NCBI GenBank assembly: GCA_963774265.1 | Contig: CAVZDU010000001.1 | Coordinates: 320,001 to 384,000 of the forward strand | Source of the DNA: an uncultured Chloroflexia bacterium | Lineage (GTDB): Bacteria > Chloroflexota > Anaerolineae > CG2-30-64-16 | Length of the DNA stretch: 64,000 bases | Reading direction: 5' to 3' | Translations under genes and position numbers: made by a program | Notes under the pieces: generated by a model | What the model saw: the letters and a program-made list of their open reading frames with translations, nothing else | Told to the model about the DNA's origin: nothing | Database searches by the model: none | Part shown: piece after piece, positions 1-64,000 of the stretch | How positions within the stretch are numbered: position 1 is the first letter of the stretch | Layout: each line of letters starts with the position of its first letter

Positions 1-816
1 CCCCAACCGGCGTCGCCTGCCCCGGCAAGGTGCGCGAGGAGTTCCGGGGCCGCGCCCCAGCGCAGCGCATCGGGTTGCACCTCGCGAGGACCGCGGTGGC
101 TGGAGCGGGCGAGGATGGCCAACCGGGCAGGGTCCGCGGCAGGCAGGCGAGCCGCGTCATTCACCGCCCCGGCCGCGATCACCGAGGGCAAGCCATCGAC
201 CCCCAGGTAAAGGGATGCGAGAACGTCGGGCGGGCAATGGGGAGCCCATTCAGCCAGCAGCGCCTGCAACTGAGCGTGCGCAGCGTTCAGCCCCATGCGT
301 GCCGTAAAGTAAACCTGCAAGGCGGCAAGAGCGTGCGGCTCCAATTCTTCCATCGCCTGGAGCAGATCCGCCTGAGTCCATCTCAACTCCTGCACGGAAG
401 TCAGCCAGCGCGAACAGGCGCGCCTGCAGGCCGAGGGCGTCGCCGGGAGTGGCTGCTATGCAGGCCTGGCAGCGTTTGACGGTGTTGTTGATTTGCAGAC
501 GCGCCAACAGCCCGCCCAACGCTTTGGGCTGCGCACGCCCCAACCACGCGGCGCCGGCCAGTGTTCGATCGGCCTGTGCCACGAGCGCCGAATTCAGATG
601 AATGATGCCACCGTCAGATCGCCAGAATAGCTCGTCGGGCGAAATCGAGCCTGTCCCAAGCTCGCTGTAGGCGCCGCGCAGTGCGGCCTCAGCCGGCGAC
701 CGCAACAGGGTCCAGGCGAAGGGTGTGGTCCGGGGGCCAAACAAATCACGGGCCAGGTCCCTCGTCCAGGAGGCCTGGCCCGTGCTAGCCGCTTTCAATA
801 ATTCGATTGACTTCAA
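1..816 (-). CDS. PEP-utilising enzyme / rifampin-phosphotransferase-like central-domain protein (frameshifted, runs off window edge)
   Basis: ORF 250..816 shifts frame near 410 and continues as ...SSHRGPREVQPDALRWG..., resembling the GHRGxxExxxxxPRW motif of PEP-synthase/RPH-like proteins; lies directly downstream of TetR. Confidence 0.4.
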
Positions 817-834
817 CAGATACCTTCCGCGGGG

Positions 835-1443
835 CTAGCCGATCGTACCAATCCCCAGCAGGAGCAAATCGACGATGCCTGTAAGGCGCTCGGTCAGGGG
901 GTAAGGCCGGGTGCTCTCGCACCAACGGACGAGTTGCTGCAGGTACAGGGCATCCAGCGCCGCAGCGAGCCCATCAGGGTCAAGGTTGCGGTTCACCTCG
1001 CCGTTATATTGCGCCTGGCGGATCATGAGCGATGCCACGGGCTGCAGGCTGAAACCGCCCGCGTCGCCGGCCAACAGATCGGGCGCTGTCACACCCTTGC
1101 GAAAGATCAGCGAGACCAGCGTGCGGTCCTGTTCCAGATTGGTCGCCAGCGCGGCCATGAGTCGCTTCAACTTGCCGATGGCGGTGCCGCGGCCGTTGCC
1201 ATTGCCCATGACTGAGGTGCCAAGACGGCCGATCTCGCGCGTGCCCAGGTAACGCAGCACTGCATCCTTGGTTGGGAAGTAGTTAAAGAAGGTGCCCTTA
1301 GCCAGCCCGGCATGCCGGGTTATCTGGTCCACGGTTGTGCCGTCGTAACCTTGCGTGCGGAAGAGGCTGAGTGCGGCCTCGTATATGCGTTCGCGCCGCT
1401 CCAGCTTAGCCTGTTCGCGCCGGCCTCGTGGTGGCTCTGTCAT
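835..1443 (-). CDS. TetR/AcrR family transcriptional regulator
   Basis: N-terminal HTH IYEAALSLFRTQGYDGTTVDQITRHAGLAKGTFFNYFPTKD. Confidence 0.93.
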   Translation of the reverse strand: MTEPPRGRREQAKLERRERIYEAALSLFRTQGYDGTTVDQITRHAGLAKGTFFNYFPTKDAVLRYLGTREIGRLGTSVMGNGNGRGTAIGKLKRLMAALATNLEQDRTLVSLIFRKGVTAPDLLAGDAGGFSLQPVASLMIRQAQYNGEVNRNLDPDGLAAALDALYLQQLVRWCESTRPYPLTERLTGIVDLLLLGIGTIG

Positions 1444-1543
1444 GCAACCCTCCGATGGAACTGCCTCTCGATGGTCTGATCACTCAGTGTTTCAGAGGTC
1501 TGTGTTGTGCTTTCCGATAATGGAGACGTCGCAAAAACGCGGA

Positions 1544-1572
1544 GGTTACGGGAAAAATGACCGCAGTTCAAA
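1544..1572 (-). promoter_or_regulatory. Putative tetR promoter with overlapping TetR-type operator
   Basis: Minus strand TTGAAC-N17-TAACCT; pseudo-palindrome TGAACTGCGGTCA (1558-1570) overlaps the -35 and spacer. Confidence 0.45.
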
Positions 1573-1585
1573 AATTTACAGTATT

Positions 1586-1621
1586 CGCCCCGGTTCGGAT
1601 GCACCAGCCCGAACCGGGGCG
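1586..1621 (-). terminator. Hairpin downstream of sodA (likely terminator)
   Basis: 13-bp perfect arms CGCCCCGGTTCGG / CCGAACCGGGGCG just after the sodA stop. Confidence 0.6.
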
Positions 1622-1628
1622 GTCATGA

Positions 1629-2234
1629 CTAGCGCCGCTCGAAGTTTCCGGCGACGGCCGGCCAGTTGATCACGTTGTAGAAATTGGCGATGTACTCGGG
1701 ACGGCGGTTCTGGTACTTGAGGTAGTAGGCATGCTCCCACACATCCAGGCCCAGGAGCGGCGTGTCGCCGGTCATCAAGGGACTGTCCTGGTTCGGGGTG
1801 CTGTAAACCTCCAGGCTGCCGTCCTTCTTCAGAACCAACCACGCCCAGCCGCTGCCAAAACGCGTGGTGGCCGCAACGGTAAACTTTTCTTTGAAAGCAT
1901 CGAAGCTGCCGAAGGCCTTGTCTATGGCGGCAGCCAGCTTACCCGTCGGTGCGCCGCCCGCATTCGGGGCCATGACCTTCCAGAAGAGGTTGTGGTTCAC
2001 AAAACCCCCGCCGTTGTTGCGCACCACGGTGCGAATGCTCTCAGGGACGCGATCGATCTTCGCCAGGAGTTCCTCGACCGGCATGTCGGCCCACTCGGTG
2101 CCGTCAATCGCCTTGTTAAGGTTATTCAGGTAAGCCGCGTGATGTTTATCGTGATGGATCTGCATCGTCATCGTGTCAATCCAAGGCTCGAGTGCAGCGT
2201 AATCATACGGAAGTGGCGCCAGTTGATGTGTCAT
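1629..2234 (-). CDS. sodA: Superoxide dismutase [Mn/Fe], probably Mn-type
   Basis: [49 protein letters not shown]; RBS AGGAGG before ATG at 2234. Confidence 0.96.
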
Positions 2235-2279
2235 TTCATTCCCTCCTAAAGGTGTTAGTTTCGATTCAATCGTAACGTC

Positions 2280-2335
2280 AGGATACTCCTGGTTGAAATA
2301 TTTGTCAAATTTATAAAGCAATAAGTTTATAAATT
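2280..2335 (-). promoter_or_regulatory. sodA sigma70 promoter plus upstream AT-rich palindrome
   Basis: TTGACA(2308-2303)-N17-TATCCT; inverted repeat AATTTATAAA-N8-TTTATAAATT at 2308-2335. Confidence 0.6.
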
Positions 2336-2368
2336 CATCCAGGCGGCGTCTGTCGAGGCGCGGTGCTT

Positions 2369-2396
2369 TTGACAGGGGAAAGGGCTGGAGTATAAT
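2369..2396 (+). promoter_or_regulatory. Consensus sigma70 promoter for the K+ transport operon
   Basis: TTGACA-N16-TATAAT. Confidence 0.7.
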
Positions 2397-2417
2397 AGAT
2401 CGCCTGAAGCATCTGGC

Positions 2418-2452
2418 AAAGCCTGCCCGCACTGCGGGTGGGTTTTTTATTT
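2418..2452 (+). terminator. Intrinsic terminator inside the 5' leader of the K+ permease
   Basis: GCCTGCCCGC-act-GCGGGTGGGT stem (G-U pairs work on the plus strand only) followed by TTTTTTATTT. Confidence 0.6.
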
Positions 2453-2512
2453 CCCGTGTCGTTGTGGAATTGAGGAAATGGGTCGCGTTGTCCTGCGCGG
2501 CCCAAAGCAAGC

Positions 2513-4456
2513 ATGCAACCCGTTGATGACAACCCTATCGGCGTGCAACATCGCAGCACCGATTATGTCCCTCCGCACTCTTGGCGCACCTGGTTGTTTG
2601 GCCGGCCGCTGACCACGGCCGACGCCCCACATCAGGCGATTCGCAAAATCGTCGGATTGGCGGTCTTTTCTTCGGATGCCATGTCGTCGTCAGCCTATGC
2701 GACGCAGGAAATGCTGGTCATGCTGGCACTGGCTGGCACCGCGGCCTTTGGCTACGCTATCCCTTTGTCTTTTGCCATCGTTGGCCTCCTGGCCATCGTC
2801 ACCATTTCATATGAGCAGACGATCCACGCCTATCCCGGCGGCGGCGGCGCGTACATCGTCGTCGCGGGACAACCTGGGCGAGTTGCCCGCCCAGGTAGCC
2901 GGCGCCGCGCTGCTGACCGATTACATCCTGACCGTCGCCGTGTCCATCTCCTCGGGCGTCGCGCAGATCACCTCCGCCCTCCCCGCGGTATTTCCGTGGC
3001 GCGTCGAGATCGCGGTTGTATTGGTATTCTTTGTGATGGTGATCAACTTGCGCGGCGTGAAGGAGTCAGGGACGATCTTCGCGATCCCGACCTACTTCTT
3101 CATCTTCATGATGTTTGCCACTGTCATCGTAGGCCTGGTTCGCTACCTGTCCGGCAGCCTCGGCACGGTGATCGATCCGCCGGAATTGGAGATGATCCAC
3201 GGCGCGCAGACGGTGTCACTCTTCTTGATCCTGCGCGCATTCGCCAACGGCACCAGCGCGCTCACCGGTGTGGAGGCCATTTCCAACGGCATCCCCGCTT
3301 TCCAGGAGCCGCGCAGCCGCAATGCCGGCGTCACCCTGATCTGGATGTCCTCCATTTTGGGCGCCCTCCTGCTCGGCATCACCTTCCTGGCTGTGCACAT
3401 CGGCGCGGTGCCATCCGAGTTCGAGACGGTCATATCCGCAGTTAGGCCGGACGGCCTTTGGCGGCCGCAACACTCTCTACCTGTTAGTTATCACTGCAAC
3501 ATCATTGATCTTGATCATGGCCGCGAACACGGCCTTCGCGGACTTTCCCCGGTTATCAGCCTTGCTCGCCCAGGACGGCTTCCTGCCGCGCCAGTTGGCC
3601 TACCGCGGCAGCCGGCTCGTCTTCTCACGCGGCATCTTTGCTCTGGCAGCAATCGCCGCGCTCCTGATTGTCTTGTTCGATGCTTCGGTGACGGCCTTGA
3701 TCCCGCTCTACGCCATCGGGGTCTTCCTCTCCTTCACGATATCGCAAACCGGCATGGCCATACGTTGGCGCAAGATCGGCCGGCTAAAACCGGACGAGGA
3801 GCGCAAGGAACGCGGGTCGACACTGCGATACGAACCAAACTGGCAGATCAAGATGTTTGTCAACGGCTTCGGCGCGATCCTGACCGCTGTCGTAGCCGTG
3901 GTATTCGCGGTGGCCAAGTTCACCGACGGCGCCTACATCATCCTGATTCTGATTCCCTTCATCGTGTTCTGGCTGAGCAGCATTCATCGTCACTATCGCA
4001 ACCTGGCGCGCAGCCTGTCGCTGGAGGACTTCGGCGAACCGCCGCCGGTCTCCCGCCATCGGGTCATCTTGCCCCTGAGCGGCGTGCACCGCGGCACCTT
4101 GGCTGCATTACGGTACGCGGCAGGAGTTATCGCAGGACGTCACCGCAGTGCACGTGTCGGTTGACCCGGACGAAACCGAGAAGCTACAAAAGAAGTGGGA
4201 CACCTGGGGTGAAGGCGTCCGCCTGGTGATCGTGGAGTCGCCATACCGTCTGCTCGTCGAGCCGTTGCTGGAATACATCGAGGACATCATCGGGCAACGC
4301 CAGCCGAACGATATCATCACTGTCGTAGTGCCGCGCTTCGTGCCCAAGCGGGCGGCCGCGAATCTATTGCACACGCAGGCAGCCACCTGGTTACAGTTGG
4401 CTCTGCTGGGAAGGCCGGGCGTCGTCATCACAGACGTGCCCTATCAGGTCGAATAG
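2513..4456 (+). CDS. APC-superfamily K+ permease, KimA/YdaO-like (3 frameshifts)
   Basis: [80 protein letters not shown]-type C-terminus; pieced from ORFs 2513, 2676, 3505 and 4148. Confidence 0.88.
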
Positions 4457-4473
4457 AACTGTCAGAGGAAAAG

Positions 4474-5133
4474 ATGAACATCATTGTTGTGGGGTGCGGT
4501 CGGGTCGGCTCCGAACTGGCCTACAATCTCTATCAACGCGGCCATAAGGTTGTGGTGCTGGACCAGAACCCGGATGCATTCAGGAACCTCCCGGCCGACT
4601 TTCGCGGCCGCACGATGGCCGGCGATGTGCTCAACAAGGAGCTTCTGCTGCGTGCCGGCATTGATAGCGCGGATGCGCTGGCCGCGGTCACGCCAGTTGA
4701 TTCGGTCAACGCGGTGATCGCCCATACCGCCAAAGTCGTCTGGAAGGTTAAGAACATCGTGGTTCGCGATTTCGAGCCAAACAAGCGCGGCCTGCACGAA
4801 GCGTTCGGCTACCAGATGGTCAGCCCCAGCCTCTGGGGCGCGCAACGGATTGAAGAGATGCTGAGCGGCGGTGCGCTGCGCACCGTGTTCTCTGCGGGCA
4901 ATGGCGAGGTCGAAGTGTACGAATTCACCGTACCGGCCGCGTGGCACGGAAAGCATCTGACGGAACTCGTGTACAATGGCAATTGCCAACCCGTCGCGGT
5001 ATCGCGTGCCGGCAGCGCGATGCTTCCATCGCCGAGTCTGCTCGTTCAGACGGGCGACGTGATTCACGTCAGCGCCACCCAGGACGGCGTTGAAGCGCTA
5101 CGGCTGCGGCTCATAGAGGTCGAGGAGGGCTGA
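4474..5133 (+). CDS. TrkA family potassium uptake protein (RCK_N + RCK_C)
   Basis: IIVVGCGRVG Rossmann motif, AGIDSADA, C-terminal RCK_C. Confidence 0.9.
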   Translation: MNIIVVGCGRVGSELAYNLYQRGHKVVVLDQNPDAFRNLPADFRGRTMAGDVLNKELLLRAGIDSADALAAVTPVDSVNAVIAHTAKVVWKVKNIVVRDFEPNKRGLHEAFGYQMVSPSLWGAQRIEEMLSGGALRTVFSAGNGEVEVYEFTVPAAWHGKHLTELVYNGNCQPVAVSRAGSAMLPSPSLLVQTGDVIHVSATQDGVEALRLRLIEVEEG

Positions 5134-5134
5134 G

Positions 5135-5809
5135 ATGTTCGTTATCATCGTAGGCGGTGGCCGGACGGGCGCCCAACTCGCATCTCTGCTGGTGCAGCAG
5201 AATCACAAGGTGCACCTTGTGGAGCAGCGCCCCGATGTGCTCAATCGCATCCACCATGAATTGCCCACGGAGGTCATCTACCAGGGTGACCCCACGGACC
5301 CTGAGGTGCTAGAAGCCGCGGGCATCCGCGAGGCTCAGGTGCTGGCCGCCTGCACCACCAGTGACGCGGACAATCTGGTGCTATGCTATCTTGCTCGGCA
5401 GCGCTACGGTATCGGTCGGACGATCGCGCGCATCAACAACCCGCGGAGCGCCTGGTTCTTCGATGAGAAGTTCAACGTCGATGTGGCGCTCAACCAGGCC
5501 GACCTGATGGCCAAGCTGATCGCGGAAGAAATGTCGTTAGGCGACATGATGACGTTGCTCAAGATGCGCAAAGGCGCGGTCTCGCTGGTGGAAGAAAAAA
5601 TCGCAGCCGGCGCCGTGGCCGATGGCGCGTTTGTGCGCGATCTTAAGCTGCCCGAGGACTGCACCCTGGCGGCCGTCATTCGCAAGGAAGATGTATTCGC
5701 TGTGCGCGGTGACACGCGTCTCCAGGCCGGCGATGAGGTCCTGGCCGTGGTCGCCACCGAACAGAAACCCGCCCTGGCTGCCATCCTGGGCCATACGAAG
5801 AGCATCTAG
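5135..5809 (+). CDS. TrkA family potassium uptake protein (second subunit)
   Basis: IIVGGGRTG, GDPTDPEVLEAAGI, DADNL, TIARINNP, LQAGDEV. Confidence 0.9.
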   Translation: MFVIIVGGGRTGAQLASLLVQQNHKVHLVEQRPDVLNRIHHELPTEVIYQGDPTDPEVLEAAGIREAQVLAACTTSDADNLVLCYLARQRYGIGRTIARINNPRSAWFFDEKFNVDVALNQADLMAKLIAEEMSLGDMMTLLKMRKGAVSLVEEKIAAGAVADGAFVRDLKLPEDCTLAAVIRKEDVFAVRGDTRLQAGDEVLAVVATEQKPALAAILGHTKSI

Positions 5810-7408
5810 CAGCCTGTCGGGGAGTTGCCACTGTGGGACAGGCTGAATCGTGATACACTGGTCGCATGACCAGAAAATTCAAGACGGTTGACTACGAAGC
5901 GGCTCTCGATCAGACGGCGGTCAGTCTGCGAGAAGCGTTGCCGGCCAATCATCTGGCTCGGTTCGTGGTAGAGTTGGTGGCCCAGCTGGATTTAACCAAC
6001 ATCTACCAACGCTATGGAGCACACGGCGGCGAAGCCTATGCGCCGGAGGATCCTGCTGGCGCTGTTGTTTTACGGCTACGCCACTGGCGTGTTCAGTTCC
6101 CGCAAGATCGAAAGGGCGACCTACGAGACGTTGCCTTTCCGGTTTGTAGCGGGCGGGCTGCATCCCGATCACGACACGCTGGCGAACTTTCGCAAGACGT
6201 TTCGGGTCGAGATCAAAGAGCTGTTCGTGCAAGTGCTGTTTCTGGCCCAGGCTACTGGCTACTTCAAGCTTGGCAACATCAGCATGGATGGCTCCAAGGT
6301 GCATGCCAATGCTTCCAAGAGCAAGGCGATCAGCTTCAAACGGCTACTGGAACTGGAAGCCCACTTGCGGGCCGAAGTGGACCAGTTGTTCATCCTGGCT
6401 GAACAGGCGGACCGCCACGAACTGTCGGACGCCATGAATGTCGCCGACGAGATCACTTTACGACAGGAACGTCTTGAGCGGTTGGCCGAGGCCAAGAAGG
6501 TGCTGCAAGCCCGGGCGCAGGAGCGGCAGGCGGCCGAGCAGGCCGAGTACGAAGCCAAGCAACGTGAGCGCGCGGCCAAAGCCAAGCGCTCAGGACGCAA
6601 GCCGCCGGGACGGCCGCCAACGCCGCCGTCTGGCGAGCCGCAGGACAAGGACCCGTACAACTTCACCGACCCTGAGTCGCGGATCATGAAGTGTTCCAGC
6701 AGCGCCGGGTTTGAGCAAGCCTACAACGCCCAGGTGGCAGTAGACCAGGATAGCTTGTTGATCGTCGCCTATAGCTTGTCCAACCACCCGAACGACAAAG
6801 CCGAGGCTGAACCAACTCTGGAAGCTCTGCCACCGGCCCTGGGCACGCCCGCAGCGGCGGCGCTGGACAACGGCTTCTGGAGCGAGAAGAATCTCGCTGC
6901 TCTGGAAAAGCGGCGCATCGAGCCTTACATCGCCACGGGCCGCGAGCCGCATCACAAGAGTTGGCAAGAGCGCTTCACCGCCGAGCCCGAGCCGCCAGCG
7001 GAGGATGCCAGCCCGCAGGTCAAGATGGCCTACAGGCTGCGTACTGAGATCGGCCAGGCGATCTACCGCTTACGCAAATGCACCGTCGAGCCGGTGATTG
7101 GCATCATCAAAGCGGTGCTCGGCTTCCGCCAGTTCTCGTTACGCGGCCTCAACGCCGCCAATAGCGAATGGGCCCTGGTCTGTTTGGCCTTTAACCTGAA
7201 GCGCATGCATACGTTGAGCTTGGCCTAACCGCGCCCAGCGCATGCTGGAGGCGGCTCGATGCAGCGCCGCCCGCCTGATTTTGGGATGTTAAGGATCATT
7301 TTCGATACTCGCCTGCCGGAGACCGTCACTACCAGCCGCTAACGTTAGCCCTTTGGGCTTACCGTACCGGCTGTTAGCCAGCCAATAACGCTCCTCTCCG
7401 ACAGGCTG
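5810..7408 (+). mobile_element. IS1182-family insertion sequence, 1599 bp
   Basis: TIRs CAGCCTGTCGGGGAG / CTCTCCGACAGGCTG (14/15 match), flanked by CTAG duplication at 5806-5809 and 7409-7412. Confidence 0.9.
5866..7228 (+). CDS. IS1182 family DDE transposase (one frameshift near 6050)
   Basis: LPANHLARFV, GVFSSRKIE, HPDHDTLANFRK, DGSKVHANASK, TDPESRIM, YNAQ, DNGF, RKCTVEPVIGIIK...GFRQFSLRGL. Confidence 0.92.
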
Positions 7409-7451
7409 CTAGCACTGGAAACCGTCCCCTTGGGGACATTGGAGCAGGGAT

Positions 7452-9213
7452 ATGTCTGAGAAGATCCTCGTCTGCGTCGCCTGGCCCTACTGCAACGGCG
7501 ACATGCACATCGGCCACATCGCCGGCGCTTATCTGCCGTCGGACATTTTCGCGCGCTATCATCGGCTGCGCGGCAATGACGTGCTGATGGTTTCCGGTTC
7601 CGACACCCACGGCACACCGATCACCGTGCGCGCCGAGGAGGAGGGCATCACCCCGCGCGAGGTGGTGGATCGCTACCACCCTCGCAATGTGGAGATGATG
7701 CGGCAGCTGGGGATCAGCTTCGACCTGTTTACGGAAACCGACACCGAAAACCACTGGGCCGTCACCCAGGAGATGTTTCTCAAACACATCGAGCATGAAA
7801 TCGTTTATCGCGATGTCATGCCCCAACTCTACTGCATTGACTGCAACAAGTGGCTGGCCGACCGCTACGTCGAAGGCGTCTGCCCGCATTGCGGCTTTGA
7901 TGGCGCGCGCGGAGATCAATGCGACAACTGCGGCCGGACGTACGATGCGACGGAGCTGCTGCAACCCGCGCTGCAAAAACTGCGGCGGCAGCAACATCGA
8001 GGTGCGTGAGACGGAGCACTTCTTCCTGAACTTGCGCGTTCTGAACCAGCCATTACTCGACTGGATCACGGACGGCACAAAGGATCACTGGCGGCCCAGT
8101 GTGTATAACTATACGTTGTCGCGCCTGGAGCGCCACGATTTGCGCGGCCGGCCGATTACCCGCGATATCTCCTGGGGCGTCACCATCCCCGTGCCCGGAT
8201 TCGAGGAAAAACGAATTTATGTGTGGTACGACGCCGTCATCGGCTACCTGTCCGCCTCCAAGGAATGGGCCTCCGTGATTGGCCAGCCCGACGCGTGGCG
8301 CGCCTGGTGGCAAGACCCCACCTCGCGCACCTACCACTTCATCGGCAAGGACAACATCGACTTCCACACCATCATCTGGCCCGGCATGCTCATCGGCTAT
8401 GACCGCAGCCTCAATCTCCCTTACGACGTGCCTGCCAATGAATACCTCAACGTCGAAGGCCGTAAGCTGAGCAAGAGCCGGCGCTGGATGATCGTGATGC
8501 GCGATGTGCTCGAACGGTACGCGCCCGACCCGTGGCGGTACGCGCTGACGGCGAGCATGCCCGAAAGCACCGATGTCAACTTCACCTGGGAAGAGTTCGT
8601 CCGCCGGAACAACGAAGAACTGGTCGCGACCTGGGGCAACCTGGCGAACAGGGTGTTGGGATTCGCGTACAAACGATTCGACGGCAAGGTCCCCGCATCT
8701 CGCGATCTGGACGCGGATGATCAAACGATGCTGGATGCCATCGCACCGGCTTTCCAGCGGGTAACCGCCGCGCTGGAGGCAGTGAAGCTCAAGCAGGCGC
8801 TCGGTGAGGCCATGACGCTGGCGCATGAGGCCAACCGTTATCTGAACCTCAAGGAACCCTGGAAGCAGATCAAAACCGATCCACAGGCGGCCGAAACCAG
8901 CGTGTTCGTCGCCCTGCGCGTCATCGACACGCTCAAGACGCTGCTGGCTCCGTTCCTGCCGTTCACCTGCCAGGCCCTGCATGAGTATCTCGGCTACGAC
9001 GGCGACCTGTTCGGCCAACTGTACACCGAGACGTTGCATGAATCCGAAAGATCACACCTGGCGCTGCGCTACGATGACAGCACCACGACCCGACGCTGGG
9101 CCGTGAGCGACTTGCAGCCCGGCCAGCCCTTGCGCGAACCAAAACCGCTGTTCCTCAAACTGGAACCCTCTGTCGCCGAGGAAGAAATCGAACGCATGAT
9201 GGCCACGACGTGA
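7452..9213 (+). CDS. metG: Methionine--tRNA ligase (frameshift near 7965)
   Basis: [22 protein letters not shown], zinc knuckle, [26 protein letters not shown]. Confidence 0.95.
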
Positions 9214-9218
9214 TCCCC

Positions 9219-9285
9219 GCCGTCCCTGTAAATAACTATCAAGAAAGTCATAGTAATTGACAGGGACGGCCCTCTATGCTATGAT
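9219..9285 (+). promoter_or_regulatory. Promoter of SufR-like gene overlapped by a 21-bp-arm inverted repeat
   Basis: TTGACA(9257-9262)-N17-TATGAT with TGn extension; IR arms 9219-9239 and 9250-9270 (19/21 match). Confidence 0.65.
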
Positions 9286-9363
9286 GTTGTCTCTGGCTCG
9301 CCTGAAAGTCACAGTCGTGCGTATCGGGCGGGCTTTACTGTAGCCAGGTCAGAGGGGGAAATC

Positions 9364-10023
9364 GTGCAGTCGGTTCGGCGGCGTATCACCGAGATTCTAA
9401 AAGAAGAGGGTGCTGCCACGGTGGCGGAACTGGCAGGTCAGCTCGGCATGGCCCAGGTTTCGGTCCGCCATCACCTGGACATCCTGGTCGGCGAAGATCT
9501 GGTGGAGCTCACCGGTGTTCGTCGTCGCGACGGTGCCGGCCGGCCAAGCCAAATGTACGCGCTGACCCGCAACGCTATGACGCTGTTTCCCCAACGCAAC
9601 GCACAACTGGCGAGCAGCGTCTTAACCGAGCTCAAGGCCGTGCTGCCACAGGACGCGGTGCGTGAGCTATTGATCCGGGTTGCGGAAAAAACCGCGCGCG
9701 AGGCGCCCAAGCCATCATTCAACCAGACGCCGGAAGAGCGGCTGGACCAGGTGGCCGGTTTTCTGACCCAGAAGGGCTACAGTGCGCGCTGGGAAACCTG
9801 CAACGGGCGCTACGAATTGCATGCCTGCAACTGCCCGTACAGCGGGGTGGCCGACCAACATCCTGAACTTTGTGTGATGGATCACATGCTGATCGAACAT
9901 CTGCTGCCCGATGCAATTCGCCTGCAATCCCGCGTGGTGGATGGCTCCACACGATGCACTTACGTCCTTGAGTCCAGCGCCAAACCGATGGAGGAGATCT
10001 CGGGTTCATCCGAGATGCGATGA
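9364..10023 (+). CDS. SufR-like ArsR/HTH regulator with C-terminal Cys motif
   Basis: HTH TVAELAGQLGMAQVSVRHHLDIL, GRPSQMY, C-terminal CNCPY...ELC...C. Confidence 0.75.
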   Translation: MQSVRRRITEILKEEGAATVAELAGQLGMAQVSVRHHLDILVGEDLVELTGVRRRDGAGRPSQMYALTRNAMTLFPQRNAQLASSVLTELKAVLPQDAVRELLIRVAEKTAREAPKPSFNQTPEERLDQVAGFLTQKGYSARWETCNGRYELHACNCPYSGVADQHPELCVMDHMLIEHLLPDAIRLQSRVVDGSTRCTYVLESSAKPMEEISGSSEMR

Positions 10024-11036
10024 GCGAGATTCGTTACTATGACGCGCCGGGCAAGGTCATGATCGACAGCTACGGACGCCATCTCCATTACCTGCGGGTG
10101 TCACTGACAGACGCCTGTAACCTTCGCTGTGTTTACTGCATGCCGGAGGATATCCGGTTCCGTCCCGCCTCTGCGCTGATGCAGGACGACGAAATGCTGA
10201 CACTTGTACGCGTGGCCGCGAGCCTGGGCGTGAACAAGATTCGGCTCACCGGCGGTGAACCGACCGTGCGGCGGGGTGTCGTGGACCTGGTGCGGGAGAT
10301 CAAGGGCATTCCGGGCATTGAACGGATCGTGATGACGACCAATGGTCTCAAGCTGACCGAGCTGGCAGAGCCTCTGGCGCAGGCGGGCCTGGCCCAGGTG
10401 AACATCAGCATCGACTCGCTGAATGCCGACAAATTCCGTCGCATCACGCGTCGCGGCGACTTGGACGAGGTGTGGCGCGGCATTGCGGCTGCTGAGGCAG
10501 CCGGGCTGCAGCCCATCAAGCTGAATTGTGTCGTCACGCGCGGCTTCAACGACGATGAAGTAGCTGATCTGGCCCGGCTGTCGTTGGACAACGACTGGGA
10601 AGTCCGCTTCATCGAGTTGATGCCCTTGGGCAGCGTCGCCGATTTTCAGCATGACCAGGTGGTGCCGTCGACTGAGACGAAGGCGCGCATCGAGGCCGCG
10701 TTGGGACCACTGGAGCTTGTGGCGGGGCACAACGGGCACGATCCTGCCCGTCCCTACCGGCTGCCCGGCGCACGCGGCCAGCTCGGCTTTATCAGCAGCG
10801 TCAGCGAGCCGTTCTGCGCCGGGTGCAACCGGCTGCGGTTAACGGCCGACGGCAAGCTGCGGCTCTGCCTGCTGCGCGATGACGAAGCAGACCTGTTGAC
10901 CCCGCTGCGTGCGGGCGCAGACTTTGAATCGCTCAGGCGGCTGATGGCCGAGGCAGCCTACGGCAAGCCTTGGGGTCACCGCCTGGAACATAATGACATC
11001 GCCACATCCCGCGAAATGAGCCAGATTGGCGGTTGA
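10020..11036 (+). CDS. moaA: GTP 3',8-cyclase MoaA
   Basis: YLRVSLTDACNLRCVYCMP, RLTGGEP, RFIELMP, FCAGCNRLRLTADGKLRLCL, C-terminal MSQIGG. Confidence 0.96.
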   Translation: MSEIRYYDAPGKVMIDSYGRHLHYLRVSLTDACNLRCVYCMPEDIRFRPASALMQDDEMLTLVRVAASLGVNKIRLTGGEPTVRRGVVDLVREIKGIPGIERIVMTTNGLKLTELAEPLAQAGLAQVNISIDSLNADKFRRITRRGDLDEVWRGIAAAEAAGLQPIKLNCVVTRGFNDDEVADLARLSLDNDWEVRFIELMPLGSVADFQHDQVVPSTETKARIEAALGPLELVAGHNGHDPARPYRLPGARGQLGFISSVSEPFCAGCNRLRLTADGKLRLCLLRDDEADLLTPLRAGADFESLRRLMAEAAYGKPWGHRLEHNDIATSREMSQIGG

Positions 11037-11060
11037 TTCATCATATTGATGGAGGATTTC

Positions 11061-11417
11061 ATGTCGGTTGAAACCTTGGAACAGACCTCGGTCATTACCC
11101 TGACCGAGTCCGCAGCAGAGCAGTTAGACGCTATCATGAAGGAAAAGGGCATCCGCGAGACGCACAGCCTTCGTGTTTTCGTGAGCGGCGGTGGGTGCAG
11201 CGGCCTGCAATACGGCATGACCTTCGACCCCAGCCCGCTCGACGTGGACACCGTCCTGACGCAGCACGGCATGCGCGTGGTCATCGACCCGCAAAGCCTG
11301 CGCTACATGGACGGCAGCACGATCGACTATGTCGACAGCCTCATGGGCGGTGGATTCCACATCGAGAACCCCAACGCCGTTTCGAGCTGCGGCGGCGGCT
11401 GCAGCAGCTGCCACTAA
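11061..11417 (+). CDS. A-type Fe-S carrier (ErpA/IscA/HesB family)
   Basis: ITLTESAA, LRVFVSGGGCSGLQYGM, DPQSLRYMDGSTIDY, GFHIENPNA. Confidence 0.9.
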   Translation: MSVETLEQTSVITLTESAAEQLDAIMKEKGIRETHSLRVFVSGGGCSGLQYGMTFDPSPLDVDTVLTQHGMRVVIDPQSLRYMDGSTIDYVDSLMGGGFHIENPNAVSSCGGGCSSCH

Positions 11418-11425
11418 GAGCGCCT

Positions 11426-11455
11426 TGATGGGGCGCACGGTCGTGCGCCCCATCA
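11426..11455. repeat. REP-like intergenic palindrome
   Basis: TGATGGGGCGCACG-GT-CGTGCGCCCCATCA between the A-type carrier and rtcB. Confidence 0.55.
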
Positions 11456-11461
11456 TCCATC

Positions 11462-12920
11462 ATGAGACCCGTCACACGTGCGGACATCCGCAAGCTCGGC
11501 AAGAACCTCTACGAAATCCCACAGGATTTTCGACCGGATATGCGCGTCCCCGCGCATTTCTACGCCGACGAAGGGTTCCTGACGGCCGCGCTGGAAGACC
11601 GCTCGCTGGAGCAATTGGTGAATACGGCGACCCTCCCGGGAATTGTCGGACAAGCCATGGCCATGCCTGACATCCACCAGGGGTATGGGTTCCCGATCGG
11701 CGGCGTGGCCGCAACGGCCTTGCCGCAGGGCGTCGTGTCGCCCGGCGGCGTCGGCTATGACATCAACTGCGGGGTGCGCCTGCTCGCCACCGCCTTACAG
11801 GCAGACGACATCCGTCCCTACCTGGCCAGGCTCGCCGATGCGCTCTATCACCATCTCCCCAGTGGTGTGGGCGTTAAGGGCCACCTGCACACCAACAAGA
11901 GCGAGCTTAACGGGATTCTGGCAGATGGCAGCCAATGGACCCTCCGCGAAGGCTTCGCCCGGCCTGAGGATGTGGCGCACACCGAAGAAGGCGGCTGCAT
12001 GGCAGGCGCGAATCCCGACAAGGTCAGTAAGGCGGCCAAGGATCGCGGGCTGGAACAGGTCGGTACGCTCGGCTCCGGCAATCATTTTGCGGAAATCGAC
12101 GTAGTCACCGAGGTTTTTGACGACGAGGCCGCCGGCTTATTTGGTCTGCGCAAGGGGCAGGTCGTCCTGCAAATCCATTGCGGCAGTCGCGGTCTGGGCC
12201 ACCAGGTTGCGACCGACCACATCGAGGTATTTCAGACGCGCCGTAAGGCGGTACGGCTACGATTTGCCCGACCGCCAGCTCGTGTGCGCACCGCTCGATT
12301 CGCCGGAGGGGCAGGATTATCTCGCCGCCATGAACGCGGCCGCCAATTACGCGTGGGCCAACCGCCAGGTGTTGACCTACCACGCGCGTGAGGCGTTCGA
12401 GGAAGTGTTAGGCGGCAAGGTCCCAGACCATGACCTGCGATTGGTCTACGACGTGGCTCACAACATGGCCAAGATCGAAACACACACCGTCGCCGGAAAG
12501 CAACAGCGGGTGTGCGTCCATCGCAAAGGCGCCACACGCGCCTTCGGCCCGGGCCATCCCGACGTGCCCGAGGATTACCGCTCGCTCGGCCAGCCGGTGC
12601 TCGTGCCCGGCAGCATGGGCACGGCATCTTACGTGCTCGTGGGCACGGCCGAGGCGATGAAGCAAACCTTCGGCTCTTGCTGCCACGGCGCAGGCCGCAC
12701 GCTCAGCCGCGCGGAAGCCAAACGCCAGGTGCGCGGGGAACAACTGCGCAGCGACCTCGAGCAGGACGGCATTATTATCCGCGCCGGCAGCGCCGGCGGG
12801 TTGGCCGAGGAAGCGCCACAGGCTTACAAGAACATCGATCGCGTGGTGGCGGTGGTGGAATCCGCCGGCCTTGCCACGATCGTTGCGAAGGTCGAACCGC
12901 TCGCGGTCATCAAAGGTTAA
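11462..12920 (+). CDS. rtcB: RNA ligase RtcB (frameshift near 12240)
   Basis: [74 protein letters not shown]. Confidence 0.93.
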
Positions 12921-12932
12921 GGGGGGAATTCG

Positions 12933-14418
<1,486 letters not shown>

Positions 14419-14420
<2 letters not shown>

Positions 14421-14470
14421 TTGGCGATTGCAGATTCAGGATTGAAGATTGAAGATTCGGTCTGCAAATC
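14419..14470 (+). repeat. Heptamer tandem repeat (GATTnnn x6) with short complementary tail
   Basis: GATTGGC GATTGCA GATTCAG GATTGAA GATTGAA GATTCGG then TCTGCAAATC. Confidence 0.55.
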
Positions 14471-14485
14471 CACACGGAGGTTCCG

Positions 14486-15925
<1,440 letters not shown>

Positions 15926-16019
15926 CGCACCATCGTCCCCCGCAAGGAAAAGACACGAGCTGCGCAAGGCGATGGAGTCTTCGCTATAAGAATAATGTCA
16001 TCCAAGGAGTCAACGCGTA

Positions 16020-17361
16020 ATGCCCATTCGCAAGATCGTACTCATCCAGCCCCGCCGCGACGGCCGCTTCCTGGGCCGCGGCATCAGCGAGCCATATACT
16101 CTCATGCGCCTGGCCTCTCTCGTCGATCCCCAGATCCCGGTCGAAATCTGGGACGGCGATCTGATGGAACTGCCCGTGCACCAGCTTGGCCCCCAGGACC
16201 TGGTCGGAATCAGCGCAAAGACGGTCATGATCGACCGCGCCAAGGTCGTTGGCCGCGAGGATCCAAAAGCAAGGGTCCACGGTCGTCATGGGCGGCACCC
16301 ACGTCACCCTGGTCCCGGATGAAGTCGAGGCCTGGGCGGATGTGATCGTCGTCGGCGAAGGCTATCGCACCTGGCCGAAGATCATCCGTGATTTCGACCG
16401 CGGCACGCTCCAGAAACGCTATGTGGATGAAGAGTGGGCGCCGTCTGGATTCCGGGCGTGGCTGTGCTGCAAGATCGCGTCCTGCAGCAGGTCGACGAAC
16501 ACCGCAACTACTGGACGCCCTACCTGGAAATCACCCGCGGCTGCCCGCGCAATTGCACCTTCTGCACCGCCGTCCGCGTATCGGGCCAGAAGATGCGCCT
16601 GCGCCCGGTCGACGAGGTCGTCGAGGAGATCGAGCGCCGCAAGCTGCAGCGCTTCTTCCTGACCGATGACAACTTCGGTCTGAATTTCCGGCTCTTCCCG
16701 GAGTACATGGAGCAGCTCTTCCGCGCGCTGGCCAAGCTGCCGCTCAAGGGCTGGACCTGCCAGGCCGAGCAGATGGTCGCAGAGTTCCCCGACATGCTGG
16801 ATCTCGCGCGGGAGGCTCACCTGGACAAGTTCCTCATCGGTTTCGAGTCGATCAACCCGGGCAACCGCAAGGAACTGGGCGGCAAGGGCCGCGGCGATAT
16901 CGACAAGACCCGCCAGGTGATCAAGAAAGTGCACGAACATGGCATCGGCGTTGTGGGCCTGTTTGTGTTCGGCTTCGACAGCGACACCCTGGAGACGTTC
17001 GATGCGGGCTATGATTTCATCCGCTCGTCCGAACTGGACGGCGTCAGTGCAACCGTTCTCACGCCATTTCCGGGCACGGCGCAGCGGGAAACCCTGCTGG
17101 CGGCCGGACGCATCCTCCCGCACGATACGTGGGAGCACTACGACACCAACCATGTCACCTTCCAACCCGCCCAGATGACGGTCGAGCAACTCACGGCGGC
17201 CTACGATCGTCTGTGCCGAGCGCATCTACCACCCGACGCTCATGGCCGGGCGCGGCTGGGGCGCGTTGCGGCGCCATCCCGTGAACAAGATGGGGGCGCG
17301 TCTCTTCTCCAGCTTCAGCACCGACATCGGCTACCGCCGGGAATACAGCCACCGGTTATAG
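16020..17361 (+). CDS. B12-binding domain radical SAM protein #3 (several frameshifts)
   Basis: VMGGTHVTLVPDE, VGEG, TRGCPRNCTFC, DDNF, IGFES, FVFGFDSD, LTPFPGT. Confidence 0.85.
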
Positions 17362-17379
17362 TTAGAAGCGAGTATTATC

Positions 17380-18806
17380 ATGAGAGTATTACTGGCCAGT
17401 CCCGAGTCCGAGGTCTGGACCTCCCGCAAGCATATCCCGCTGGGGCTGGGCTACCTGGCCGCGGTGCTGCGCGAGAACGGGCATCCAGTGGGCATCTACG
17501 ACTGCGGCCATCGAGGACGAGCCGCTGGAGACCGTGGTGCGCCGCGGCGGCTACGAGCTGCTCGGCATCACCGCGGTCACGCCGCTGATCGTCGACGCGT
17601 GGAACATGGCGAAGGAAGGCAAGCGGCTGGGGCTGACCACCGTGCTGGGCGGCCCGCACCTGACGCTGATGCCGGAGGAATCGATCAGCGCCGGAGCATC
17701 CCGAGGTGGACTACGTCATCCAGGGCGAGGCCGAAGAGAGCGTCGTCGAGTTCGTGGATGCCCTGGAAGGCCGGCCGCGCCATGGAGACGGTGCACGGCC
17801 TGTACTGGCGCAAGGAACGGCGAGATGGTCGTCAACGCGCCGTCGCGGCCTGGTCCCGAACCTGGACAGCATCCCCTACCCGGCGCACGACCTGTACAAG
17901 ATCACCCGCTACACCAATCTGCAGCCGCTCACCGATGGGCTGGACACCAAAGCGCGGGCCTACACGATCATGACCAGCCGCGGCTGCCCGTACAAGTGCA
18001 CCTACTGCTCCAAGCCGATCACCGGCGACACCTGGCGGCCCGCTCGGTGGAGAACGTCATCGGCGAGTGGCGCTGGCTGGTGCAGCGACCTGAAGGCCAC
18101 CGAGATCGGCCTGACCGACGACATCTGGAACCTGAAGCTGGATCGGGCCAAGGAGCTGTGCCGGCGCATCGATCGCCGAGGGGCTGAACACCGTGCCCTG
18201 GGTCACCGTCCACGGCATGAAGGTCAACCACGCCGACCCGGAGCTGTTCCAGCTGATGAAGCAGGCCGGCTGCAAGCGCGTCGGCTTCGGCGTGGAGAGC
18301 GGCGACGCAACACATCCTGCGCAACGTGATCAAGAAGAGCCAGACGCTCGACATGGTGCGCAACGCGTTCCGCTGGGCCAAGGAGGCCGGCCTGCAGACG
18401 ATGGGCTTCTTCATCTTCGGCATGCCGCAGGAGACCGAAGAGACGCATGGAGAAGACCATCCAGTTCGCGCTGGAGCTGGACCCCGACCTGGCGAACTTC
18501 ATGCTCGCCACGCCGTATCCCGGCACCGAGATGTACGACGTGATCAAGAAGTACGGCAACATCTTCGCCAACGAGTGGGAGGACTACGCCATCCAGTCGG
18601 ACAAGGCGCGCTTCACCATGCCCGATTACGACCCAGACCTGGTCGTGCGGAAGTGGAAAGAGGCCTATCGGCGCTTCTACCTCTACCGGCCGAAGCGGGT
18701 GTGGCAGAAGGTGTCGAAGAAGAGCTTCTGGACCGAGCTGCCCACGACCCTGGCCAACGCCAAACGGTTCTTCGTGCCCGAGAAGGCGCCGGCGAAGGCC
18801 GCGTAG
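17380..18806 (+). CDS. B12-binding domain radical SAM protein #4 (paralog of #2; several frameshifts)
   Basis: [58 protein letters not shown]. Confidence 0.85.
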
Positions 18807-18827
18807 GGGCGGGTGCGAGACCCGCCC
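18803..18827 (+). repeat. GTAG-type REP-like palindrome overlapping the stop codon
   Basis: GTAG-GGGCGGGT-GCGAG-ACCCGCCC. Confidence 0.5.
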
Positions 18828-18854
18828 AAGCCCTGCGTCCGCTCCCGAAATACC

Positions 18855-18888
18855 AAACGTCCTGGCCCTCGCCGGGGCGTTTTTGTTT
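18855..18888 (+). terminator. Intrinsic terminator after the radical SAM cluster
   Basis: AAACGTCCTGGC-CCTC-GCCGGGGCGTTT followed by TTGTTT. Confidence 0.65.
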
Positions 18889-18971
18889 CCTCTCTTCCCA
18901 TAGTATGATTTCCACGCATGGCGCTGGATGTCTTCCTCCAGGAATTGCTCGATCATCGCAGGAAGGCCGAC

Positions 18972-20075
18972 ATGAGCGAATACCAGTACTATGAATGGCA
19001 AACCATCGACCGCCCACTGACCGCAGAGGAACAGGCGGCAGTGAACAAGCTATCCAGTCACATTGATGTCACCTCAACGCGCGCAATCGTCACCTACAAC
19101 TGGGGCGATTTCAAACACAAACCCAAACAGGTGCTCGAGCGCTATTTCGATGCATTTCTCTACTACGCGAACTGGGGCAGCCGGCAACTGGCCTTCCGCT
19201 TCCCCAAAGGATTGCTCGACGAGGGTGTGCTGCAACCCTACTTGCTGAAGTACGGCGCCACGCTGGAAACCGTCAGTGAGTATCAGATCTTATACATCTC
19301 CTTCCTTGATGAGGATGGCGGTCATTGGTACAACGAGGAAGCGAACCTCTCTTCGCTGGCGCCGTTGCGCGACAGCATTCTGGCTGGCGACTATCGTGTG
19401 TTATACCTGGCCTCCCTGATGGCCGCCTCAGCCAACAGAATCGATGAGGAACTGGAGCCGCCTGTGCCGCCGGGACTGCAAACGCTCACCGGACCGCTGG
19501 CGGAGTTCTGTCGTTTTTTCCAGTTGGACCCGTTCTTGGTGCAGACAGCCGCCCAAGCGAGCGAACCACTGCGTGCCGCGCCAGCTATCGCGTTGGACGC
19601 GGCGATCGCCCTCCTCCCGCGTGCCGAGTGCGATGACTTCCTGCAGCGTCTGGCCGAAGGTGAGCCATTGCTCTCGCTGAAGCTCAACAGGCGCCTGCAG
19701 GAGCTGGCCGGTGCGCCGGATAAATCGGCGACCTCCCCGCCCCGTCGAAGGTGGTGCGATCTCAGGGAGACGGCCGAAACAATGCGTCAGGCCGAGGCAC
19801 AGCGGCAAAGCGTAGAGGCCGAGGCCCGGCGTATTAGGGACCTGCAGGACTTCGCCGCCCATAGCGCGCAAGCCTGGCATGACGTGGTTGCCCTAACTGA
19901 ACAGAAGCAATCGCGTCCCTACGATGAAGCAGTCGCTTTGTTAGGTAAGCTTCGTGATCTCGCTGAGTTTCAAGATGATCTCCCGGCGTTTCAAACAAAA
20001 CTGGCGAGCCTGCGGGCGCAGTATGCCAGGCGTCCGGGCCTTCAGGATCGACTGCGGAAGGCCGGGTTGGCGTGA
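18972..20075 (+). CDS. Conserved hypothetical protein (MSEYQYYE... type)
   Basis: Intact ORF; N-terminus [17 protein letters not shown]...YNWGDFK...[12 protein letters not shown] resembles a recurrent uncharacterised family; helical C-terminus. Confidence 0.7.
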
Positions 20076-20129
20076 GAGGCGATGATGAGGATGGCGACAA
20101 TTGGGACAACGGGGTGAAGGCGAATTACG

Positions 20130-20354
20130 TTGAGTTCGACCCCAACCTGTCTCGGGTGGAAGAATGGGAAGCGGAGCAGATGGCTGACCCAGGAGCAACT
20201 CGCCGAAATGGTCGGCACCAAGCAGCCAAGCATTGCGCGCCTGGAGAGTGGCGCTTCCACGCCGACCGTGACGTTCCTTCGCAAGGTTGCCGCCGCGCTC
20301 GGGTCGCGGGTCGAAGTGCGATTTGTGCCAACCGAACAAGCGCCGTCTGAATGA
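20130..20354 (+). pseudogene. XRE/HTH_3 antitoxin-like regulator, 5'-truncated
   Basis: LTQEQLAEMVGTKQPSIARLESGASTPTVTFLRKVAAALGSRVEVRF; no convincing start. Confidence 0.65.
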
Positions 20355-20533
20355 CAGTACCTTCTACCGAAACATCCCCTGACCCGGACGACTACGGCGA
20401 GATCACTCAGGCCGACCTCGACCGCGCGACCTATCGCTTTGCGGGCAAAGCGATGGAGCAGGAAGACCTTGAGGCGCGCCTGCGCTGGGTCATCCGCGAG
20501 GAGATGGGCCGCTTCACCGGGTCGTCAGAGTAG
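20351..20533 (+). pseudogene. BrnA-like antitoxin remnant
   Basis: DPDDYGEITQADLDRA resembles BrnA N-termini; most of the RHH region is absent. Confidence 0.35.
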
Positions 20534-20600
20534 CGTCACTGGGCGCATCGACGACGCGCGGGTGCGACCGCGAGGCGCCAGGTGCAGCCAAACACGCTGC

Positions 20601-20700
20601 TTGTCACCGCGTCACCGCGTCACCGCTGACCTGCACACAAACGCCCCACAGGCCATCATGACCGAAAAACGGGGCGCCTTTTGCGGTGACGCGGTGACAA
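20601..20700. repeat. 100-bp inverted-repeat element, copy A
   Basis: 18-bp perfect TIR TTGTCACCGCGTCACCGC / GCGGTGACGCGGTGACAA; CTGC on both flanks; core shared with 21803-21888. Confidence 0.7.
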
Positions 20701-20835
20701 CTGCCGCGCCCGACAAACCAGCCAGGAGCGATGTGCGTTGATTCGAAGTATCGCAGGCTGATCTTGATCTATGGTTCAAGTGGCATCAATATGTTCACTA
20801 GCTGCCTGGCGGTGATGATACTCAGAGGTCCTGGC

Positions 20836-21033
20836 TCAGGCGGTCCATGCAGGACGAGCAGATACTTCATCCCCAGTGGCCAAGTAATCGGCCCCACCGT
20901 ACACCGCTGCCGCTAGGATGAACTCATCTTTCGCGTCCCTTACGTGGATCGGTAGCGCTGCGCTAACATCCACCCGCACCGCTTGGCTGTCGAGGAGCTG
21001 CAGCGACTCATAATCCTCGGGCGTAGTCACCAC
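20836..21033 (-). pseudogene. PIN-family toxin C-terminal remnant
   Basis: VRDAKDEFILAAAVYGGADYLATGD matches the RDxxDxxxLxxAxxxxADxxxTGD PIN motif; N-terminus missing. Confidence 0.65.
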
Positions 21034-21067
21034 CGCCGTGCTCCGAAGGTTCCGAACAGCCGCTGTG

Positions 21068-21340
21068 CTATCTGGCCTTCTGCTTGAAGACGAGCGGATA
21101 AGACTCCGGATGTTCGAGGGCGCGTAGCTCTACATCAGCATCAAGTGCAGGCCAAAACAACTGGTCTAGGCCGATGCGCTCCACAGCATAGATCTGCGTT
21201 ACCGTTGCTGAACGAAAAACAGGATAGTCGTCAAACGGCACGAAGTATTCTTTGTCATCGACCAGCAACCAGAATCCGTGCTGGGTGATATTGGTGACCT
21301 CACTGACCGAAATGCCTGTGCCAGGCGTCGATAAATTCAT
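21068..21340 (-). CDS. DUF2442 domain protein (putative antitoxin)
   Basis: EVTNITQHGFWLLVDDKEYFVPFDDYPVFRSAT...LFWPALDADV...LEHPESYPL. Confidence 0.8.
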   Translation of the reverse strand: MNLSTPGTGISVSEVTNITQHGFWLLVDDKEYFVPFDDYPVFRSATVTQIYAVERIGLDQLFWPALDADVELRALEHPESYPLVFKQKAR

Positions 21341-21536
21341 CCTGATGCTCCTTCACAATCTGGTCAATACGAGCCAGTTCCTTCGCCGTCAACAAGTACA
21401 CATCGGCGAGCGCGACGATGGGCTCCAACCAGAACTTCGCTAAACCGTCCGGCGACTGAACATGCACATGCATTCGCTTTTCTTCACGGCTGTTGAAGAA
21501 GAAGCGGTATGACCCTTCCCTGTAAATCGTTGGCAT
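21300..21536 (-). CDS. DUF4160 domain protein (putative toxin, pairs with DUF2442)
   Basis: MPTIYREGSYRFFFNSREEKRMHVHV...AKFWLEP...WHRHFG; overlaps the DUF2442 start. Confidence 0.82.
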   Translation of the reverse strand: MPTIYREGSYRFFFNSREEKRMHVHVQSPDGLAKFWLEPIVALADVYLLTAKELARIDQIVKEHQDEFIDAWHRHFGQ

Positions 21537-21592
21537 CCTTGCCTTCCCATCTGCATTATAGCACGGACCAACGGATCGTAAACAGCGGCTCG

Positions 21593-21732
21593 GACTCGGT
21601 TCCAAAGTCTGTTGGTGGGTTTCGTACGCACTATTGGGCCACTATATGTGCCACAAGGGCCGCCAGCGGAACCCCATATGTAGTGGGCTGCCGGCGGACC
21701 GCAAGGCCACCAACACAATCTGGAACCGAGTC
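21593..21732. mobile_element. 140-bp MITE with 26-bp TIRs and 8-bp target-site duplication
   Basis: TIRs GACTCGGTTCCAAAGTCTGTTGGTGG / CCACCAACACAATCTGGAACCGAGTC (23/26); GCGGCTCG at 21585-21592 and 21733-21740. Confidence 0.8.
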
Positions 21733-21802
21733 GCGGCTCGACGGCCGTTTTCCGCGCCATGCGGCGTTCCAGGAGTGAGATTGGTCGTCAGACGGGCCGT
21801 GT

Positions 21803-21888
21803 TTGTACCCACGTACCCGCGTTCCCGCTAACCTGCACACTCCCCATAAGCCACTGTGCCCGACAAACGGGGCGCCTCTTGCGGGAAC
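21803..21888. repeat. Inverted-repeat element, diverged copy B
   Basis: TTGTACCCACGTACCCGCGTTCCCGCTAACCTGCACAC...AAACGGGGCGCCTCTTGCGGGAAC aligns to copy A. Confidence 0.6.
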
Positions 21889-21901
21889 ACCGGCCGCAAG
21901 G

Positions 21902-22370
21902 TCACGAGCCATCCTTCACATAGTCGTCCAGAAAAATCAGTTCCGGCCGCAGCACGCGTCCGCGCCACCGGAGATCGTTAGTCACGATGGCATCTGCGCC
22001 ATGCACGCGGCCCGCCGCCACCTGGATTGCTTCCGGCGTGCGCAGGCCGGTCTCCGCCGCGCACTAACGCGGTCTCGCGCGCGAGCTCCACGTCCACCGG
22101 CGCCAGCTGCAGGTGTGGGAAGTGCGTCAGAAACAGCTCATACTCCTGCATGGCCCGGCGGTCGCCCGCAAGCGCAGGCTGGGTCAACAACTCCGTAAGC
22201 GTGATGGTGGTGGCCAGACCAGAGAGCGCGCCCGACTCCACCTCGGCCAGCACCGCAGCGGTCAGCGGGCTGTAGTCCGGGTGATCGGCCAGATGGTAGG
22301 CGAAGACCATGGTGTCCAGAAGTACCGTCCGCACGCCGGCGAGCCGTGTGCGCAGCGCTGTCACTCCCAT
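21902..22370 (-). CDS. VapC/PIN-domain toxin (frameshift near 22055)
   Basis: VLLDTMVFAYHL, TITLTELL, then alternate frame LRTPEAIQVAAA...IVTND. Confidence 0.8.
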
Positions 22371-22594
22371 GCGGCTCGCTCCTCCTCGACCTGTCGGGCG
22401 GCATCCGGCCACAGGTCTTTGTGGAGCCCGCGCATGGCCGCAGTGAAGTTCGCCGGCCGGCTGATCAGGGTAACCGTCTCACCATCCATGAGGAAAAGCA
22501 ATTGATCCTCGGGCGTCAGCTTCAGCGCCTCGCGCACGACGCGCGGAATGACGACTTGATACTTGGAGCTGATGCGTGCACTCACAGTTTCCAT
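22361..22594 (-). CDS. AbrB/MazE/SpoVT family antitoxin
   Basis: ARISSKYQVVIPRVVREALKLTPEDQLLF; overlaps the PIN start. Confidence 0.88.
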   Translation of the reverse strand: METVSARISSKYQVVIPRVVREALKLTPEDQLLFLMDGETVTLISRPANFTAAMRGLHKDLWPDAARQVEEERAAWE

Positions 22595-22595
22595 T

Positions 22596-22652
22596 GTCTT
22601 ACCTCGTCTACCTGGTAAGACTAAGTATATAGCCGTAAGAAGGATTCGTCAA
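22596..22652 (-). promoter_or_regulatory. TA operon promoter and palindromic operator
   Basis: TTGACG-N17-TATACT on minus; GTCTTACC-N10-GGTAAGAC at 22596-22621. Confidence 0.6.
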
Positions 22653-22704
22653 TGTTTTACCAAAAGTCGCTGTCTATCAGTCATCGCCACGACCCGCTCC
22701 TTCG

Positions 22705-24237
22705 TTACTGGTTCTGCACCTCGCTCGGATACACCCATTCATAAAACAGCCCATCCAGATTCCGTTCCGCAATCCGGTTCACCAACGCTCGAAACTCCTC
22801 GGTTGTGGCGATGTCCCACTGGTATTGCTGGTTCCACGTACGCAGCAGCTCGCCGAACTTGGCCGCGCCCATCTCTTCACGCAGCTTATCGAAGAACAGC
22901 GCACCCTTGCCGTAAACCACTGTCTCATAGTCGTGTTCGTAATCCCACACCGGCAGGCCGATAGGCTGATCCGCGTTGCGACGCTTCAGGCTGTTGATAG
23001 GCAGTTCCCAACGCAGAGCGCGCAGGTCCTGCGCGGCCTGGTCGCCGTAGCGCTGCTGAGTGTAGAAGTACATCGAGTACTCGGCCAGCCCCTCGTCCAG
23101 CCAGGGGCTGCGCACTTGATCGCTGCCCACCTGGTTGTACCACCACTGGTGCGCCACCTCGTGAACGACCCGGTCCTCCAGATCCTTCTGGTACAGGTCG
23201 TACACCTGGCTGCCGATCAAGCTCACCGACGGAAACTCCATACCTTTGAACGTCAGCGGCGCCTGGACAATGGCCATATCGCGATAGGGATATTGGCCGA
23301 ACTGGTCGTTGAAGATCTCGAGCGCACCGACCGCATCATAGAGCGCCGCGCGAGCCGCGTCCGCGTTCTCCCCGATGAAATAGGAGCGCACACGCGTGCC
23401 GGCTGAGTCGGTTTCCAGGATTTGAAAATGCGGGCTGAGCAGGGCCGTGAACTCACGCGCCGGCCCAAGCACATACTGGGCCGCCGTCCAGCCCGCCGCG
23501 GCGGCCGTGCGCGTGATCTCCGTGCCCGTCGCGACAACGACCTGGTCGGACGGGAAAGTGAGCGCGACGCGGTAGAGGGCCGCATCGTGGAAACCAACAT
23601 CGCCCTGCGGATGCGGGACATCCAAGGCCCACGCGTCGCCGCGCCGCGCGGCCAGGATGGGGTAGAAACCGGTGAGGCTGGTGGTGTCCTCGTTGATGCC
23701 GAAGATGGTGTACTCACCCAGCTGGCTCACATGCTCGAACTTCCCTCGAAAGGCGAGCCAGACGCGCGCGCGGCTGCCCTGCTTGAGCGGCTGGGTCAGC
23801 GCGATTTGCACCGCGGTCCGGCTTTCAGCAAGGCCGAAGTTCACCATGACGCCATTCACGCGCGCGCCGGTCAGCTCCAGATTGCCGCCAAAGAACTGCA
23901 GGTTCGGATAGGTTCGAAAGAAGAGGGCTTGCAGCGGCAGGGTGGATGAGACGGTGAAATCGAGATCGAGCGAGCCGGTGTAGACGCGTGCGGCGGGGTT
24001 GATCTGCGCGGTGATGCTGTAGAAGGGCATGGCCTTGAGCCGGTCGGCCGGGACGCTGTAGCCCTCGTGCCACGACTGGGGAAAGTCCGCCAGCCGATCG
24101 GGTTCGCGCCTGGAGAGAGCGCGGCTTGCAAGCAGCAAGGCGATCAGGATGGCGGTGACCAACAAGGCCAGCGCCAGCCTGCGCCATGTGAAAAAGCCCG
24201 AACTGATCGGGCGAAGCCGGCGACGAAGCTGGCTCAT
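22705..24237 (-). CDS. M1 family (gluzincin) metallopeptidase, membrane-anchored
   Basis: GMEFP, HEVAHQWW, WLDEGLAEY, VYGKGALF; N-terminal TM helix. Confidence 0.9.
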   Translation of the reverse strand: MSQLRRRLRPISSGFFTWRRLALALLVTAILIALLLASRALSRREPDRLADFPQSWHEGYSVPADRLKAMPFYSITAQINPAARVYTGSLDLDFTVSSTLPLQALFFRTYPNLQFFGGNLELTGARVNGVMVNFGLAESRTAVQIALTQPLKQGSRARVWLAFRGKFEHVSQLGEYTIFGINEDTTSLTGFYPILAARRGDAWALDVPHPQGDVGFHDAALYRVALTFPSDQVVVATGTEITRTAAAAGWTAAQYVLGPAREFTALLSPHFQILETDSAGTRVRSYFIGENADAARAALYDAVGALEIFNDQFGQYPYRDMAIVQAPLTFKGMEFPSVSLIGSQVYDLYQKDLEDRVVHEVAHQWWYNQVGSDQVRSPWLDEGLAEYSMYFYTQQRYGDQAAQDLRALRWELPINSLKRRNADQPIGLPVWDYEHDYETVVYGKGALFFDKLREEMGAAKFGELLRTWNQQYQWDIATTEEFRALVNRIAERNLDGLFYEWVYPSEVQNQ

Positions 24238-24290
24238 GGCACCTCCGAGGAAAGCAGCAGCGACTTCCGGTGGAGTATAGCACAAGACTA

Positions 24291-24426
24291 TTGACACATG
24301 AAATGATATATCATATACTTGACATCGTCAAAGGAAGTCACCGATGACTCAGTTCGAGCTAGGAACACTATGCGGCTTCCCGTCACTTTGGGACTTGCAT
24401 TCCCGCAAATAATATGATATTATTTG
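24291..24426 (+). promoter_or_regulatory. Tandem promoters with two palindromic operators upstream of the LysM gene
   Basis: TTGACA-N17-TATACT (24291-24319) containing ATGATATATCAT; TTGCAT-N17-TATTAT overlapped by CAAATAATAT-G-ATATTATTTG (24406-24426). Confidence 0.55.
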
Positions 24427-24498
24427 TTACACGTCGAACACAGTTCTACGGGTGGCCGCTCTCGACGGTTGCCCGCTTACCTGAGGAGGAGGCACAGC

Positions 24499-24891
24499 AT
24501 GCAAGCAAGGTTTGTAGTGATTGGTCTATTTATCATTGTGCTCTTGGTCGCAGCCGGATGCGCCCCCAACTCGTCGGGCACAACTGCGCTCCCCGCGGTG
24601 GGTTCCGCCGCCCCGGGCGACACCCGAGGCGCCCATGAACCAACCGTGACACCCACCCCACCTGTGTCGCCGCTGCCCACCCCCACGCCCACCGACCCAG
24701 TTTCGCCGCTAGCGGCCCCCAAAGGCGTCTCGAGCAGCACCGAATACACGGTGGCCAGGGGCGACACGCTCGCCAAGATCGCGGCCAGCTTTGACGTTAC
24801 GGTCGATGAAATCCTGGTGGCAAACCCGAAAATCAAGAACGTGGACCTGATCTACGTCGGCCAGAAGCTGATCATCCCGGCTAAAGACTGA
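24499..24891 (+). CDS. LysM-domain lipoprotein
   Basis: Lipobox VAAGC, P/T-rich linker, YTVARGDTLAKIA...ANPKIKNVDLIYVGQKLIIP; RBS GAGGAGG. Confidence 0.9.
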   Translation: MQARFVVIGLFIIVLLVAAGCAPNSSGTTALPAVGSAAPGDTRGAHEPTVTPTPPVSPLPTPTPTDPVSPLAAPKGVSSSTEYTVARGDTLAKIAASFDVTVDEILVANPKIKNVDLIYVGQKLIIPAKD

Positions 24892-25050
24892 GTGGTGGAA
24901 ACCGCCCAGATTTCGCCTTTGCCACAGTGATCGTCTGATCCGAATGTCAATCTCCATAATATTGTGACCGCCGCTCCACGGTGCTATAATCCCTCGTGCC
25001 CGTGCGACCGGCGGTCGCACCGCGTCATCCTTCTTTTGTGAGCGATCTCA

Positions 25051-25344
25051 GTGCCCCTTTCCCTGGCCGAAGTCGAACACGTCGCCGAGCTTGCGCGGCT
25101 GGGCCTGACCGATGCTGAAAAGGCCCTGTTTCGCGGCCAGCTCTCCGCGATCCTGGATTATGCCGCGGTGCTGCAAAGCGTCGACACATCCGCCATTCCA
25201 CCCACCGCCACGGTGCTGCCGCTGCGCAACGTGATGCGGGAGGACGCGGCGCGGCCCTCGCTGGCGCAAGAGGACGTGTTGGCGAACGCACCTGAGGCCC
25301 GCGACGGCTTCTTCGCCGTGGCCGCGATCCTCCAGAAGACCTGA
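25051..25344 (+). CDS. gatC: Asp/Glu-tRNA amidotransferase subunit C
   Basis: VEHVAELARL, NVMRED, LANAP, FFAV. Confidence 0.93.
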   Translation: MPLSLAEVEHVAELARLGLTDAEKALFRGQLSAILDYAAVLQSVDTSAIPPTATVLPLRNVMREDAARPSLAQEDVLANAPEARDGFFAVAAILQKT

Positions 25345-25350
25345 TTACCC

Positions 25351-26869
25351 ATGACGCTACACAGCCTCACCGTCCATCAAGCCGCAACCCTGTTGCGGAC
25401 CGGGGAGATCAGCGCGACCGCACTGACGCAGAGCGTTCTGGAGCGGATATTCGCGCTGGACAACACCGTCAGGGCCTATCTCGCGCTCACACCGGAACTG
25501 GCGCTCGAGGCGGCCGCCCACGCAGACGCGATGCTCGCCGCCGCACGCCGTGAGGGCACGGTCGACTCACTTTCGCCCCTCCTCGGCATCCCACTGGCTA
25601 TCAAAGACATCATCACCGTTGAGGGTGTGCCCCTCACCTGCGGCTCTCGCATCCTCGAAGGTTACATCCCGCCCTATGAAGCGACCGCCGTGACGCGGCT
25701 GATCGATGCCGGCGCGGTCATTCTGGGAAAAACCAATACCGACGAATTCGCCATGGGGTCCAGCACGGAAAACTCGGCGTATTTCACCACGCGCAACCCC
25801 TGGGATTTGTCGCCGCGTGCCGGGCGGGTCGAGTGGCGGCAGCGCGGCCGCGGTCGCGGCCCAACTTTGCCTCGCCGCGCTGGGCAGCGACACCGGCGGC
25901 AGCGTCCGCCAGCCGGCCAGCCTTTGCGGCATTGTCGGTCTGAAGCCCACCTACGGCCGCGTGAGCCGGTACGGGCTGGTGGCGTATGCATCCTCGCTGG
26001 ACCAAATCGGTCCGCTGACCAGGGACGTGACCGACGCAGCGCTCTTGCTGTCCGCCATCGCCGGGCATGACCCGCTGGACAGCACCAGCGTCGATGCACC
26101 CGTGCCCGACTATGTGGCCGCGCTGGATGCCGCGGGCAATTCATCCTCCCGACCCCTGAACGGCCTGCGCGTAGGCGTGCCCAAGGAGTATTTCGTCCCC
26201 GGCATGCAGGCGGAGGTCGAGGCGGCTGTGCGCAAAGCGGTCCGGGTGCTGACCGGGCTGGGTGCAGATGTGCGCGAGATTTCCCTCCCCCACACGGAGC
26301 TGGCGCTCTCGGTGTACTACGTCCTTGCGCCCGCCGAGGCCTCCGCCAACCTGGCGCGCTTCGACGGCATCCGCTACGGCCTCTCTGCGCCGGGTGAATC
26401 GCTGTGGGAGACCTACCGGCAGACGCGGGGTGAAGGCTTCGGACCGGAGGTCAAACGGCGCATCATGCTGGGCGCGTACGCGCTGAGCGCGGGGTACTAC
26501 GACGCGTACTACCTCAAGGCGCAGCAGGTGCGCACGCTGATCAAGGCGGACTTCGACGCCGCGCTGCAGGATGTGGATATCATCGCCTGCCCCACCAGCC
26601 CGACCACCGCCTTCCCCATCGGCGAACGCGTGGCCGATCCGCTGAGCATGTATCTGGCCGACATTTTCACGCTGTCACTGAACCTGGCCGGCATCTGCGG
26701 CATTTCCGTACCGTGCGGGCTCGATGGCGCGAACCTGCCCATCGGCTTACAGCTCATCGCGGGCGCGTTCGACGAGGGGCGGTTACTATCGACCGCATAC
26801 GCCTATGAACAGGCAACAGAGTGGCATCGGCTCGCGCCGATCCTCACGGTGAAGGCTGAGGATAGATGA
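25351..26869 (+). CDS. gatA: Asp/Glu-tRNA amidotransferase subunit A (frameshift near 25810)
   Basis: [59 protein letters not shown]. Confidence 0.95.
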
Positions 26870-28254
26870 GGGGGAAAATGACCGGGGTCAAGGCTGACTT
26901 TGCGCCGTTTGCGGAACGGATGCGAGCGGAACGGCTGCCGGATATCGCCATACGCACCTTCAAGCACTACTACATGGAGCTCGCAGAGGGACAAACCGGT
27001 CTGATCGCCGAGAGTGACATCGCGCCGGTCGAGTCGCTACCCGACATGGACCGACTTCCTGCAAGTCTTGCCGGGGTGGGCCGGGCGGCCATGGGCAAGG
27101 CAGTATTGCTCAAGCTCAACGGCGGGCTGGGCACCGGCATGGGCATGGAAAAGGCCAAGTCGCTGCTGGTCGTCCGTGACGGCCTGACCTTCCTGGACAT
27201 CATCGCACGCCAGGCGCTGCAGGCGGACGTGCCGCTCGTACTGATGAACAGTTTCAGCACCCGGGCCGATTCGCTCTGCCTCCTGGAGAAGTATCCCGAT
27301 CTCCGGGTGCGCATCCCCCTGGACTTCGTCCAGCATAAGGCGCCGAAGGTGCTCCAGGAGAGCCTGGCGCCGGCCACCTGGCGCCAAGACCCGGAACTGG
27401 AATGGTGTCCGCCCGGTCACGGCGACATCTACACCGCACTCCTCACGAGCGGCATGCTCGACACACTGCTTGACAACGGCTGCGAAATTGCCTTCGTGTC
27501 CAACGCGGACAACCTTGGTGCAGAGCTCGATCCACTGGTGCTCGGCTACTTCGTCGACAAGGGCCTGCCGTTCCTCATGGAAGTGGCTGACCGCACGGTC
27601 GCGGATCGCAAGGGCGGCCACCTGGCGCAGCGGCAAAGCGATGGCCGGCTGCTCTTGCGGGAGTCGGCGCAGTGCCCCGATGACGACGCCGAAGCCTTCC
27701 AGGACATCACCCGGCACCGCTATTTCAACACAAACAACCTTTGGATCCACCTCCCGGCGCTCCAGCGGCTGCTGAGGGAGAGGGATGGCGTGCTGCGCCT
27801 GCCGATGATCCGCAACAGCAAGACGGTCGACCCGCGCGATCCATCGTCACCCAAGGTGTACCAGCTCGAGAGCGCCATGGGCGCCGCCATCTCAGCCTTC
27901 GTCGGCGCCGGTGCGCTGCGGGTGCCCCGCTCCCGCTTTGCGCCCGTCAAGAGCTGCGACGATCTACTCGGCGTGCGCTCGGACGCGTTCGTGCTCACCG
28001 ACGCCTGGCAGATCGTCCTCAACCCAAAACGACGCTGCGGCGTTCCGGTGATCGACCTGGACCCGCGGTACTATAGGCTGATTGACCAGCTGGAATCGCG
28101 CTTCCCCTACGGCCCGCCCTCGCTCGTCGACTGCGAGCAACTGACAGTCAAGGGCGACGTCATGTTCGGACCCGGAGTCGTGTGTCGCGGCGTGGTGGAA
28201 GTGGTGAATGATGGTGAAGAACAGATGAATTATCCACCAACGAAAACCCTATAA
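26866..28254 (+). CDS. Eukaryote-type UTP--glucose-1-phosphate uridylyltransferase (UDPGP family)
   Basis: [75 protein letters not shown]. Confidence 0.92.
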
Positions 28255-28270
28255 GGAGGGATCCTCTCTC

Positions 28271-29440
28271 ATGTCAGATCGCATCTCCCGCCGGGTGGCA
28301 GCGGTGCCACCGTCCGGCATCCGCAAGTTCTTCGACATCGCGGCCACCATGCAGGACGTCATTTCGCTCGGCATCGGCGAGCCCGACTTCGTCACGCCTG
28401 ACGTGATCCGCCAGGCCGGCATCGCCTCGTTGACGCGCGGCGAAACGCGCTACACGTCCAACTCGGGCATCTTCGAGCTGCGCGAGGCTATCGTGAGGAA
28501 GTGGGCGCAGCTTTACGGCGTCGAGTACGATCCGGACAAGGAAACACTGGTCACGGTCGGCGGGTCTGAGGCGCTCTACCTGGCCCTGACGGCCATCATC
28601 AACCCCGGCGACGAGGTGTTGATCCCCGAACCGTGCTTCGTCTCCTACGAGGCCGAGGTGGCGTTTGCGGGCGGCACGCCTGTCCCGATCGCCACGCAGG
28701 TGGAGACGCTGTTCCAGGTGACCGGCGCGCAGCTCGAAGCCGCGGTGACCCCGAACACGAAGGCGATCCTGATCAACTACCCCAACAACCCGACCGGCGC
28801 CGTGCTCGATCAGGAGTGCATGGCCGAGATCGCGGCTGTGGCGGCCAAACACGACCTGCTGGTCATCTCCGATGAGATTTACGACCGGCTGATCTACGCG
28901 GGCGAGCACACCACCTTCAGCAGCCTGCCCGGCATGCGCGACCGGACGATCATCATCGGCGGCTTCTCGAAGGACTACGCCATGACCGGCTGGCGCCTGG
29001 GCTTTGCGCTTGGGCCCGGCCGATATCCTCGTCGCCATGCGCAAGGTGCACCAGTACACGATCATGTCGGCTCCGACCACCGCCCAGGTGGCCGCGATCA
29101 CTGCGCTTACCGACCCGGCGTGCCGAGGATGCCGTGCATGGCCATGCGCGAGTCCTACAACCTCCGCCGCCGGTTGCTGGTGGACGGCCTGAACAGCATC
29201 GGTCTGCCCACGTTCGAGCCGCGCGGCGCCTTCTACGCTTTCCCCGATATCCGCGTCAGCGGCATGACCTCTGATGAGTTCGCATGGACGCTGATCGAGG
29301 AAGAGAAGGTGGCCTGCGTCCCGGGTCCGGCCTTCGGCCTGGGCGGCGAGGGCTATGTGCGCATGTGCTACGCCACGGCCAAAGACCAGATCGAGGAGGC
29401 GCTCGAACGCATGGGGCGCTTCGTACGCCGGCACGGTTGA
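28271..29440 (+). CDS. Class I/II PLP aminotransferase (compensating frameshifts 29010-29130)
   Basis: LGIGEPDF, NYPNNPTG, SDEIY, FSKDYAMTGWRLG, GAFYAF. Confidence 0.9.
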   Translation: MSDRISRRVAAVPPSGIRKFFDIAATMQDVISLGIGEPDFVTPDVIRQAGIASLTRGETRYTSNSGIFELREAIVRKWAQLYGVEYDPDKETLVTVGGSEALYLALTAIINPGDEVLIPEPCFVSYEAEVAFAGGTPVPIATQVETLFQVTGAQLEAAVTPNTKAILINYPNNPTGAVLDQECMAEIAAVAAKHDLLVISDEIYDRLIYAGEHTTFSSLPGMRDRTIIIGGFSKDYAMTGWRLGFALGPGRYPRRHAQGAPVHDHVGSDHRPGGRDHCAYRPGVPRMPCMAMRESYNLRRRLLVDGLNSIGLPTFEPRGAFYAFPDIRVSGMTSDEFAWTLIEEEKVACVPGPAFGLGGEGYVRMCYATAKDQIEEALERMGRFVRRHG

Positions 29441-29449
29441 TGTCACAAC

Positions 29450-30958
29450 ATGGCGTACGAAACCATCATCGGGCTGGAAGTCCACGCCCAGCTCCTGACC
29501 GCGTCCAAGATGTTCTGCGGCTGTCAGCGCAGACTATGCTGCCGCGCCGCCGAACACCCACGTCTGCCCGGTGTGCATGGCGCTGCCGGGCGTGCTGCCG
29601 GTGATCAACCGCGCCGCCGTGGAGAAGACGATCATGGCGGGGCTGGCGCTCAACTGCACCATCTCCGAGCATGCGGTCTTCGCCCGCAAGAACTACCACT
29701 ACGCCGACCTGCCCAAGGGCTACCAGATCAGCCAGTATGAGCTGCCCTTCTGCCGGGACGGTTGGCTGGAGATCGAGACGGACGCGGGGCAGAAGCGCAT
29801 CGGCATCACCCGTGCCCACCTGGAAGAGGACACCGGCAAGCTGGTTCATGCGGCCGAAGGCGGCCGACTGATGGGTCCCGGAAGTGTCCAGACCCTGGTC
29901 GACCTGAACCGGGCCGGCGTGCCGCTGCTGGAGATCGTCACCGAGCCGGATCTGCGCTCGCCCGACGAGGCCCATGCGTACCTGACCAAGCTCCAGCGCG
30001 ATCCTGCGCTACCTGGGCGTCAGCACCGCGGACATGGAGAAGGGCGCGATGCGCTGCGAGGCCAACGTCAGCGTGCGGCCGCTCGGCCAGGCAGCGTTCG
30101 GGACCAAGGTCGAGGTCAAGAACCTCAACTCCTTCCGGTCGGTGAAGCTGGCGCTGGAATACGAGGTGCACCGGCAGATCGACACACTGGAGCGCGGCGA
30201 GCGTGTGGTGCAGGTGACCATGGGCTGGGATGAAGAGCACGGGCACACGGTGCGTCCAGCGCAGCAAGGAATCGGCCGACGACTACCGCTACTTCCCCGA
30301 GCCGGATCTGCCGCCGCTGGCGGTGAGCCGCGCGTGGGTGGAGGAGCTTCGCGCCCGGCTGCCCGAATTGCCGGGTGCGAAGGCCGCTCGCTTTGCGACA
30401 GAACTGGGGCTGGACCCGAAAGAGGCCGCGCTCTTGACCGAAGAGCGGTCGGTGGCTGAGTACTACGAAGCCGCGGTCAGCGCCCTGCGGGCGAAGCGAG
30501 CGCAGGGCGGACAGGCGCCGGAACCCGCTGCACAGGCCGCGGCGAAAAGCGTCTCCAATTGGGTCTCGGGCGAGCTGTTCCGGCTGATGAAGGGCGGGGG
30601 GATCGATATCACCGCCATCGCCGTGACGCCTGAGGGCCTTGCGGACCTGCTTGCGCTGATCGACGGAGGGCAGATCAACCTGAACAGCGCCAAGCGCGCG
30701 CTGGGTGTCATGTTCGATACGGGGCGCTCCGCAGCCGGCGTTGTGCAGGAACTGGGCTTGGGGCAAGTGAGCGACGCCGATGCGCTGGCAGGAATCGTAG
30801 CAACAATAATAGGGGCCAACGCGGATCAGGTTTCGAAATATCGGGCAGGCAAAGAGAGCGTCTTCAATTGGCTGCTGGGGCAGGTGATGCGCGAAACGCG
30901 CGGCAAGGGGAACCCGGCGCTCGTGCGCGAGCTATTGGAGGCGGCGCTCAAGGAGTAG
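29450..30958 (+). CDS. gatB: Asp/Glu-tRNA amidotransferase subunit B (3 frameshifts)
   Basis: [72 protein letters not shown]. Confidence 0.95.
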
Positions 30959-31037
30959 GCATGTCGTTCGATCGGGCAGTTGAAGCAATCATCCCGGCCG
31001 CCAGGCGCCGCGCGCGGAAGTCGCGGTGACGGCGCTC

Positions 31038-31613
31038 ATGACTCAACGCCTCTCCGCGTGGTTGATCCGGGTCTCGCGTGGCTGGGTGGCACTGGCGGGC
31101 CTGCTTATCTTCCTGGTCTTTACGCCCCTTGTCTTGCCCGACCAGGCCGCGCGTTTCGAGGCGGTCGCAGGCCCCGGCCCGTCACCCGACCAGTCCTTCT
31201 TCTACACCCCTACCGATCTATATCGGATGGCCGAAGCTTTCGGCCCCGCGGGACACGCGGCGTACGTACACGCCCGATGGACCTTCGACGTCGTGTGGCC
31301 GCTGGTCTACACGATCTGCCTGGTGACCGCGATCAGTTGGTTGGCGGGAAAAGCGTTTCGACGGGGCAGCCGCGGACGGCTTCTGAACCTCATTCCCGTG
31401 GCTGGGATGCTGCTTGACTTTGCGGAGAATATCTGCGCGTCGTTGGTGATTCCGCGTTATCCGGCCCGAACGCCCGGCGCTGACTTCCTGGCCACCGTGT
31501 TTACGCCGCTGAAATGGATCTTCGTGGCCGGCAGTTTTGTTGTCCTGCTGGTGGCAGCGATCGCGGCAGTGCGGCAGTGGCTGGCACGCAACAGCTACCT
31601 GCACCGCGCATGA
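31038..31613 (+). CDS. Hypothetical membrane protein (4 TM)
   Basis: Hydrophobic segments; PDQSFFYTP, DVVWPLVY, DFAEN. Confidence 0.65.
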   Translation: MTQRLSAWLIRVSRGWVALAGLLIFLVFTPLVLPDQAARFEAVAGPGPSPDQSFFYTPTDLYRMAEAFGPAGHAAYVHARWTFDVVWPLVYTICLVTAISWLAGKAFRRGSRGRLLNLIPVAGMLLDFAENICASLVIPRYPARTPGADFLATVFTPLKWIFVAGSFVVLLVAAIAAVRQWLARNSYLHRA

Positions 31614-31638
31614 CAATGGGTGCAAATAGCTGCTGGAT

Positions 31639-32424
31639 CTACCCTGCGGCAGATGTAACCTGTGTCTCGTCTACCCGATCCCACGCCTCCAATAGCGCGG
31701 GGAGTTCATCCACGGTGGCGATACGCGCATCCGGAATGCATTCGTCGCTCTCCTCCGTGTGCCACGGTGAGGCGACAAGCACCGCGCGCATCCCTATCTT
31801 CTGAGGCCCTGCCACGTCCTCCAGGAGTCTATCTCCCACAAACACGGCTTCCGCAGGGGCAACGTCGAAATGATCCAAGGCCTCGCGGAAGATGCGCTCA
31901 TCCGGCTTGACATATCCCGCACGGCTTGAATAGACCCGCACCGGCAGGTGCTCCAGCAGTTCATAGCGCGCCAGGTCCGCATCGTGCATCTCGGGCGTCC
32001 ACAGCGTGTTCGACACCACCCCCAGTTGCCGCCCCTGCTCGGACAAGCAACGCAGCATTGCGACCGCATCCCCCGCGACCGGCGTGACGACAGCCGAGAC
32101 GGCCTGGTAGTACGCCTGCATTGCTTCGACGAAGACCTTGTCCGGCAGGCGCACGCCGATAGCCTCAAGACCTTCGCGCGCCATGATCTCTGCGGTATTG
32201 CTGTAGCGCGTGCGCTTTGACTTGGCCTCCAACGCCGCGGCCATGCGGGCCACAGCGCGAAGCGCCAGGTCGGGGTCAGACACCTTCGTGCCGCGCAGCG
32301 TCGCAACGCTCAGAAACGCGCGCATCGCCCGGGCATTGATGGCATCAAAACCATTCTCAGGTGGCTGATCGTAGTGCAACAAGGTGCCGCCGAGATCAAA
32401 CAGGACTGCTTGGATGATCGGCAT
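31639..32424 (-). CDS. HAD family hydrolase
   Basis: FDLGGTL, VSN, KPDERIF, VFVGDRLLEDVAG. Confidence 0.88.
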   Translation of the reverse strand: MPIIQAVLFDLGGTLLHYDQPPENGFDAINARAMRAFLSVATLRGTKVSDPDLALRAVARMAAALEAKSKRTRYSNTAEIMAREGLEAIGVRLPDKVFVEAMQAYYQAVSAVVTPVAGDAVAMLRCLSEQGRQLGVVSNTLWTPEMHDADLARYELLEHLPVRVYSSRAGYVKPDERIFREALDHFDVAPAEAVFVGDRLLEDVAGPQKIGMRAVLVASPWHTEESDECIPDARIATVDELPALLEAWDRVDETQVTSAAG

Positions 32425-32990
32425 CAGGACTTCTCCGTATCGTTACCACCGGCTGCGCCGGCGCCCAGGTAATTCAAGATCTTACGCAGATTCGTCTGAA
32501 CTGTCTCTGCGGTGTCGACGACCAACCGCGGCCCGCTCATGCGCTCCAGGCGCGCGCGTGCTTGCTGATACGCATCCCATTCGCGCACCCGGTGGTCAGG
32601 CACGTCAGCTGCGCGGCGCTCGATGCGCTCCCGCAGCAGCCCATCGTCGGTGGTGATACACTCGACTAACTTGAAGTCGACCTTGACGCTGCGGACAAAA
32701 TTCTCGATCGCATCCTGAAACAGCCGGTAACCCGCCGGACTGTCGACTACGACGGGCAGGCCCAACGTCAGGTTGTCGCGCGCGAAGGGGATCAGCAAGG
32801 TATAGGAAAGCGCCCCTGCGAAGTCGGCCACGCCTTCCATCTTCATGTCCCGTCCCAGCGTCAATGCCGTGTCCTTGATCGTGTCCTTATCCAGGTAGAC
32901 TGCGCGCAGCTCGCGCGCGACTGCCCGGGCCAGCGTGCTCTTGCCCGTGCCCGGCGCACCTGCGAAGACGATCAACAACGGATCAGACAC
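32424..32990 (-). CDS. P-loop kinase (AAA_33-like)
   Basis: LIVFAGAPGTGKSTLARAVA...DKDTIKD; GTG start at 32990. Confidence 0.8.
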   Translation of the reverse strand: MSDPLLIVFAGAPGTGKSTLARAVARELRAVYLDKDTIKDTALTLGRDMKMEGVADFAGALSYTLLIPFARDNLTLGLPVVVDSPAGYRLFQDAIENFVRSVKVDFKLVECITTDDGLLRERIERRAADVPDHRVREWDAYQQARARLERMSGPRLVVDTAETVQTNLRKILNYLGAGAAGGNDTEKS

Positions 32991-32992
32991 GC

Positions 32993-33724
32993 TCAGAAAG
33001 CCACCCCCAACAGGCCAAGAATCAAGACGATCAACGGCGCGATGAACACCGCGGGCAGCAAATTGGCCGCACGAATTCGTTTGATGTCGAGCAGCAGGAA
33101 CGCGATGCTCAGAATCACGACCCCGCCGGTCGCGGTCATTTCGACGACCCACGGCGTCGTCGCGCGTAACGCCACCCAGTGCTGCGCCGAACAACGCCGG
33201 CAGCCACGCTCAGTCCGCCCTGGTAGACCAACACCGTCGCCGCGGAGAGGATCACCCCCGCGCCCAGCGAGTCGCGGCCAGCGCCATGGCAGCGAAGCCA
33301 TCCATCAGCGATTTGATCGTCAGCAGCGTGTAGTCGCCCATCAGACCATCCTGGATCGAGCCCAGGATCGTCATAGGGCCGACACAGAACACCAGGCTGG
33401 CGGTGATGAACCCCTGCGCGAATGTGCTCTGGTCACCACCGAGTAAGTGGCCCAGCCGAGCCTCGCTCCACTTGCCCAAATCGCTCCAACGCATCCTCGA
33501 TGCGCAAGAGCTCGCCGAGCATACCGCCGATCAGGACGCTGAACAGCGGGATGAGCATGTTCTTCGTGCCGATCGCCATCGTGACGCCGATCATCAGGGT
33601 GATCAGGCCCAAGCCCATGCAGGACCGTGTTGCGCATTTTCTCGGGCAGCCGGTTGCCCAACAGCGTGCCAAGCAGCCCGCCAACAACCACCGAGCCGAC
33701 ATTAATTAAGGTGCCAGTAATCAT
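32993..33724 (-). CDS. DUF554 membrane protein (frameshifted)
   Basis: GTLINVGSV, GFITASLVFCVGPMTILGSIQDG, KSLMDG, ANLLPA. Confidence 0.85.
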
Positions 33725-33901
33725 GAAGAGCTCTCTAATAAGGATAAATGGGAAAGGATATGCCTGTATGATGCCAATTTGGGAAGCATAGCATGCTTCT
33801 GCGGCGGGGGCAAGCGCGTATTTCTGTACACGCATGACACGAGGTTGACGCGCTCAAGGTTTTGGTGTACAACAAGTTAGCTGCTGCGAAATAGGGATGT
33901 T

Positions 33902-34503
33902 ATGCGGAATGCTGTTCTGAAGCTTGCCCAACGGTTCGATTTTGAGGAAGCCCATTCGTTACAGGACGAGCGCCTCGCGCTGCGCCTGTTCGATGAGACC
34001 GCCCGTCTCGGCCTGCATCACATGGACGAACGGCCATTGGATGGTGAGAAGTCACTGACTCCGCGCGAGATCCTCTCGTACGCCGCTCTGCTCCACGACA
34101 TCGGCTATGTAGAGGGCTACGACGACCACCACAAGACATCCTTCAAGCTGATTACGACGGAAACGGTCCCTGGCCTGTCGAAGCACGATCGGTTGCTCGT
34201 TGCGCTGGTCGCACGCTACCATCGCGGCGCGACCCCGAACCCTGAGAAACATGAGCCGTACGCCACCCTGCCCTCCACAGAACAGCGCATCGGTGGCGCG
34301 GCTCGGCGCAATCCTTCGCTTCGCCGATGGCCTGGATCGCAGCCACACCGACGCGGTGCAAGACCTCACCTGCACGCTCGAAGGCAACCGGCTCACCGTC
34401 TGCCTTGCGCCCGGCATCAGACGATGAGGAAGAGCGTCTGGCCGGGCAGAAGAAGGCGCACTGGTTCGAAAGCCAGTTCAGGGTGCGCGTCGAGCTCAGG
34501 TAG
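33902..34503 (+). CDS. Stand-alone HD-domain protein similar to the Ppx/GppA C-terminus (frameshifted)
   Basis: AALLHDIG...HHKTS...VARYHR...ILRFADGLDRSH. Confidence 0.75.
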
Positions 34504-34541
34504 GTCCGCCCTGGGTCCCGGTAATTGCGTCGCCAGCAGCG

Positions 34542-36289
34542 CTACCGCTCCATGTAGTCCGAGTAGCCTCCTACAATCTCCCGTGCCGCTCCGTCTTCCA
34601 GCGCCACGACCCGGTCCACGATGCGGTCCAGGAAGTAGCGGTCGTGCGAGATCACCAGCACGGTCCCGTTGAACTCCTCCAGCGCGCCCTCCAGCACCTC
34701 GGCCGACGGGATGTCCAGGTTGTTCGTCGGCTCGTCCAGCATGCAGGAAGTTCACGTCGGAAAGCATCAGCTTGGCCAGCTGCAGCCGGCTGCGCTCGCC
34801 GCCGCTGAGATGGCGCACCTGCTTCTGCGCGGCGTAGTAGTCGAACAGAAACCGCTGCAGGAACGCGACCGCATCGGTCTCGTACATCGGCTTGGCGTCG
34901 CGGATCTCCTGCACCAGCGTCCAGTCGGGGTGCAGCGTCTCGTGCTGCTGCGCGTAGTAGCCGATCTTGACGCTCGGGCCGAGCTTGATCACCCCACCGT
35001 CGGGCTGCTCCACCAAGGGACGAGAACTGGCCCCGAATTCGTCGAATTCGAGGTGCGCCGCGCCCAGGATGCAGCGGAAGAGGACCGATTTGCCCGCGCC
35101 GTTCGGCCCGACCAGGCCCACCCGCTCGCCGTGCCAGACCTGGAAGCTGACACCCGTCCAAGCACCACGCGCAGATCGCCTGTCACGTCGTCCTCGAACC
35201 ACTTCTCGACGCGCTGCACGTCGAGCACCTTGTTGCTGCCGCGCCAGCCGCCCAGCTCCAGCCGCATGCGACTCGCCTTCCTGGGGCCGCTCGATCTTGT
35301 CCATCCGCTCGAGCATCTTGTGCCGGTGTCGCGCCTGGCGCGCGTGTCGCTCGTCCTGCGTGAACGCCGCAGCCTCCTCGAAGCGCTTGATCGCAGCCTC
35401 GATCTGGATGATACGCTTCTGCTGCGCGCGGTAGAGCTGCTCCTGCCGCAGCATCGCCAGTTGCTTGTTGACTGCGTAGTTGGAGTACGTGCCCGGCCAC
35501 ACCGTGATCTGCCCGCGCTCCAGCTCTGCGATGCGATCGACCGTCTGGTCCAGCAGGTAGCGGTCGTGCGACACGATCACCACCGCACCCGCGTAGCCGC
35601 GCACCAGCTTCTCGACGCGCTCCTTGCCCTCCAGGTCGAGGTGGTTGTCCGGCTCGTCCAGAAGCAGCAGATCGGGCGACCACACCATGCAGCCGCGCCA
35701 GGCCCACCAGCTTGGCCTGCCCGCCGCTCAGCACGCTCACCGGCTGATCGAAAGGTTCATCGCCCAACCCCAGATCGCGCAGGGTGGAGCGCACGCGGTT
35801 TTCGTAGGTCAGCCCGCCCGCCGCCTCGTAGGTCTGCAGCAGCCGCGCATGCTCGTCCAGCACGCGGGCCAGCCGGCGTTCGTCCGCGTAGACGGCGGGG
35901 TCGCCCATCTGCGCTTCCTTTAGCGCGAGCGCGTGGCGCAGCCGCGCAATTTCGGGCGAGCCGGACAGCGCGGCCTCCAGCACGGTGATGGACTCCACAC
36001 CGTTTCCCTCGGTCGGGGCCGCGGGTGCGGACGCCTCACCCGCCAGCGCATCGGGCGTGATCTCCTGGGGCAGATACCCGATCGTCAGACCCTTTTGCCG
36101 GAAGATCGTGCCGGCATCGGGTTGGAGCAGGCCGAGAATCAACTTGAGCAGCGTGGATTTGCCGCCGCCGTTCGGACCCACCAGGCCGATCTTCTGTCCG
36201 GCCTGGATCTCCCAGCTCAGGGCCGTGAGCACGGGTTTGTCGAAGTAGGTATGGTTGACGTCACTCAGGTTGACGATGATGGCTGCCAT
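34542..36289 (-). CDS. ABC-F family ATPase (ribosome-associated; several frameshifts)
   Basis: Two NBDs without TM domain: GPNGGGKST, LSGGQ, LDEPDNHLD, SHDRY; GPNGAGKS, LSGGE, DEPTNNLD, SHDRYFLD. Confidence 0.9.
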
Positions 36290-36321
36290 TGTTGTCGCCT
36301 CGCTAGGCCCCCCGGAGGGGC

Positions 36322-36354
36322 AAACAAAAGACCGTGAGCAAAGCGCCCACGGTC
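36322..36354 (-). terminator. Attenuator terminator in the ABC-F leader
   Basis: GACCGTGGGC-GCTTT-GCTCACGGTC followed by TTTTGTTT, ~35 nt before the ABC-F start. Confidence 0.75.
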
Positions 36355-36393
36355 GGTAGTTGACGTAACATTTCAGTCATTGGGCGCGCTGAA

Positions 36394-36465
36394 CTAGGGC
36401 AGCCCATCCCAAGACGCAAGGCGAGGCAAATACAGGATCGATCGGCCAATACGCACAAACAGCAT
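36394..36465 (-). CDS. Putative leaderless leader peptide MLFVRIGRSILYLPRLASWDGLP
   Basis: ATG begins 7 nt after the -10 box; ORF ends upstream of the antiterminator/terminator. Confidence 0.55.
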   Translation of the reverse strand: MLFVRIGRSILYLPRLASWDGLP

Positions 36466-36471
36466 GTTTGA

Positions 36472-36500
36472 AGTATACTTGCGGTCGAACTTACTGTCAA
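36472..36500 (-). promoter_or_regulatory. sigma70 promoter for the ABC-F leader
   Basis: TTGACA-N17-TATACT. Confidence 0.7.
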
Positions 36501-36519
36501 ACGGGAAGAATTTAGTTCG

Positions 36520-37158
36520 ATGCCAACTACTGGTTACCCGCCTCTGGTCGAAACGCTTCGTGACGCGCTGACACACCCGCTGCCCGGTTTATCGGCCCAA
36601 ATGAACATGGCGCCGCAGCCACGCCCAGGAACCACGCGCATCCTTGACCCACTCTTGGATTGCCGCCGCGCGGGCGTGCTGGTGTTGTTATACCCGGAGG
36701 ACAACGGCAGCGACCTTACCCTCGTGCTCACCCGCCGGACGGACTCCCTCGACCACCACCGCGGGCAGATTTCCTTCCCCGGCGGCAGCATGGACCCCGG
36801 CGAGGATGCGATTGCAGCTGCAAAACGTGAGACGTTGGAGGAACTGGGAGTCGAGCCTGAATCCCTGGAGATCCTGGGACAACTCTCACCGCTGTACATC
36901 CCGCCCAGCGACTTTTGCATCTATCCGGTGGTGGCGTACACGCCGAAGCCGCCGTCGTTCACCCCAAACAGGCACGAGGTCGCGGAAGTGCTGCAGGTGC
37001 CTGTGCGCCACCTGCGCCAGCCAGCCACGCGCTCCGAGGAAACCTGGGAGCAGCGCGGTGCACCGGTGCGCATACCATACTATGCAGTGGGCAGCCACAA
37101 GGTATGGGGCGCGACCGCGATGGTGCTCTGTGAGCTGCTGTCGCTGCTCGCCGATTGA
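36520..37158 (+). CDS. Nudix hydrolase, CoA pyrophosphatase type
   Basis: LVLTRR...HRGQISFPGG...AAKRETLEELG, EVAEV, VWGATA. Confidence 0.9.
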   Translation: MPTTGYPPLVETLRDALTHPLPGLSAQMNMAPQPRPGTTRILDPLLDCRRAGVLVLLYPEDNGSDLTLVLTRRTDSLDHHRGQISFPGGSMDPGEDAIAAAKRETLEELGVEPESLEILGQLSPLYIPPSDFCIYPVVAYTPKPPSFTPNRHEVAEVLQVPVRHLRQPATRSEETWEQRGAPVRIPYYAVGSHKVWGATAMVLCELLSLLAD

Positions 37159-37174
37159 AAACTGGAGACCGATC

Positions 37175-38347
37175 ATGAGATACCGCACCTTTGGCAGACT
37201 GGACTGGCGCCCCTCGGCCCTGGGCTTTGGTGCCATGCGCCTGCCCGTCGTCGCCGCCGACCCGGGTCAGATCAGCGAAGCGCGAGCCACCAGGGCGCTC
37301 CGCTACGCGATCGATCACGGCGTCAACTACGTAGACACCGCCTACACCTATCACAAGAGTGCCAGCGAGCCATTCATTGGCCGGGCACTCAAGGATGGCT
37401 ACCGCGAGCGAGTGAAGCTGGCGACCAAGCTGCCCTGTTGGCTAGTGAAGGAGCCGGCCGATTTCGACCGCTACCTCGACGAGCAACGCAGCCGTCTCGA
37501 TACCGCGACCATCGACTTCTACCTCCTGCATGCGTTGGATGCTGATCGCTGGCACGCGATGCGCGACCTGGGCGTGCTGAATTGGGCCGAGCGCGCCCTG
37601 GCCGATGGTCGCATCGGTCATCTCGGCTTCTCGTTCCACGACTCTTACGAGGCATTCCAGGAGATCGTCGACGCCTATGATGGCTGGACCTTCTGCCAGA
37701 TCCAATACAACTACTTGGACGAAGAGCATCAAGCCGGCACGCGCGGGTTGAAGTATGCGGCAGATAAAGGATTGGGCGTCATCGTGATGGAGCCGCTGCG
37801 CGGTGGGTTACTGGCCGGGAACGCCGGACAGCGCAAGGGCAGAGGGCTTCCACCGACGATTCAGGCCCTATGGGATTCGGCAGAACGACGACGGAAGCCG
37901 GCCGAGTGGGCGTTGCGGTGGCTCTGGAATCATCCCCAGGTGTCGCTGGTATTAAGCGGCATGAGCACGCTCGCCCAAGTGCAAGAGAATATCACAAGCG
38001 CCAACCGCTCCGGGGCTGGCCTGCTCACAGATGATGAACTGGCCTTAATCGGCCGGGTGCGGGACGAGTATCGGCGGCTGATCCCGATCCCCTGTACGGA
38101 CTGCAAGTATTGCCAGCCGTGCCCGAATGACGTTAACATCCCACGCATTTTCAGCATCTACAATGAGGCGATCATGTTCAACGCGCCGGGCAACGGGCGA
38201 TACGCCTACACCAACTGGCTGCCGGAGGCGGAGCGCGCGGACAAGTGCCTGGCGTGCGGGGAGTGCGAGACGAAGTGCCCGCAGCATATCGCGATTATCG
38301 AGTGGCTGGAGAAGGCGGATCAGTATTTGACGGCAAACAAAGCCTGA
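37175..38347 (+). CDS. Aldo/keto reductase with C-terminal 4Fe-4S dicluster
   Basis: LGFGAMRLP, YVDTAY, ATKLP, GFSFHD, QIQYNY, MEPLRGG, CTDCKYCQPCP, CLACGECETKCPQ. Confidence 0.92.
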   Translation: MRYRTFGRLDWRPSALGFGAMRLPVVAADPGQISEARATRALRYAIDHGVNYVDTAYTYHKSASEPFIGRALKDGYRERVKLATKLPCWLVKEPADFDRYLDEQRSRLDTATIDFYLLHALDADRWHAMRDLGVLNWAERALADGRIGHLGFSFHDSYEAFQEIVDAYDGWTFCQIQYNYLDEEHQAGTRGLKYAADKGLGVIVMEPLRGGLLAGNAGQRKGRGLPPTIQALWDSAERRRKPAEWALRWLWNHPQVSLVLSGMSTLAQVQENITSANRSGAGLLTDDELALIGRVRDEYRRLIPIPCTDCKYCQPCPNDVNIPRIFSIYNEAIMFNAPGNGRYAYTNWLPEAERADKCLACGECETKCPQHIAIIEWLEKADQYLTANKA

Positions 38348-38404
38348 TCGAGTGGGGTTGGCCAGTGAAGCGCCGGATGGCAGGCTGCCACCCGGCGCAG
38401 CAAG

Positions 38405-38791
38405 TTAAGAGAGGACTGACTTGATCCTCAACCTGCGCCGTCCTGACGGCACCTCCCACTCAAAACGGTCGCCGGCCCGGTAGCCCAGGATAGCCGTCCC
38501 AACGGGCGCCAGCACCGAGACGCGCATGTGTGTGATGTCGGCTTCGCCCGGAAATACGAGCTTGCAGATCATTTCCTCACCGGTGTCCTCATCGACGAGA
38601 TGCGCCTCGGAACCCATCCGCACAACATCCCCCGGAATCTCCTGATCATCCACCAAAATCGCCCGGTCGAGTTCTGACTCCAGCCCTTTGAGTTCAAGCG
38701 CCTTACGTGGGTCACCCCGCTTGGCGTCGTCGATCATTTCGCGCAACCGCTCCATATCTTTAGCGGTGATGCGTATTTCACGCGCGGTCAT
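38405..38791 (-). CDS. rnk: Nucleoside diphosphate kinase regulator (Rnk, GreA/B family)
   Basis: LESELDRA, DVVRMGS, LVFPGEAD, SVLAPVGTAILG, WEVPSG. Confidence 0.85.
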   Translation of the reverse strand: MTAREIRITAKDMERLREMIDDAKRGDPRKALELKGLESELDRAILVDDQEIPGDVVRMGSEAHLVDEDTGEEMICKLVFPGEADITHMRVSVLAPVGTAILGYRAGDRFEWEVPSGRRRLRIKSVLS

Positions 38792-38914
38792 AGTTTTCGT
38801 TCCTCCTTATTTGAAACACAACAAGAGCAGATGAAGTCTACAGAGTCTAAATGACGGGAGAATGAGGCCTGAATGACAATTTGATGATCAATCGAGCGTG
38901 ACGACCGAGAGAGA

Positions 38915-39712
38915 TTACGGCTGCGCTATGGGTAACACCGCAGTGAAGGTGCTGCCCACGCCCAACTCGCTCTGCACATACACCTGCCCGCCGTGCGCCT
39001 CGACCACCTGCTTCACGATGGGCAGGCCAAGCCCGGTACTGCTCTCGTTGCGTAAGCGAGCTCGATCGACCCGGTAGAAACGCTCAAAGAGGAGCTTGAT
39101 GTGCTCGGCAGGGATGCCAATGCCAGTGTCGGAAACCGTGAGTTGCACGTGCGGTCCCGTATTACGTGAGCAAAGCGTGACACGTCCGCCGGCATCGGTA
39201 TAGCGCAGCGCATTCTCAACCAGGTTCCACAACATCTGCGTCAGCCGGTAACGATCGCCCAGGATGGCGGCCGCATCATTGCATTCAAGCACCAGTTCGT
39301 GCCCGTCGGCGTCGAGATTAGCCGCGCGCTGCCAGACCTCGGCAACGACCTCGTGTAACGGCGTCGGCTCGAACCGTATCCGATCATGGGCATCCTCTTC
39401 GGCCAGGAAGAGCAGATCGCCGATCAAACGCGCCATGCGCTCCGCTTCCTCGGAAGCTTCTCGCGCGGCTGCCTTGCGCTCCTCCGGCGGCAGATCCATC
39501 TGCAAGAGATCAAGGTTGCCGCGAATGACCATCAGCGGCCCGCGTAATTCGTGCGAGGCGTCGGCCAGGAACTGGCGTTGGCGCCGGACATTGCGCTCCA
39601 GCCGCGCCAGCTGCTCGTTGAGCGTGGTTGCCAGCTCGCGCAGCTCGTCGTCATCGGATGGTGAGAACACCCGCACTGGCGAGTGCGCCGTCGGGGCTTC
39701 TTGGTCAGACAC
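38915..39712 (-). CDS. Histidine kinase lacking TM/sensor domain
   Basis: Half-HAMP DDELRELATTLN, FLADASHELRGPL, NLVENALRYT, DTGIGI, FERFYR, GLGL. Confidence 0.85.
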   Translation of the reverse strand: MSDQEAPTAHSPVRVFSPSDDDELRELATTLNEQLARLERNVRRQRQFLADASHELRGPLMVIRGNLDLLQMDLPPEERKAAAREASEEAERMARLIGDLLFLAEEDAHDRIRFEPTPLHEVVAEVWQRAANLDADGHELVLECNDAAAILGDRYRLTQMLWNLVENALRYTDAGGRVTLCSRNTGPHVQLTVSDTGIGIPAEHIKLLFERFYRVDRARLRNESSTGLGLPIVKQVVEAHGGQVYVQSELGVGSTFTAVLPIAQP

Positions 39713-39745
39713 GTTGAATCCCTTTCCCCGGTCGCTGAGACGCCC

Positions 39746-40426
39746 TCATTCCTCACGCAGGCAATAGCCCACCCTGCGCACCGACTGGATAAGGCGTGGC
39801 TCACCGCCGGCCTCCAGCTTCTCGCGCAGCCGCATCACGCGGACGTCGATAACGTTGGAGCCGCCGAGGAAGTCTGAGCCCCAGACGCCGCTGAAGATTT
39901 GATCGCGCGACAGCACCTGCCGGGGATGCCGGAGGAAGTACTCCAACAGATCGAATTCCTTGGTCGTCAGATCGATCGAGCGCGCACCCCGCATGATCTC
40001 GCGCGTGCGGGGATCCATCGTCAAATCGGCGAAGCCAAGATTGTCACTTTCCGACGGGCGCACACGGCGTAGCAGGGCCCGGATGCGCGCCAACAATTCG
40101 TCAAAGGCAAAGGGTTTGATCAGGTAGTCATCTGCCCCAGCGTCCAGGCCCGCTACACGATCTGGCACGCGATCCTTGGCGGTCAGCATCAGGACCGGAA
40201 GGCCGGGCTCGCCGGCCCGTAACCGGCGGCACACCTCCAACCCGTCCAGCCCAGGCAGCATGACGTCCAATACCACCAGGTCCGGCTGTCGCTCGCGCGC
40301 GATCGCCAGTGCCTGCTCACCGTCGGCCGCCAGGTCTACGTTGTAGCCAGCGAAGGCCAACCCGCGGCGCATAAGGCTGAGAATTTTGGGATCGTCATCG
40401 ACAGCAAGAATCCGTGCTGGAGCCAT
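39746..40426 (-). CDS. OmpR/MprA-type response regulator
   Basis: [22 protein letters not shown], winged helix LTTKEFDLL...SVRRVGY. Confidence 0.93.
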
Positions 40427-40536
40427 TGTCACCTTGTCCTGAATTCATCTGCGAGACCATTATAACATGTGCAATTGGCCCTACTATCCCTTGCAAGATG
40501 TCGTTCCGTGCGTTACATTACTGCCGGAGGGTGCGG

Positions 40537-41289
40537 ATGGATGCTACTGTCAAGGACGCGGTTCGTTGGCTCGCCGGAGTCAGACGCCTGGTGGTCCTCA
40601 CCGGTGCGGGCGTCTCCAAAGAGTCAGGCATTCCAACCTTTCGCGAGGCGCAGGATGGTCTGTGGGCCCAGTATGATCCGATGGAGATGGCCTCGAAGGA
40701 GGGCTTCCTCCGCAATCCCAAGCTGGTGTGGTCGTGGTATGAGCACCGGTTCGGGATGGTCTTGTCCGCGCAACCCAATGCCGGACACCGTGCGATCGTC
40801 GATCTGGAGCAGCTGTTCCCTTCGGTGACCGTGGTCACGCAAAACATCGACGGACTGCATAAGGCGGCCGGTTCCGCCCATGTTCTGGAGTTGCACGGCA
40901 GCATCCGACGCTATAAATGCCTGAGCGGTCGGCACACCGATTTCGCGATCGCTGACTTCGCGGATCAAAACGAAAAACCGCCGCTCTGTCCAAAGTGTGG
41001 GGATATCATACGCCCCGACGTGGTTTGGTTCGGCGAGTACCTCTCCGAGGGCGTATTGCAGGAGGCCTACGAAACCAGCCTGCGTTGCGAAGCGATGCTG
41101 GTGGTGGGGACGTCGGGTGTAGTGCAGCCAGCGGCGTCCTTGCCGCGCCTGGCCGCGCGGTCGGGCGCCATGGTTATCGATGTCAACCCGGAACAGGATG
41201 AAATCTCGGCGACGGCTGATCTTTTCTTGCGAGGCAAGGGCGGCAAGGTATTGCCGCAGTTGGTCTCTGCTCTGAAGGCACGGCGATAG
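40537..41289 (+). CDS. cobB: NAD-dependent protein deacylase (sirtuin, class III)
   Basis: TGAGVSKESGIPTFR, WYEHR, TQNIDGLH, ELHGS, RPDVVWFGE, GTSGVVQPAA. Confidence 0.92.
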   Translation: MDATVKDAVRWLAGVRRLVVLTGAGVSKESGIPTFREAQDGLWAQYDPMEMASKEGFLRNPKLVWSWYEHRFGMVLSAQPNAGHRAIVDLEQLFPSVTVVTQNIDGLHKAAGSAHVLELHGSIRRYKCLSGRHTDFAIADFADQNEKPPLCPKCGDIIRPDVVWFGEYLSEGVLQEAYETSLRCEAMLVVGTSGVVQPAASLPRLAARSGAMVIDVNPEQDEISATADLFLRGKGGKVLPQLVSALKARR

Positions 41290-41340
41290 TACAATATCCC
41301 ATAGGAACCTTCCACAATAGTCCGGCAGCAAGGAGCACAG

Positions 41341-42720
41341 ATGCATAGTACAACCCTGATCCAAAAAGGCGTCCTGATCACTCCCGAAGGCGAAAGGCAG
41401 GGGGACCTGCTCCTGGCGGGCGAGGAGATCGCGGCCATCGGATCATCTCTGAAAGTGGAGGGTGTCGACAAGGTCATTGACGCGTCCGGTTGTGTCGTGC
41501 TGCCCGGCCTGGTGGATCCTCACACGCACATCCTGCTCGACACTGGAACTTACAAAACGCCCGACGACTGGGCGGTGGGAACCAGGACGGCTGCTTGTGG
41601 CGGTGTGACCACGGTCATCGACTTCGCAACGCAATTCCCAAGCCAGGACATGCACCAGGCTTTTGCCGCGCGACAGGCGGAGGTCGGGGACCTCACCCAG
41701 ATCGACTACAGCCTGCACATGCAACTGACCCGTCTGCCCGAAGATGACGCGGTGCTGGATCGCTGGATGACGGATCTACTGGCCTTCGGCATCAGTGCAA
41801 TCAAGGTGTACACCACCTATCGGCCGAATTACTATCAAACCGATGATGCGCTGCTGCGCGCTTTCCGCGCGGCAGCCCGCCACGACCTTGTCGTGATGGT
41901 CCACTGCGAAAACGACATGCTGGTGTCCGCCGCGCGCGAGGCGCTGGAAAGGTCCGGCAAGACGGCTCTCGCATATCACGGCCAGGCACGACCTGCGCTT
42001 GCCGAGGTGGAGGCTGCCAACAGGGTGCTGTTCCTGGGGCGGGCGGGCGGCGACCCACAGATCTACGTGGTGCACTGTTCGGTCAGCGGCACCGTTGCCG
42101 AGGTGGCTCAGGCGCGGCAGCGCGGGCAGCGCGCCATCGCCGAAACTACGGTGCAGTACCTCACAATCGATGAGACGATGTACTCAGGGTCGCACCCGGA
42201 ACACGGCATCATGCAGCCGCCGCTGCGCGCGCCAGAGGAGAAAGAGAAGCTGTGGGCGCAGATTGTGTCCGGTGAGATCGCAACCATCGGCACCGACCAT
42301 TGCGACTACACAATCGGCCAGAAGTGCGAGCACACGGACTTTCGCAAGACGCCCGGCGGCATTCCCGGCCTTGAGACCATGCTCCCCCTGCTGGCGACTC
42401 ACGGCGTGGCAGCCGGCCGCATCGGATGGTCGCGCCTGGCGGAGTTGACCAGCGCCAACCCGGCCCGTATTTTCGGCTTGGCCAGGAAGGGAGCGCTGCG
42501 GGTGGGGATGGATGCCGATGTGGTGATCTACGATCCGCGCGTTGAGACTACCATCCGCGCAGACCGCCTTCACAACCTGGCCGGCTATACGCCCTACGAG
42601 GGAATGCCGGTGCAAGGCGCGGTGCGAGACGTGTTCGTGCGCGGACGCCAGCTCGTCCAAGCGGGAGACTTCCGCCCTGCGCCAGGGTGGGGCAGATTCA
42701 CAGCGGCACGTCCGAGATAG
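41341..42720 (+). CDS. Dihydropyrimidinase/hydantoinase-type cyclic amidohydrolase
   Basis: PGLVDPHTH, AACGGVTTVIDF, KVY, VHCEN, VVHCS, PPLR, TDHC, PGGIPG. Confidence 0.85.
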   Translation: MHSTTLIQKGVLITPEGERQGDLLLAGEEIAAIGSSLKVEGVDKVIDASGCVVLPGLVDPHTHILLDTGTYKTPDDWAVGTRTAACGGVTTVIDFATQFPSQDMHQAFAARQAEVGDLTQIDYSLHMQLTRLPEDDAVLDRWMTDLLAFGISAIKVYTTYRPNYYQTDDALLRAFRAAARHDLVVMVHCENDMLVSAAREALERSGKTALAYHGQARPALAEVEAANRVLFLGRAGGDPQIYVVHCSVSGTVAEVAQARQRGQRAIAETTVQYLTIDETMYSGSHPEHGIMQPPLRAPEEKEKLWAQIVSGEIATIGTDHCDYTIGQKCEHTDFRKTPGGIPGLETMLPLLATHGVAAGRIGWSRLAELTSANPARIFGLARKGALRVGMDADVVIYDPRVETTIRADRLHNLAGYTPYEGMPVQGAVRDVFVRGRQLVQAGDFRPAPGWGRFTAARPR

Positions 42721-42743
42721 CTGACCAAGATCTGGAGCGCGAA

Positions 42744-44159
42744 ATGTTGCATCGTTCTGTTACGGACGCCCTTGTCGCCGCGATCGGGACCGATCGCGTC
42801 CTTACATCGCGGCTCGAACTCATGACCTACTCCTACGACGCGACCTGGCTGGAGGCGCTGCCTGACGTCGTGGTGTTGCCCCGGACGACGGCGGAGGTCG
42901 CCGCCGTCATGCAGATTGCCTCGCGCGCACTTATACCAGTCGTGCCCCGCGGCGCGGGCACCGGCTTATCCGGGGGCACGATACCACTCATGGGCGGCAT
43001 CGTCTTGTCCCTGACTCAAATGAAGAAGATCATCGAGATCGATCCCGAGGATTCCATCGCGGTGGTCCAGCCGGGCGTGGTCAACATGGACCTTCAACGC
43101 GCAGCACAACGCCTGGGCCTTTTCTTTCCGCCCGATCCCGCATCCTGGGAAACCGCAACCATCGGCGGCAACCTGGCCGAGAATGCCGGCGGACCCCGGT
43201 GCCTCAAGTATGGTGTGACGAAAGACTATGTTCTCGGCCTAGAAGTCGTGCTTCCAGACGGCCGCACGATGCGCACAGGCGGTCGAACCATCAAGAACGT
43301 CGCCGGTTATGACCTGACCGGACTCTTTGTCGGCTCCGAAGGCACGCTGGGCGTCATTACGGAGGCGACTCTCAAGCTCTTGCCCCAGCCAGCGCGCCGC
43401 GGAACGGTGCTCGCCGTCTTTGAGAGCGTGGAGGGGGCCTGCGCGGCCGTCAATCGTGTGCTTGGGTCTGGCGTGCTGCCTCTGACCACCGAGTTGATGG
43501 ACAGCCACACCATTCAGGCGGTTCAACGAGAGCGTAACTATGGGCTGCCCGTCGATGCTGGCGCGGTGCTCCTCATCGACGTCGAAGGCAGCGAAGAAGC
43601 CATCCATTACGAGAGCCGTGTCGTAGCGGAGGCGTGTCGCTCGGCGGGGGCTCTCGATGTGCGCTCTGCCACCGATCCAGCAGAGAGTGCTCTGCTTTGG
43701 GCAGGAAGGCGGGCCGTGTCTGCATCGCTGGCGAACCTGGGCGATAAGCTCGGTGAAGACATAGCCGTCCCGCGCAGCCAAATCCCCGAAATGGTCCGGC
43801 GGGTGCACGAAGCCAGCCAGCGGCTCGGTCTTCGCACCGTTGTGTTCGGTCATATCGGCGATGGGAATCTGCACCCTAACATCATTTGCGATCGCACAAA
43901 CCCTGAGGAGATGAAGCGCGTCGAAGAACTTGTGGCAGAAATCTTCAACGCGGCACTCAGTCTCGGGGGCACGATCACCGGCGAGCACGGTGTTGGAATC
44001 TCCAAACGACCCTATATCAGACAAGCCCTCGATCCGGTCGCATATCAAGAAATGCTCGCTGTCAAGCGTCTGCTCGACCCACAAGGCATTCTCAACCCGG
44101 GGAAGATCTTCGAAGAGACCATGACCGCGCCCGTGAGGTCCTCAGATGCAACGTTATGA
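42744..44159 (+). CDS. FAD-linked oxidase, GlcD/D-lactate dehydrogenase family
   Basis: PRGAGTGLSGG, PPDPAS, NAGGPRCLKYG, GSEGTLG, GHIGDGNLHP, GEHGVG, LNPGK. Confidence 0.9.
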   Translation: MLHRSVTDALVAAIGTDRVLTSRLELMTYSYDATWLEALPDVVVLPRTTAEVAAVMQIASRALIPVVPRGAGTGLSGGTIPLMGGIVLSLTQMKKIIEIDPEDSIAVVQPGVVNMDLQRAAQRLGLFFPPDPASWETATIGGNLAENAGGPRCLKYGVTKDYVLGLEVVLPDGRTMRTGGRTIKNVAGYDLTGLFVGSEGTLGVITEATLKLLPQPARRGTVLAVFESVEGACAAVNRVLGSGVLPLTTELMDSHTIQAVQRERNYGLPVDAGAVLLIDVEGSEEAIHYESRVVAEACRSAGALDVRSATDPAESALLWAGRRAVSASLANLGDKLGEDIAVPRSQIPEMVRRVHEASQRLGLRTVVFGHIGDGNLHPNIICDRTNPEEMKRVEELVAEIFNAALSLGGTITGEHGVGISKRPYIRQALDPVAYQEMLAVKRLLDPQGILNPGKIFEETMTAPVRSSDATL

Positions 44160-44256
44160 CATGGACCGCGTCGAAAGCCATTCCAGAATGACGGCATTCC
44201 ACGTCCGCTCTCCGGTGAGCTTCACGCAAGAACGCGACCATGCGTTGTCAGTGCCT

Positions 44257-45249
44257 TCATAGCCACCTCCTCAGCACAGCCGACAGCGCGGCAGCCAGAA
44301 TCGCCGTGACTGGAATCGTCGTCAGCCAAGCCGTGACAATCTGCCTGGCGGTACCCCAACGAACCTTGGAGACGCGCTCGGCCGAACCGACGCCCATAAT
44401 CGCCGAGCTGACGACCTGTGTCGTACTCACAGGGCCACCTATTAGCGCGGCCATGATGATGACCGAAGCCGAGGCAAACTGCGTGGTGAACCCATGGATG
44501 GGCCGAATTTTGTAGAACTTGCCGCCCAACGTCCGGATAAGCCGCCAGCCCCCGGTGGCGGTGCCGGCCGCGATGGCCCCCGCGCAGATTGCGATGACCC
44601 ACAGCGGCACGCGGAAGCTCGGTATCGATCCGGCCGAGACCAGCCCCAACGTAATGATCCCCATCGTCTTCTGCGCGTCGTTTGTGCCGTGGGAAAGCGC
44701 TAACGCCAACGCCGTCACGATCTGCCCCCGCTTGAAAAAAATATTGATGCCCGGAGTCGCTTCACGCGCCAGAAACAGCACCGTCTTCATCACCAGGTAG
44801 CCCGCGAGCAGGCCAAGGGGGGGTGAAATGGCGAGCGCCAACAATACTTTGCCTAGCCCGGCCAACCTCACGACGCCGAATCCACTGTCAACGATCGCCG
44901 CGCCGATCAGTCCGCCCACCAGCGCGTGAGATGAACTGGATGGAATGCCCAGCCACCAAGTGAACACGTTCCAGGTGATCGCGGCGATAAGCGCAGCCAC
45001 CACGACCACAAGCCGTATCTCGCCCTCATTCAGCACTTCGTGGCCGATGGTCGTGGCAACGGCGACCCCGAATAGGAATGGACCGACAAACTCTGCGATG
45101 GCCGTGATCGTCAACGCCTGCCGGCCCGTGAGAGCACGCGAGGCGATCATCGTCGCGACAATGTTTGAGCTGTCGTGAAACCCGTTCAAGAAGTCGAAGA
45201 CCAGCGCCAACACGATCAGCAACAGCAACTGCAAGGGGACTCCAAACAC
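44257..45249 (-). CDS. PiT family inorganic phosphate transporter
   Basis: NGFHDSSN, GIPSSSSHALVGG, HGTNDAQKTMG, PVSTT. Confidence 0.93.
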   Translation of the reverse strand: MFGVPLQLLLLIVLALVFDFLNGFHDSSNIVATMIASRALTGRQALTITAIAEFVGPFLFGVAVATTIGHEVLNEGEIRLVVVVAALIAAITWNVFTWWLGIPSSSSHALVGGLIGAAIVDSGFGVVRLAGLGKVLLALAISPPLGLLAGYLVMKTVLFLAREATPGINIFFKRGQIVTALALALSHGTNDAQKTMGIITLGLVSAGSIPSFRVPLWVIAICAGAIAAGTATGGWRLIRTLGGKFYKIRPIHGFTTQFASASVIIMAALIGGPVSTTQVVSSAIMGVGSAERVSKVRWGTARQIVTAWLTTIPVTAILAAALSAVLRRWL

Positions 45250-45252
45250 ACC

Positions 45253-46221
45253 CTACTCCTTGTTGTCGCGTTCCACGGTGACCAGGCCTCTTTCGGCCAA
45301 CCAACTCAAGCCGTCAGCGATCTGTTCCGCCGAGCTGGCATTCCGGAACTCGCAAGTCCGTAAGATGTCGGTCGGGAGATGACGCGCAACCATGTTCCAC
45401 CTCATCTCCCCGTATCCCACGGGCAGGTGGTCATCCATGCCGATGATGTCGTGCAGATGCACGCCGATCATCCTGTCCGCGAAGCGTGTGAGCCAGTCCT
45501 CGTGCAGGCTGTAGCCCTTGTACTCCGATTTTTCCGCATGGCCGATGTCATGCCAGTAGCCGACCGTTTCGCCAAACCCCGACGCGAGTAGCTCATCCAG
45601 TTCGTGAATCAACGGGATATCGAAGTAATGATCGCGGTTTTCCACTCCCAGCCGGACGCCGCGCGGCGCGGCGTATCTGGCCAGCTCACCCAGGCTACGC
45701 CGCACAGACGCCAGGTGCGCAGCGGCTCGCTCGCTGCGCGCGGCCATCATTATCGATTTGGCCTCCTCGTATGCGGGGGTGTCGCGTTTGCCTTCCTTGT
45801 AAAGACGCGTCAACACGGCTTCAAGCGACTCGTCCATGTTCACCCGGCCGGAGTGGACGATCACAACCCGCGCCCCCAGATCGTGGGCCAGGTCTATGCT
45901 GCGTCGAACGGCCTCAACGCCGCGCCGCCGGTCTGCTTCGTCGATCGCAGAAATCAGCCAATCTCGCTCCTTGAGCTCTGCCACCGACACATCCGATGGG
46001 CAAGGCTCATGGACGCTGGTGATGCGCCGGCCGTTGAGGTGCACGCTCTCGAGCATGGCCGAGTCGACGCCATGATTCAGCTCGAAGCACGTGAAACCGG
46101 CCGTTTGCCCGGCCTCAAAGAACTCACCAAAACGCGCAAACCGCTGGATGCCCCACATGGTAGACAGGGCCACATGACACGTTTTCACTGGCCGCACTTC
46201 GGTTGCTTCCCTATTTGGCAC
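45253..46221 (-). CDS. Sugar-phosphate isomerase/epimerase (xylose-isomerase-like TIM barrel)
   Basis: SVHEP, VHSG, GVENR, WHDIGH, HLHD...DHLPVGYG, EFR. Confidence 0.8.
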   Translation of the reverse strand: MPNREATEVRPVKTCHVALSTMWGIQRFARFGEFFEAGQTAGFTCFELNHGVDSAMLESVHLNGRRITSVHEPCPSDVSVAELKERDWLISAIDEADRRRGVEAVRRSIDLAHDLGARVVIVHSGRVNMDESLEAVLTRLYKEGKRDTPAYEEAKSIMMAARSERAAAHLASVRRSLGELARYAAPRGVRLGVENRDHYFDIPLIHELDELLASGFGETVGYWHDIGHAEKSEYKGYSLHEDWLTRFADRMIGVHLHDIIGMDDHLPVGYGEMRWNMVARHLPTDILRTCEFRNASSAEQIADGLSWLAERGLVTVERDNKE

Positions 46222-47437
46222 TTAGAATCTCACTGATCTCACGCGTGGCCCAAAGTGCAGCGCCGGTGGTGTCGACAACCATGTCGCATGCCTCCAGCTG
46301 CGGCAGGTAGCACTTCTGAGCCATCAGAAACTGCTCTCTGAAAAACCTGTTGCGGAAGTAGTTAGGTTCGTATTTCTTCCGATAATCGACGTCTCGTTTC
46401 CATTTCCGCTTCATCCTGACCGCATCATCAGTCAGATATACCACCTTGATCCCGATCAGGTGCGCAACATCACTCAGCAGAAACGGGAAATTGCCCTCGA
46501 CCAAGACGATATCGGCCGGTTCGATCTCGATCGGAGCGCATCCCGGCTTCAGATTGCCGGCCAGGTTATGGCTGGAGGTGGCGCAAACGAAATCGTATCG
46601 AGGAGTGGCGATTTTGTGTCCCTGGCAGATGGCTTCCAGACTCTGTTTGAGAAGCTCAAAATGGAGTGCCTCTTTGCCGAGCGTGTCGATTCCTGTCTCC
46701 TCCCGATAGTCCCGGTCTGTCAGGAAGTTGTCCATCTCAATGGACGCTACTCTTGCGCCCGCCTCTTCAAGCAAGCCGCGCAGGCGCTCGACGATCTCGG
46801 TCTTGCCAGCCGCGGTTGGCCCAGCGACGGCGAAGAGGACAGGCGTTCCTTTAGCCGCGATGAGTCTCCTGGCACTTTCAACAAAGAGCTGATCAACCTC
46901 CGCATTCGCGGCCCTAAAATCCCTGTAGCCAACACCCTGGTAGCGCTCGAAGCGCTTCTGTCGCTGCTCGAAGCTCCTGAAGGGCATGCCCCCAAGGTGC
47001 GCCAACACTCCGTCGGTGAAATAGACCGTGCGGTGCAGAAAGTAGAATCCTCGGATGTCGAAGTAAAAGTGTTCGCCGACCCACTCTAGTGAGTACTCGC
47101 CCGTGACCAAACCAACAAAGAGCACGCGCGTCAGCCTGGCAATGTTCTCATCCAGCACAATCCGGCCGTCGACGCGTGGCTTGAGCTGGATCCGCGCATA
47201 GAAATCACTGCTGTTGACCCGCTTCTCGATCTCCTCCGCCCTGTCGATCTGTACCGAGCCCCAGCCCCCCTCGTCGGGGTAAAGATTCTGCAACGCATAA
47301 CGAAACTCATAAAGTTCCAGGTCCTCGACGCCTGGATTGATCCGCCTCAACTTGTCATACAACGCTTCGGCGAACAAATCCTGATCGGCGAATAGGTTTG
47401 ACACCGGCAACTCGTCCTCCGCTACACTATGCACCAT
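46211..47437 (-). CDS. Uridine-kinase/PRK-like P-loop kinase with unrecognised N-terminal domain (paralog 2)
   Basis: AVAGPTAAGKT, IEMDNF, PRYDF, LVEGNF, RKWKRD; ~190-aa N-terminal extension. Confidence 0.75.
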   Translation of the reverse strand: MVHSVAEDELPVSNLFADQDLFAEALYDKLRRINPGVEDLELYEFRYALQNLYPDEGGWGSVQIDRAEEIEKRVNSSDFYARIQLKPRVDGRIVLDENIARLTRVLFVGLVTGEYSLEWVGEHFYFDIRGFYFLHRTVYFTDGVLAHLGGMPFRSFEQRQKRFERYQGVGYRDFRAANAEVDQLFVESARRLIAAKGTPVLFAVAGPTAAGKTEIVERLRGLLEEAGARVASIEMDNFLTDRDYREETGIDTLGKEALHFELLKQSLEAICQGHKIATPRYDFVCATSSHNLAGNLKPGCAPIEIEPADIVLVEGNFPFLLSDVAHLIGIKVVYLTDDAVRMKRKWKRDVDYRKKYEPNYFRNRFFREQFLMAQKCYLPQLEACDMVVDTTGAALWATREISEILSAK

Positions 47438-48632
47438 ACTTGCCTACGCGACCCGCGTTGGCAAGCGCAATCGGCATGATGTCCTTGGCCGGCAGCACTC
47501 CCAGGCTGCCTCGCGCACAAGCGCGCTCGCCGAACTCGCCGATGCCGTCTGGGCGCACGTGCGGGGCGTACAGCAGCGTCGGCACCGGATGCCAACTGTG
47601 CGATTTAAGCACGGCCGGCGATGAATGGTCGCCACTGACGATTACCACGTCTGGCCCGAGCGACAGCAGGCGCGGCATCAGCGCATCTACCTCCTCAATG
47701 ACGCGCACCTTGCCCGCGAAGTCGCCGCTCTCGCCTGCTGTGTCGGTCTGCTTGACATGCAGATAGAAGAAATCGAAATCTCTCCAATTCTTCTCCAGCG
47801 CGGCAAACTCGTCTGCAATTGTCACGCCCTGGACGGCCAGGGTCGTCATCCCCACGAGTTTGGCAACCCCGCGATACATGCCGTTCACCGCGATGGCGGC
47901 GGCACGGAGGCCGAAAAGCTCCGCATATTGAGGCACCGCGGGAAATCGGGCGAAACCGCGCAGCAGGATCATATTGGCGGGCTGCCTGTCCCGCAACAGC
48001 CGGCCCGCTTGTGTGATGAATTGATTTGCCAGCGCTGCGGCTCGTTCGGAGTCTGGCCTGAGCGCGTTCACCGACAGGGGCTTCACGCCGATCGCTTGTG
48101 GATCCGTCTCGGTCAGGGCATCGCTCAGGCCAGCCCCTCGCATCACAAAGGCGAAACGGTGCTCCTTGACCAGCTCGACAAAGCAGTCGGCGCCGTCGAG
48201 CCGGATCGTCCGCAATAACTCCGCCAGCTCCCGGCTCGCCTCGGTCGGCAGCCGCGCGGCGCGACGATCCGTCAATACCCCCGCCGCGTCAACCGTGCAG
48301 AAATTGCCGCGCGCGGCCACGTCGTCAGGTCCCAGTTCAAAGTCGACCCCGAGCGCCTCCAGCGCCCCGCGGCCGATCTCGTACTCGAGTGGATCGTAGC
48401 CGAATATGGCAAGATGTCCCGGACCGCTGCCCGGTGTAATGCCCGGCCCCACGGGAACGGTCAGCCCCAGCGCCGATTGCGCGGCCAGCGCGTCGAGATT
48501 GGGCGTGGCCGCAGTTTCCAACTCAGTCTTGCCGCCCGGCTCCAACGGCAATCCACCGAGCCCGTCCATGATAATCATCGCAATCTTCGTGCGGGCCGGC
48601 ACAATCAAGTCTTGCAGAAACCTGAGATTCAT
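47427..48632 (-). CDS. apgM: Cofactor-independent phosphoglycerate mutase, archaeal/ApgM type
   Basis: IIMDGLGG, TELETAATPNLD, TPGSGPGHLAIFGYDP, GRGALEA, RGNF, DRRAAR, HVKQTD, SGDHSSP, HSWHPVP. Confidence 0.88.
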   Translation of the reverse strand: MNLRFLQDLIVPARTKIAMIIMDGLGGLPLEPGGKTELETAATPNLDALAAQSALGLTVPVGPGITPGSGPGHLAIFGYDPLEYEIGRGALEALGVDFELGPDDVAARGNFCTVDAAGVLTDRRAARLPTEASRELAELLRTIRLDGADCFVELVKEHRFAFVMRGAGLSDALTETDPQAIGVKPLSVNALRPDSERAAALANQFITQAGRLLRDRQPANMILLRGFARFPAVPQYAELFGLRAAAIAVNGMYRGVAKLVGMTTLAVQGVTIADEFAALEKNWRDFDFFYLHVKQTDTAGESGDFAGKVRVIEEVDALMPRLLSLGPDVVIVSGDHSSPAVLKSHSWHPVPTLLYAPHVRPDGIGEFGERACARGSLGVLPAKDIMPIALANAGRVGKYGA

Positions 48633-48690
48633 CAGAATGCCCCCATCCCGAAGGTGACGCGATTCCGCAGCAGAAACGGGATGTGTCGTT

Positions 48691-49875
48691 CTAGAGGATT
48701 TCGGCCATTTCCGGCGTTACCCATATGGCTGCGTCGGTCGTATCAACAACAATGTCGCACACCTGCATTTGGGGCTGATAACAGTCCATGGCCCTCAGAA
48801 ACTGAGTCCTGAAGAAACGGTTGCGAAAGTAGTTGGGATCATACTTCTGCCGATAGTCAATATCGCGTTTCCATTTCCGTTTGAGCCTGATCGGATCATC
48901 TGTCAGGTACACCACTTTAACTCCGATGTAGTCAGCCAGCTCCTTGCTCTGAAATGGAAAATTGCCCTCAAGGAAAATGACATCAGCCGGCTCAATCTCC
49001 AGTGGAGCGCAGCCCGGCTTCAGGTTGCCGTCCAAATCGTGGCTGGAGACAGACGAAGTGTAGCGAGGAATAGCGATCCTTTGCCTTTGGATGATCGCCT
49101 GAAGGCTCTCCATAAAGAGTCCAAAATGGTAGGCTTCTCTCCCTAGCGAATTGATGCCCATCTCATCCCGATAGTCGTTGTCGAGAAGGAAGTTATCCAT
49201 CTCGATGGAGGTAACCTTTCTTCCTAGTTGCTCAAGCGCACATCGCAAGCGCGCGACGATCTCGGTCTTTCCAGCGGCCGTGGGCCCGGCAAGCGTGACA
49301 AGAATGGGCGTGCCCTTCGCTGCGACGAGCCTCTTGACACTCTCGATAAAGCACTGATCCACCTGGGCATTAGCCTCTTTGAAGGCTTTGTAGCCCACAC
49401 TCTGGCACCGTTCAAATCGCTTTTGCCCCTGATCGAAGCGCCTCCATGGCTCGCCGTCAAAATGCGCCAACACCTGATCCGTGAAATAGGTGGTGCGACT
49501 CAGGAAGAGAAAACCTCTGATGTCGAAATAGAAATGCGTTCGAACCCACTCTTCTGAGTAGTCTCCCGTGACCAGGCCCACGAAAAGCATGTCGGTCAAC
49601 TGCACGATGTTTTCGTCCAGCACAATCTTGCCGTCGACCAGCGGCTTAAGTTGGATGCCAACATAGAAGTCGCGCGTGCCCATCCGCAGTTCGATATCTG
49701 CCTGGGCATCCAGCTTTACAGACGCCCAGCCTCCGGGCTTAGGGCACAGGTTGTCCAGTGCGTAACGGAATTCGTAGAGTTCCATTTCCTCCACCGCTGG
49801 GGCAATCGACTTCATCTTCTCGTACAGGAGAGAGGAAAAAACATCGGGATTGGACAACATGTGCGATGCCGACAT
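48691..49875 (-). CDS. Uridine-kinase/PRK-like P-loop kinase with unrecognised N-terminal domain (paralog 1)
   Basis: TLAGPTAAGKT, IEMDNF, LEGNF, RKWKRD; colinear with 46211..47437. Confidence 0.75.
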   Translation of the reverse strand: MSASHMLSNPDVFSSLLYEKMKSIAPAVEEMELYEFRYALDNLCPKPGGWASVKLDAQADIELRMGTRDFYVGIQLKPLVDGKIVLDENIVQLTDMLFVGLVTGDYSEEWVRTHFYFDIRGFLFLSRTTYFTDQVLAHFDGEPWRRFDQGQKRFERCQSVGYKAFKEANAQVDQCFIESVKRLVAAKGTPILVTLAGPTAAGKTEIVARLRCALEQLGRKVTSIEMDNFLLDNDYRDEMGINSLGREAYHFGLFMESLQAIIQRQRIAIPRYTSSVSSHDLDGNLKPGCAPLEIEPADVIFLEGNFPFQSKELADYIGVKVVYLTDDPIRLKRKWKRDIDYRQKYDPNYFRNRFFRTQFLRAMDCYQPQMQVCDIVVDTTDAAIWVTPEMAEIL

Positions 49876-49886
49876 ACAGGTGCCTC

Positions 49887-52184
49887 CTAGCTCGCGACAA
49901 CCTGCCGCCCGATGCCGAACACAAACGCATCGTACGCTCGTTTGGTCTTGGCATAGTTGCCATTGCGATCGAGCGCGATGCCTCTCCCAACGCCCGAAAC
50001 GATTTGCCCGATGCCGATCTCGGCCACCCGGCGTCCCAGTTTCTCCAACAGCGCGGGCGCACTCCCCGGCTCAGTGCTGCGGCCGTCAAAGATCACATGC
50101 ACGTAGACGTCGTTCAAGCCATACGCCTTGGCCATGCGCAGTAGCGCCAGCGGATAGTCAATCGAGCCATGTGAGCTTCTTTCCGAGAGCAGGCCGATCA
50201 GGTGCAGGCTGGCCCCGCGCTGCCGGACGTCCGCTATGGTGCGCAACAAAACCTCGTTGGTGTAGAACGAGCCATCCTGCATCGCCAGGCCTAGCCGCAC
50301 GTCGTCCTGCAGCACCACGCGGCCCGCGCCGATGTTCATGTGACCGGCCTCTGAATTGCCTGGCTTGTCCGCCTGCAGTCCCGCCGCCTCGCCAGCAGCC
50401 TGCAACTGGGCAAGTCCATAGCGCTGCGTCAGTGCGTCCCAGGTCGGCGTCGCTGCGAGCCAGATCGGATTATTCTCGTCCTCCTTGCCGATACCCCAGC
50501 CGTCGAGGATGATGAGCAGCACGCGGCGCGCCCCTCCCCAGTCATGCTCGAGCGCCAGACTTGCGCCATCCATCGTTTGCGGCTGCGGGATGCCGAGCGC
50601 ATGCAGTACGGTCGGCGCGATGTCGGCCAGCTTGCCATTGCGCAGGCGCACGAGCGACGGCCCAGCCGGATCCAGCAGGAGGAACGGCACGGGGTTGGCC
50701 GTGTGCGCGACGTGGGGCGTGCCGTCAGGGGTGGTCAGCTCTTCCAGGTTGCCGTGGTCGGCGGTCACGAGGACGACATAGCCAGCGGCGAGCGCGGCGT
50801 CCACCACCTGCCCCAGCCGCGTATCTACGGCCTCGGCGCACGCGAGCTTGGCGGCGCGGTTAGCCGTGTGGCCGATAACGTCGCCGTTGGCGAAGTTAGT
50901 TACGATCAGATCGTAGTGATCGGCGATGCCGAGCGCCACCCCGGCGGAGACCTCCGCCAGGCTCAGCTCCGGCGCCTGTTCAAAGGGAATCCTGGTGGGC
51001 GAAGGGATGCAGACATCGTGCTCGCCGAAGAATGGCTGGCTATTCCCGCCGTTGAAGAAAAACGTGACGTGTGCGAATTTCTCCGATTCGGCGATACGCA
51101 GTTGGCGCAGACCGGCGCGGGCCACAGCCTCTCCCAGGGTGTCCCTGATCTTCGTCGGTGCGAAGGCCACCGGCAGGTCCTTGAATTTCTCGTGGTAGAG
51201 CGTCAGGATGACGAAGGGGAGGTTGCTGAAATCGCGGCGCGGAAAGCGATCGAACCCCCGCTCGGTGAATGCCTCGGTCAACTGGATCTGGCGTTCGCCT
51301 CGCCTGCAGCAAAAGATCACAGCGTCGCCATCCTCAATCCGGCCAATCGGGGCGCCCTGCGCGTCCACCAGAACCAACGGTTCGAGGGCGTAATCGGTTT
51401 CGCCCTCGCGATACAACTCCCTCACTCCCTCGGCCAGAGCAACAGCGTCGGACGGCACAGGACGTGACGGGAAGATCTCCAGCAGGTCGCTGAGCTTGTG
51501 GATGATGAGATCGGGCCGGTCTTCGTCCGGGACAGGTGCGTCGCGGTCGTCGGGACTCGCCAGGATGATCACACTCCCGAAGCCGGCCTTGCGTGTCCCG
51601 AGGACATCCCGGGCGGTGTTATCGCCTACGTAGGCGCATCGCGCCGGATCAACGCCAGCCAACCGCGCGGCTTCCTGGTAAATGGCCGGGTCCGGTTTGC
51701 GCTTCCCGAAGACGGACGAGAGGATGACCGACTTGAAATAGGGGGCAAGTCCGTCGGCCTCAAGCCAGTCGGGGATCTCCCGGCTGGTGATGACGTTGCT
51801 GATGATCCCCAGAATGTAGCCGCGGCGGTGCAGCTCGAGGATGACTTGCCGGGCATCTTCCTGCACCACCCGCCGCCCCATGGTCTGGCGGTACTGGTAG
51901 GTCAGCTCAACCGCCAGCCCCGCGATCTCGTCGTCCGGATAATCGGGCAGCAGCCAGCGCGTCCACAGCTCGGCTTCAGGGGCTTCGATCAAGTGCTCGG
52001 TCGCCCACTTTCGGTAGACCTGGTAGTGCCGGTCAATCTCCTGGCAGAAGGTCTCGGGGTCTACGTGAGTCCCGACCAGCGTGGCGATCTGCTGCCGCGC
52101 CCGCGCCTGATGCGCCTCGTCTTTCAAGAGGATGCGCAAGGTATTGCCGAGGTCCAGGAAAACGGCATCAATCTCAGGAGTCAT
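49887..52184 (-). CDS. HAD hydrolase fused to circularly permuted GpmI-type phosphomutase
   Basis: FLDLGNTL...KPDP...GD HAD, then GpmI C-half (ESEKFAHVTFFFNGG, NGDVIGH, TADHGN, DIAPT), then GpmI N-half (LIILDGWG, NSEAGH, DGRST). Confidence 0.88.
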   Translation of the reverse strand: MTPEIDAVFLDLGNTLRILLKDEAHQARARQQIATLVGTHVDPETFCQEIDRHYQVYRKWATEHLIEAPEAELWTRWLLPDYPDDEIAGLAVELTYQYRQTMGRRVVQEDARQVILELHRRGYILGIISNVITSREIPDWLEADGLAPYFKSVILSSVFGKRKPDPAIYQEAARLAGVDPARCAYVGDNTARDVLGTRKAGFGSVIILASPDDRDAPVPDEDRPDLIIHKLSDLLEIFPSRPVPSDAVALAEGVRELYREGETDYALEPLVLVDAQGAPIGRIEDGDAVIFCCRRGERQIQLTEAFTERGFDRFPRRDFSNLPFVILTLYHEKFKDLPVAFAPTKIRDTLGEAVARAGLRQLRIAESEKFAHVTFFFNGGNSQPFFGEHDVCIPSPTRIPFEQAPELSLAEVSAGVALGIADHYDLIVTNFANGDVIGHTANRAAKLACAEAVDTRLGQVVDAALAAGYVVLVTADHGNLEELTTPDGTPHVAHTANPVPFLLLDPAGPSLVRLRNGKLADIAPTVLHALGIPQPQTMDGASLALEHDWGGARRVLLIILDGWGIGKEDENNPIWLAATPTWDALTQRYGLAQLQAAGEAAGLQADKPGNSEAGHMNIGAGRVVLQDDVRLGLAMQDGSFYTNEVLLRTIADVRQRGASLHLIGLLSERSSHGSIDYPLALLRMAKAYGLNDVYVHVIFDGRSTEPGSAPALLEKLGRRVAEIGIGQIVSGVGRGIALDRNGNYAKTKRAYDAFVFGIGRQVVAS

Positions 52185-53604
52185 TGACCCTCAGTGGGAA
52201 GATATCCAGCAGCTCGCGGCACGAGCGAATGATCACGTCGGGCATGTTGTCGCCGGTGGGAGGCTCCCTCTTCTTCTTGGCCTCATCCATCAGGATGATG
52301 ATCATCCCGAAGCCGGCCCGCCGGGTGCCCTCGACATCACGAAGTGGATTGTCACCGACATAGACGCATCGCGCCGGCTCGACGCCGATCCGCCGCGCGG
52401 CCTCCCAGTAGATCTCGGGCCCAGGTTTCCGGTTTCTGACCTTGGACGATAGCACCACCGCCTGGAAGTAGCCGGTGAGGCCGTCGGATTCGATCCAATC
52501 CGGGATCTCGGTCTCGGTGATGGTATTGGCGATGATCCCCAGGCGGTAGCCGCGCCGGTTCAACTCCAATACGGTTTCTTTTACGTCAGGCCGCGGGACG
52601 CGCCGCCCATCGTGATCGCGCCACAGTCTCGTGAGCTTTCCTGCCAGAGGGCCGATCTTCGCGGCCGGGAAATCGGGCAGCATGAAACGGGTCCACAATT
52701 CTTTCTCGGATGCTTCGGTCAGGGTCTCAAAAGACCACTTTCGGTAGGCTTTCCATCGTTCATCCAACTGTGCGAAGAACGTCGTCTCGGGGGTTTCTTG
52801 CGCTCCCACCAAAGACCTGAGCTGCTGCCTGGCCTCAGCCTGAAACGTCGCGTCTTCCACCACGATGCGCAGGGTGTTGCCGACGTCTAAAAAGATGGCT
52901 TCGATGTCCGGAATTCTCGCCGCAGCCTGTGGCGCTGCTGGTCGCTCGAATATGGGAACGTCAAGCAGGTCCGGCAGCGTCTCGGCGTAATAGTCAGCCC
53001 TGGCTTGCGGGTCGTATCGCACCGCCACGGTGGCCAGCCCTACTTGTTTGGCCCCCTCAAGCTCCCTGGCATCATGACCTACGAAGGCCGATTCAACCAC
53101 CGAGAGCCGCGCTTGCTGGACTGCGTTCAGGAAGATGGCAGGATCTGGTTTGCGCACGCCCAATGTTGAGGAGCACGCCACGACATCGATATATTCGGCA
53201 ACCCCTACTTGCTCAAGCCAATCCATTTTCTGTTCGAGCGGATAGATTGTGTCTGTGACAATGCCCAATAGAAAGCCGCGCCGCTTCAGCACCGCCAAGG
53301 TCTCTGGGCCACCCGGGACCGCGCGCACTGCGTTCGCGTGCGCCAGGATCTTCGCGACCAGCGCTGCGCGCTCTTCCGATCTGTCCACGCGATGGGTCCG
53401 GAGTACCTGGTCCCAATAGGCGACGGGATCGACGAAGCCCACGTTCGCACCTTGGTACATACTCTCGAGGAGCGCCTTATCCTCGGCAGAGAGGGGACCT
53501 GCGTAGCCCGCTTCCATGAGGATGCGGGCAGCGGCGTCATCCGTCCGTTCATCCCGCTCATAAAACACATCGGCTGCATCGAAGAAAATGCCTTTGATCG
53601 CCAT
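52174..53604 (-). CDS. Tandem double-HAD hydrolase
   Basis: Domain 1 FFDAADVF...KPDP...VGHD; domain 2 FLDVGNTL...KPGP...VGDNPLRD. Confidence 0.85.
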   Translation of the reverse strand: MAIKGIFFDAADVFYERDERTDDAAARILMEAGYAGPLSAEDKALLESMYQGANVGFVDPVAYWDQVLRTHRVDRSEERAALVAKILAHANAVRAVPGGPETLAVLKRRGFLLGIVTDTIYPLEQKMDWLEQVGVAEYIDVVACSSTLGVRKPDPAIFLNAVQQARLSVVESAFVGHDARELEGAKQVGLATVAVRYDPQARADYYAETLPDLLDVPIFERPAAPQAAARIPDIEAIFLDVGNTLRIVVEDATFQAEARQQLRSLVGAQETPETTFFAQLDERWKAYRKWSFETLTEASEKELWTRFMLPDFPAAKIGPLAGKLTRLWRDHDGRRVPRPDVKETVLELNRRGYRLGIIANTITETEIPDWIESDGLTGYFQAVVLSSKVRNRKPGPEIYWEAARRIGVEPARCVYVGDNPLRDVEGTRRAGFGMIIILMDEAKKKREPPTGDNMPDVIIRSCRELLDIFPLRVNDS

Positions 53605-53667
53605 CTCAATCGCCTCTTGCCATCCACCCCGGATGATGGATCGCCGTGCGGGCACTAGCACCCGTCG

Positions 53668-54432
53668 TTAGTGGTCTGTGGTCGACAGGGTTAGGGCCGC
53701 CACGACTTCCATAAGATCGTGAATTACGTGGTCCGGCGGTTCGGTGTCCGTTTCCCGGTCCAGTTTGTCGGTGAGAAACGACTTGATCAGAATCACAAGC
53801 CCATAACCGGCGCGACGCGCGCCGCTCACGTCCCGCGACACAGTGTCGCCCACGTAGGCGCATTCGATCGGCAGCAGTCCCAGCAGCCGGGCCGTTTCGA
53901 GGAAGATGTGCGGGTTGGGCTTGCGCCAGCCGAAGTTCGAGCTTGTCACGACGGGATCGAAGAAATGAGCGATGCCGTACTCGGCCAGTTTCACCTGTAC
54001 CATCCGGCGGCTGATGATGTTGGAAATCACCGATAGTCGCAAGCCGCGTTCGCGCAACGCCTCCAGAGCGACAGGCGCTTCCGGCCGCAGGGTGCGAATA
54101 TAGAAATGTGTCTCGTAGAAGAACGTGAGGTCTTCGGCGGCTTCCAGGAGACGATCTCTGGGCAGGCCGTGATCGGGAAAGATGTATTCCGTCCAGACCT
54201 GCCCCGGTGAGAGTTCGACCTCGCTAATCTCGCGCCAGCTTGTGTATGCCTTCATACCGGAAAGGACCGTCGCCTGCAATTCGGGCAGCGACAGATCCGG
54301 AGCGAGGCCCATCGCCGCCAGCAGTCGCTTCAACCCGCACGTGGCTTCGGTGCGCGTCGCATCATCGTAATACAGGTTTTCGAGCGTGCCGCCCAGGTCA
54401 AAGACGACGGCCTGGATGGGGTGGATCGCCAT
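53668..54432 (-). CDS. HAD family hydrolase
   Basis: FDLGGTL, ISN, KPNPHIF, YVGDTVSRD. Confidence 0.88.
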   Translation of the reverse strand: MAIHPIQAVVFDLGGTLENLYYDDATRTEATCGLKRLLAAMGLAPDLSLPELQATVLSGMKAYTSWREISEVELSPGQVWTEYIFPDHGLPRDRLLEAAEDLTFFYETHFYIRTLRPEAPVALEALRERGLRLSVISNIISRRMVQVKLAEYGIAHFFDPVVTSSNFGWRKPNPHIFLETARLLGLLPIECAYVGDTVSRDVSGARRAGYGLVILIKSFLTDKLDRETDTEPPDHVIHDLMEVVAALTLSTTDH

Positions 54433-54536
54433 GTTCAGATAGTCCTCTTTCAGAGGTGAGTTCTAAGCAGGGTCTCTGGACACAGAACATGGTGCGTCCG
54501 TGTCCAGAGAAGCTCATTTTCGGGGCCGTCCCACTC

Positions 54537-55868
54537 CTACGGAGCGGTAAGCAGACTCACTGCCCAGAAGTCGCGTATTTGGCTGTTGTTCTTATACGCG
54601 AATAGATCATCGCTCGGCCAGAGCGAGACTTCAGATAGCGGAGGCATGCCTTCGGCAACGGTAAGGCCTTCGGCCGGTGGGTAGACACCGATCTTGTTCC
54701 AGGGATCGAAACCATCCTCCGAGAGAGCGAATTTGATGAACAGTTTGGCAGCATTGGGGTGCGCAGACTTGTTGGCAATGGCCAGATAGTTGGCTTTCAA
54801 CACACCGCTCACTGGTTTGAGAGTGAGACAGGGCGCCATGGCCAATTCTCCATCCATCGTAGTCTCATAGCTGTCCCAACCGGTCCAGCCATACCCGGGT
54901 TCCACTGCTTTGTCCATGCCCAGCGTGGCATAGGCCGCGTCGACCTCATCGCCGCCGGGCTGGATGCCGGGTTTGTTCTGGGCCAGCTTCTTCAGGAACA
55001 GGTAACCTGCATTGGAGACGTCCTTGCTATACGCGGGGTCGGTGGTCCAGTCTTTGCCGTAGAATTCCTGGTAGTTCGCGGCCATTTGATCGGCGTGTTC
55101 TACGATCAGGGCGATCTTGGCTGTGGTGCTGGAATCAGCGATGGGATCCTCCATGTAGAACTTGCCCTTTAGTTTCGGTTCGGTCAGCTCCCACCAGCTC
55201 TTGAGCGGGCAGCCGTCCGGGTTGATCTCCTGGTTGTAGCCTATGACATCCGCTGCGCGGCGCGAAAGCGCATACGGCCGTTCTGGGGTCACCTCCTTTT
55301 CCACCACACCCGGGGGGAGGTACCACCAGATCCATTGATTGGGCATAAACTCGCCGTACAGCAGATGCCCGTCGCTGTTGAACCAGACATCCCCGACGAC
55401 GTTCCCGGCTTCCTGCTCTGCCTGCATCTTGACGGCGATGTCATCGGTGTCACCACCCTCCAGTGCGATGTCGGGGTACAGCTCATGCCATTTGTCGAGT
55501 AGCTTCTCAAACTTGGAAGAGTTGGCGTAGACAACCACTTTCCCTTCCTTCTTTGCTGCCGCTTCGACGGCCGCCCAGTCCTCCTCGGCGGGCTGATACG
55601 GTCCCAGGCCATTTGCTTTCGCCCATTCCTCCGCAGCAGTGAGAGTGGGTCCTGGTACGGCGGTCGGCGGGGCTGCGGTCGGCGGGGCTACGGTTGGCGG
55701 TACGGCGGTCGGCGCCGGGGCCGCGGGAGCAGCGGTCGGCGGCACGGCGGTGGGCGGCACGACGGTCGGCGCCGGGGCCGCGGGAGCAGCGGTCGGCGCC
55801 GGGGAGGCGCAGGCCGCCAACAAGGTGATAAGCAAGAATGCGAGAGTAATCCTACTGAACCCTTTCAT
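54537..55868 (-). CDS. ABC substrate-binding lipoprotein (AfuA/FbpA-like cluster)
   Basis: Lipobox LAAC, P/A/T linker, AAKKEGKVVVY, DVWF, AHPNAAKLFIKF. Confidence 0.85.
   Translation of the reverse strand: MKGFSRITLAFLLITLLAACASPAPTAAPAAPAPTVVPPTAVPPTAAPAAPAPTAVPPTVAPPTAAPPTAVPGPTLTAAEEWAKANGLGPYQPAEEDWAAVEAAAKKEGKVVVYANSSKFEKLLDKWHELYPDIALEGGDTDDIAVKMQAEQEAGNVVGDVWFNSDGHLLYGEFMPNQWIWWYLPPGVVEKEVTPERPYALSRRAADVIGYNQEINPDGCPLKSWWELTEPKLKGKFYMEDPIADSSTTAKIALIVEHADQMAANYQEFYGKDWTTDPAYSKDVSNAGYLFLKKLAQNKPGIQPGGDEVDAAYATLGMDKAVEPGYGWTGWDSYETTMDGELAMAPCLTLKPVSGVLKANYLAIANKSAHPNAAKLFIKFALSEDGFDPWNKIGVYPPAEGLTVAEGMPPLSEVSLWPSDDLFAYKNNSQIRDFWAVSLLTAP
55706..55798 (-). repeat. 36-bp exact repeat (57-bp period) in the Pro/Ala/Thr linker
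   Basis: CGGTCGGCGCCGGGGCCGCGGGAGCAGCGGTCGGCG at 55706-55741 and 55763-55798. Confidence 0.8.
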
Positions 55869-55971
55869 GTCTCCTCCTGGTTACCAGAGAATAGGTTGTC
55901 CACAGGACGCGTGATCGATCGAGGGCCGACGCTTCATCTGAGATTGGGTTGTTCAATAACTCCTCCTTTGG

Positions 55972-57055
55972 TCATGGCGAAATCAGATCGCCGCTCGCTT
56001 TGTCGTACAGGTTCAGAGTCGCGGGGTCGAAGCTCAGCCAGATCCGCTCATCCATCTTGGTCTTGCTGATGCCCATTACTTTGACTGTGACCTCAGTGTT
56101 TTCCAGGCGCGCTGATGATGGTTGAGTCGGCTCCCGACGGCAGAACCGAATATGCGGTAAACTCCGCAGCGCCCGGGATGGGTGTTGTCGAGATGGCGAT
56201 ATCTTCCGGCCGGGCGGCCACCACCACTTCTCCGGTCGCGTGGTGCGTGTTGAGGGTGACCTTGAATCTGCCCAAGTCGACCGAATTATGCCCATCCACG
56301 ACACCATTCAGCAGGTTCACTTTGGGGTTGCCGATAAAATCGGCCACAAACAGGTTGGCCGGATAGTGATACACGCGGTCGGGGGTGTCTAATTGCTGCA
56401 GGACGCCCTCCTTCATCACTGCAATCTGGGAAGACATGGTCAACGCTTCCACCTGGTCGTGTGTGACATAGACCGTAGTCGCCCCGGAAACATGGTGCAG
56501 GTGTTTGATTTCCGCCCGCATATCCATGCGCAAGCGTGCGTCCAGGTTGGACAGTGGCTCATCCATCAAGAAGACCTTGGGGCGGTAGGCCAGCATGCGG
56601 GCGAGAGCGATGCGCTGTTGTTGCCCGCCGCTCATCTCGCGCGGATAGCGGTCCGCGTACCCCTCCATTTGCACTTCGGCCAGGGCTTCTCTTGTCCGCT
56701 TTTCAATTTCGGCCCTGGGCTGTTTCTGGATCTCCAGCGCGAAGGTCATGTTTTTTTGGACCGTCATGTGTGGCCAGAGGGCATAGTTCTGAAAGACAAG
56801 ACCCAGGTCGCGCTTGCCGGGAGGTAGCGAGATGCCCCGCTCGCGAGAAAAGACCAGCTTGTCCCCGATAAGGATCTCTCCTCCATCTGGGTCTTCCAGG
56901 CCAGCCAGGCAGCGCAGCAAGGTCGTCTTGCCGCATCCGGAAGGGCCCAGAAGGGTCAGGAAGCTTCCGGATTCGACAGTCAGGCTGACACCATTGACAG
57001 CGACGACGCTGCCGAAACGCTTGGTGAGGTTGCGAATCATGATGGTTGTTGACAC
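55972..57055 (-). CDS. ABC transporter ATP-binding protein, FbpC/PotA type (frameshift near 56105)
   Basis: GPSGCGKTT, FQNYALWPH, MSGGQQQR, MDEPLSNLD, VTHDQ; C-terminal TOBE in alternate frame. Confidence 0.92.
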
Positions 57056-57068
57056 GGTTGCCTCTCCC

Positions 57069-58904
57069 TTACATTCCAAGACCCTTCTTAAGACTGCCGC
57101 CCCGGATTCGACTGATGAAAAAGTAACCAATTGCAACGAGCACGATCAGGATCAAGATGACAGCGTTCGCCATCTGGGCATCGCCGTTTTCGGTATAGAA
57201 CATGGTCTGGCTGGCGAGCACTTGGGTTTGTGGCGTGACCAGCAGGATGATCAAAGACAGTTCGCGCATGGTGGTGATAAACGTCAGCAGGAATCCGGCG
57301 ACAAAGCCGCTGCTGGTGAGCGGAAAGATAATGCGCCTGAAACGCTGCCAGATGTTGGCGCCGGCGACCATGCCCGCCTCCTCCAGTTCCCGGCCGACCT
57401 GCATCATGGCCGAAACCCCCGAACGGGAGGAATAGGGGATATGTTTGGCCACCGAGACTACCACCAACAGGGTGAAAGTCCCGTACAACGCTGGGATCGG
57501 CCCCAGTGGCTTAATGAACATCGCAATGTAGACTGCGCCAAAGGCAATGCCGGGGATCACGTACGGAATGAAGGCCAATTGCTCGACCAGTTTACTTAGC
57601 CGGGTACCCCGGCCTTTGACAATAGCATAGCCGAGAATAATACCCAGGAGGGCCGTGAATAAGGCCGTCCATATCGAAAGCCGGATGGAGTTCCAGGCGG
57701 TCATGTAGATTTTCGGGTTGCGCAGGACTCCAGGCTCTCCATGGTTATAAATCGTGTTGCGCGCTCCAATCCAGTGCTGTAAGGAGAGATTGCTCAGGCT
57801 GTAATTCCCATCCTGCAACATCAATGTGGAATAGACCAGAAGGCCCAACGGAACGACGATGACAAAGATCTGAAACACGATCGCGGCGATCAGCGCAACA
57901 CGTTTCATCTTTCCCAGCTTGTTCACCTGCGCAACGAAGCCTCGTCCGCCAATCGTCTCGTAGCTCTTGCGCGTCCCGACCAATCTCTGGTTGAGTCGAA
58001 TAATAGTCATAGACATTAGAACCAATACGATTGCCAGCACAAAGGCATCCGCTTTATCTCCAACGCCTATACTGCCGCGGATCATGGTGGCCACTACATA
58101 GTACCTGACCGGTGTTCCGAGGATATTTGGCCCACCGAAGGTGCCCAGCACCTTGGAAAAAGTCATGATGAAACCCGAGAGGATCGCCGGCAGGACGAGC
58201 GGGAAGGTGATCTTGCGCAGAATGCGCCAACGGCTGGCGCCCGCCAATTCTCCAGCTTCTTCCAGGTTGGAATCAATTGACATCAACGCCGCCGACACGA
58301 ACAGGAAAAAGAACGTGTAGTAGTGCAGCGCGCTGCAGATGATGATGGGCACCGGCCCGTACGATAGCCAGCTTGGGGGGCTTTGTCCCACCAGGTACTC
58401 AAAAACTCCCGACGTTCCGCCAGAAAGCCTGTTCTTGAAAAACACGAGCCAAGCCTGGGCCAGGGTCCAGGATGGCATAATGTAGGGGATCACCGCCAGT
58501 TGATTGACGAGCTTTCTGCCCGGCATATCGGTGCGGACGACCAACCAGGCCAAGGAACCGCCGATCAAAAGCGCAAGCAGGGTGGCTCCAATTGCTATGG
58601 TCATCGAATGCTGAAGCGGGGTATACATGTAGATTTTCCCGAAAACGCCCGTAAGCATCCTGACATAGTGAAAAATCGTGAGTCCGCCGACCTCAGCGTC
58701 CGGGACGCGGGTGAGATCATGAGGCTGCCAGGTCACCGTAGTCGCAACCATGCGAAACAAAGGTATGATGACCATGTAGAACATCAAGACCAGCATGATC
58801 AAGGACAGAACGACTCGGGCGCTCGTCAGCCAGCGGATGAACCTTCTGGAGGAGGCAAGGAGTCGCAACGAAAACAGTTGCCGAGACGCCGGAGTGACAG
58901 CCAT
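57069..58904 (-). CDS. ABC permease, fused double-domain AfuB/FbpB type
   Basis: RTDMPGR, two EAA motifs (LEEAGELAGAS, LEEAGMVAGA), many TM helices. Confidence 0.92.
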   Translation of the reverse strand: MAVTPASRQLFSLRLLASSRRFIRWLTSARVVLSLIMLVLMFYMVIIPLFRMVATTVTWQPHDLTRVPDAEVGGLTIFHYVRMLTGVFGKIYMYTPLQHSMTIAIGATLLALLIGGSLAWLVVRTDMPGRKLVNQLAVIPYIMPSWTLAQAWLVFFKNRLSGGTSGVFEYLVGQSPPSWLSYGPVPIIICSALHYYTFFFLFVSAALMSIDSNLEEAGELAGASRWRILRKITFPLVLPAILSGFIMTFSKVLGTFGGPNILGTPVRYYVVATMIRGSIGVGDKADAFVLAIVLVLMSMTIIRLNQRLVGTRKSYETIGGRGFVAQVNKLGKMKRVALIAAIVFQIFVIVVPLGLLVYSTLMLQDGNYSLSNLSLQHWIGARNTIYNHGEPGVLRNPKIYMTAWNSIRLSIWTALFTALLGIILGYAIVKGRGTRLSKLVEQLAFIPYVIPGIAFGAVYIAMFIKPLGPIPALYGTFTLLVVVSVAKHIPYSSRSGVSAMMQVGRELEEAGMVAGANIWQRFRRIIFPLTSSGFVAGFLLTFITTMRELSLIILLVTPQTQVLASQTMFYTENGDAQMANAVILILIVLVAIGYFFISRIRGGSLKKGLGM

Positions 58905-58923
58905 GCTTATACTCCTACGCTTG

Positions 58924-59800
58924 TCAAGTCATGCTGGGGAGTTCGAAATGATAAGCCACGCGCATTCTCTCCATCCGTTCAAGCGCGCCAAGGCTTTCCT
59001 GCGGCCGCGCCATTGCAACAGCCAGGATCAAGGCATTCACGATCGCCATCGGCACGGTCAACGAATGAAAAGTCGATACAGGTCCTCGGCGTGCGGCAAG
59101 CACTACATCCACCTTGTCTCGGAATGCCGCACCCAGGGTATCGGTGAGCAAAATACTGTGACAACCGACAGTGTGCGCGTGTTCCACCGTAGCGGCCAAC
59201 TCGGTGCTCTTGTGATGAAATCCTGTGATCACGACCGCATCTTGCGGCTGAAGCAGTTGAAGCTTTTCGACCATGTCGCGGCCCGATTCGGTGATAGCGA
59301 TGGCATCGATGCCGAAGCGCCGCAATCGAAGCTCAAGCAAATCGGCCAGGATGGCCGAGGGTCCACCGCCGCGCACAAACACCCGGCGGCCATTCAGGAC
59401 GATCTCGACCGCCCGATCGAAATCAGCCGTGGAGACGCTGCGCTCGGCCTCAGCCAGGTATTGTATTTCCATATCGAGGACTTTAGGGAGGATGTGGCCC
59501 TGGCTGCCTGAAAGCTCGGCGAGTTTATGTTGGAGCCGGGCGGCCGGGGTAACCTGACCCCGGTAAAGATCCTGGATGGCGCGCTTAAGCTTCAGGAAAG
59601 CCATCGTAGCCAATAACCTTGGCGAAGCGCACTACCGTGGCTTCGCTCATTTGGAGGCGGCGCGCGAGGTCGGCCGCGGAGAGAAACGCGGCCTCATCAT
59701 AGCTCGTTAGCAGGTAAGTAGCGATGCGCTGTTGGCTCTTGGAAAGGTCCAACATGCGCGCTTCGAGTTGACGGCGAAAACCGGCAAGTTCCTCGTCCAT
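58924..59800 (-). CDS. RpiR/MurR family regulator (HTH + SIS; frameshift near 59605)
   Basis: LSKSQQRIATYL, MSEATVVRFAK, SIS domain GGGPS, LLTD. Confidence 0.88.
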
Positions 59801-59870
59801 GAGTACTCCCGAGTCCTCAAAAGAGCTCTTGCGTGGATAATCAGGAAGCACGACCGCCAAATGATGCAAG

Positions 59871-59911
59871 ATTATACCACATATTAATTCAGAATGCAAG
59901 AGAGATTTCAT
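59871..59911 (-). promoter_or_regulatory. Promoter of the RpiR operon with candidate RpiR box
   Basis: TTGCAT-N17-TATAAT with TGn; ATGAAATCTCTCTTGCAT pseudo-palindrome overlaps the -35. Confidence 0.6.
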
Positions 59912-59950
59912 GTCAGAATCTTCTCTTGACAACCGCGATGCCCTGGTAGT

Positions 59951-59994
59951 ATACTCTGACCGTCTTGCACACGTGTGCAAGACGGTCAGAGTAT
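59951..59994. promoter_or_regulatory. 44-bp perfect palindrome with central LacI-type operator
   Basis: ATACTCTGACCGTCTTGCACACGTGTGCAAGACGGTCAGAGTAT equals its own reverse complement; TTGACA at 59926 upstream. Confidence 0.75.
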
Positions 59995-60055
59995 GGAGTA
60001 ACAAGGCCCGCATTTCCATCAGCCAGCCCGCTCGTTCGGAGGAGTCAGGAGTGTC

Positions 60056-61063
60056 GTGAAGACCTCCATCAAGGATATTGCCCGGGCTGCCGGCATCTCC
60101 CATTCAACGGTCTCCAGGGCGCTGAACGACAGCCCCCTGGTCAACACCGAAACGAAGGCGCGCGTCCGGCGCCTGGCGCAGGAGTTGGGCTACTCGCCCG
60201 ACGCGGCCGCGCGCAGCCTCGTCAGCGGCCGGACACGCACGGTCGGGGTGGTGGTCACAACCATCGCGGACCCGTTTGTCGCGGTTGTCATGGAGGGCAT
60301 CGAGCGCACGGCCTACGCATGCGGCTATTCCCTGATCCTCGCCGCGTCGCACAACGAACCGCAACGCGAGATCGCAGCAGTCGAGATGCTGCGATCCAAG
60401 CGTGTTGACTCAGTGATCGTGACATCGTCGCGCGTCGGCACGCTGCACCAGGAGCGGCTCGGTTCCGCGGGCGTGCCGGTGATCCTGCTCAACAGCCACA
60501 GCCAGCAAAAGATGCCCAATGCATACTCCGTGCGGGTCGATGACATACACGGCGGCCGACTGGCCACCGAGTATCTGCTCGGGCTTGGTCACCGGCGCAT
60601 CGCCCACGTGGCCGGCCTTGAAGGGCACAGCGATAGCAACGACCGACTCGACGGGTACCGGAGCGCTCTGGACGGGGCCGGCATCGCCTTTGATCCGGCG
60701 TATGTCGTAAGCGGGACCGGCCGGCTCGATGGCGGCCGCGAGGCGCTGCCGGCACTCCTGGAGCTGCGCGAACGGCCCAGTGCCGTCTTCTGCTACAACG
60801 ATATGACCGCAATCGGGCTGCTCTCTGCCGCGCGGGCTGCGGGGGTGGCTGTGCCGCGTGACCTGGCGGTGGTCGGATTTGATGACATCCCATGGGCCGC
60901 GCACGTCACGCCGGCCCTCACCACGGTCGCACAGCCGATGTTCGAGCTCGGCGAGCGCGCAATGAACATGGCTCTCGTGCTCATGAGTCACAAGGGAATC
61001 GCCCCCTGCGATGTGACGGATGTGATCCTGCAGGGACAGTTGATCGTGAGAGAATCCACTTAA
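60056..61063 (+). CDS. LacI family transcriptional regulator
   Basis: SIKDIARAAGISHSTVSRALN, YSPDAAARSL, NDMTAIG, GFDD, LTTV, LIVREST. Confidence 0.95.
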   Translation: MKTSIKDIARAAGISHSTVSRALNDSPLVNTETKARVRRLAQELGYSPDAAARSLVSGRTRTVGVVVTTIADPFVAVVMEGIERTAYACGYSLILAASHNEPQREIAAVEMLRSKRVDSVIVTSSRVGTLHQERLGSAGVPVILLNSHSQQKMPNAYSVRVDDIHGGRLATEYLLGLGHRRIAHVAGLEGHSDSNDRLDGYRSALDGAGIAFDPAYVVSGTGRLDGGREALPALLELRERPSAVFCYNDMTAIGLLSAARAAGVAVPRDLAVVGFDDIPWAAHVTPALTTVAQPMFELGERAMNMALVLMSHKGIAPCDVTDVILQGQLIVREST

Positions 61064-61079
61064 TCATCAGGAGGCATGC

Positions 61080-62125
61080 ATGAACAAAATGAAAGCACTC
61101 GTTTTCCGGGGTGGCGGCAAGCTCGAGCTCACCGAAATCCCGATCCCGAAGGTCACGCAGCCCGACGATGTGTTGCTCAAGGTGAAGGCGGTCGGCATCT
61201 GCGGCACTGACGTCAAGATCCTCGAAGGCAAGCACCACTTCAAGCAGAACACGGTGCTGGGCCACGAGTTCTGCGGCGAGGTCGTCGAGGTCGGCTCGCA
61301 CGTGAAGTACATCAAGGTCGGGCGATCGCGTGGCGATTGACAACAACATCCGCTGCGGCTTCTGCTCCTTCTGCCGCATGGGCCTGAGCAGCCAGTGCGT
61401 CGAGATCAAGTTCAATGCGCTCGGCGTGATGCGCGATGGCGGCTACGCCGAGTACTGCGTCGTGCCGGAGAAGCAGTGCTTCGTGCTGCCGGACGAGATT
61501 GACGACGTGCTGGGCACGCAGGTCGAGACGCTGGCGACGGTGGTCAACGGCATGAACACGCTGCAAATGCTGCCCTACGATTACGTGATGATCCTCGGCT
61601 TCGGCCCGATCGGCTATCTCTTCGCCCAGTTCGCCAAGAACATCGCGGCCAAGGTCGCGGTGACCGAGATTGACCCGTTCCGCATCGGCGTGGCGAAGGA
61701 ATGCGGGCTGACGGTCTGGAATCCGAACGAGGTGGACGTAGTCGAGAAGATCACCGAGTTCACCTACGGCCGCAAAGCCGACATCGTGATCGAGGCGACC
61801 GGCAACGCGCTCGACCAGGCGCTCCAGTGCGTGACGCCGGGCGGCAAGGTGCTGCCCTTCGGCATGGATTCGAGCGTCCACATCGACGTGACGCCGAACG
61901 AGATCACCCGCTGGGCGACGAAAGTCCTGGGGCTGTACCTGGGCCAGAACACCATGGTGCCCTCGATCCGCGTCTTCCAGGAGAACCGGCTGAACATGAA
62001 GCCGTTCTTCACCAAGGTGATCCCGCTTGGAGGATGGCCCGGAAGCGTTTTGCGACCTGGGCCTGGACGCCGCGACCATGACCCATGGTCCCAAGAAGGC
62101 TATGAAGATCGTGATGAAAGCATAG
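61080..62125 (+). CDS. Zn-dependent (polyol/sugar) dehydrogenase, MDR family (2 frameshifts)
   Basis: GICGTD, LGHEFCG, CGFCSFC...C structural Zn, GFGPIG. Confidence 0.88.
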
Positions 62126-62297
62126 CTCCTCCTCACTCCCTCCCTCATCAGGGATGGATGGGGGAGGATGTGAGACGGCATGAAAAAATCAAGCGAGTGC
62201 GCAACGGAGCCGGACACAGACCTTCTGACTTTATTGCAGGCGCTGCGGCGTTCTAATATAATGAGGGTGTGATCGTTTCACGTTGGCGAGGTGATCT

Positions 62298-63251
62298 TTG
62301 ACTGCATCACGCTACGCTGAACTGGTTGAACCAGGCAAGTTCGCCATCCGGGAAGAAAACCTGGTTCCCTCCGATGACCAACTCCTGATCCGCATCACCC
62401 ATTGCGGTATCTGCCAATACGATGGCGTCTATTACAAGGGCATCGTTGGCAAGACACCCATGAGCATCGGCCACGAACCGGTGGGGATCGTCGAAGAGGC
62501 GGGGCGGAACGTACGAGGATTCGTCCCTGGTGACCGGGTGACTGGCCTGTATGCTTACCTGCGCGCGTTTGCCACCTATGGCTTGGCCGAACCTCATCAG
62601 TTGATCAAAGTGCCCGACCACGTTCCCTCGGAACAGGCCATCGGCGAGCCGCTCAAGTGCATCGGCACGATTCTCCGTGCAGCCCCGCCCGAATTTGGCG
62701 ATCACGTCCTGGTGATGGGCAGCGGTTTTATGGGCTTGCTGGTGCTGGCGGGCCTGGTGGGTCGCGGGGTGGCCTCACTGATTGCGGCGGATGTTCGCGA
62801 AGATCGTCTGTCTTTGGCCAGAGAATTCGGCGCAACCCATACGATCAACGCGCGCGACCCTGATTTCCTGGCCAAGGTGCAGGAAATCACCCACGGACAC
62901 GGAACCGATGTCGTCGTTGAGGTGACCAGCAGCGCCGAAGCGGTGGAAATGGCGGCCAAAACCCTGCGTCGAACCCGCGGCCGGTACGTGCTGGCAGGCT
63001 GGCACGGCCAGCCCGGCACCTATACCCTGCGCAACTGGACTACCCGTGGCGCGATCATTCTGAGCGCCCATCCTTCGTTTTCAATGGATGAGTTTGAGGA
63101 TATGCGCCGGGCGATGGATGGGTTGGCCCGAGGCGTCTTCCCGATGAGCCGTCTCGTCACCCATCGCTTCCCCCTGGACGAGATTCAAACGGCCTTTGAG
63201 ATTGCGATGGCCGGGGCAGATGGCTACATCAAGGGCGTGATTATGCCCTAG
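62298..63251 (+). CDS. Zn-binding MDR dehydrogenase lacking the structural-Zn loop
   Basis: CGICQYD, IGHE, EPLKC, GSGFMG, THRFPL. Confidence 0.85.
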   Translation: MTASRYAELVEPGKFAIREENLVPSDDQLLIRITHCGICQYDGVYYKGIVGKTPMSIGHEPVGIVEEAGRNVRGFVPGDRVTGLYAYLRAFATYGLAEPHQLIKVPDHVPSEQAIGEPLKCIGTILRAAPPEFGDHVLVMGSGFMGLLVLAGLVGRGVASLIAADVREDRLSLAREFGATHTINARDPDFLAKVQEITHGHGTDVVVEVTSSAEAVEMAAKTLRRTRGRYVLAGWHGQPGTYTLRNWTTRGAIILSAHPSFSMDEFEDMRRAMDGLARGVFPMSRLVTHRFPLDEIQTAFEIAMAGADGYIKGVIMP

Positions 63252-63279
63252 TCGATGTCACCAGAACAGGCAAAACTTC

Positions 63280-64000
63280 ATGTCAAACCTGGCCGTCGGC
63301 ATAGATATTGGTGGTACCAAAATAGCCGCTGGCGTGATTGACTCGTCGGCTCGGGTCGTGGCCCGGTATATCTCCAAAACCCATGCCGGGCAGCCTCCTG
63401 ACGATGTTATCGCGGCCACTGTGGAAGCTTTTCACGCCGTTCTTGCTCAGGCTGGCTTACAGCGAGGCCAGGTAGCCGGCTTGGGTGTAGGTTTCGGGGG
63501 GCACGTTCACGGGGCAGCCGGCCTTATCTTGACCAGCAGCAATTTGCCGGCCTGGGACAATTACCCTCTGCGCGACCACTTGCAGACCCGTCTCGGCGTG
63601 CCGGTTATCCTGGAGAATGACTCGAACTGCGCTGCCTGGGGTGAGTACCTCTTCGGAGCCGGGCAGGGATCACGCTACTTGTGCTATGTGACCTTTAGCA
63701 CCGGATACGGCCTGGGAGTGGTCATTGATGGTAAGTTGTATGTCGGCGCCACGGGCACTACCGGCGAGTTGGCTCACATCGTCGTCCACCCTGACGGCCC
63801 GTTGTGCACTTGCGGCAAGCGTGGATGCCTGATCTGCTATACGGCGGGGTTAGGTATTTCCCGGCTCGTGCGTGAGCGGCTCGACCGGGGTGAACAGACG
63901 CTGCTGCGCGAGTTGTGTGGTCCGACACCTGCTCGGGTGGCCGGGGAAATCGTCGTTCAAGCTGCCGAACGAGGCGACCAGATGGCCCAGGATGTCCTGG
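63280..64000 (+). CDS. ROK family sugar kinase (partial, runs off window)
   Basis: GIDIGGTK, ENDSNCAAWGE, STGYGLG, GELAH, CTCGKRGCL. Confidence 0.9.
   Translation, partial: MSNLAVGIDIGGTKIAAGVIDSSARVVARYISKTHAGQPPDDVIAATVEAFHAVLAQAGLQRGQVAGLGVGFGGHVHGAAGLILTSSNLPAWDNYPLRDHLQTRLGVPVILENDSNCAAWGEYLFGAGQGSRYLCYVTFSTGYGLGVVIDGKLYVGATGTTGELAHIVVHPDGPLCTCGKRGCLICYTAGLGISRLVRERLDRGEQTLLRELCGPTPARVAGEIVVQAAERGDQMAQDVL

Follow-up and report, generated by a model that had tools for sequence, protein, structure and literature searches.

We identified a conserved operon-like unit in an Anaerolineae-type Chloroflexota genome, in which an Afu/Fbp-class ABC importer is joined to several phosphotransfer enzymes, an arrangement that an earlier note on this DNA had pointed out. 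In our judgment there is an even chance that the cluster takes up an inositol phosphate, edits or removes its phosphates and feeds inositol catabolism. With the same evenly divided confidence, we would describe it as a locus that, in Anaerolineae-type Chloroflexota, serves the catabolism of a phosphorylated inositol compound in an accessory role, together with the adjacent myo-inositol operon. The cluster is tied to myo-inositol because of its flanking iol genes, a shared LacI-type palindrome and, in some loci, a TM0415 homologue within the cluster. The enzyme set is most likely previously undescribed: our literature search found no paper describing the cluster, and the earlier note's remark that no described operon has this set held for the literature searched. 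Many of the Chloroflexota carrying the conserved cluster come from soil and sediment, and the cluster, if our reading is true, bears on organic phosphorus recycling.

The window (the whole stretch of DNA analysed, 64,000 nucleotides) contains twelve co-directional minus-strand genes between 44257 and 59800, and Pfam and NCBIfam family matches confirmed all twelve gene calls. Neighbouring genes are spaced by -11 to +224 nt, with the exception of the ATPase, whose long TTG-start call creates an overlap of 68 nt. The ATPase is UgpC/PhnT2-like (326-332 bits, under the cut-offs); its alignments start at residue ~30, and its true start is probably ~25-30 codons past the listed TTG. The cluster genes are listed here in their order of reading, followed by the adjacent operator and regulator.

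58924..59800, minus strand: RpiR-family regulator (start ATG at 59800; Pfam HTH_6 53.7 bits, SIS 31.6 bits)
57069..58904, minus strand: fused two-domain ABC permease of the FbpB/ThiP/AfuB/PhnU2 class (611 aa; two BPD_transp_1 stretches)
56093..57136, minus strand: ABC ATPase (ABC_tran 119 bits)
54537..55868, minus strand: lipoprotein substrate-binding protein with a Pro/Ala-rich linker (lipobox LAAC; conserved core; weak SBP_bac_11 match)
53668..54432, minus strand: HAD domain 1, motif I FDLGGT, kept in homologues (Pfam Hydrolase/HAD_2)
52174..53661, minus strand: tandem HAD domains 2 and 3, motif I FDAADV and LDVGNT (two HAD_2/Hydrolase stretches)
49887..52184, minus strand: HAD domain 4 fused to a circularly permuted cofactor-independent phosphoglycerate mutase (iPGM; 1EJJ alignment 387.7 bits)
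48691..49875, minus strand: kinase 1, an orphan N-domain (residues 1-~185) plus a P-loop domain of the UK/PRK/PanK fold (PF00485, residues 193-379)
47427..48632, minus strand: ApgM-type phosphomutase, a cluster-specific paralogue (NF003160 555.8 bits, equivalog cut-off 468)
46211..47437, minus strand: kinase 2, a paralogue of kinase 1 (64% identical)
45253..46221, minus strand: AP_endonuc_2 (xylose-isomerase-like) TIM barrel (Pfam 70.7 bits)
44257..45249, minus strand: PiT (PHO4) phosphate transporter (PF01384 292.7 bits, cut-off 33.7)
59951..59994, no strand: perfect 44-bp palindrome with core TTGCACACGTGTGCAA, a putative LacI-family operator in the divergent intergenic region
60056..61063, plus strand: LacI-family regulator (Pfam LacI and Peripla_BP) heading the adjacent myo-inositol uptake/catabolism operon

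The cluster genes also co-occur elsewhere. The same gene set recurs in 81 related loci (79 genome loci and 2 from a separate genome search), nearly all from Anaerolineae-type Chloroflexota; one of them, L076, belongs to Levilinea saccharolytica. Retention on this scale is far from chance, though the loci are kin and the counts therefore overstate their independence. Among the 45 loci with complete ±10 kb flanks (full loci), the permease is present in 38 (at 64-88% identity), the binding protein in 40, RpiR in 37, the permuted iPGM in 40, ApgM in 35 and the TIM barrel in 32. The number of HAD-domain equivalents per full locus is four in 19, five in 9 and six in 5, and a DUF47/PhoU_div gene precedes PiT in 19 related loci.

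Evidence for inositol comes from the surroundings of the cluster. The LacI gene is followed by Zn-ADHs, a ROK kinase, a sugar ABC system, IolG, IolN/IolM and a TIM barrel. In this operon the IolG fragment scores 295.5 bits with TIGR04380, below the cut-off of 355, and IolN (254.5 bits, cut-off 245) is joined to the N-terminus of IolM, the only part of IolM seen in this genome. In a related genome (G076), the neighbours include IolM (525 bits, cut-off 450), IolN (310, cut-off 245), IolO (340, cut-off 300) and UxaE (488); IolG of this genome scores 430.7 bits. Across the 81 loci, the iol-related neighbours are UxaE (21 loci), UxuB-like (17), IolG (14) and IolE-like (7), with IolN (4), IolB (3), IolD (3) and MMSDH (3) being rarer. 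At least one of them is found in 35/81 loci and 31/45 full loci, and none lies within 10 kb in the remaining 14/45. The flanking genes span two non-homologous types of inositol pathway, Thermotoga-type and classical.

The intergenic palindrome overlaps the end of a promoter-like site (59926-59955) and is a probable LacI-family operator. Its core, TTGCACACGTGTGCAA, is found with up to three mismatches between LacI and the cluster in 25 of the 26 loci that have LacI. In addition, in 10/81 loci a gene that resembles TM0415 over its full length (1vk4, E 2.2e-36) lies co-directionally within the cluster or at its end; the window itself has no TM0415-type kinase. According to PMC5931981, TM0415 is a myo-inositol kinase that depends on PPi and whose gene lies in the T. 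maritima inositol cluster.

In a class sample of 301 genomes, the cluster kinase was present in 15, of which 11 had IolG, compared with 142/286 genomes without the kinase, a modest enrichment. The four kinase-bearing genomes missing IolG all belong to one genus (g179), in which the cluster lies beside LacI, an Opp-like ABC system and GH130/GH94-type genes, with no iol genes; the link to inositol catabolism is thus not universal. Classical phytases (PF02333, PF14566, PF00328) were found in 0/5 cluster-bearing genomes for each family (genome completeness 84-99%), so any use of InsP in these five genomes would need another route. As evidence for an inositol substrate, this absence is neutral to weakly supportive.

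The RpiR gene, called as such in the earlier note, has both its HTH_6 and SIS domains, but in this assembly one extra base at 59591 (a +1 frameshift) breaks its reading frame in two. The frame reads GFPEA* at this position and, with one base removed, GFPELKRAIQDLY. Contigs of close relatives from three public runs (X1-X3) cover the position and all lack the extra base, which probably reflects an assembly error or a strain-specific difference. An intact orthologue of 295 aa is present in a related locus (L023:14785-15672). RpiR-family regulators of iol genes are known, as in the case of Caulobacter CC1297, and inositol phosphate transport is also raised in the excerpts of that paper (PMC2597717).

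The permease matches PhnU2 best among NCBIfam models (156 bits), far under the cut-off of 593. The AF2 model of the binding protein (pLDDT 89) has as its nearest solved folds the Mg-citrate binder MctA, the G6P binders VcA0625 and AfuA, P5PA and FbpA/FutA; all of these matches are weak (18-19% identity, TMq 0.5-0.58), with MctA the best. AfuA ranks under MctA in Foldseek (E 2.2e-12, TMq 0.53, 16% identity) and is marginal by sequence (E 0.029). Among the invariant residues of the binding protein, W/Y/N/D/E/Q predominate and only ~4 are basic; the N-domain of the kinases is not basic either. Because neither is polybasic, InsP6 (fully phosphorylated phytate) is an unlikely ligand. Phytate had been among the candidates of the earlier note, of which the inositol phosphate class remains favored and the fully phosphorylated form does not.

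RpiR/SIS regulators are sensors of sugar phosphates. One alternative, which we consider improbable, is generic sugar-phosphate scavenging under RpiR, similar to that by AfuABC: phosphates of hexoses, pentoses or uronates would be imported and dephosphorylated or isomerized for the adjacent sugar operon, and the inositol neighbours would be incidental though frequent. The G6P binders among the fold neighbours (VcA0625, E 1.2e-12; AfuA, 2.2e-12) are consistent with this, as are a few loci that add a 1-phosphofructokinase-like PfkB (TIGR03168, 264.6 bits, cut-off 216.4) and a PHP phosphatase, and the position of the cluster beside GH130/GH94-type genes in the genus without IolG. However, the binder's best structural match is a metal-citrate binder, with every fold match weak, and incidental neighbours sit poorly with an operator conserved between the LacI/iol operon and the cluster in 25/26 loci, with the recurrence of two non-homologous inositol pathways, and with the 10 loci whose cluster contains an inositol kinase of the TM0415 type.

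The earlier note had counted four phosphatase-like domains. Four HADs with the nucleophile Asp are indeed present, but the usual acid/base Asp is absent. Motif I, which is LDLGNT in domain 4, reads DxGxT or DxAxV in all four, with the second Asp (D+2) missing. The nucleophile and motifs II-IV are present, and the nucleophile is kept in the motif variants of homologues. D+2 is Gly or Ala family-wide, with DxG(N/G)T dominant in homologues. The missing acid/base is used by typical sugar- and polyol-phosphate phosphatases, and its loss counts against the inositol reading. In the glucose-1-phosphatase YihX of E. coli, D+2 is likewise Gly (DLGNV).

The mutases bear on a second alternative, also unlikely in our estimation, in which the pathway is of a phosphoglycerate type: 3PG/2PG, 2,3-bisphosphoglycerate, cyclic 2,3-diphosphoglycerate (cDPG) or a glycerate conjugate would be imported, the mutases would be true phosphoglycerate mutases (PGMs), the kinases would act on glycerate and the HADs would trim phosphates. 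By sequence both mutases look like genuine PGMs, which counts against the inositol reading. The permutation of the iPGM is real, as its alignment to 1EJJ (387.7 bits) confirms: residues 252-544 correspond to 1EJJ 218-509 and residues 554-759 to 1EJJ 5-210. The catalytic Ser, the metal ligands and most substrate-site Arg/Lys residues are kept, and GNSEAGH is found in 65/65 and TADHGN in 60/62 homologues. The whole protein scores 466 bits with TIGR01307 (cut-off 330.65), and its pieces singly fall under the cut-off in a genome search (277.1 and 192.4 bits); ApgM likewise exceeds its equivalog cut-off (555.8 bits vs 468). The permuted domain order is also found in related loci, and the HAD fusion in 13/45 full loci. 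Against phosphoglycerate, DGRD is changed to DGRST in 68/68 permuted iPGM homologues covering the site, where we take the Asp to be a substrate-site residue of iPGM (1EJJ).

The cluster mutases are moreover cluster-specific extra copies, not the genome's housekeeping PGM. The earlier note had asked for a separate housekeeping enzyme; a GpmA-type dPGM is encoded on contig 9 of the same genome (225.5 bits, cut-off 81.7), and a second ApgM copy is encoded away from the cluster in each of two relatives (G076 and G391). The cluster ApgM is 66-77% identical to its cluster orthologues and 54-56% to these second copies. Housekeeping PGMs elsewhere make the cluster mutases dedicated paralogues, which argues against a phosphoglycerate pathway. 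In addition, the recurrent neighbours of the cluster include inositol genes but no glycerate- or cDPG-related genes, and if a phosphatase, a kinase and a mutase worked only on glycerate, the result would presumably be a futile cycle. Of the substrates proposed in the earlier note, inositol phosphates have strong contextual support, whereas 2,3-BPG and cDPG have none from context.

The kinases form a new two-domain family with 2385 relatives at E <= 1e-10. Their P-loop domains exceed the PF00485 cut-off of 22 (58.6 bits for kinase 1 and 66.3 for kinase 2) and carry a GPTAAGKTE P-loop and a catalytic-Asp motif EMDNF; the N-domain matched nothing outside its own family among 1.84 billion representatives. 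The AF2 model of kinase 1 (pLDDT 92) has PanK (Z 17.2), GLYK (Z 13.7), PRK and UK as fold neighbours. The D-glycerate 3-kinases (6ckg Z 13.7, 7xpc Z 12.7) and YGR205w (Z 13.9) in this neighbourhood would suit phosphoglycerate, but the sequence match to GLYK spans the P-loop only (E 0.72). Nucleotide or nucleoside salvage, with HAD nucleotidases acting on imported nucleotides, phosphopentomutase-like shifts and uridine-kinase-like re-phosphorylation, is very unlikely: the kinase is named 'uridine kinase' in source databases and finds uridine kinases as its best PDB sequence matches (E 1.1e-9), and the HADs weakly match YjjG and pyrimidine 5'-nucleotidase models, but the kinases fall far under the udk (NF004018; 58.7 and 62.2 bits vs 180) and PRK (NF005655; 63.8 and 75 vs 236) cut-offs, the recurrent neighbours include no nucleoside phosphorylase, hydrolase or deaminase, and the models that the mutases fit are those of PGMs rather than DeoB (21.8-33.9 bits). 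The TIM barrel, which the earlier note labeled an isomerase and which we regard as at most a putative one, gave only weak NCBIfam matches to CbiR (26 bits) and IolE (21 bits) and a best PDB sequence match to MJ1311 (E 3.7e-7).

Returning to an inositol phosphate as the substrate, the cluster could work as follows. An RpiR-controlled ABC system with a binder of the Fe/citrate/sugar-phosphate class would import the compound; free phytate is less likely here than an inositol phosphodiester or an InsP that is lower or metal-chelated. Phosphates would then be stripped position by position by the paralogous HAD domains, which number four to six, while the permuted iPGM (often HAD-fused) and the ApgM paralogue would shift phosphate between adjacent hydroxyls and so make otherwise resistant isomers processable. 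The P-loop kinases, which in some loci are accompanied by the TM0415-type PPi-dependent inositol kinase, may add phosphate to inositol or to an intermediate, or work in the opposite direction. Released phosphate would be handled by PiT, with DUF47 in many relatives, and free inositol would enter IolG-dependent catabolism. We infer the mutase and kinase roles, and with them the stepwise removal, migration and re-addition of phosphates.

Several known systems resemble parts of this cluster. The permuted iPGM shares with GpmI of Bacillus stearothermophilus (1EJJ) the GNSExGH nucleophile Ser, the metal-ligand motifs DxxGH, DHGN and AHT, and the substrate motifs RxxR and EK(F/Y)xHVTFF; it differs in the permutation, which places the new termini inside the transferase domain, in its frequent HAD fusion and in DGRST. 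The cluster ApgM conserves the catalytic motifs of its family (NF003160, the archaeal-type iPGM of Thermus, Deinococcus or Thermotoga-like bacteria) but has group-specific changes relative to the second ApgM copies (e.g. AVNGMYRGV vs A(M/V)YPMY(R/K)G). The kinases have their C-terminal fold in common with uridine kinase, phosphoribulokinase, pantothenate kinase and glycerate 3-kinase, and an extra N-terminal domain of ~185 residues sets them apart. The HADs share the C1-capped HAD-IA fold, the nucleophile and motifs II-IV with TIGR02253/REG-2-type phosphatases and YihX; unlike these, they come as 4-6 paralogues per locus, and they fall below the TIGR02253/REG-2-type family cut-offs, passing only generic HAD-IA models.

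A close parallel to the locus is the Thermotoga maritima inositol regulon (IolG, IolM, IolN, IolO, InoEFGK, TM0415). The InoEFGK binding protein is said, in 2013 work by Rodionova et al., to prefer inositol phosphate. IolG/IolM/IolN/IolO/UxaE-type neighbours occur both here and in G076; IolM, IolN and IolO exceed their NCBIfam cut-offs in G076, as in the Thermotoga-type pathway, and IolN does so here. According to PMC3750489, free inositol does not support growth of T. maritima. The HAD battery, PGM-type mutases, UK-like kinases and PiT distinguish our cluster, and none of them figures in the excerpted accounts of the Thermotoga one. AfuABC of Actinobacillus, as far as the excerpts of PMC4546632 describe it, likewise has a fused double permease, a single ATPase and a cluster-D binding protein. 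The ligand here is also probably phosphorylated, and AfuA is among the binder's fold neighbours; the binder differs in being a 443-aa lipoprotein with a long linker whose best fold match is MctA. With the classical phytases (histidine acid, beta-propeller and PTP-like), the cluster has only the presumed substrate class in common, and the route proposed here would be cytoplasmic, after import.

Twelve co-directional ORFs run along the minus strand from 59800 to 44257, and profile searches with Pfam and NCBIfam, which were used for all gene assignments, bear out the gene families that an earlier note had read there. The spacing of most adjacent pairs is -11 to +224 nt. We place this cluster among the regulated loci that take up and catabolise a phosphorylated carbohydrate or cyclitol; its components are as follows.

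59800 to 44257, minus strand: the whole set of twelve ORFs, comprising
RpiR-type regulator, minus strand: HTH_6 and SIS domains
Permease, minus strand, 611 aa: two BPD_transp_1 halves; the best match is the fused PhnU2 type, far under its cut-off
ABC ATPase, minus strand: assigned by Pfam and NCBIfam
Binding protein, minus strand, 443 aa: a faint SBP_bac_11 match alone
Three HAD genes, minus strand: a lone HAD, a tandem HAD-HAD, and a HAD fused to a permuted phosphoglycerate mutase (iPGM)
Two kinases, minus strand, 394 aa and 408 aa: PF00485 on the C-terminal halves
ApgM-type mutase, minus strand: NF003160, 555.8 bits against a cut-off of 468
TIM barrel, minus strand: AP_endonuc_2
Phosphate transporter (PiT), minus strand: PHO4

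At its PiT end the cluster is met by two convergent genes, a GlcD-like FAD-linked oxidase (42687-44159; TIGR00387, 490 bits, under cut-off) and an amidohydrolase (41341-42720); neither is kept there elsewhere (2/81 and 0/81 related loci). Further along, at 36644-38347, lies a 567-aa aldo/keto reductase with a fused C-terminal 4Fe-4S dicluster domain.

The RpiR gene named in the earlier note has both of its domains, and its ORF is broken. One surplus base at 59591 (within 59585-59613) separates an HTH ORF from a SIS ORF. Public contigs covering parts of 58900-60100 were compared with this region, and the base is missing from all three that cover the site, each from a different public run. Since the orthologue is also unbroken in genome G076, the break probably stems from an error of assembly, or else from a lesion peculiar to this strain. 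Other genes in the window's own genome are split as well. The Zn-dependent alcohol dehydrogenase at 61080-62256 is divided into two overlapping ORFs (61080-61340 and 61330-62256) by what looks like an indel. Its C-terminal piece has 85-89% tblastn identity in five loci (L033, L069, L070, L073, L086) and is unusually conserved by comparison with the cluster proteins (40-75%). In the flank beyond the window (L104, G000:C1:383001-400000), genes at 6524-9720 are apparently broken by frameshifts or a stop; the IolG of this genome is a 225-aa fragment, and an 819-aa ORF joins IolN to the N-terminus of IolM. Indel errors seem to be numerous in this assembly, and like fragmentation is found in related loci from long-contig MAGs (L040, L046, L068, L075).

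Relatives of the kinase are numerous, with 2385 at E <= 1e-10 in a metagenome-derived collection of 5.8 billion proteins. A scan restricted to one genome per species gave seventy-nine loci, and genomes G076 and G148 brought the total to eighty-one. The genome tally also counts G272, which is flagged as unpublished; none of our claims depends on it. By title, nearly all of the seventy-nine are from Anaerolineae or Chloroflexota MAGs. Four short kinase contigs are binned otherwise, as Chitinophagales, Syntrophothermus, Bacteroidota and Aminicenantes MAGs (L039, L051, L052 and L090), which could be mis-binning or gene transfer.

The cluster genes do occur together elsewhere: searched by tblastn, the window's gene set recurs throughout the eighty-one loci. 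Among the forty-five with complete 10-kb flanks on both sides (full loci), the binding protein and the permuted iPGM are each present in forty, the permease in thirty-eight, RpiR in thirty-seven, ApgM in thirty-five and the TIM barrel in thirty-two. PiT is present in twenty-one, often being lost to the flank limit. Twenty-nine full loci have one kinase copy and sixteen have two; HAD-domain equivalents number four in nineteen loci, five in nine and six in five; and the HAD-iPGM fusion occurs in thirteen. Because the gene set is conserved across related loci, chance clustering can be rejected. There are two arrangements. In the split layout, LacI stands beside HAD-HAD-permuted iPGM-ApgM-kinase, followed by RpiR-ABC-HAD-HAD-HAD-TIM-(DUF47)-PiT; the merged layout is that of the window. 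Across the window's class the kinase is patchy (15/301 sampled genomes, 12/176 genera and 0/9 genomes of its own family), a distribution typical of an accessory catabolic island. Twenty-four loci with the split layout have an EntS-like MFS gene between ApgM and the kinase (e.g. L041:8637-9965), which the window lacks. In about five of the eighty-one, the kinase and RpiR are separated by a gene for a PHP (HisJ-like) phosphoesterase (e.g. L041:11207-12889), followed in L041 by a 1-phosphofructokinase-like PfkB gene. In two loci (L091, L097) and on contig C4 of genome G566 the kinase stands apart, the other cluster genes being absent from the 10 kb on either side, and the G566 contig has no metalloenzyme-type mutase.

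The neighbouring genes link the cluster to inositol catabolism. In G076, the operon facing away from the cluster begins with LacI and codes for IolM (525 bits, cut-off 450), IolN (310, cut-off 245), IolO (340, cut-off 300) and UxaE; judged by these matches, it is a Thermotoga-type myo-inositol pathway. LacI of the window's own genome (60056-61063) is followed by two Zn-dependent alcohol dehydrogenases, a ROK kinase, a sugar ABC system and then iol-type genes, namely the IolG fragment (295.5 bits), IolN (254.5 bits, cut-off 245) with the attached IolM N-terminus, and a TIM barrel. For a wider survey, all remaining ORFs of 180 aa or longer in the eighty-one loci were clustered and representatives were scanned. 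The recurrent neighbours, counted over loci that are related and so not independent, are an MFS transporter (24), UxaE (21), DUF47 (19), a UxuB-like mannonate oxidoreductase (17), IolG (14), a divergent PfkB gene (10), a LarA-like hexonate epimerase (9, plus 5 further loci with a truncated form) and an IolE-like gene (7); IolN (4), IolB, IolD and MMSDH (3 each) are rarer. Of all loci, 35/81 have one or more inositol-pathway genes within 10 kb, and of full loci 31/45; when models above cut-off alone are counted, the figures are 17/81 and 15/45. Thermotoga-type and classical Bacillus-type pathways both adjoin the cluster in differing arrangements, which argues against a single inherited juxtaposition.

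The two modules may also share an operator. LacI and RpiR are divergent, and the stretch that separates them holds a perfect 44-bp palindrome (59951-59994), which overlaps a promoter-like site at the end of that site. Allowing up to three mismatches, its core, TTGCACACGTGTGCAA, is present in twenty-five of twenty-six LacI-bearing loci, always between LacI and the first cluster gene and, in twenty-four of the twenty-five, 10-30 bp from the LacI start. There are twenty-eight matches in total, against 0-21 for palindromes with shuffled half-sites. Since the palindrome is kept in this position, the inositol operon and the cluster module opposite it probably answer to a single LacI-type regulator. 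RpiR-family IolR regulators have been described in Caulobacter (PMC2597717).

Our preferred interpretation is that the locus takes up an inositol phosphate and removes or edits its phosphates, supplying the adjacent inositol pathway; we consider this evenly balanced between right and wrong, and the identity of the ligand is our inference. What the data establish is the anatomy of the locus, how widely it is conserved, its link to inositol genes and the status of the mutases as paralogues. The HAD battery would carry out position-specific dephosphorylation, the two mutases might move phosphates between positions, the kinases may have a role in processing the inositol phosphate, and PiT would handle Pi.

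The enzymes themselves supply some of the evidence against inositol phosphate. All four HAD domains have a motif I that lacks the second Asp (DLGGT, DAADV, DVGNT, DLGNT), as do their homologues, so the usual acid/base residue is missing. Both mutases also resemble real phosphoglycerate mutases (PGMs). The circular permutation proposed in the earlier note holds on alignment to Bacillus stearothermophilus iPGM (1EJJ), with residues 252-544 corresponding to 218-509 and residues 554-759 to 5-210. The nucleophile and metal motifs are retained, and DGRD has become DGRST in 68/68 homologues. A pathway for phosphoglycerate, 2,3-bisphosphoglycerate or its cyclic form would use such mutases directly, and we regard it as improbable beside the inositol linkage of the locus. 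A plain housekeeping role for the mutases can be rejected. The window's own genome has a separate GpmA-type dPGM (225.5 bits, cut-off 81.7), and another ApgM occurs both in G076 and in G391; the cluster ApgMs are just 54-56% identical to these second copies. Both cluster mutases are extra copies. The dPGM gene (G000:C9:119164-119896) is in three pieces, one containing a TGA.

Generic scavenging of sugar phosphates is a similarly doubtful alternative, and it bears on the binding protein. This lipoprotein gave a confident structure model (pLDDT 89) whose closest solved fold is the Mg-citrate binder MctA (E 1.7e-14, 18% identity), followed by the glucose-6-phosphate binders VcA0625 and AfuA and then P5PA and iron binders; FbpA, FutA and PotD-type proteins are among the weak neighbours, and the protein may yet be specific for Fe3+, thiamine or a polyamine. 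On these fold matches, the protein would belong to a class of anion, metal-chelate and phospho-ligand binders. Most of its invariant residues are aromatic or polar and few are basic, which would suit a polyol carrying a small number of phosphates or just one, perhaps complexed with a metal, better than InsP6 in its free form. Against inositol phosphate as the ligand, fourteen of the forty-five full loci have no inositol gene within 10 kb, and the enrichment of IolG in kinase-bearing genomes is modest (11/15, compared with 142/286 of the others), making it a weak discriminator. The four exceptions all belong to one genus, g179, in which the cluster lies beside Opp-like and GH130/GH94-type genes.

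Named relatives of the kinases are all labelled simply 'uridine kinase', and the C-terminal domain does have uridine kinase among its fold neighbours, although nucleotide salvage is a very improbable reading of the locus; the probability left over is given to no named explanation. The two kinases are 64% identical to each other. In the confident model (pLDDT 92), pantothenate kinase (Z 17.2) is the closest neighbour of the C-terminal domain, with YGR205w, glycerate 3-kinase and PRK also close, and Foldseek and VIA-align matches span residues ~133-394 only. For the first ~185 residues, a search of 1.84 billion representatives gave ninety-nine matches, all from the kinase's own family, and a protein-atlas search gave one unnamed cluster at 0.83, under the lead level.

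A bolder version of the inositol phosphate interpretation, which we think unlikely, is phytase-independent cytoplasmic catabolism of inositol phosphates in Chloroflexota that are abundant in soil and sediment. Once the ABC system had brought the compound in, two mutases of the alkaline-phosphatase superfamily, namely the permuted iPGM and the paralogue of ApgM, would 'walk' its phosphates from one ring position to another until the HAD domains, despite lacking the acid/base residue, could remove them. The two-domain P-loop kinases, and in some lineages TM0415-type PPi kinases, might work in both directions; some of the phosphoryl groups would then pass to ADP or Pi, and energy would be conserved instead of lost by hydrolysis.

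Our literature search agrees with the earlier note, which knew of no such operon: none of the papers found describes the gene set. The natural iPGM permutant with its HAD fusion, the HAD battery without D+2 and the two-domain kinase family with its orphan domain likewise appear undescribed, and are enzymes to characterise. The question is directly testable in Levilinea saccharolytica KIBI-1 (L076), a cultured carrier among the seventy-nine scanned loci.

In soils and sediments, a major part of the organic phosphorus is held as inositol phosphates, and the known ways in which microbes use them depend on a small number of phytase families, either secreted or periplasmic. Searches for the three classical families gave no match in any of five cluster-bearing genomes. 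Here, a locus widely distributed in Chloroflexota is tied to inositol catabolism by position, operator and gene content, in carriers that, where searched, lack classical phytases; if our interpretation is true, it would add an uptake-and-processing route and give Anaerolineae a role in phosphorus and carbon turnover. The Thermotoga maritima transporter is said to prefer inositol phosphate, a finding attributed to Rodionova and colleagues in 2013. The divergent PfkB gene of ten loci is a full-length homologue of T. maritima TM0415 (E 2.2e-36 to 1vk4), co-directional with the cluster and located inside it or at its end. TM0415 is a PPi-dependent myo-inositol kinase of the T. maritima inositol cluster with an unclear physiological role (PMC5931981), and free inositol does not support growth of T. 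maritima (PMC3750489). The cluster may help explain both.

Follow-up and report, generated by a model that had tools for sequence, protein, structure and literature searches.

Canonical cofactor-independent phosphoglycerate mutases (GpmI or iPGM; TIGR01307; structures 1EJJ, 1O98 and 5VPU; EC 5.4.2.12) combine an alkaline-phosphatase-like metal domain with an iPGM_N transferase domain. The protein described here shares both domains, as well as the Ser nucleophile, the two-metal ligands and residues H123, R153, R185, R191, R261, R264 and K336. Canonical residue numbers follow 1EJJ, the iPGM of G. stearothermophilus. Over the matched stretches, canonical iPGMs are 36–47% identical to our protein, but the order of their parts differs: here the chain begins and ends at about positions 211–218, within the transferase domain, and nine residues connect the old termini. 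In addition, of 85 near-invariant positions 17 carry other residues (among them D154S, N259C and F260R). The gene belongs to an accessory operon and does not act as the housekeeping enzyme, and in this genome a HAD domain is fused to it.

Three other described systems resemble parts of the locus. ApgM-type iPGMs and phosphopentomutases have the Metalloenzyme (PF01676) core in common with the permuted enzyme, but their inserted cap domain (PF10143) is a different one and their chain order is unpermuted. HAD proteins of subfamily IA, including TIGR02253 (CTE7), NANP (HDHD4) and PH1655, have the same Rossmannoid core, helical cap and motifs I–IV as the HAD domain found here, whereas their motif I reads D-x-D-x-T (DLDDT in PH1655) instead of D-x-G-N-T. 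Finally, the FbpABC, AfuABC and P5PA importers (7F6E, 4R72 and 6WCE) share with the importer of this locus a layout of one binding protein, a fused two-domain permease and an ATPase, although sequence similarity is low.

Architecture of the fused ORF

The window, by which we mean the whole stretch of 64,000 nucleotides that was analysed, contains an ORF of 765 amino acids plus stop at 49887..52184 on the minus strand, the strand of all features described below. The ORF listing and its translation revealed no interruption, in agreement with the earlier note on this DNA. The ORF starts with a HAD domain (residues 1–237; 51474..52184) whose motif I is D11-L-G13-N-T. It is followed by a linker (residues 238–251, FPSRPVPSDAVALA; 51432..51473) that stands in for the HAD tail, intergenic spacer and mutase head of genomes where the two genes are separate. 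The first part of the permuted module (residues 252–544; 50553..51431) corresponds to canonical iPGM 218–509, covers the last stretch of the transferase domain together with the C-terminal portion of the phosphatase domain, and contains R295, R298, K369, D435, H439, D476, H477 and H494. A joint of nine residues (545–553, LEHDWGGAR; 50526..50552) then leads from the old C-terminus to the old N-terminus. The second part (residues 554–759; 49908..50525) corresponds to canonical iPGM 5–210 and contains D561, the nucleophile S611, H615, H672, R702, S703 (canonical D154), R734 and R740. All GpmI motifs listed in the earlier note were found where it had placed them, for example VLLIILDGWG at residues 555–564 (nt 50493–50522).

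Profile and sequence comparisons returned the swapped order. Pfam placed Hydrolase/HAD_2 at residues 5–235 and split both Metalloenzyme (PF01676, E-value 1e-59) and iPGM_N (PF06415, E-value 1.9e-46) in two. In a phmmer search against the PDB, residues 252–544 aligned to 1EJJ 218–509 (E-value 9.5e-115) and residues 554–759 aligned without gaps to 1EJJ 5–210. Likewise, TIGR01307 matched in two pieces, with model positions 214–503 ahead of 2–207, and its score of 466 bits (cut-off 330.65) is a sum over these two out-of-order stretches. NF003897 remained below its cut-off (375.7 versus 862), and models of ApgM and phosphopentomutase matched the C-terminal metal-site region of the permuted module weakly. 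The AlphaFold2 model of the fused protein had a mean pLDDT of 95.2 and a pTM of 0.77, with the fusion linker at about 83–92 and the joint, modelled as a loop, at 95–98. Its top Foldseek matches were iPGM structures. Because Foldseek aligns sequentially, the TM-scores of 0.47–0.50 to iPGMs under-report the likeness.

Extent and authenticity of the permuted family

We determined how widespread the permuted order is. All of the best 119 of 7988 database matches had it, and the best 150 representatives of 50%-identity clusters included 21 permuted and 124 canonical proteins. All 80 genome loci were collinear with the window protein at 62–76% identity; every one belongs to Chloroflexota, and they include Levilinea saccharolytica KIBI-1. 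The fused protein and one relative (P0110) align over 523 residues without a gap, at 72% identity. More distant permuted members are labelled by their sources as Limnochordia, Ca. Desulfofervidus and Pseudomonadota. In a tree of rotated sequences, the 23 permuted rows formed a clade with an SH-aLRT of 100, and 26 of 27 permuted proteins fell on one side of a branch with a support of 94. Throughout the clade the chain starts near canonical 211–218, runs to the old C-terminus, passes through a joint of about nine residues to the old N-terminus and ends near position 210. The natural circular permutant that the earlier note had suspected is thus a large clade with one order, conserved across phyla.

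An assembly chimera or frameshift that wrongly joined HAD and mutase could in principle give the same picture, and this assembly does have other split genes, as the window's RpiR gene and the genome's dPGM gene each run over several frames. Yet independent assemblies (G004, G005, P0002–P0009 and P0011) show the same fusion with the same short linker, and the whole family has the permuted order. Contigs from other public runs also bridge both junctions: one (X3) covers 49887–50782, across the permutation joint at 50526–50552, and another (X1) covers 51239–51638, across the HAD/mutase joint at 51473. These two contigs represent relatives at about 91–92% identity. An artefact is thus extremely improbable, and the misassembly that the earlier note named as a possible objection was ruled out. 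The permuted order is confirmed as a feature far beyond chance, and the ORF at 49887–52184 genuinely fuses two genes that lie side by side in most relatives.

A second permuted subfamily occurs in the same class (42–47% identity). Fifteen loci at 41–47% identity had no shared neighbours or operon genes. This lack of a conserved neighbourhood would fit a housekeeping-type enzyme too. When metagenomes were scanned with distant permuted proteins, using the universal pattern GNSE[ATV]GH, we found 74 canonical loci, five that were scored as permuted and one partial locus. Four of the five have the same type of operon as the window. The fifth, L102, was rejected as a permuted locus, as it is a tandem pair of canonical genes. 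A protein atlas returned solely the queried proteins' own clusters and related iPGM or uridine-kinase clusters.

Public sequencing runs with partial matches were labelled as wetland, soil, sediment and wastewater metagenomes, with DNA shares of at most 0.09, too small to base a habitat claim on, and the matching runs included no RNA runs with the sequence. The named genera and MAG labels that we recovered are anaerobic-digester and sludge lineages. The literature searched, which lay largely outside subscription journals, held no description of a permuted cofactor-independent phosphoglycerate mutase, and neither "permut" nor "Chloroflex" occurs in the main text of a 2025 survey of 338 iPGAMs. 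The family is widespread yet apparently undescribed.

The HAD partner and the conserved operon

The HAD domain has its nucleophile at D11, motif II at S129, motif III at K163 and motif IV at D188/D193. These residues are kept by nearly all orthologues (D11 and S129 in 39/39 each, K163 in 41/41, D188 in 40/41 and D193 in 40/40). The position two residues after the nucleophile is Gly in 39/39 orthologues (G13 here), and across 226 HAD sites in the operons it was Gly in 204, Asn in 12, Ala in 10 and Asp in none. Without this Asp, a HAD may turn over slowly or may do something other than simple phosphatase chemistry. The domain scored 95.2 bits against TIGR02253, below the cut-off of 169.75, and phosphoglycolate phosphatase models matched it weakly. 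Its best structural matches in Foldseek were 3VAY, PH0459-derived designs, HDHD3 and NANP, with TM-scores of 0.57–0.70 when normalised to the target.

A HAD gene lies directly upstream of the permuted mutase gene in 80 of 85 loci, or 77 of 82 once three duplicates are left out. The fusion is the exception, the two being separate neighbouring genes in most genomes. Fused forms are found at no fewer than four places on the tree, and the fusion arose more than once. Conserved adjacency and recurrent fusion show a functional coupling with the HAD, not channelling. The channelling to a phosphatase that the earlier note inferred goes beyond the data, and the HAD moreover has no Asp+2, the general acid/base of standard HAD phosphatases. 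A predicted complex of the separate L. saccharolytica mutase and HAD scored 0.15 and 0.10, compared with a mark of 0.32, and counts neither for nor against the coupling.

Several further HAD domains are encoded nearby. Upstream of the fused ORF is a double-HAD gene of 495 amino acids (52174..53661), which shares its last 11 nt with the beginning of the fused ORF, and beyond it a HAD gene of 254 amino acids with motif I DLGGT (53668..54432). A whole ABC importer follows (54537..58904), consisting of an FbpA/AfuA-class lipoprotein as binding protein (54537–55868), an ATPase (56093–57136) and a fused two-domain permease (57069–58904) whose best NCBIfam match, PhnU2, was below cut-off. The binding-protein profile matched the FbpA/AfuA/P5PA class, with E-values of 2.6e-15 to iron-type proteins and 1.5e-5 to AfuA. 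Next comes an RpiR-type regulator (HTH_6 and SIS), split over two reading frames (58924..60103).

Downstream, a PRK/uridine-kinase-like kinase of 394 amino acids (48691..49875) begins 11 nt past the stop of the fused ORF; about 190 residues at its N-terminus form a domain without a family match. The model of the PRK-like kinase had a pLDDT of 93, and solved structures (uridine-cytidine kinase and PRK) matched only its C-terminal ~200 residues. It is followed by an ApgM-type phosphomutase of 401 amino acids (47427..48632; NF003160, 555.8 bits, cut-off 468), the sole PF10143 gene found in the source genome and the only neighbour with a function above a curated threshold. A second PRK-like kinase of 408 amino acids (46211..47437), a xylose-isomerase-like TIM barrel with a weak match to the CbiR phosphodiesterase (45253–46221) and a PHO4/PitA phosphate transporter (44257–45249) complete the row. 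The operon includes such a transporter in the window and in 5 of 84 loci.

Much of this content is conserved. The 47 loci of at least 20 kb all contained a HAD, and most had the ATPase (45), permease (44), RpiR regulator (43), ApgM (41), PRK-like kinase (41) and binding protein (SBP, 35). The conserved operon comprises three to five HAD domains, ApgM, one or two PRK-like kinases, RpiR and the FbpA/AfuA-class importer. Among 80 loci from the genome collection, the flanking families were LacI (42), UxaE-like (28), Zn-ADH (24), GFO/IDH/MocA (24), PfkB (22) and TIM barrel (11); 6PGDH, LarA-like and SDR proteins were also found among the neighbours. In the source genome the operon is followed by LacI, two Zn-ADHs, ROK, a CUT2-type ABC system, GFO/IDH/MocA and a TIM barrel.

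We also looked for other phosphoglycerate mutases in the carrier genomes. The permuted gene was present in only 6 of 41 relatives, and the other 35 contained no canonical iPGM. All eight genomes of the genus that includes the source genome had a dPGM (7/7 without the source, whose own copy reads in three frames), and within these eight genomes ApgM was found only where the operon was present. Four of five further operon genomes had a dPGM and the fifth had a non-operon ApgM. Another candidate housekeeping phosphoglycerate mutase (dPGM or non-operon ApgM) was thus present in 11/11 carrier genomes examined. Judged from this gene content, the permuted enzyme probably works outside ordinary glycolysis.

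Substrate pocket and possible function

Alignment to 1EJJ showed that D12, S62, H66, H123, R153, R185, R191, R261, R264, K336, D403, H407, D444, H445 and H462 are retained. The ligand set D12/S62/D403/H407/D444/H445/H462 corresponds to D561/S611/D435/H439/D476/H477/H494 here, so that the Ser nucleophile and metal ligands are kept, as had been noted before. All catalytic, metal and Arg/Lys/His contacts are conserved in 13/13 representatives of the main clade. Based on B. stearothermophilus structures, we take the phosphoglycerate contacts of iPGM to be H123, R153, D154, R185, R191, R261, R264 and K336, and D154, N259 and F260 to be pocket positions. Seven of these eight contacts are unchanged in the permuted module, the changed one being D154.

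Conversely, 17 of 85 near-invariant canonical columns are replaced in the main permuted clade, 11 of them in the transferase half. The changes include D154 to S/G, N259 to C and F260 to R/K. D154 is Ser here and S/G in 12/13 main-clade representatives, compared with D in 121/124 canonical proteins, and N259, kept in 122/124 canonical proteins, is replaced across the main clade. The clade signature comprises S-S-H-G for G-V-H-S, Ser/Gly at D154, C/R at N259/F260 and G-E at P262/D263; the window protein has S670, S671, G673, S703, C293, R294, G296 and E297. The motif changes that the earlier note had read from the translation (CRRGER for NFRxDR, ERSSHG for DGGVHS and DRN for DRD) are all real. 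One small permuted group (P0134, P0141 and P0147) has the canonical residue, at least as the commonest, at all 17 columns. Since this group keeps the canonical pocket residues, permutation alone need not change function. The clade-wide replacements, together with the accessory operon and the separate housekeeping mutase, lend only indirect support to the altered specificity proposed earlier.

The explanation that we favour, to which we assign an even chance, is that the permuted phosphomutase and the HAD would form an accessory pair acting on a strongly anionic phospho-carbohydrate, probably not plain 2- or 3-phosphoglycerate. The permuted module would have an iPGM-like fold and iPGM chemistry: two metal ions (bound by D561/S611/D476/H477 and D435/H439/H494) would activate Ser611, which would accept the phosphoryl group of the substrate and hand it back to a neighbouring hydroxyl once the substrate has re-oriented in the transferase half. 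As this half is remodelled clade-wide (D154 to S/G, F260 to R/K and N259 to C), the preferred substrate is probably not 2-/3-phosphoglycerate. We would expect the importer to supply a phospho-carbohydrate of more negative charge, for which bisphosphates, phospho sugar acids and inositol phosphates are examples. With its Asp11 nucleophile and Mg site but no Asp+2 acid, the HAD would act on the same metabolite in the step directly preceding or following that of the mutase; in the simplest case it would hydrolyse the isomer made by the mutase. The dephosphorylated carbon skeleton could then enter the neighbouring LacI-controlled dehydrogenase and isomerase genes' pathway. The presence of PRK-like kinases in a dephosphorylating route is unexplained and counts against this explanation.

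A rather unlikely alternative is a true 2PG/3PG mutase fused to a phosphatase of the phosphoglycerate/phosphoglycolate type, acting on phosphoglycerates that are imported or made by the PRK-like proteins as glycerate kinases. The seven unchanged contacts and the TIGR01307 score (466 bits, cut-off 330.65) make such an activity possible. The conservation of S62, H66 and the metal ligands, the permuted group with canonical residues at the 17 positions, and the weak HAD matches to phosphoglycolate phosphatase models would also fit. However, D154 and N259 are replaced across the main clade along with the rest of the 17 columns, ApgM is already in the operon and dPGM in the genomes, the distribution is patchy, and NF003897 scored far short of its cut-off. 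It is still less probable that phosphate transfer has been lost altogether and that the permuted module simply hydrolyses its substrate, as a metallo-phosphatase or phosphodiesterase within the alkaline-phosphatase superfamily. The fusion would then be a two-headed hydrolase for phosphate scavenging; we consider this quite improbable. The concentration of changed columns in the transferase half, the PHO4/PitA transporter and the TIM barrel with its CbiR match are consistent with it, yet the transferase domain and its four Arg are strictly conserved (13/13), which a hydrolase would not need, and several HADs are present already.

Between these two in probability, and unlikely in our view, is a more specific version of the explanation we favour. 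Here inositol phosphates would be imported, the permuted enzyme would move phosphate between neighbouring ring hydroxyls, the HADs would dephosphorylate the product, and inositol would enter a Thermotoga-type oxidative pathway. The flanking LacI, UxaE-like, Zn-ADH, GFO/IDH/MocA, PfkB and TIM barrel families are presumably members of the inositol pathway of T. maritima. Weak IolM and IolO/IolE matches, the positive charge gained in the pocket and the FbpA/AfuA/P5PA-class binding protein point in the same direction. Still, the Iol-type matches are far under their cut-offs (about 98–102 versus 450 bits, and 29.6 versus 300), the 6PGDH, LarA-like and SDR neighbours fit sugar acids or polyols equally well, and the PRK-like kinases are left unexplained.

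Returning to the accessory phosphomutase and HAD pair, a broader proposal, which we put forward tentatively and with less than even confidence, is that the main clade may not be a phosphoglycerate mutase but a new specificity class of phosphoserine-based phosphomutases for multiply charged phospho-carbohydrates. Together with Asp+2-less HADs and PRK-like kinases, it would serve an undescribed pathway of organophosphate import and processing, common in Anaerolineae and also present in other phyla and in Limnochordia. Should its substrate prove to be an inositol phosphate or some other abundant organophosphate, the pathway would matter for the turnover of phosphorus and carbon in sediments and soils. 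The recurrent HAD–mutase fusion offers a direct handle on this question, as a single polypeptide can be expressed and screened. The family also shows that iPGM, a two-domain enzyme with hinge closure, can accommodate new chain ends within its transferase domain, and natural circular permutants that founded a large clade with a new function would be useful for studies of enzyme evolution and for protein engineering. For the organisms themselves, metabolic reconstructions of Anaerolineae probably mis-assign a glycolytic step.

Chain order and spread of the permuted family

The fused ORF (49887..52184, minus strand) runs uninterrupted for 765 aa. Pfam, phmmer and TIGR01307 confirmed what the earlier note had read from its motifs, every one of which is present where it was placed: a circularly permuted GpmI-type (cofactor-independent phosphoglycerate mutase, iPGM) mutase fused to a HAD domain in a single ORF. 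HAD models cover residues 5-235, and the Pfam families Metalloenzyme and iPGM_N each match two stretches. The best of these are out of order, with Metalloenzyme profile positions 61-251 at residues 328-533 and iPGM_N positions 4-130 at residues 634-760. The permutation is plain from a phmmer search of all PDB chains: residues 252-544 correspond to positions 218-509 of the G. stearothermophilus iPGM (1EJJ), and residues 554-759 to positions 5-210 without a gap. TIGR01307 matched the same two swapped pieces on both the protein and the genome. Together, the swapped pieces give the order HAD, short linker, canonical 218-509, joint and canonical 5-210, where the joint is the nine residues LEHDWGGAR (545-553).

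An AlphaFold2 model of the fused ORF from an 81-row alignment had a mean pLDDT of 95.2 and a pTM of 0.77. Residues 541-554 around the joint form a loop predicted with high confidence, which is somewhat lower in the HAD/mutase linker. The top Foldseek matches in the PDB were iPGMs (E about 1e-20) at TM-scores of 0.47-0.50, values in keeping with sequential alignment, which can superpose a permutant over just one of its halves. Matches to the HAD part were 3VAY, PH0459-derived designs, HDHD3 and NANP.

Querying a collection of 5.8 billion proteins yielded 7988 significant matches, the best 119 of which all have the permuted order. Nine clusters among these 119 (P0002-P0009 and P0011) also contain the HAD; the remaining permuted matches are about 528 aa long and their whole mutase part aligned in one piece, as for P0110 (523 residues, 72% identity, no gap). 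With proteins clustered at 50% identity, the best 150 representatives comprised 21 permuted, 124 canonical and 5 partial proteins. Scanning one genome per species identified at least 540 stretches encoding a relative, and the best 80 of these, without exception collinear (62-76% identity) and from Chloroflexota, include the cultured Levilinea saccharolytica KIBI-1. Distant permuted members carry the source names Limnochordia, Ca. Desulfofervidus auxilii, Pseudomonadota and Bacillota, and are labelled iPGM or 'hypothetical protein'. The permutation joint and the junction of HAD and mutase are spanned by contigs of two other public runs, one junction by each. The fused permuted gene is no artefact and is not unique. 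The literature searched on circular permutation and cofactor-independent PGM contained no description of the permuted family.

We tallied by hand a sample of 301 genomes from the class, of which 300 are at least 90% complete. The window's subtype (at least 59% identity) was present in 21, a second permuted subtype (42-47% identity) without it in 22 and canonical two-piece matches in 34, while 224 had no match. Five of the 21 also carried the second subtype, and none of the 301 genomes combined a permuted with a canonical gene. The second subfamily (L178:924-2498 in the related genome G026, and L180-L193) keeps S-S-H-G, with canonical DGRD reading GRRG and NFRPDR reading DIRGER; across 15 loci it had no conserved neighbours.

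We placed 27 permuted proteins, rotated by script, in a tree with 62 canonical ones. Twenty-three permuted rows formed one clade that includes the window's protein (cp-main, SH-aLRT 100), adjoined by P0134, P0141 and P0147, and the branch splitting these 26 from the rest had a support of 94. As 26 of the 27 permuted rows lie on one side of this branch, one ancient permutation event is the simplest reading. The sole permuted row among canonical sequences, weakly placed, was P0227, a giant predicted protein (5027 aa, 15.6-kb contig) with a single permuted-order iPGM module at residues 3858-4373, which may reflect either a separate permutation event or an error in gene calling. Two metagenome contigs carry canonical-order iPGM gene pairs, head to tail and 9-15 nt apart (L102:1825-4041 and L103:415-3579). 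Such a pair could be the starting arrangement for a duplication-fusion-truncation route to a permutant.

Active site and substrate pocket

Columns with one residue in at least 90% of the 124 canonical proteins were considered near-invariant. Of 85 such columns, cp-main keeps 68 and has changed 17. At all 17, P0134, P0141 and P0147 have the canonical residue, at least as the commonest one. Since these outliers keep the canonical pocket and cp-main does not, permutation and pocket change are separable, and judged by sequence the three probably remain genuine PGMs despite their permuted order. The sole source label among them is one 'bacterium'.

Residues were equated by alignment to 1EJJ and counted over 13 cp-main representatives, with active-site background from PMC5382265 and PMC12077085. 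The nucleophile S62 (S611 in the fused ORF), the metal ligands D12, D403, H407, D444, H445 and H462 (D561, D435, H439, D476, H477 and H494), and H66, H123, R185, R191, R261, R264 and K336 are kept here and in 13/13 representatives; R153 (R702) is kept here and in 10/13. Other positions are replaced. G121, V122 and S124 read S, S and G (13/13 each), D154 reads S or G (12/13; D in 121/124 canonical proteins), N259 reads C (9/13; N in 122/124), F260 R or K (10/13), P262 G (12/13), D263 E (11/13), T334 S (13/13) and M404 V, I or L (13/13). D154 and its neighbours presumably lie in the substrate pocket, as in the B. stearothermophilus structures. The loss of one acid and gain of one base suggest that the cp-main substrate is more anionic than the canonical one.

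A conserved operon and recurrent fusion to the HAD

The fused gene shares 11 nt with the double-HAD gene upstream of it, and 11 nt separate its stop from the start of the following gene. On the minus strand, the operon reads RpiR, a fused two-domain ABC permease, ATPase, FbpA/AfuA-class binding protein, HAD, double HAD, HAD-mutase, PRK-like kinase, ApgM (an archaeal-type mutase), a further PRK-like kinase, TIM barrel and PitA. Of the related loci, 47 span 20 kb or more; among these, we found HAD in all 47, ATPase in 45, permease in 44, RpiR in 43, ApgM and PRK-like kinase in 41 each, binding protein in 35, TIM barrel in 12 and PitA in 2. Recurrent flanking genes at 80 genome-collection loci were LacI (42), UxaE-like epimerase (28), Zn-ADH and GFO/IDH/MocA (24 each), SDR (23), PfkB (22), MFS (20), 6PGDH (19) and LarA-like (18). 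In the window's own genome (G000), the operon is followed by LacI, two Zn-ADHs, ROK, a CUT2-type ABC system, GFO/IDH/MocA and another TIM barrel. These flanking families point to polyol, cyclitol or sugar-acid catabolism.

Several genes here have features of their own. The RpiR-type regulator (58924-60103, minus strand) lies in two frames, HTH_6 at 59585-60103 and SIS at 58924-59613, and is either a frameshifted pseudogene or affected by an assembly indel; that of L. saccharolytica is a single 289-aa ORF (L052:14102-14971). The paralogous PRK/uridine-kinase-like kinases (46211-47437 and 48691-49875, minus strand) share an N-terminal domain, about 190 aa long and well conserved, that was modelled confidently (pLDDT 93) and had no Pfam match, Foldseek PDB matches being limited to the C-terminal kinase part. 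A GlcD-like FAD-linked oxidase (FAD_binding_4 and FAD-oxidase_C; 42687-44159, plus strand) lies beyond the PitA end, convergent with the operon. Just beyond the window (L179, G000:C1:383000-401000), positions 3340-7199 hold a sugar-type binding-protein region, made up of a 735-aa ORF with two Peripla_BP_4 stretches and then a 319-aa copy, and a GFO/IDH/MocA ORF with C-terminal domains only; both look duplicated or frameshifted.

A HAD gene lies directly upstream of the mutase on the same strand in 80 of 85 loci (77 of 82 without three duplicates). In 61 loci, this gene resembles the fused domain more closely than any other HAD of the window. Besides the window, five loci (three distinct) have the fusion, in which the tail of the HAD, the head of the mutase and the spacer between them are missing; L. 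saccharolytica has two separate genes. A FastTree phylogeny of 95 mutase parts included 15 rows from fused proteins, representing 12 distinct sequences. One 13-row clade (support 95) took in 12 of the 15, and L025, P0008 and P0009 fell elsewhere. At least five changes of fusion state are needed, four of them forced by well-supported branches. Recurrent fusion and near-universal adjacency argue that HAD and mutase act on the same metabolite. Of the earlier note's interpretation, a permutant of altered specificity channelled to a phosphatase, the natural permutant is supported and altered specificity indirectly so; channelling goes further than adjacency and recurrent fusion show.

The HAD's nucleophile Asp, Ser, Lys and acidic pair are all conserved. 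The general acid/base position two residues after the nucleophile is Gly in 39/39 orthologues, whereas the related PH1655 reads DLDDT. When every HAD paralogue of the loci is counted (226 motif-I sites), this position is G in 204, N in 12, A in 10 and D in none, so that all four HAD domains of the operon are atypical. They may favour good leaving groups, draw the acid from another residue or form a long-lived phospho-aspartate. E. coli YihX, a sugar-1-phosphatase, has a similar DLGN motif.

Other phosphoglycerate mutases and the likely role

The permuted gene is carried by 6 of 41 relatives, and no canonical iPGM was found in the other 35. A GpmA-type dPGM is present in all eight genomes of the genus (7/7 without the window's own), where ApgM occurs only in the four operon-bearing genomes. 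Four of five further operon genomes have a dPGM and the operon ApgM as their only ApgM; the fifth has an operon without ApgM but encodes one elsewhere. G025 has a second ApgM and G026 one on another contig. By this census, all 11 carriers examined have another candidate PGM, and the permuted mutase is probably not the housekeeping enzyme.

Within a conserved operon, the gene joins a permuted iPGM homologue whose pocket has been remodelled to the HAD that is ordinarily its neighbour. We give roughly even chances to a substrate that is a strongly anionic phospho-carbohydrate other than phosphoglycerate, on which mutase and HAD would act in sequence. Ordinary PGM chemistry, with the retained nucleophile and metal ligands on its side and the changed pocket and other candidate PGMs against it, seems unlikely. 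The remaining probability is spread over a hydrolase; a specific inositol-phosphate enzyme, with cyclitols among the pathways indicated and all Iol-type matches far below their cut-offs; and an artefact, against which stand the bridging contigs.

In G000, the dPGM (G000:C9:119164-119896, minus strand; loci L091/L092/L095) reads in three frames, as three TIGR01258 pieces with one TGA, and is intact in all seven genus relatives. Either an assembly indel or decay of the gene may account for the split. If this dPGM is truly broken, the operon mutases could weigh more in this organism's glycolysis.
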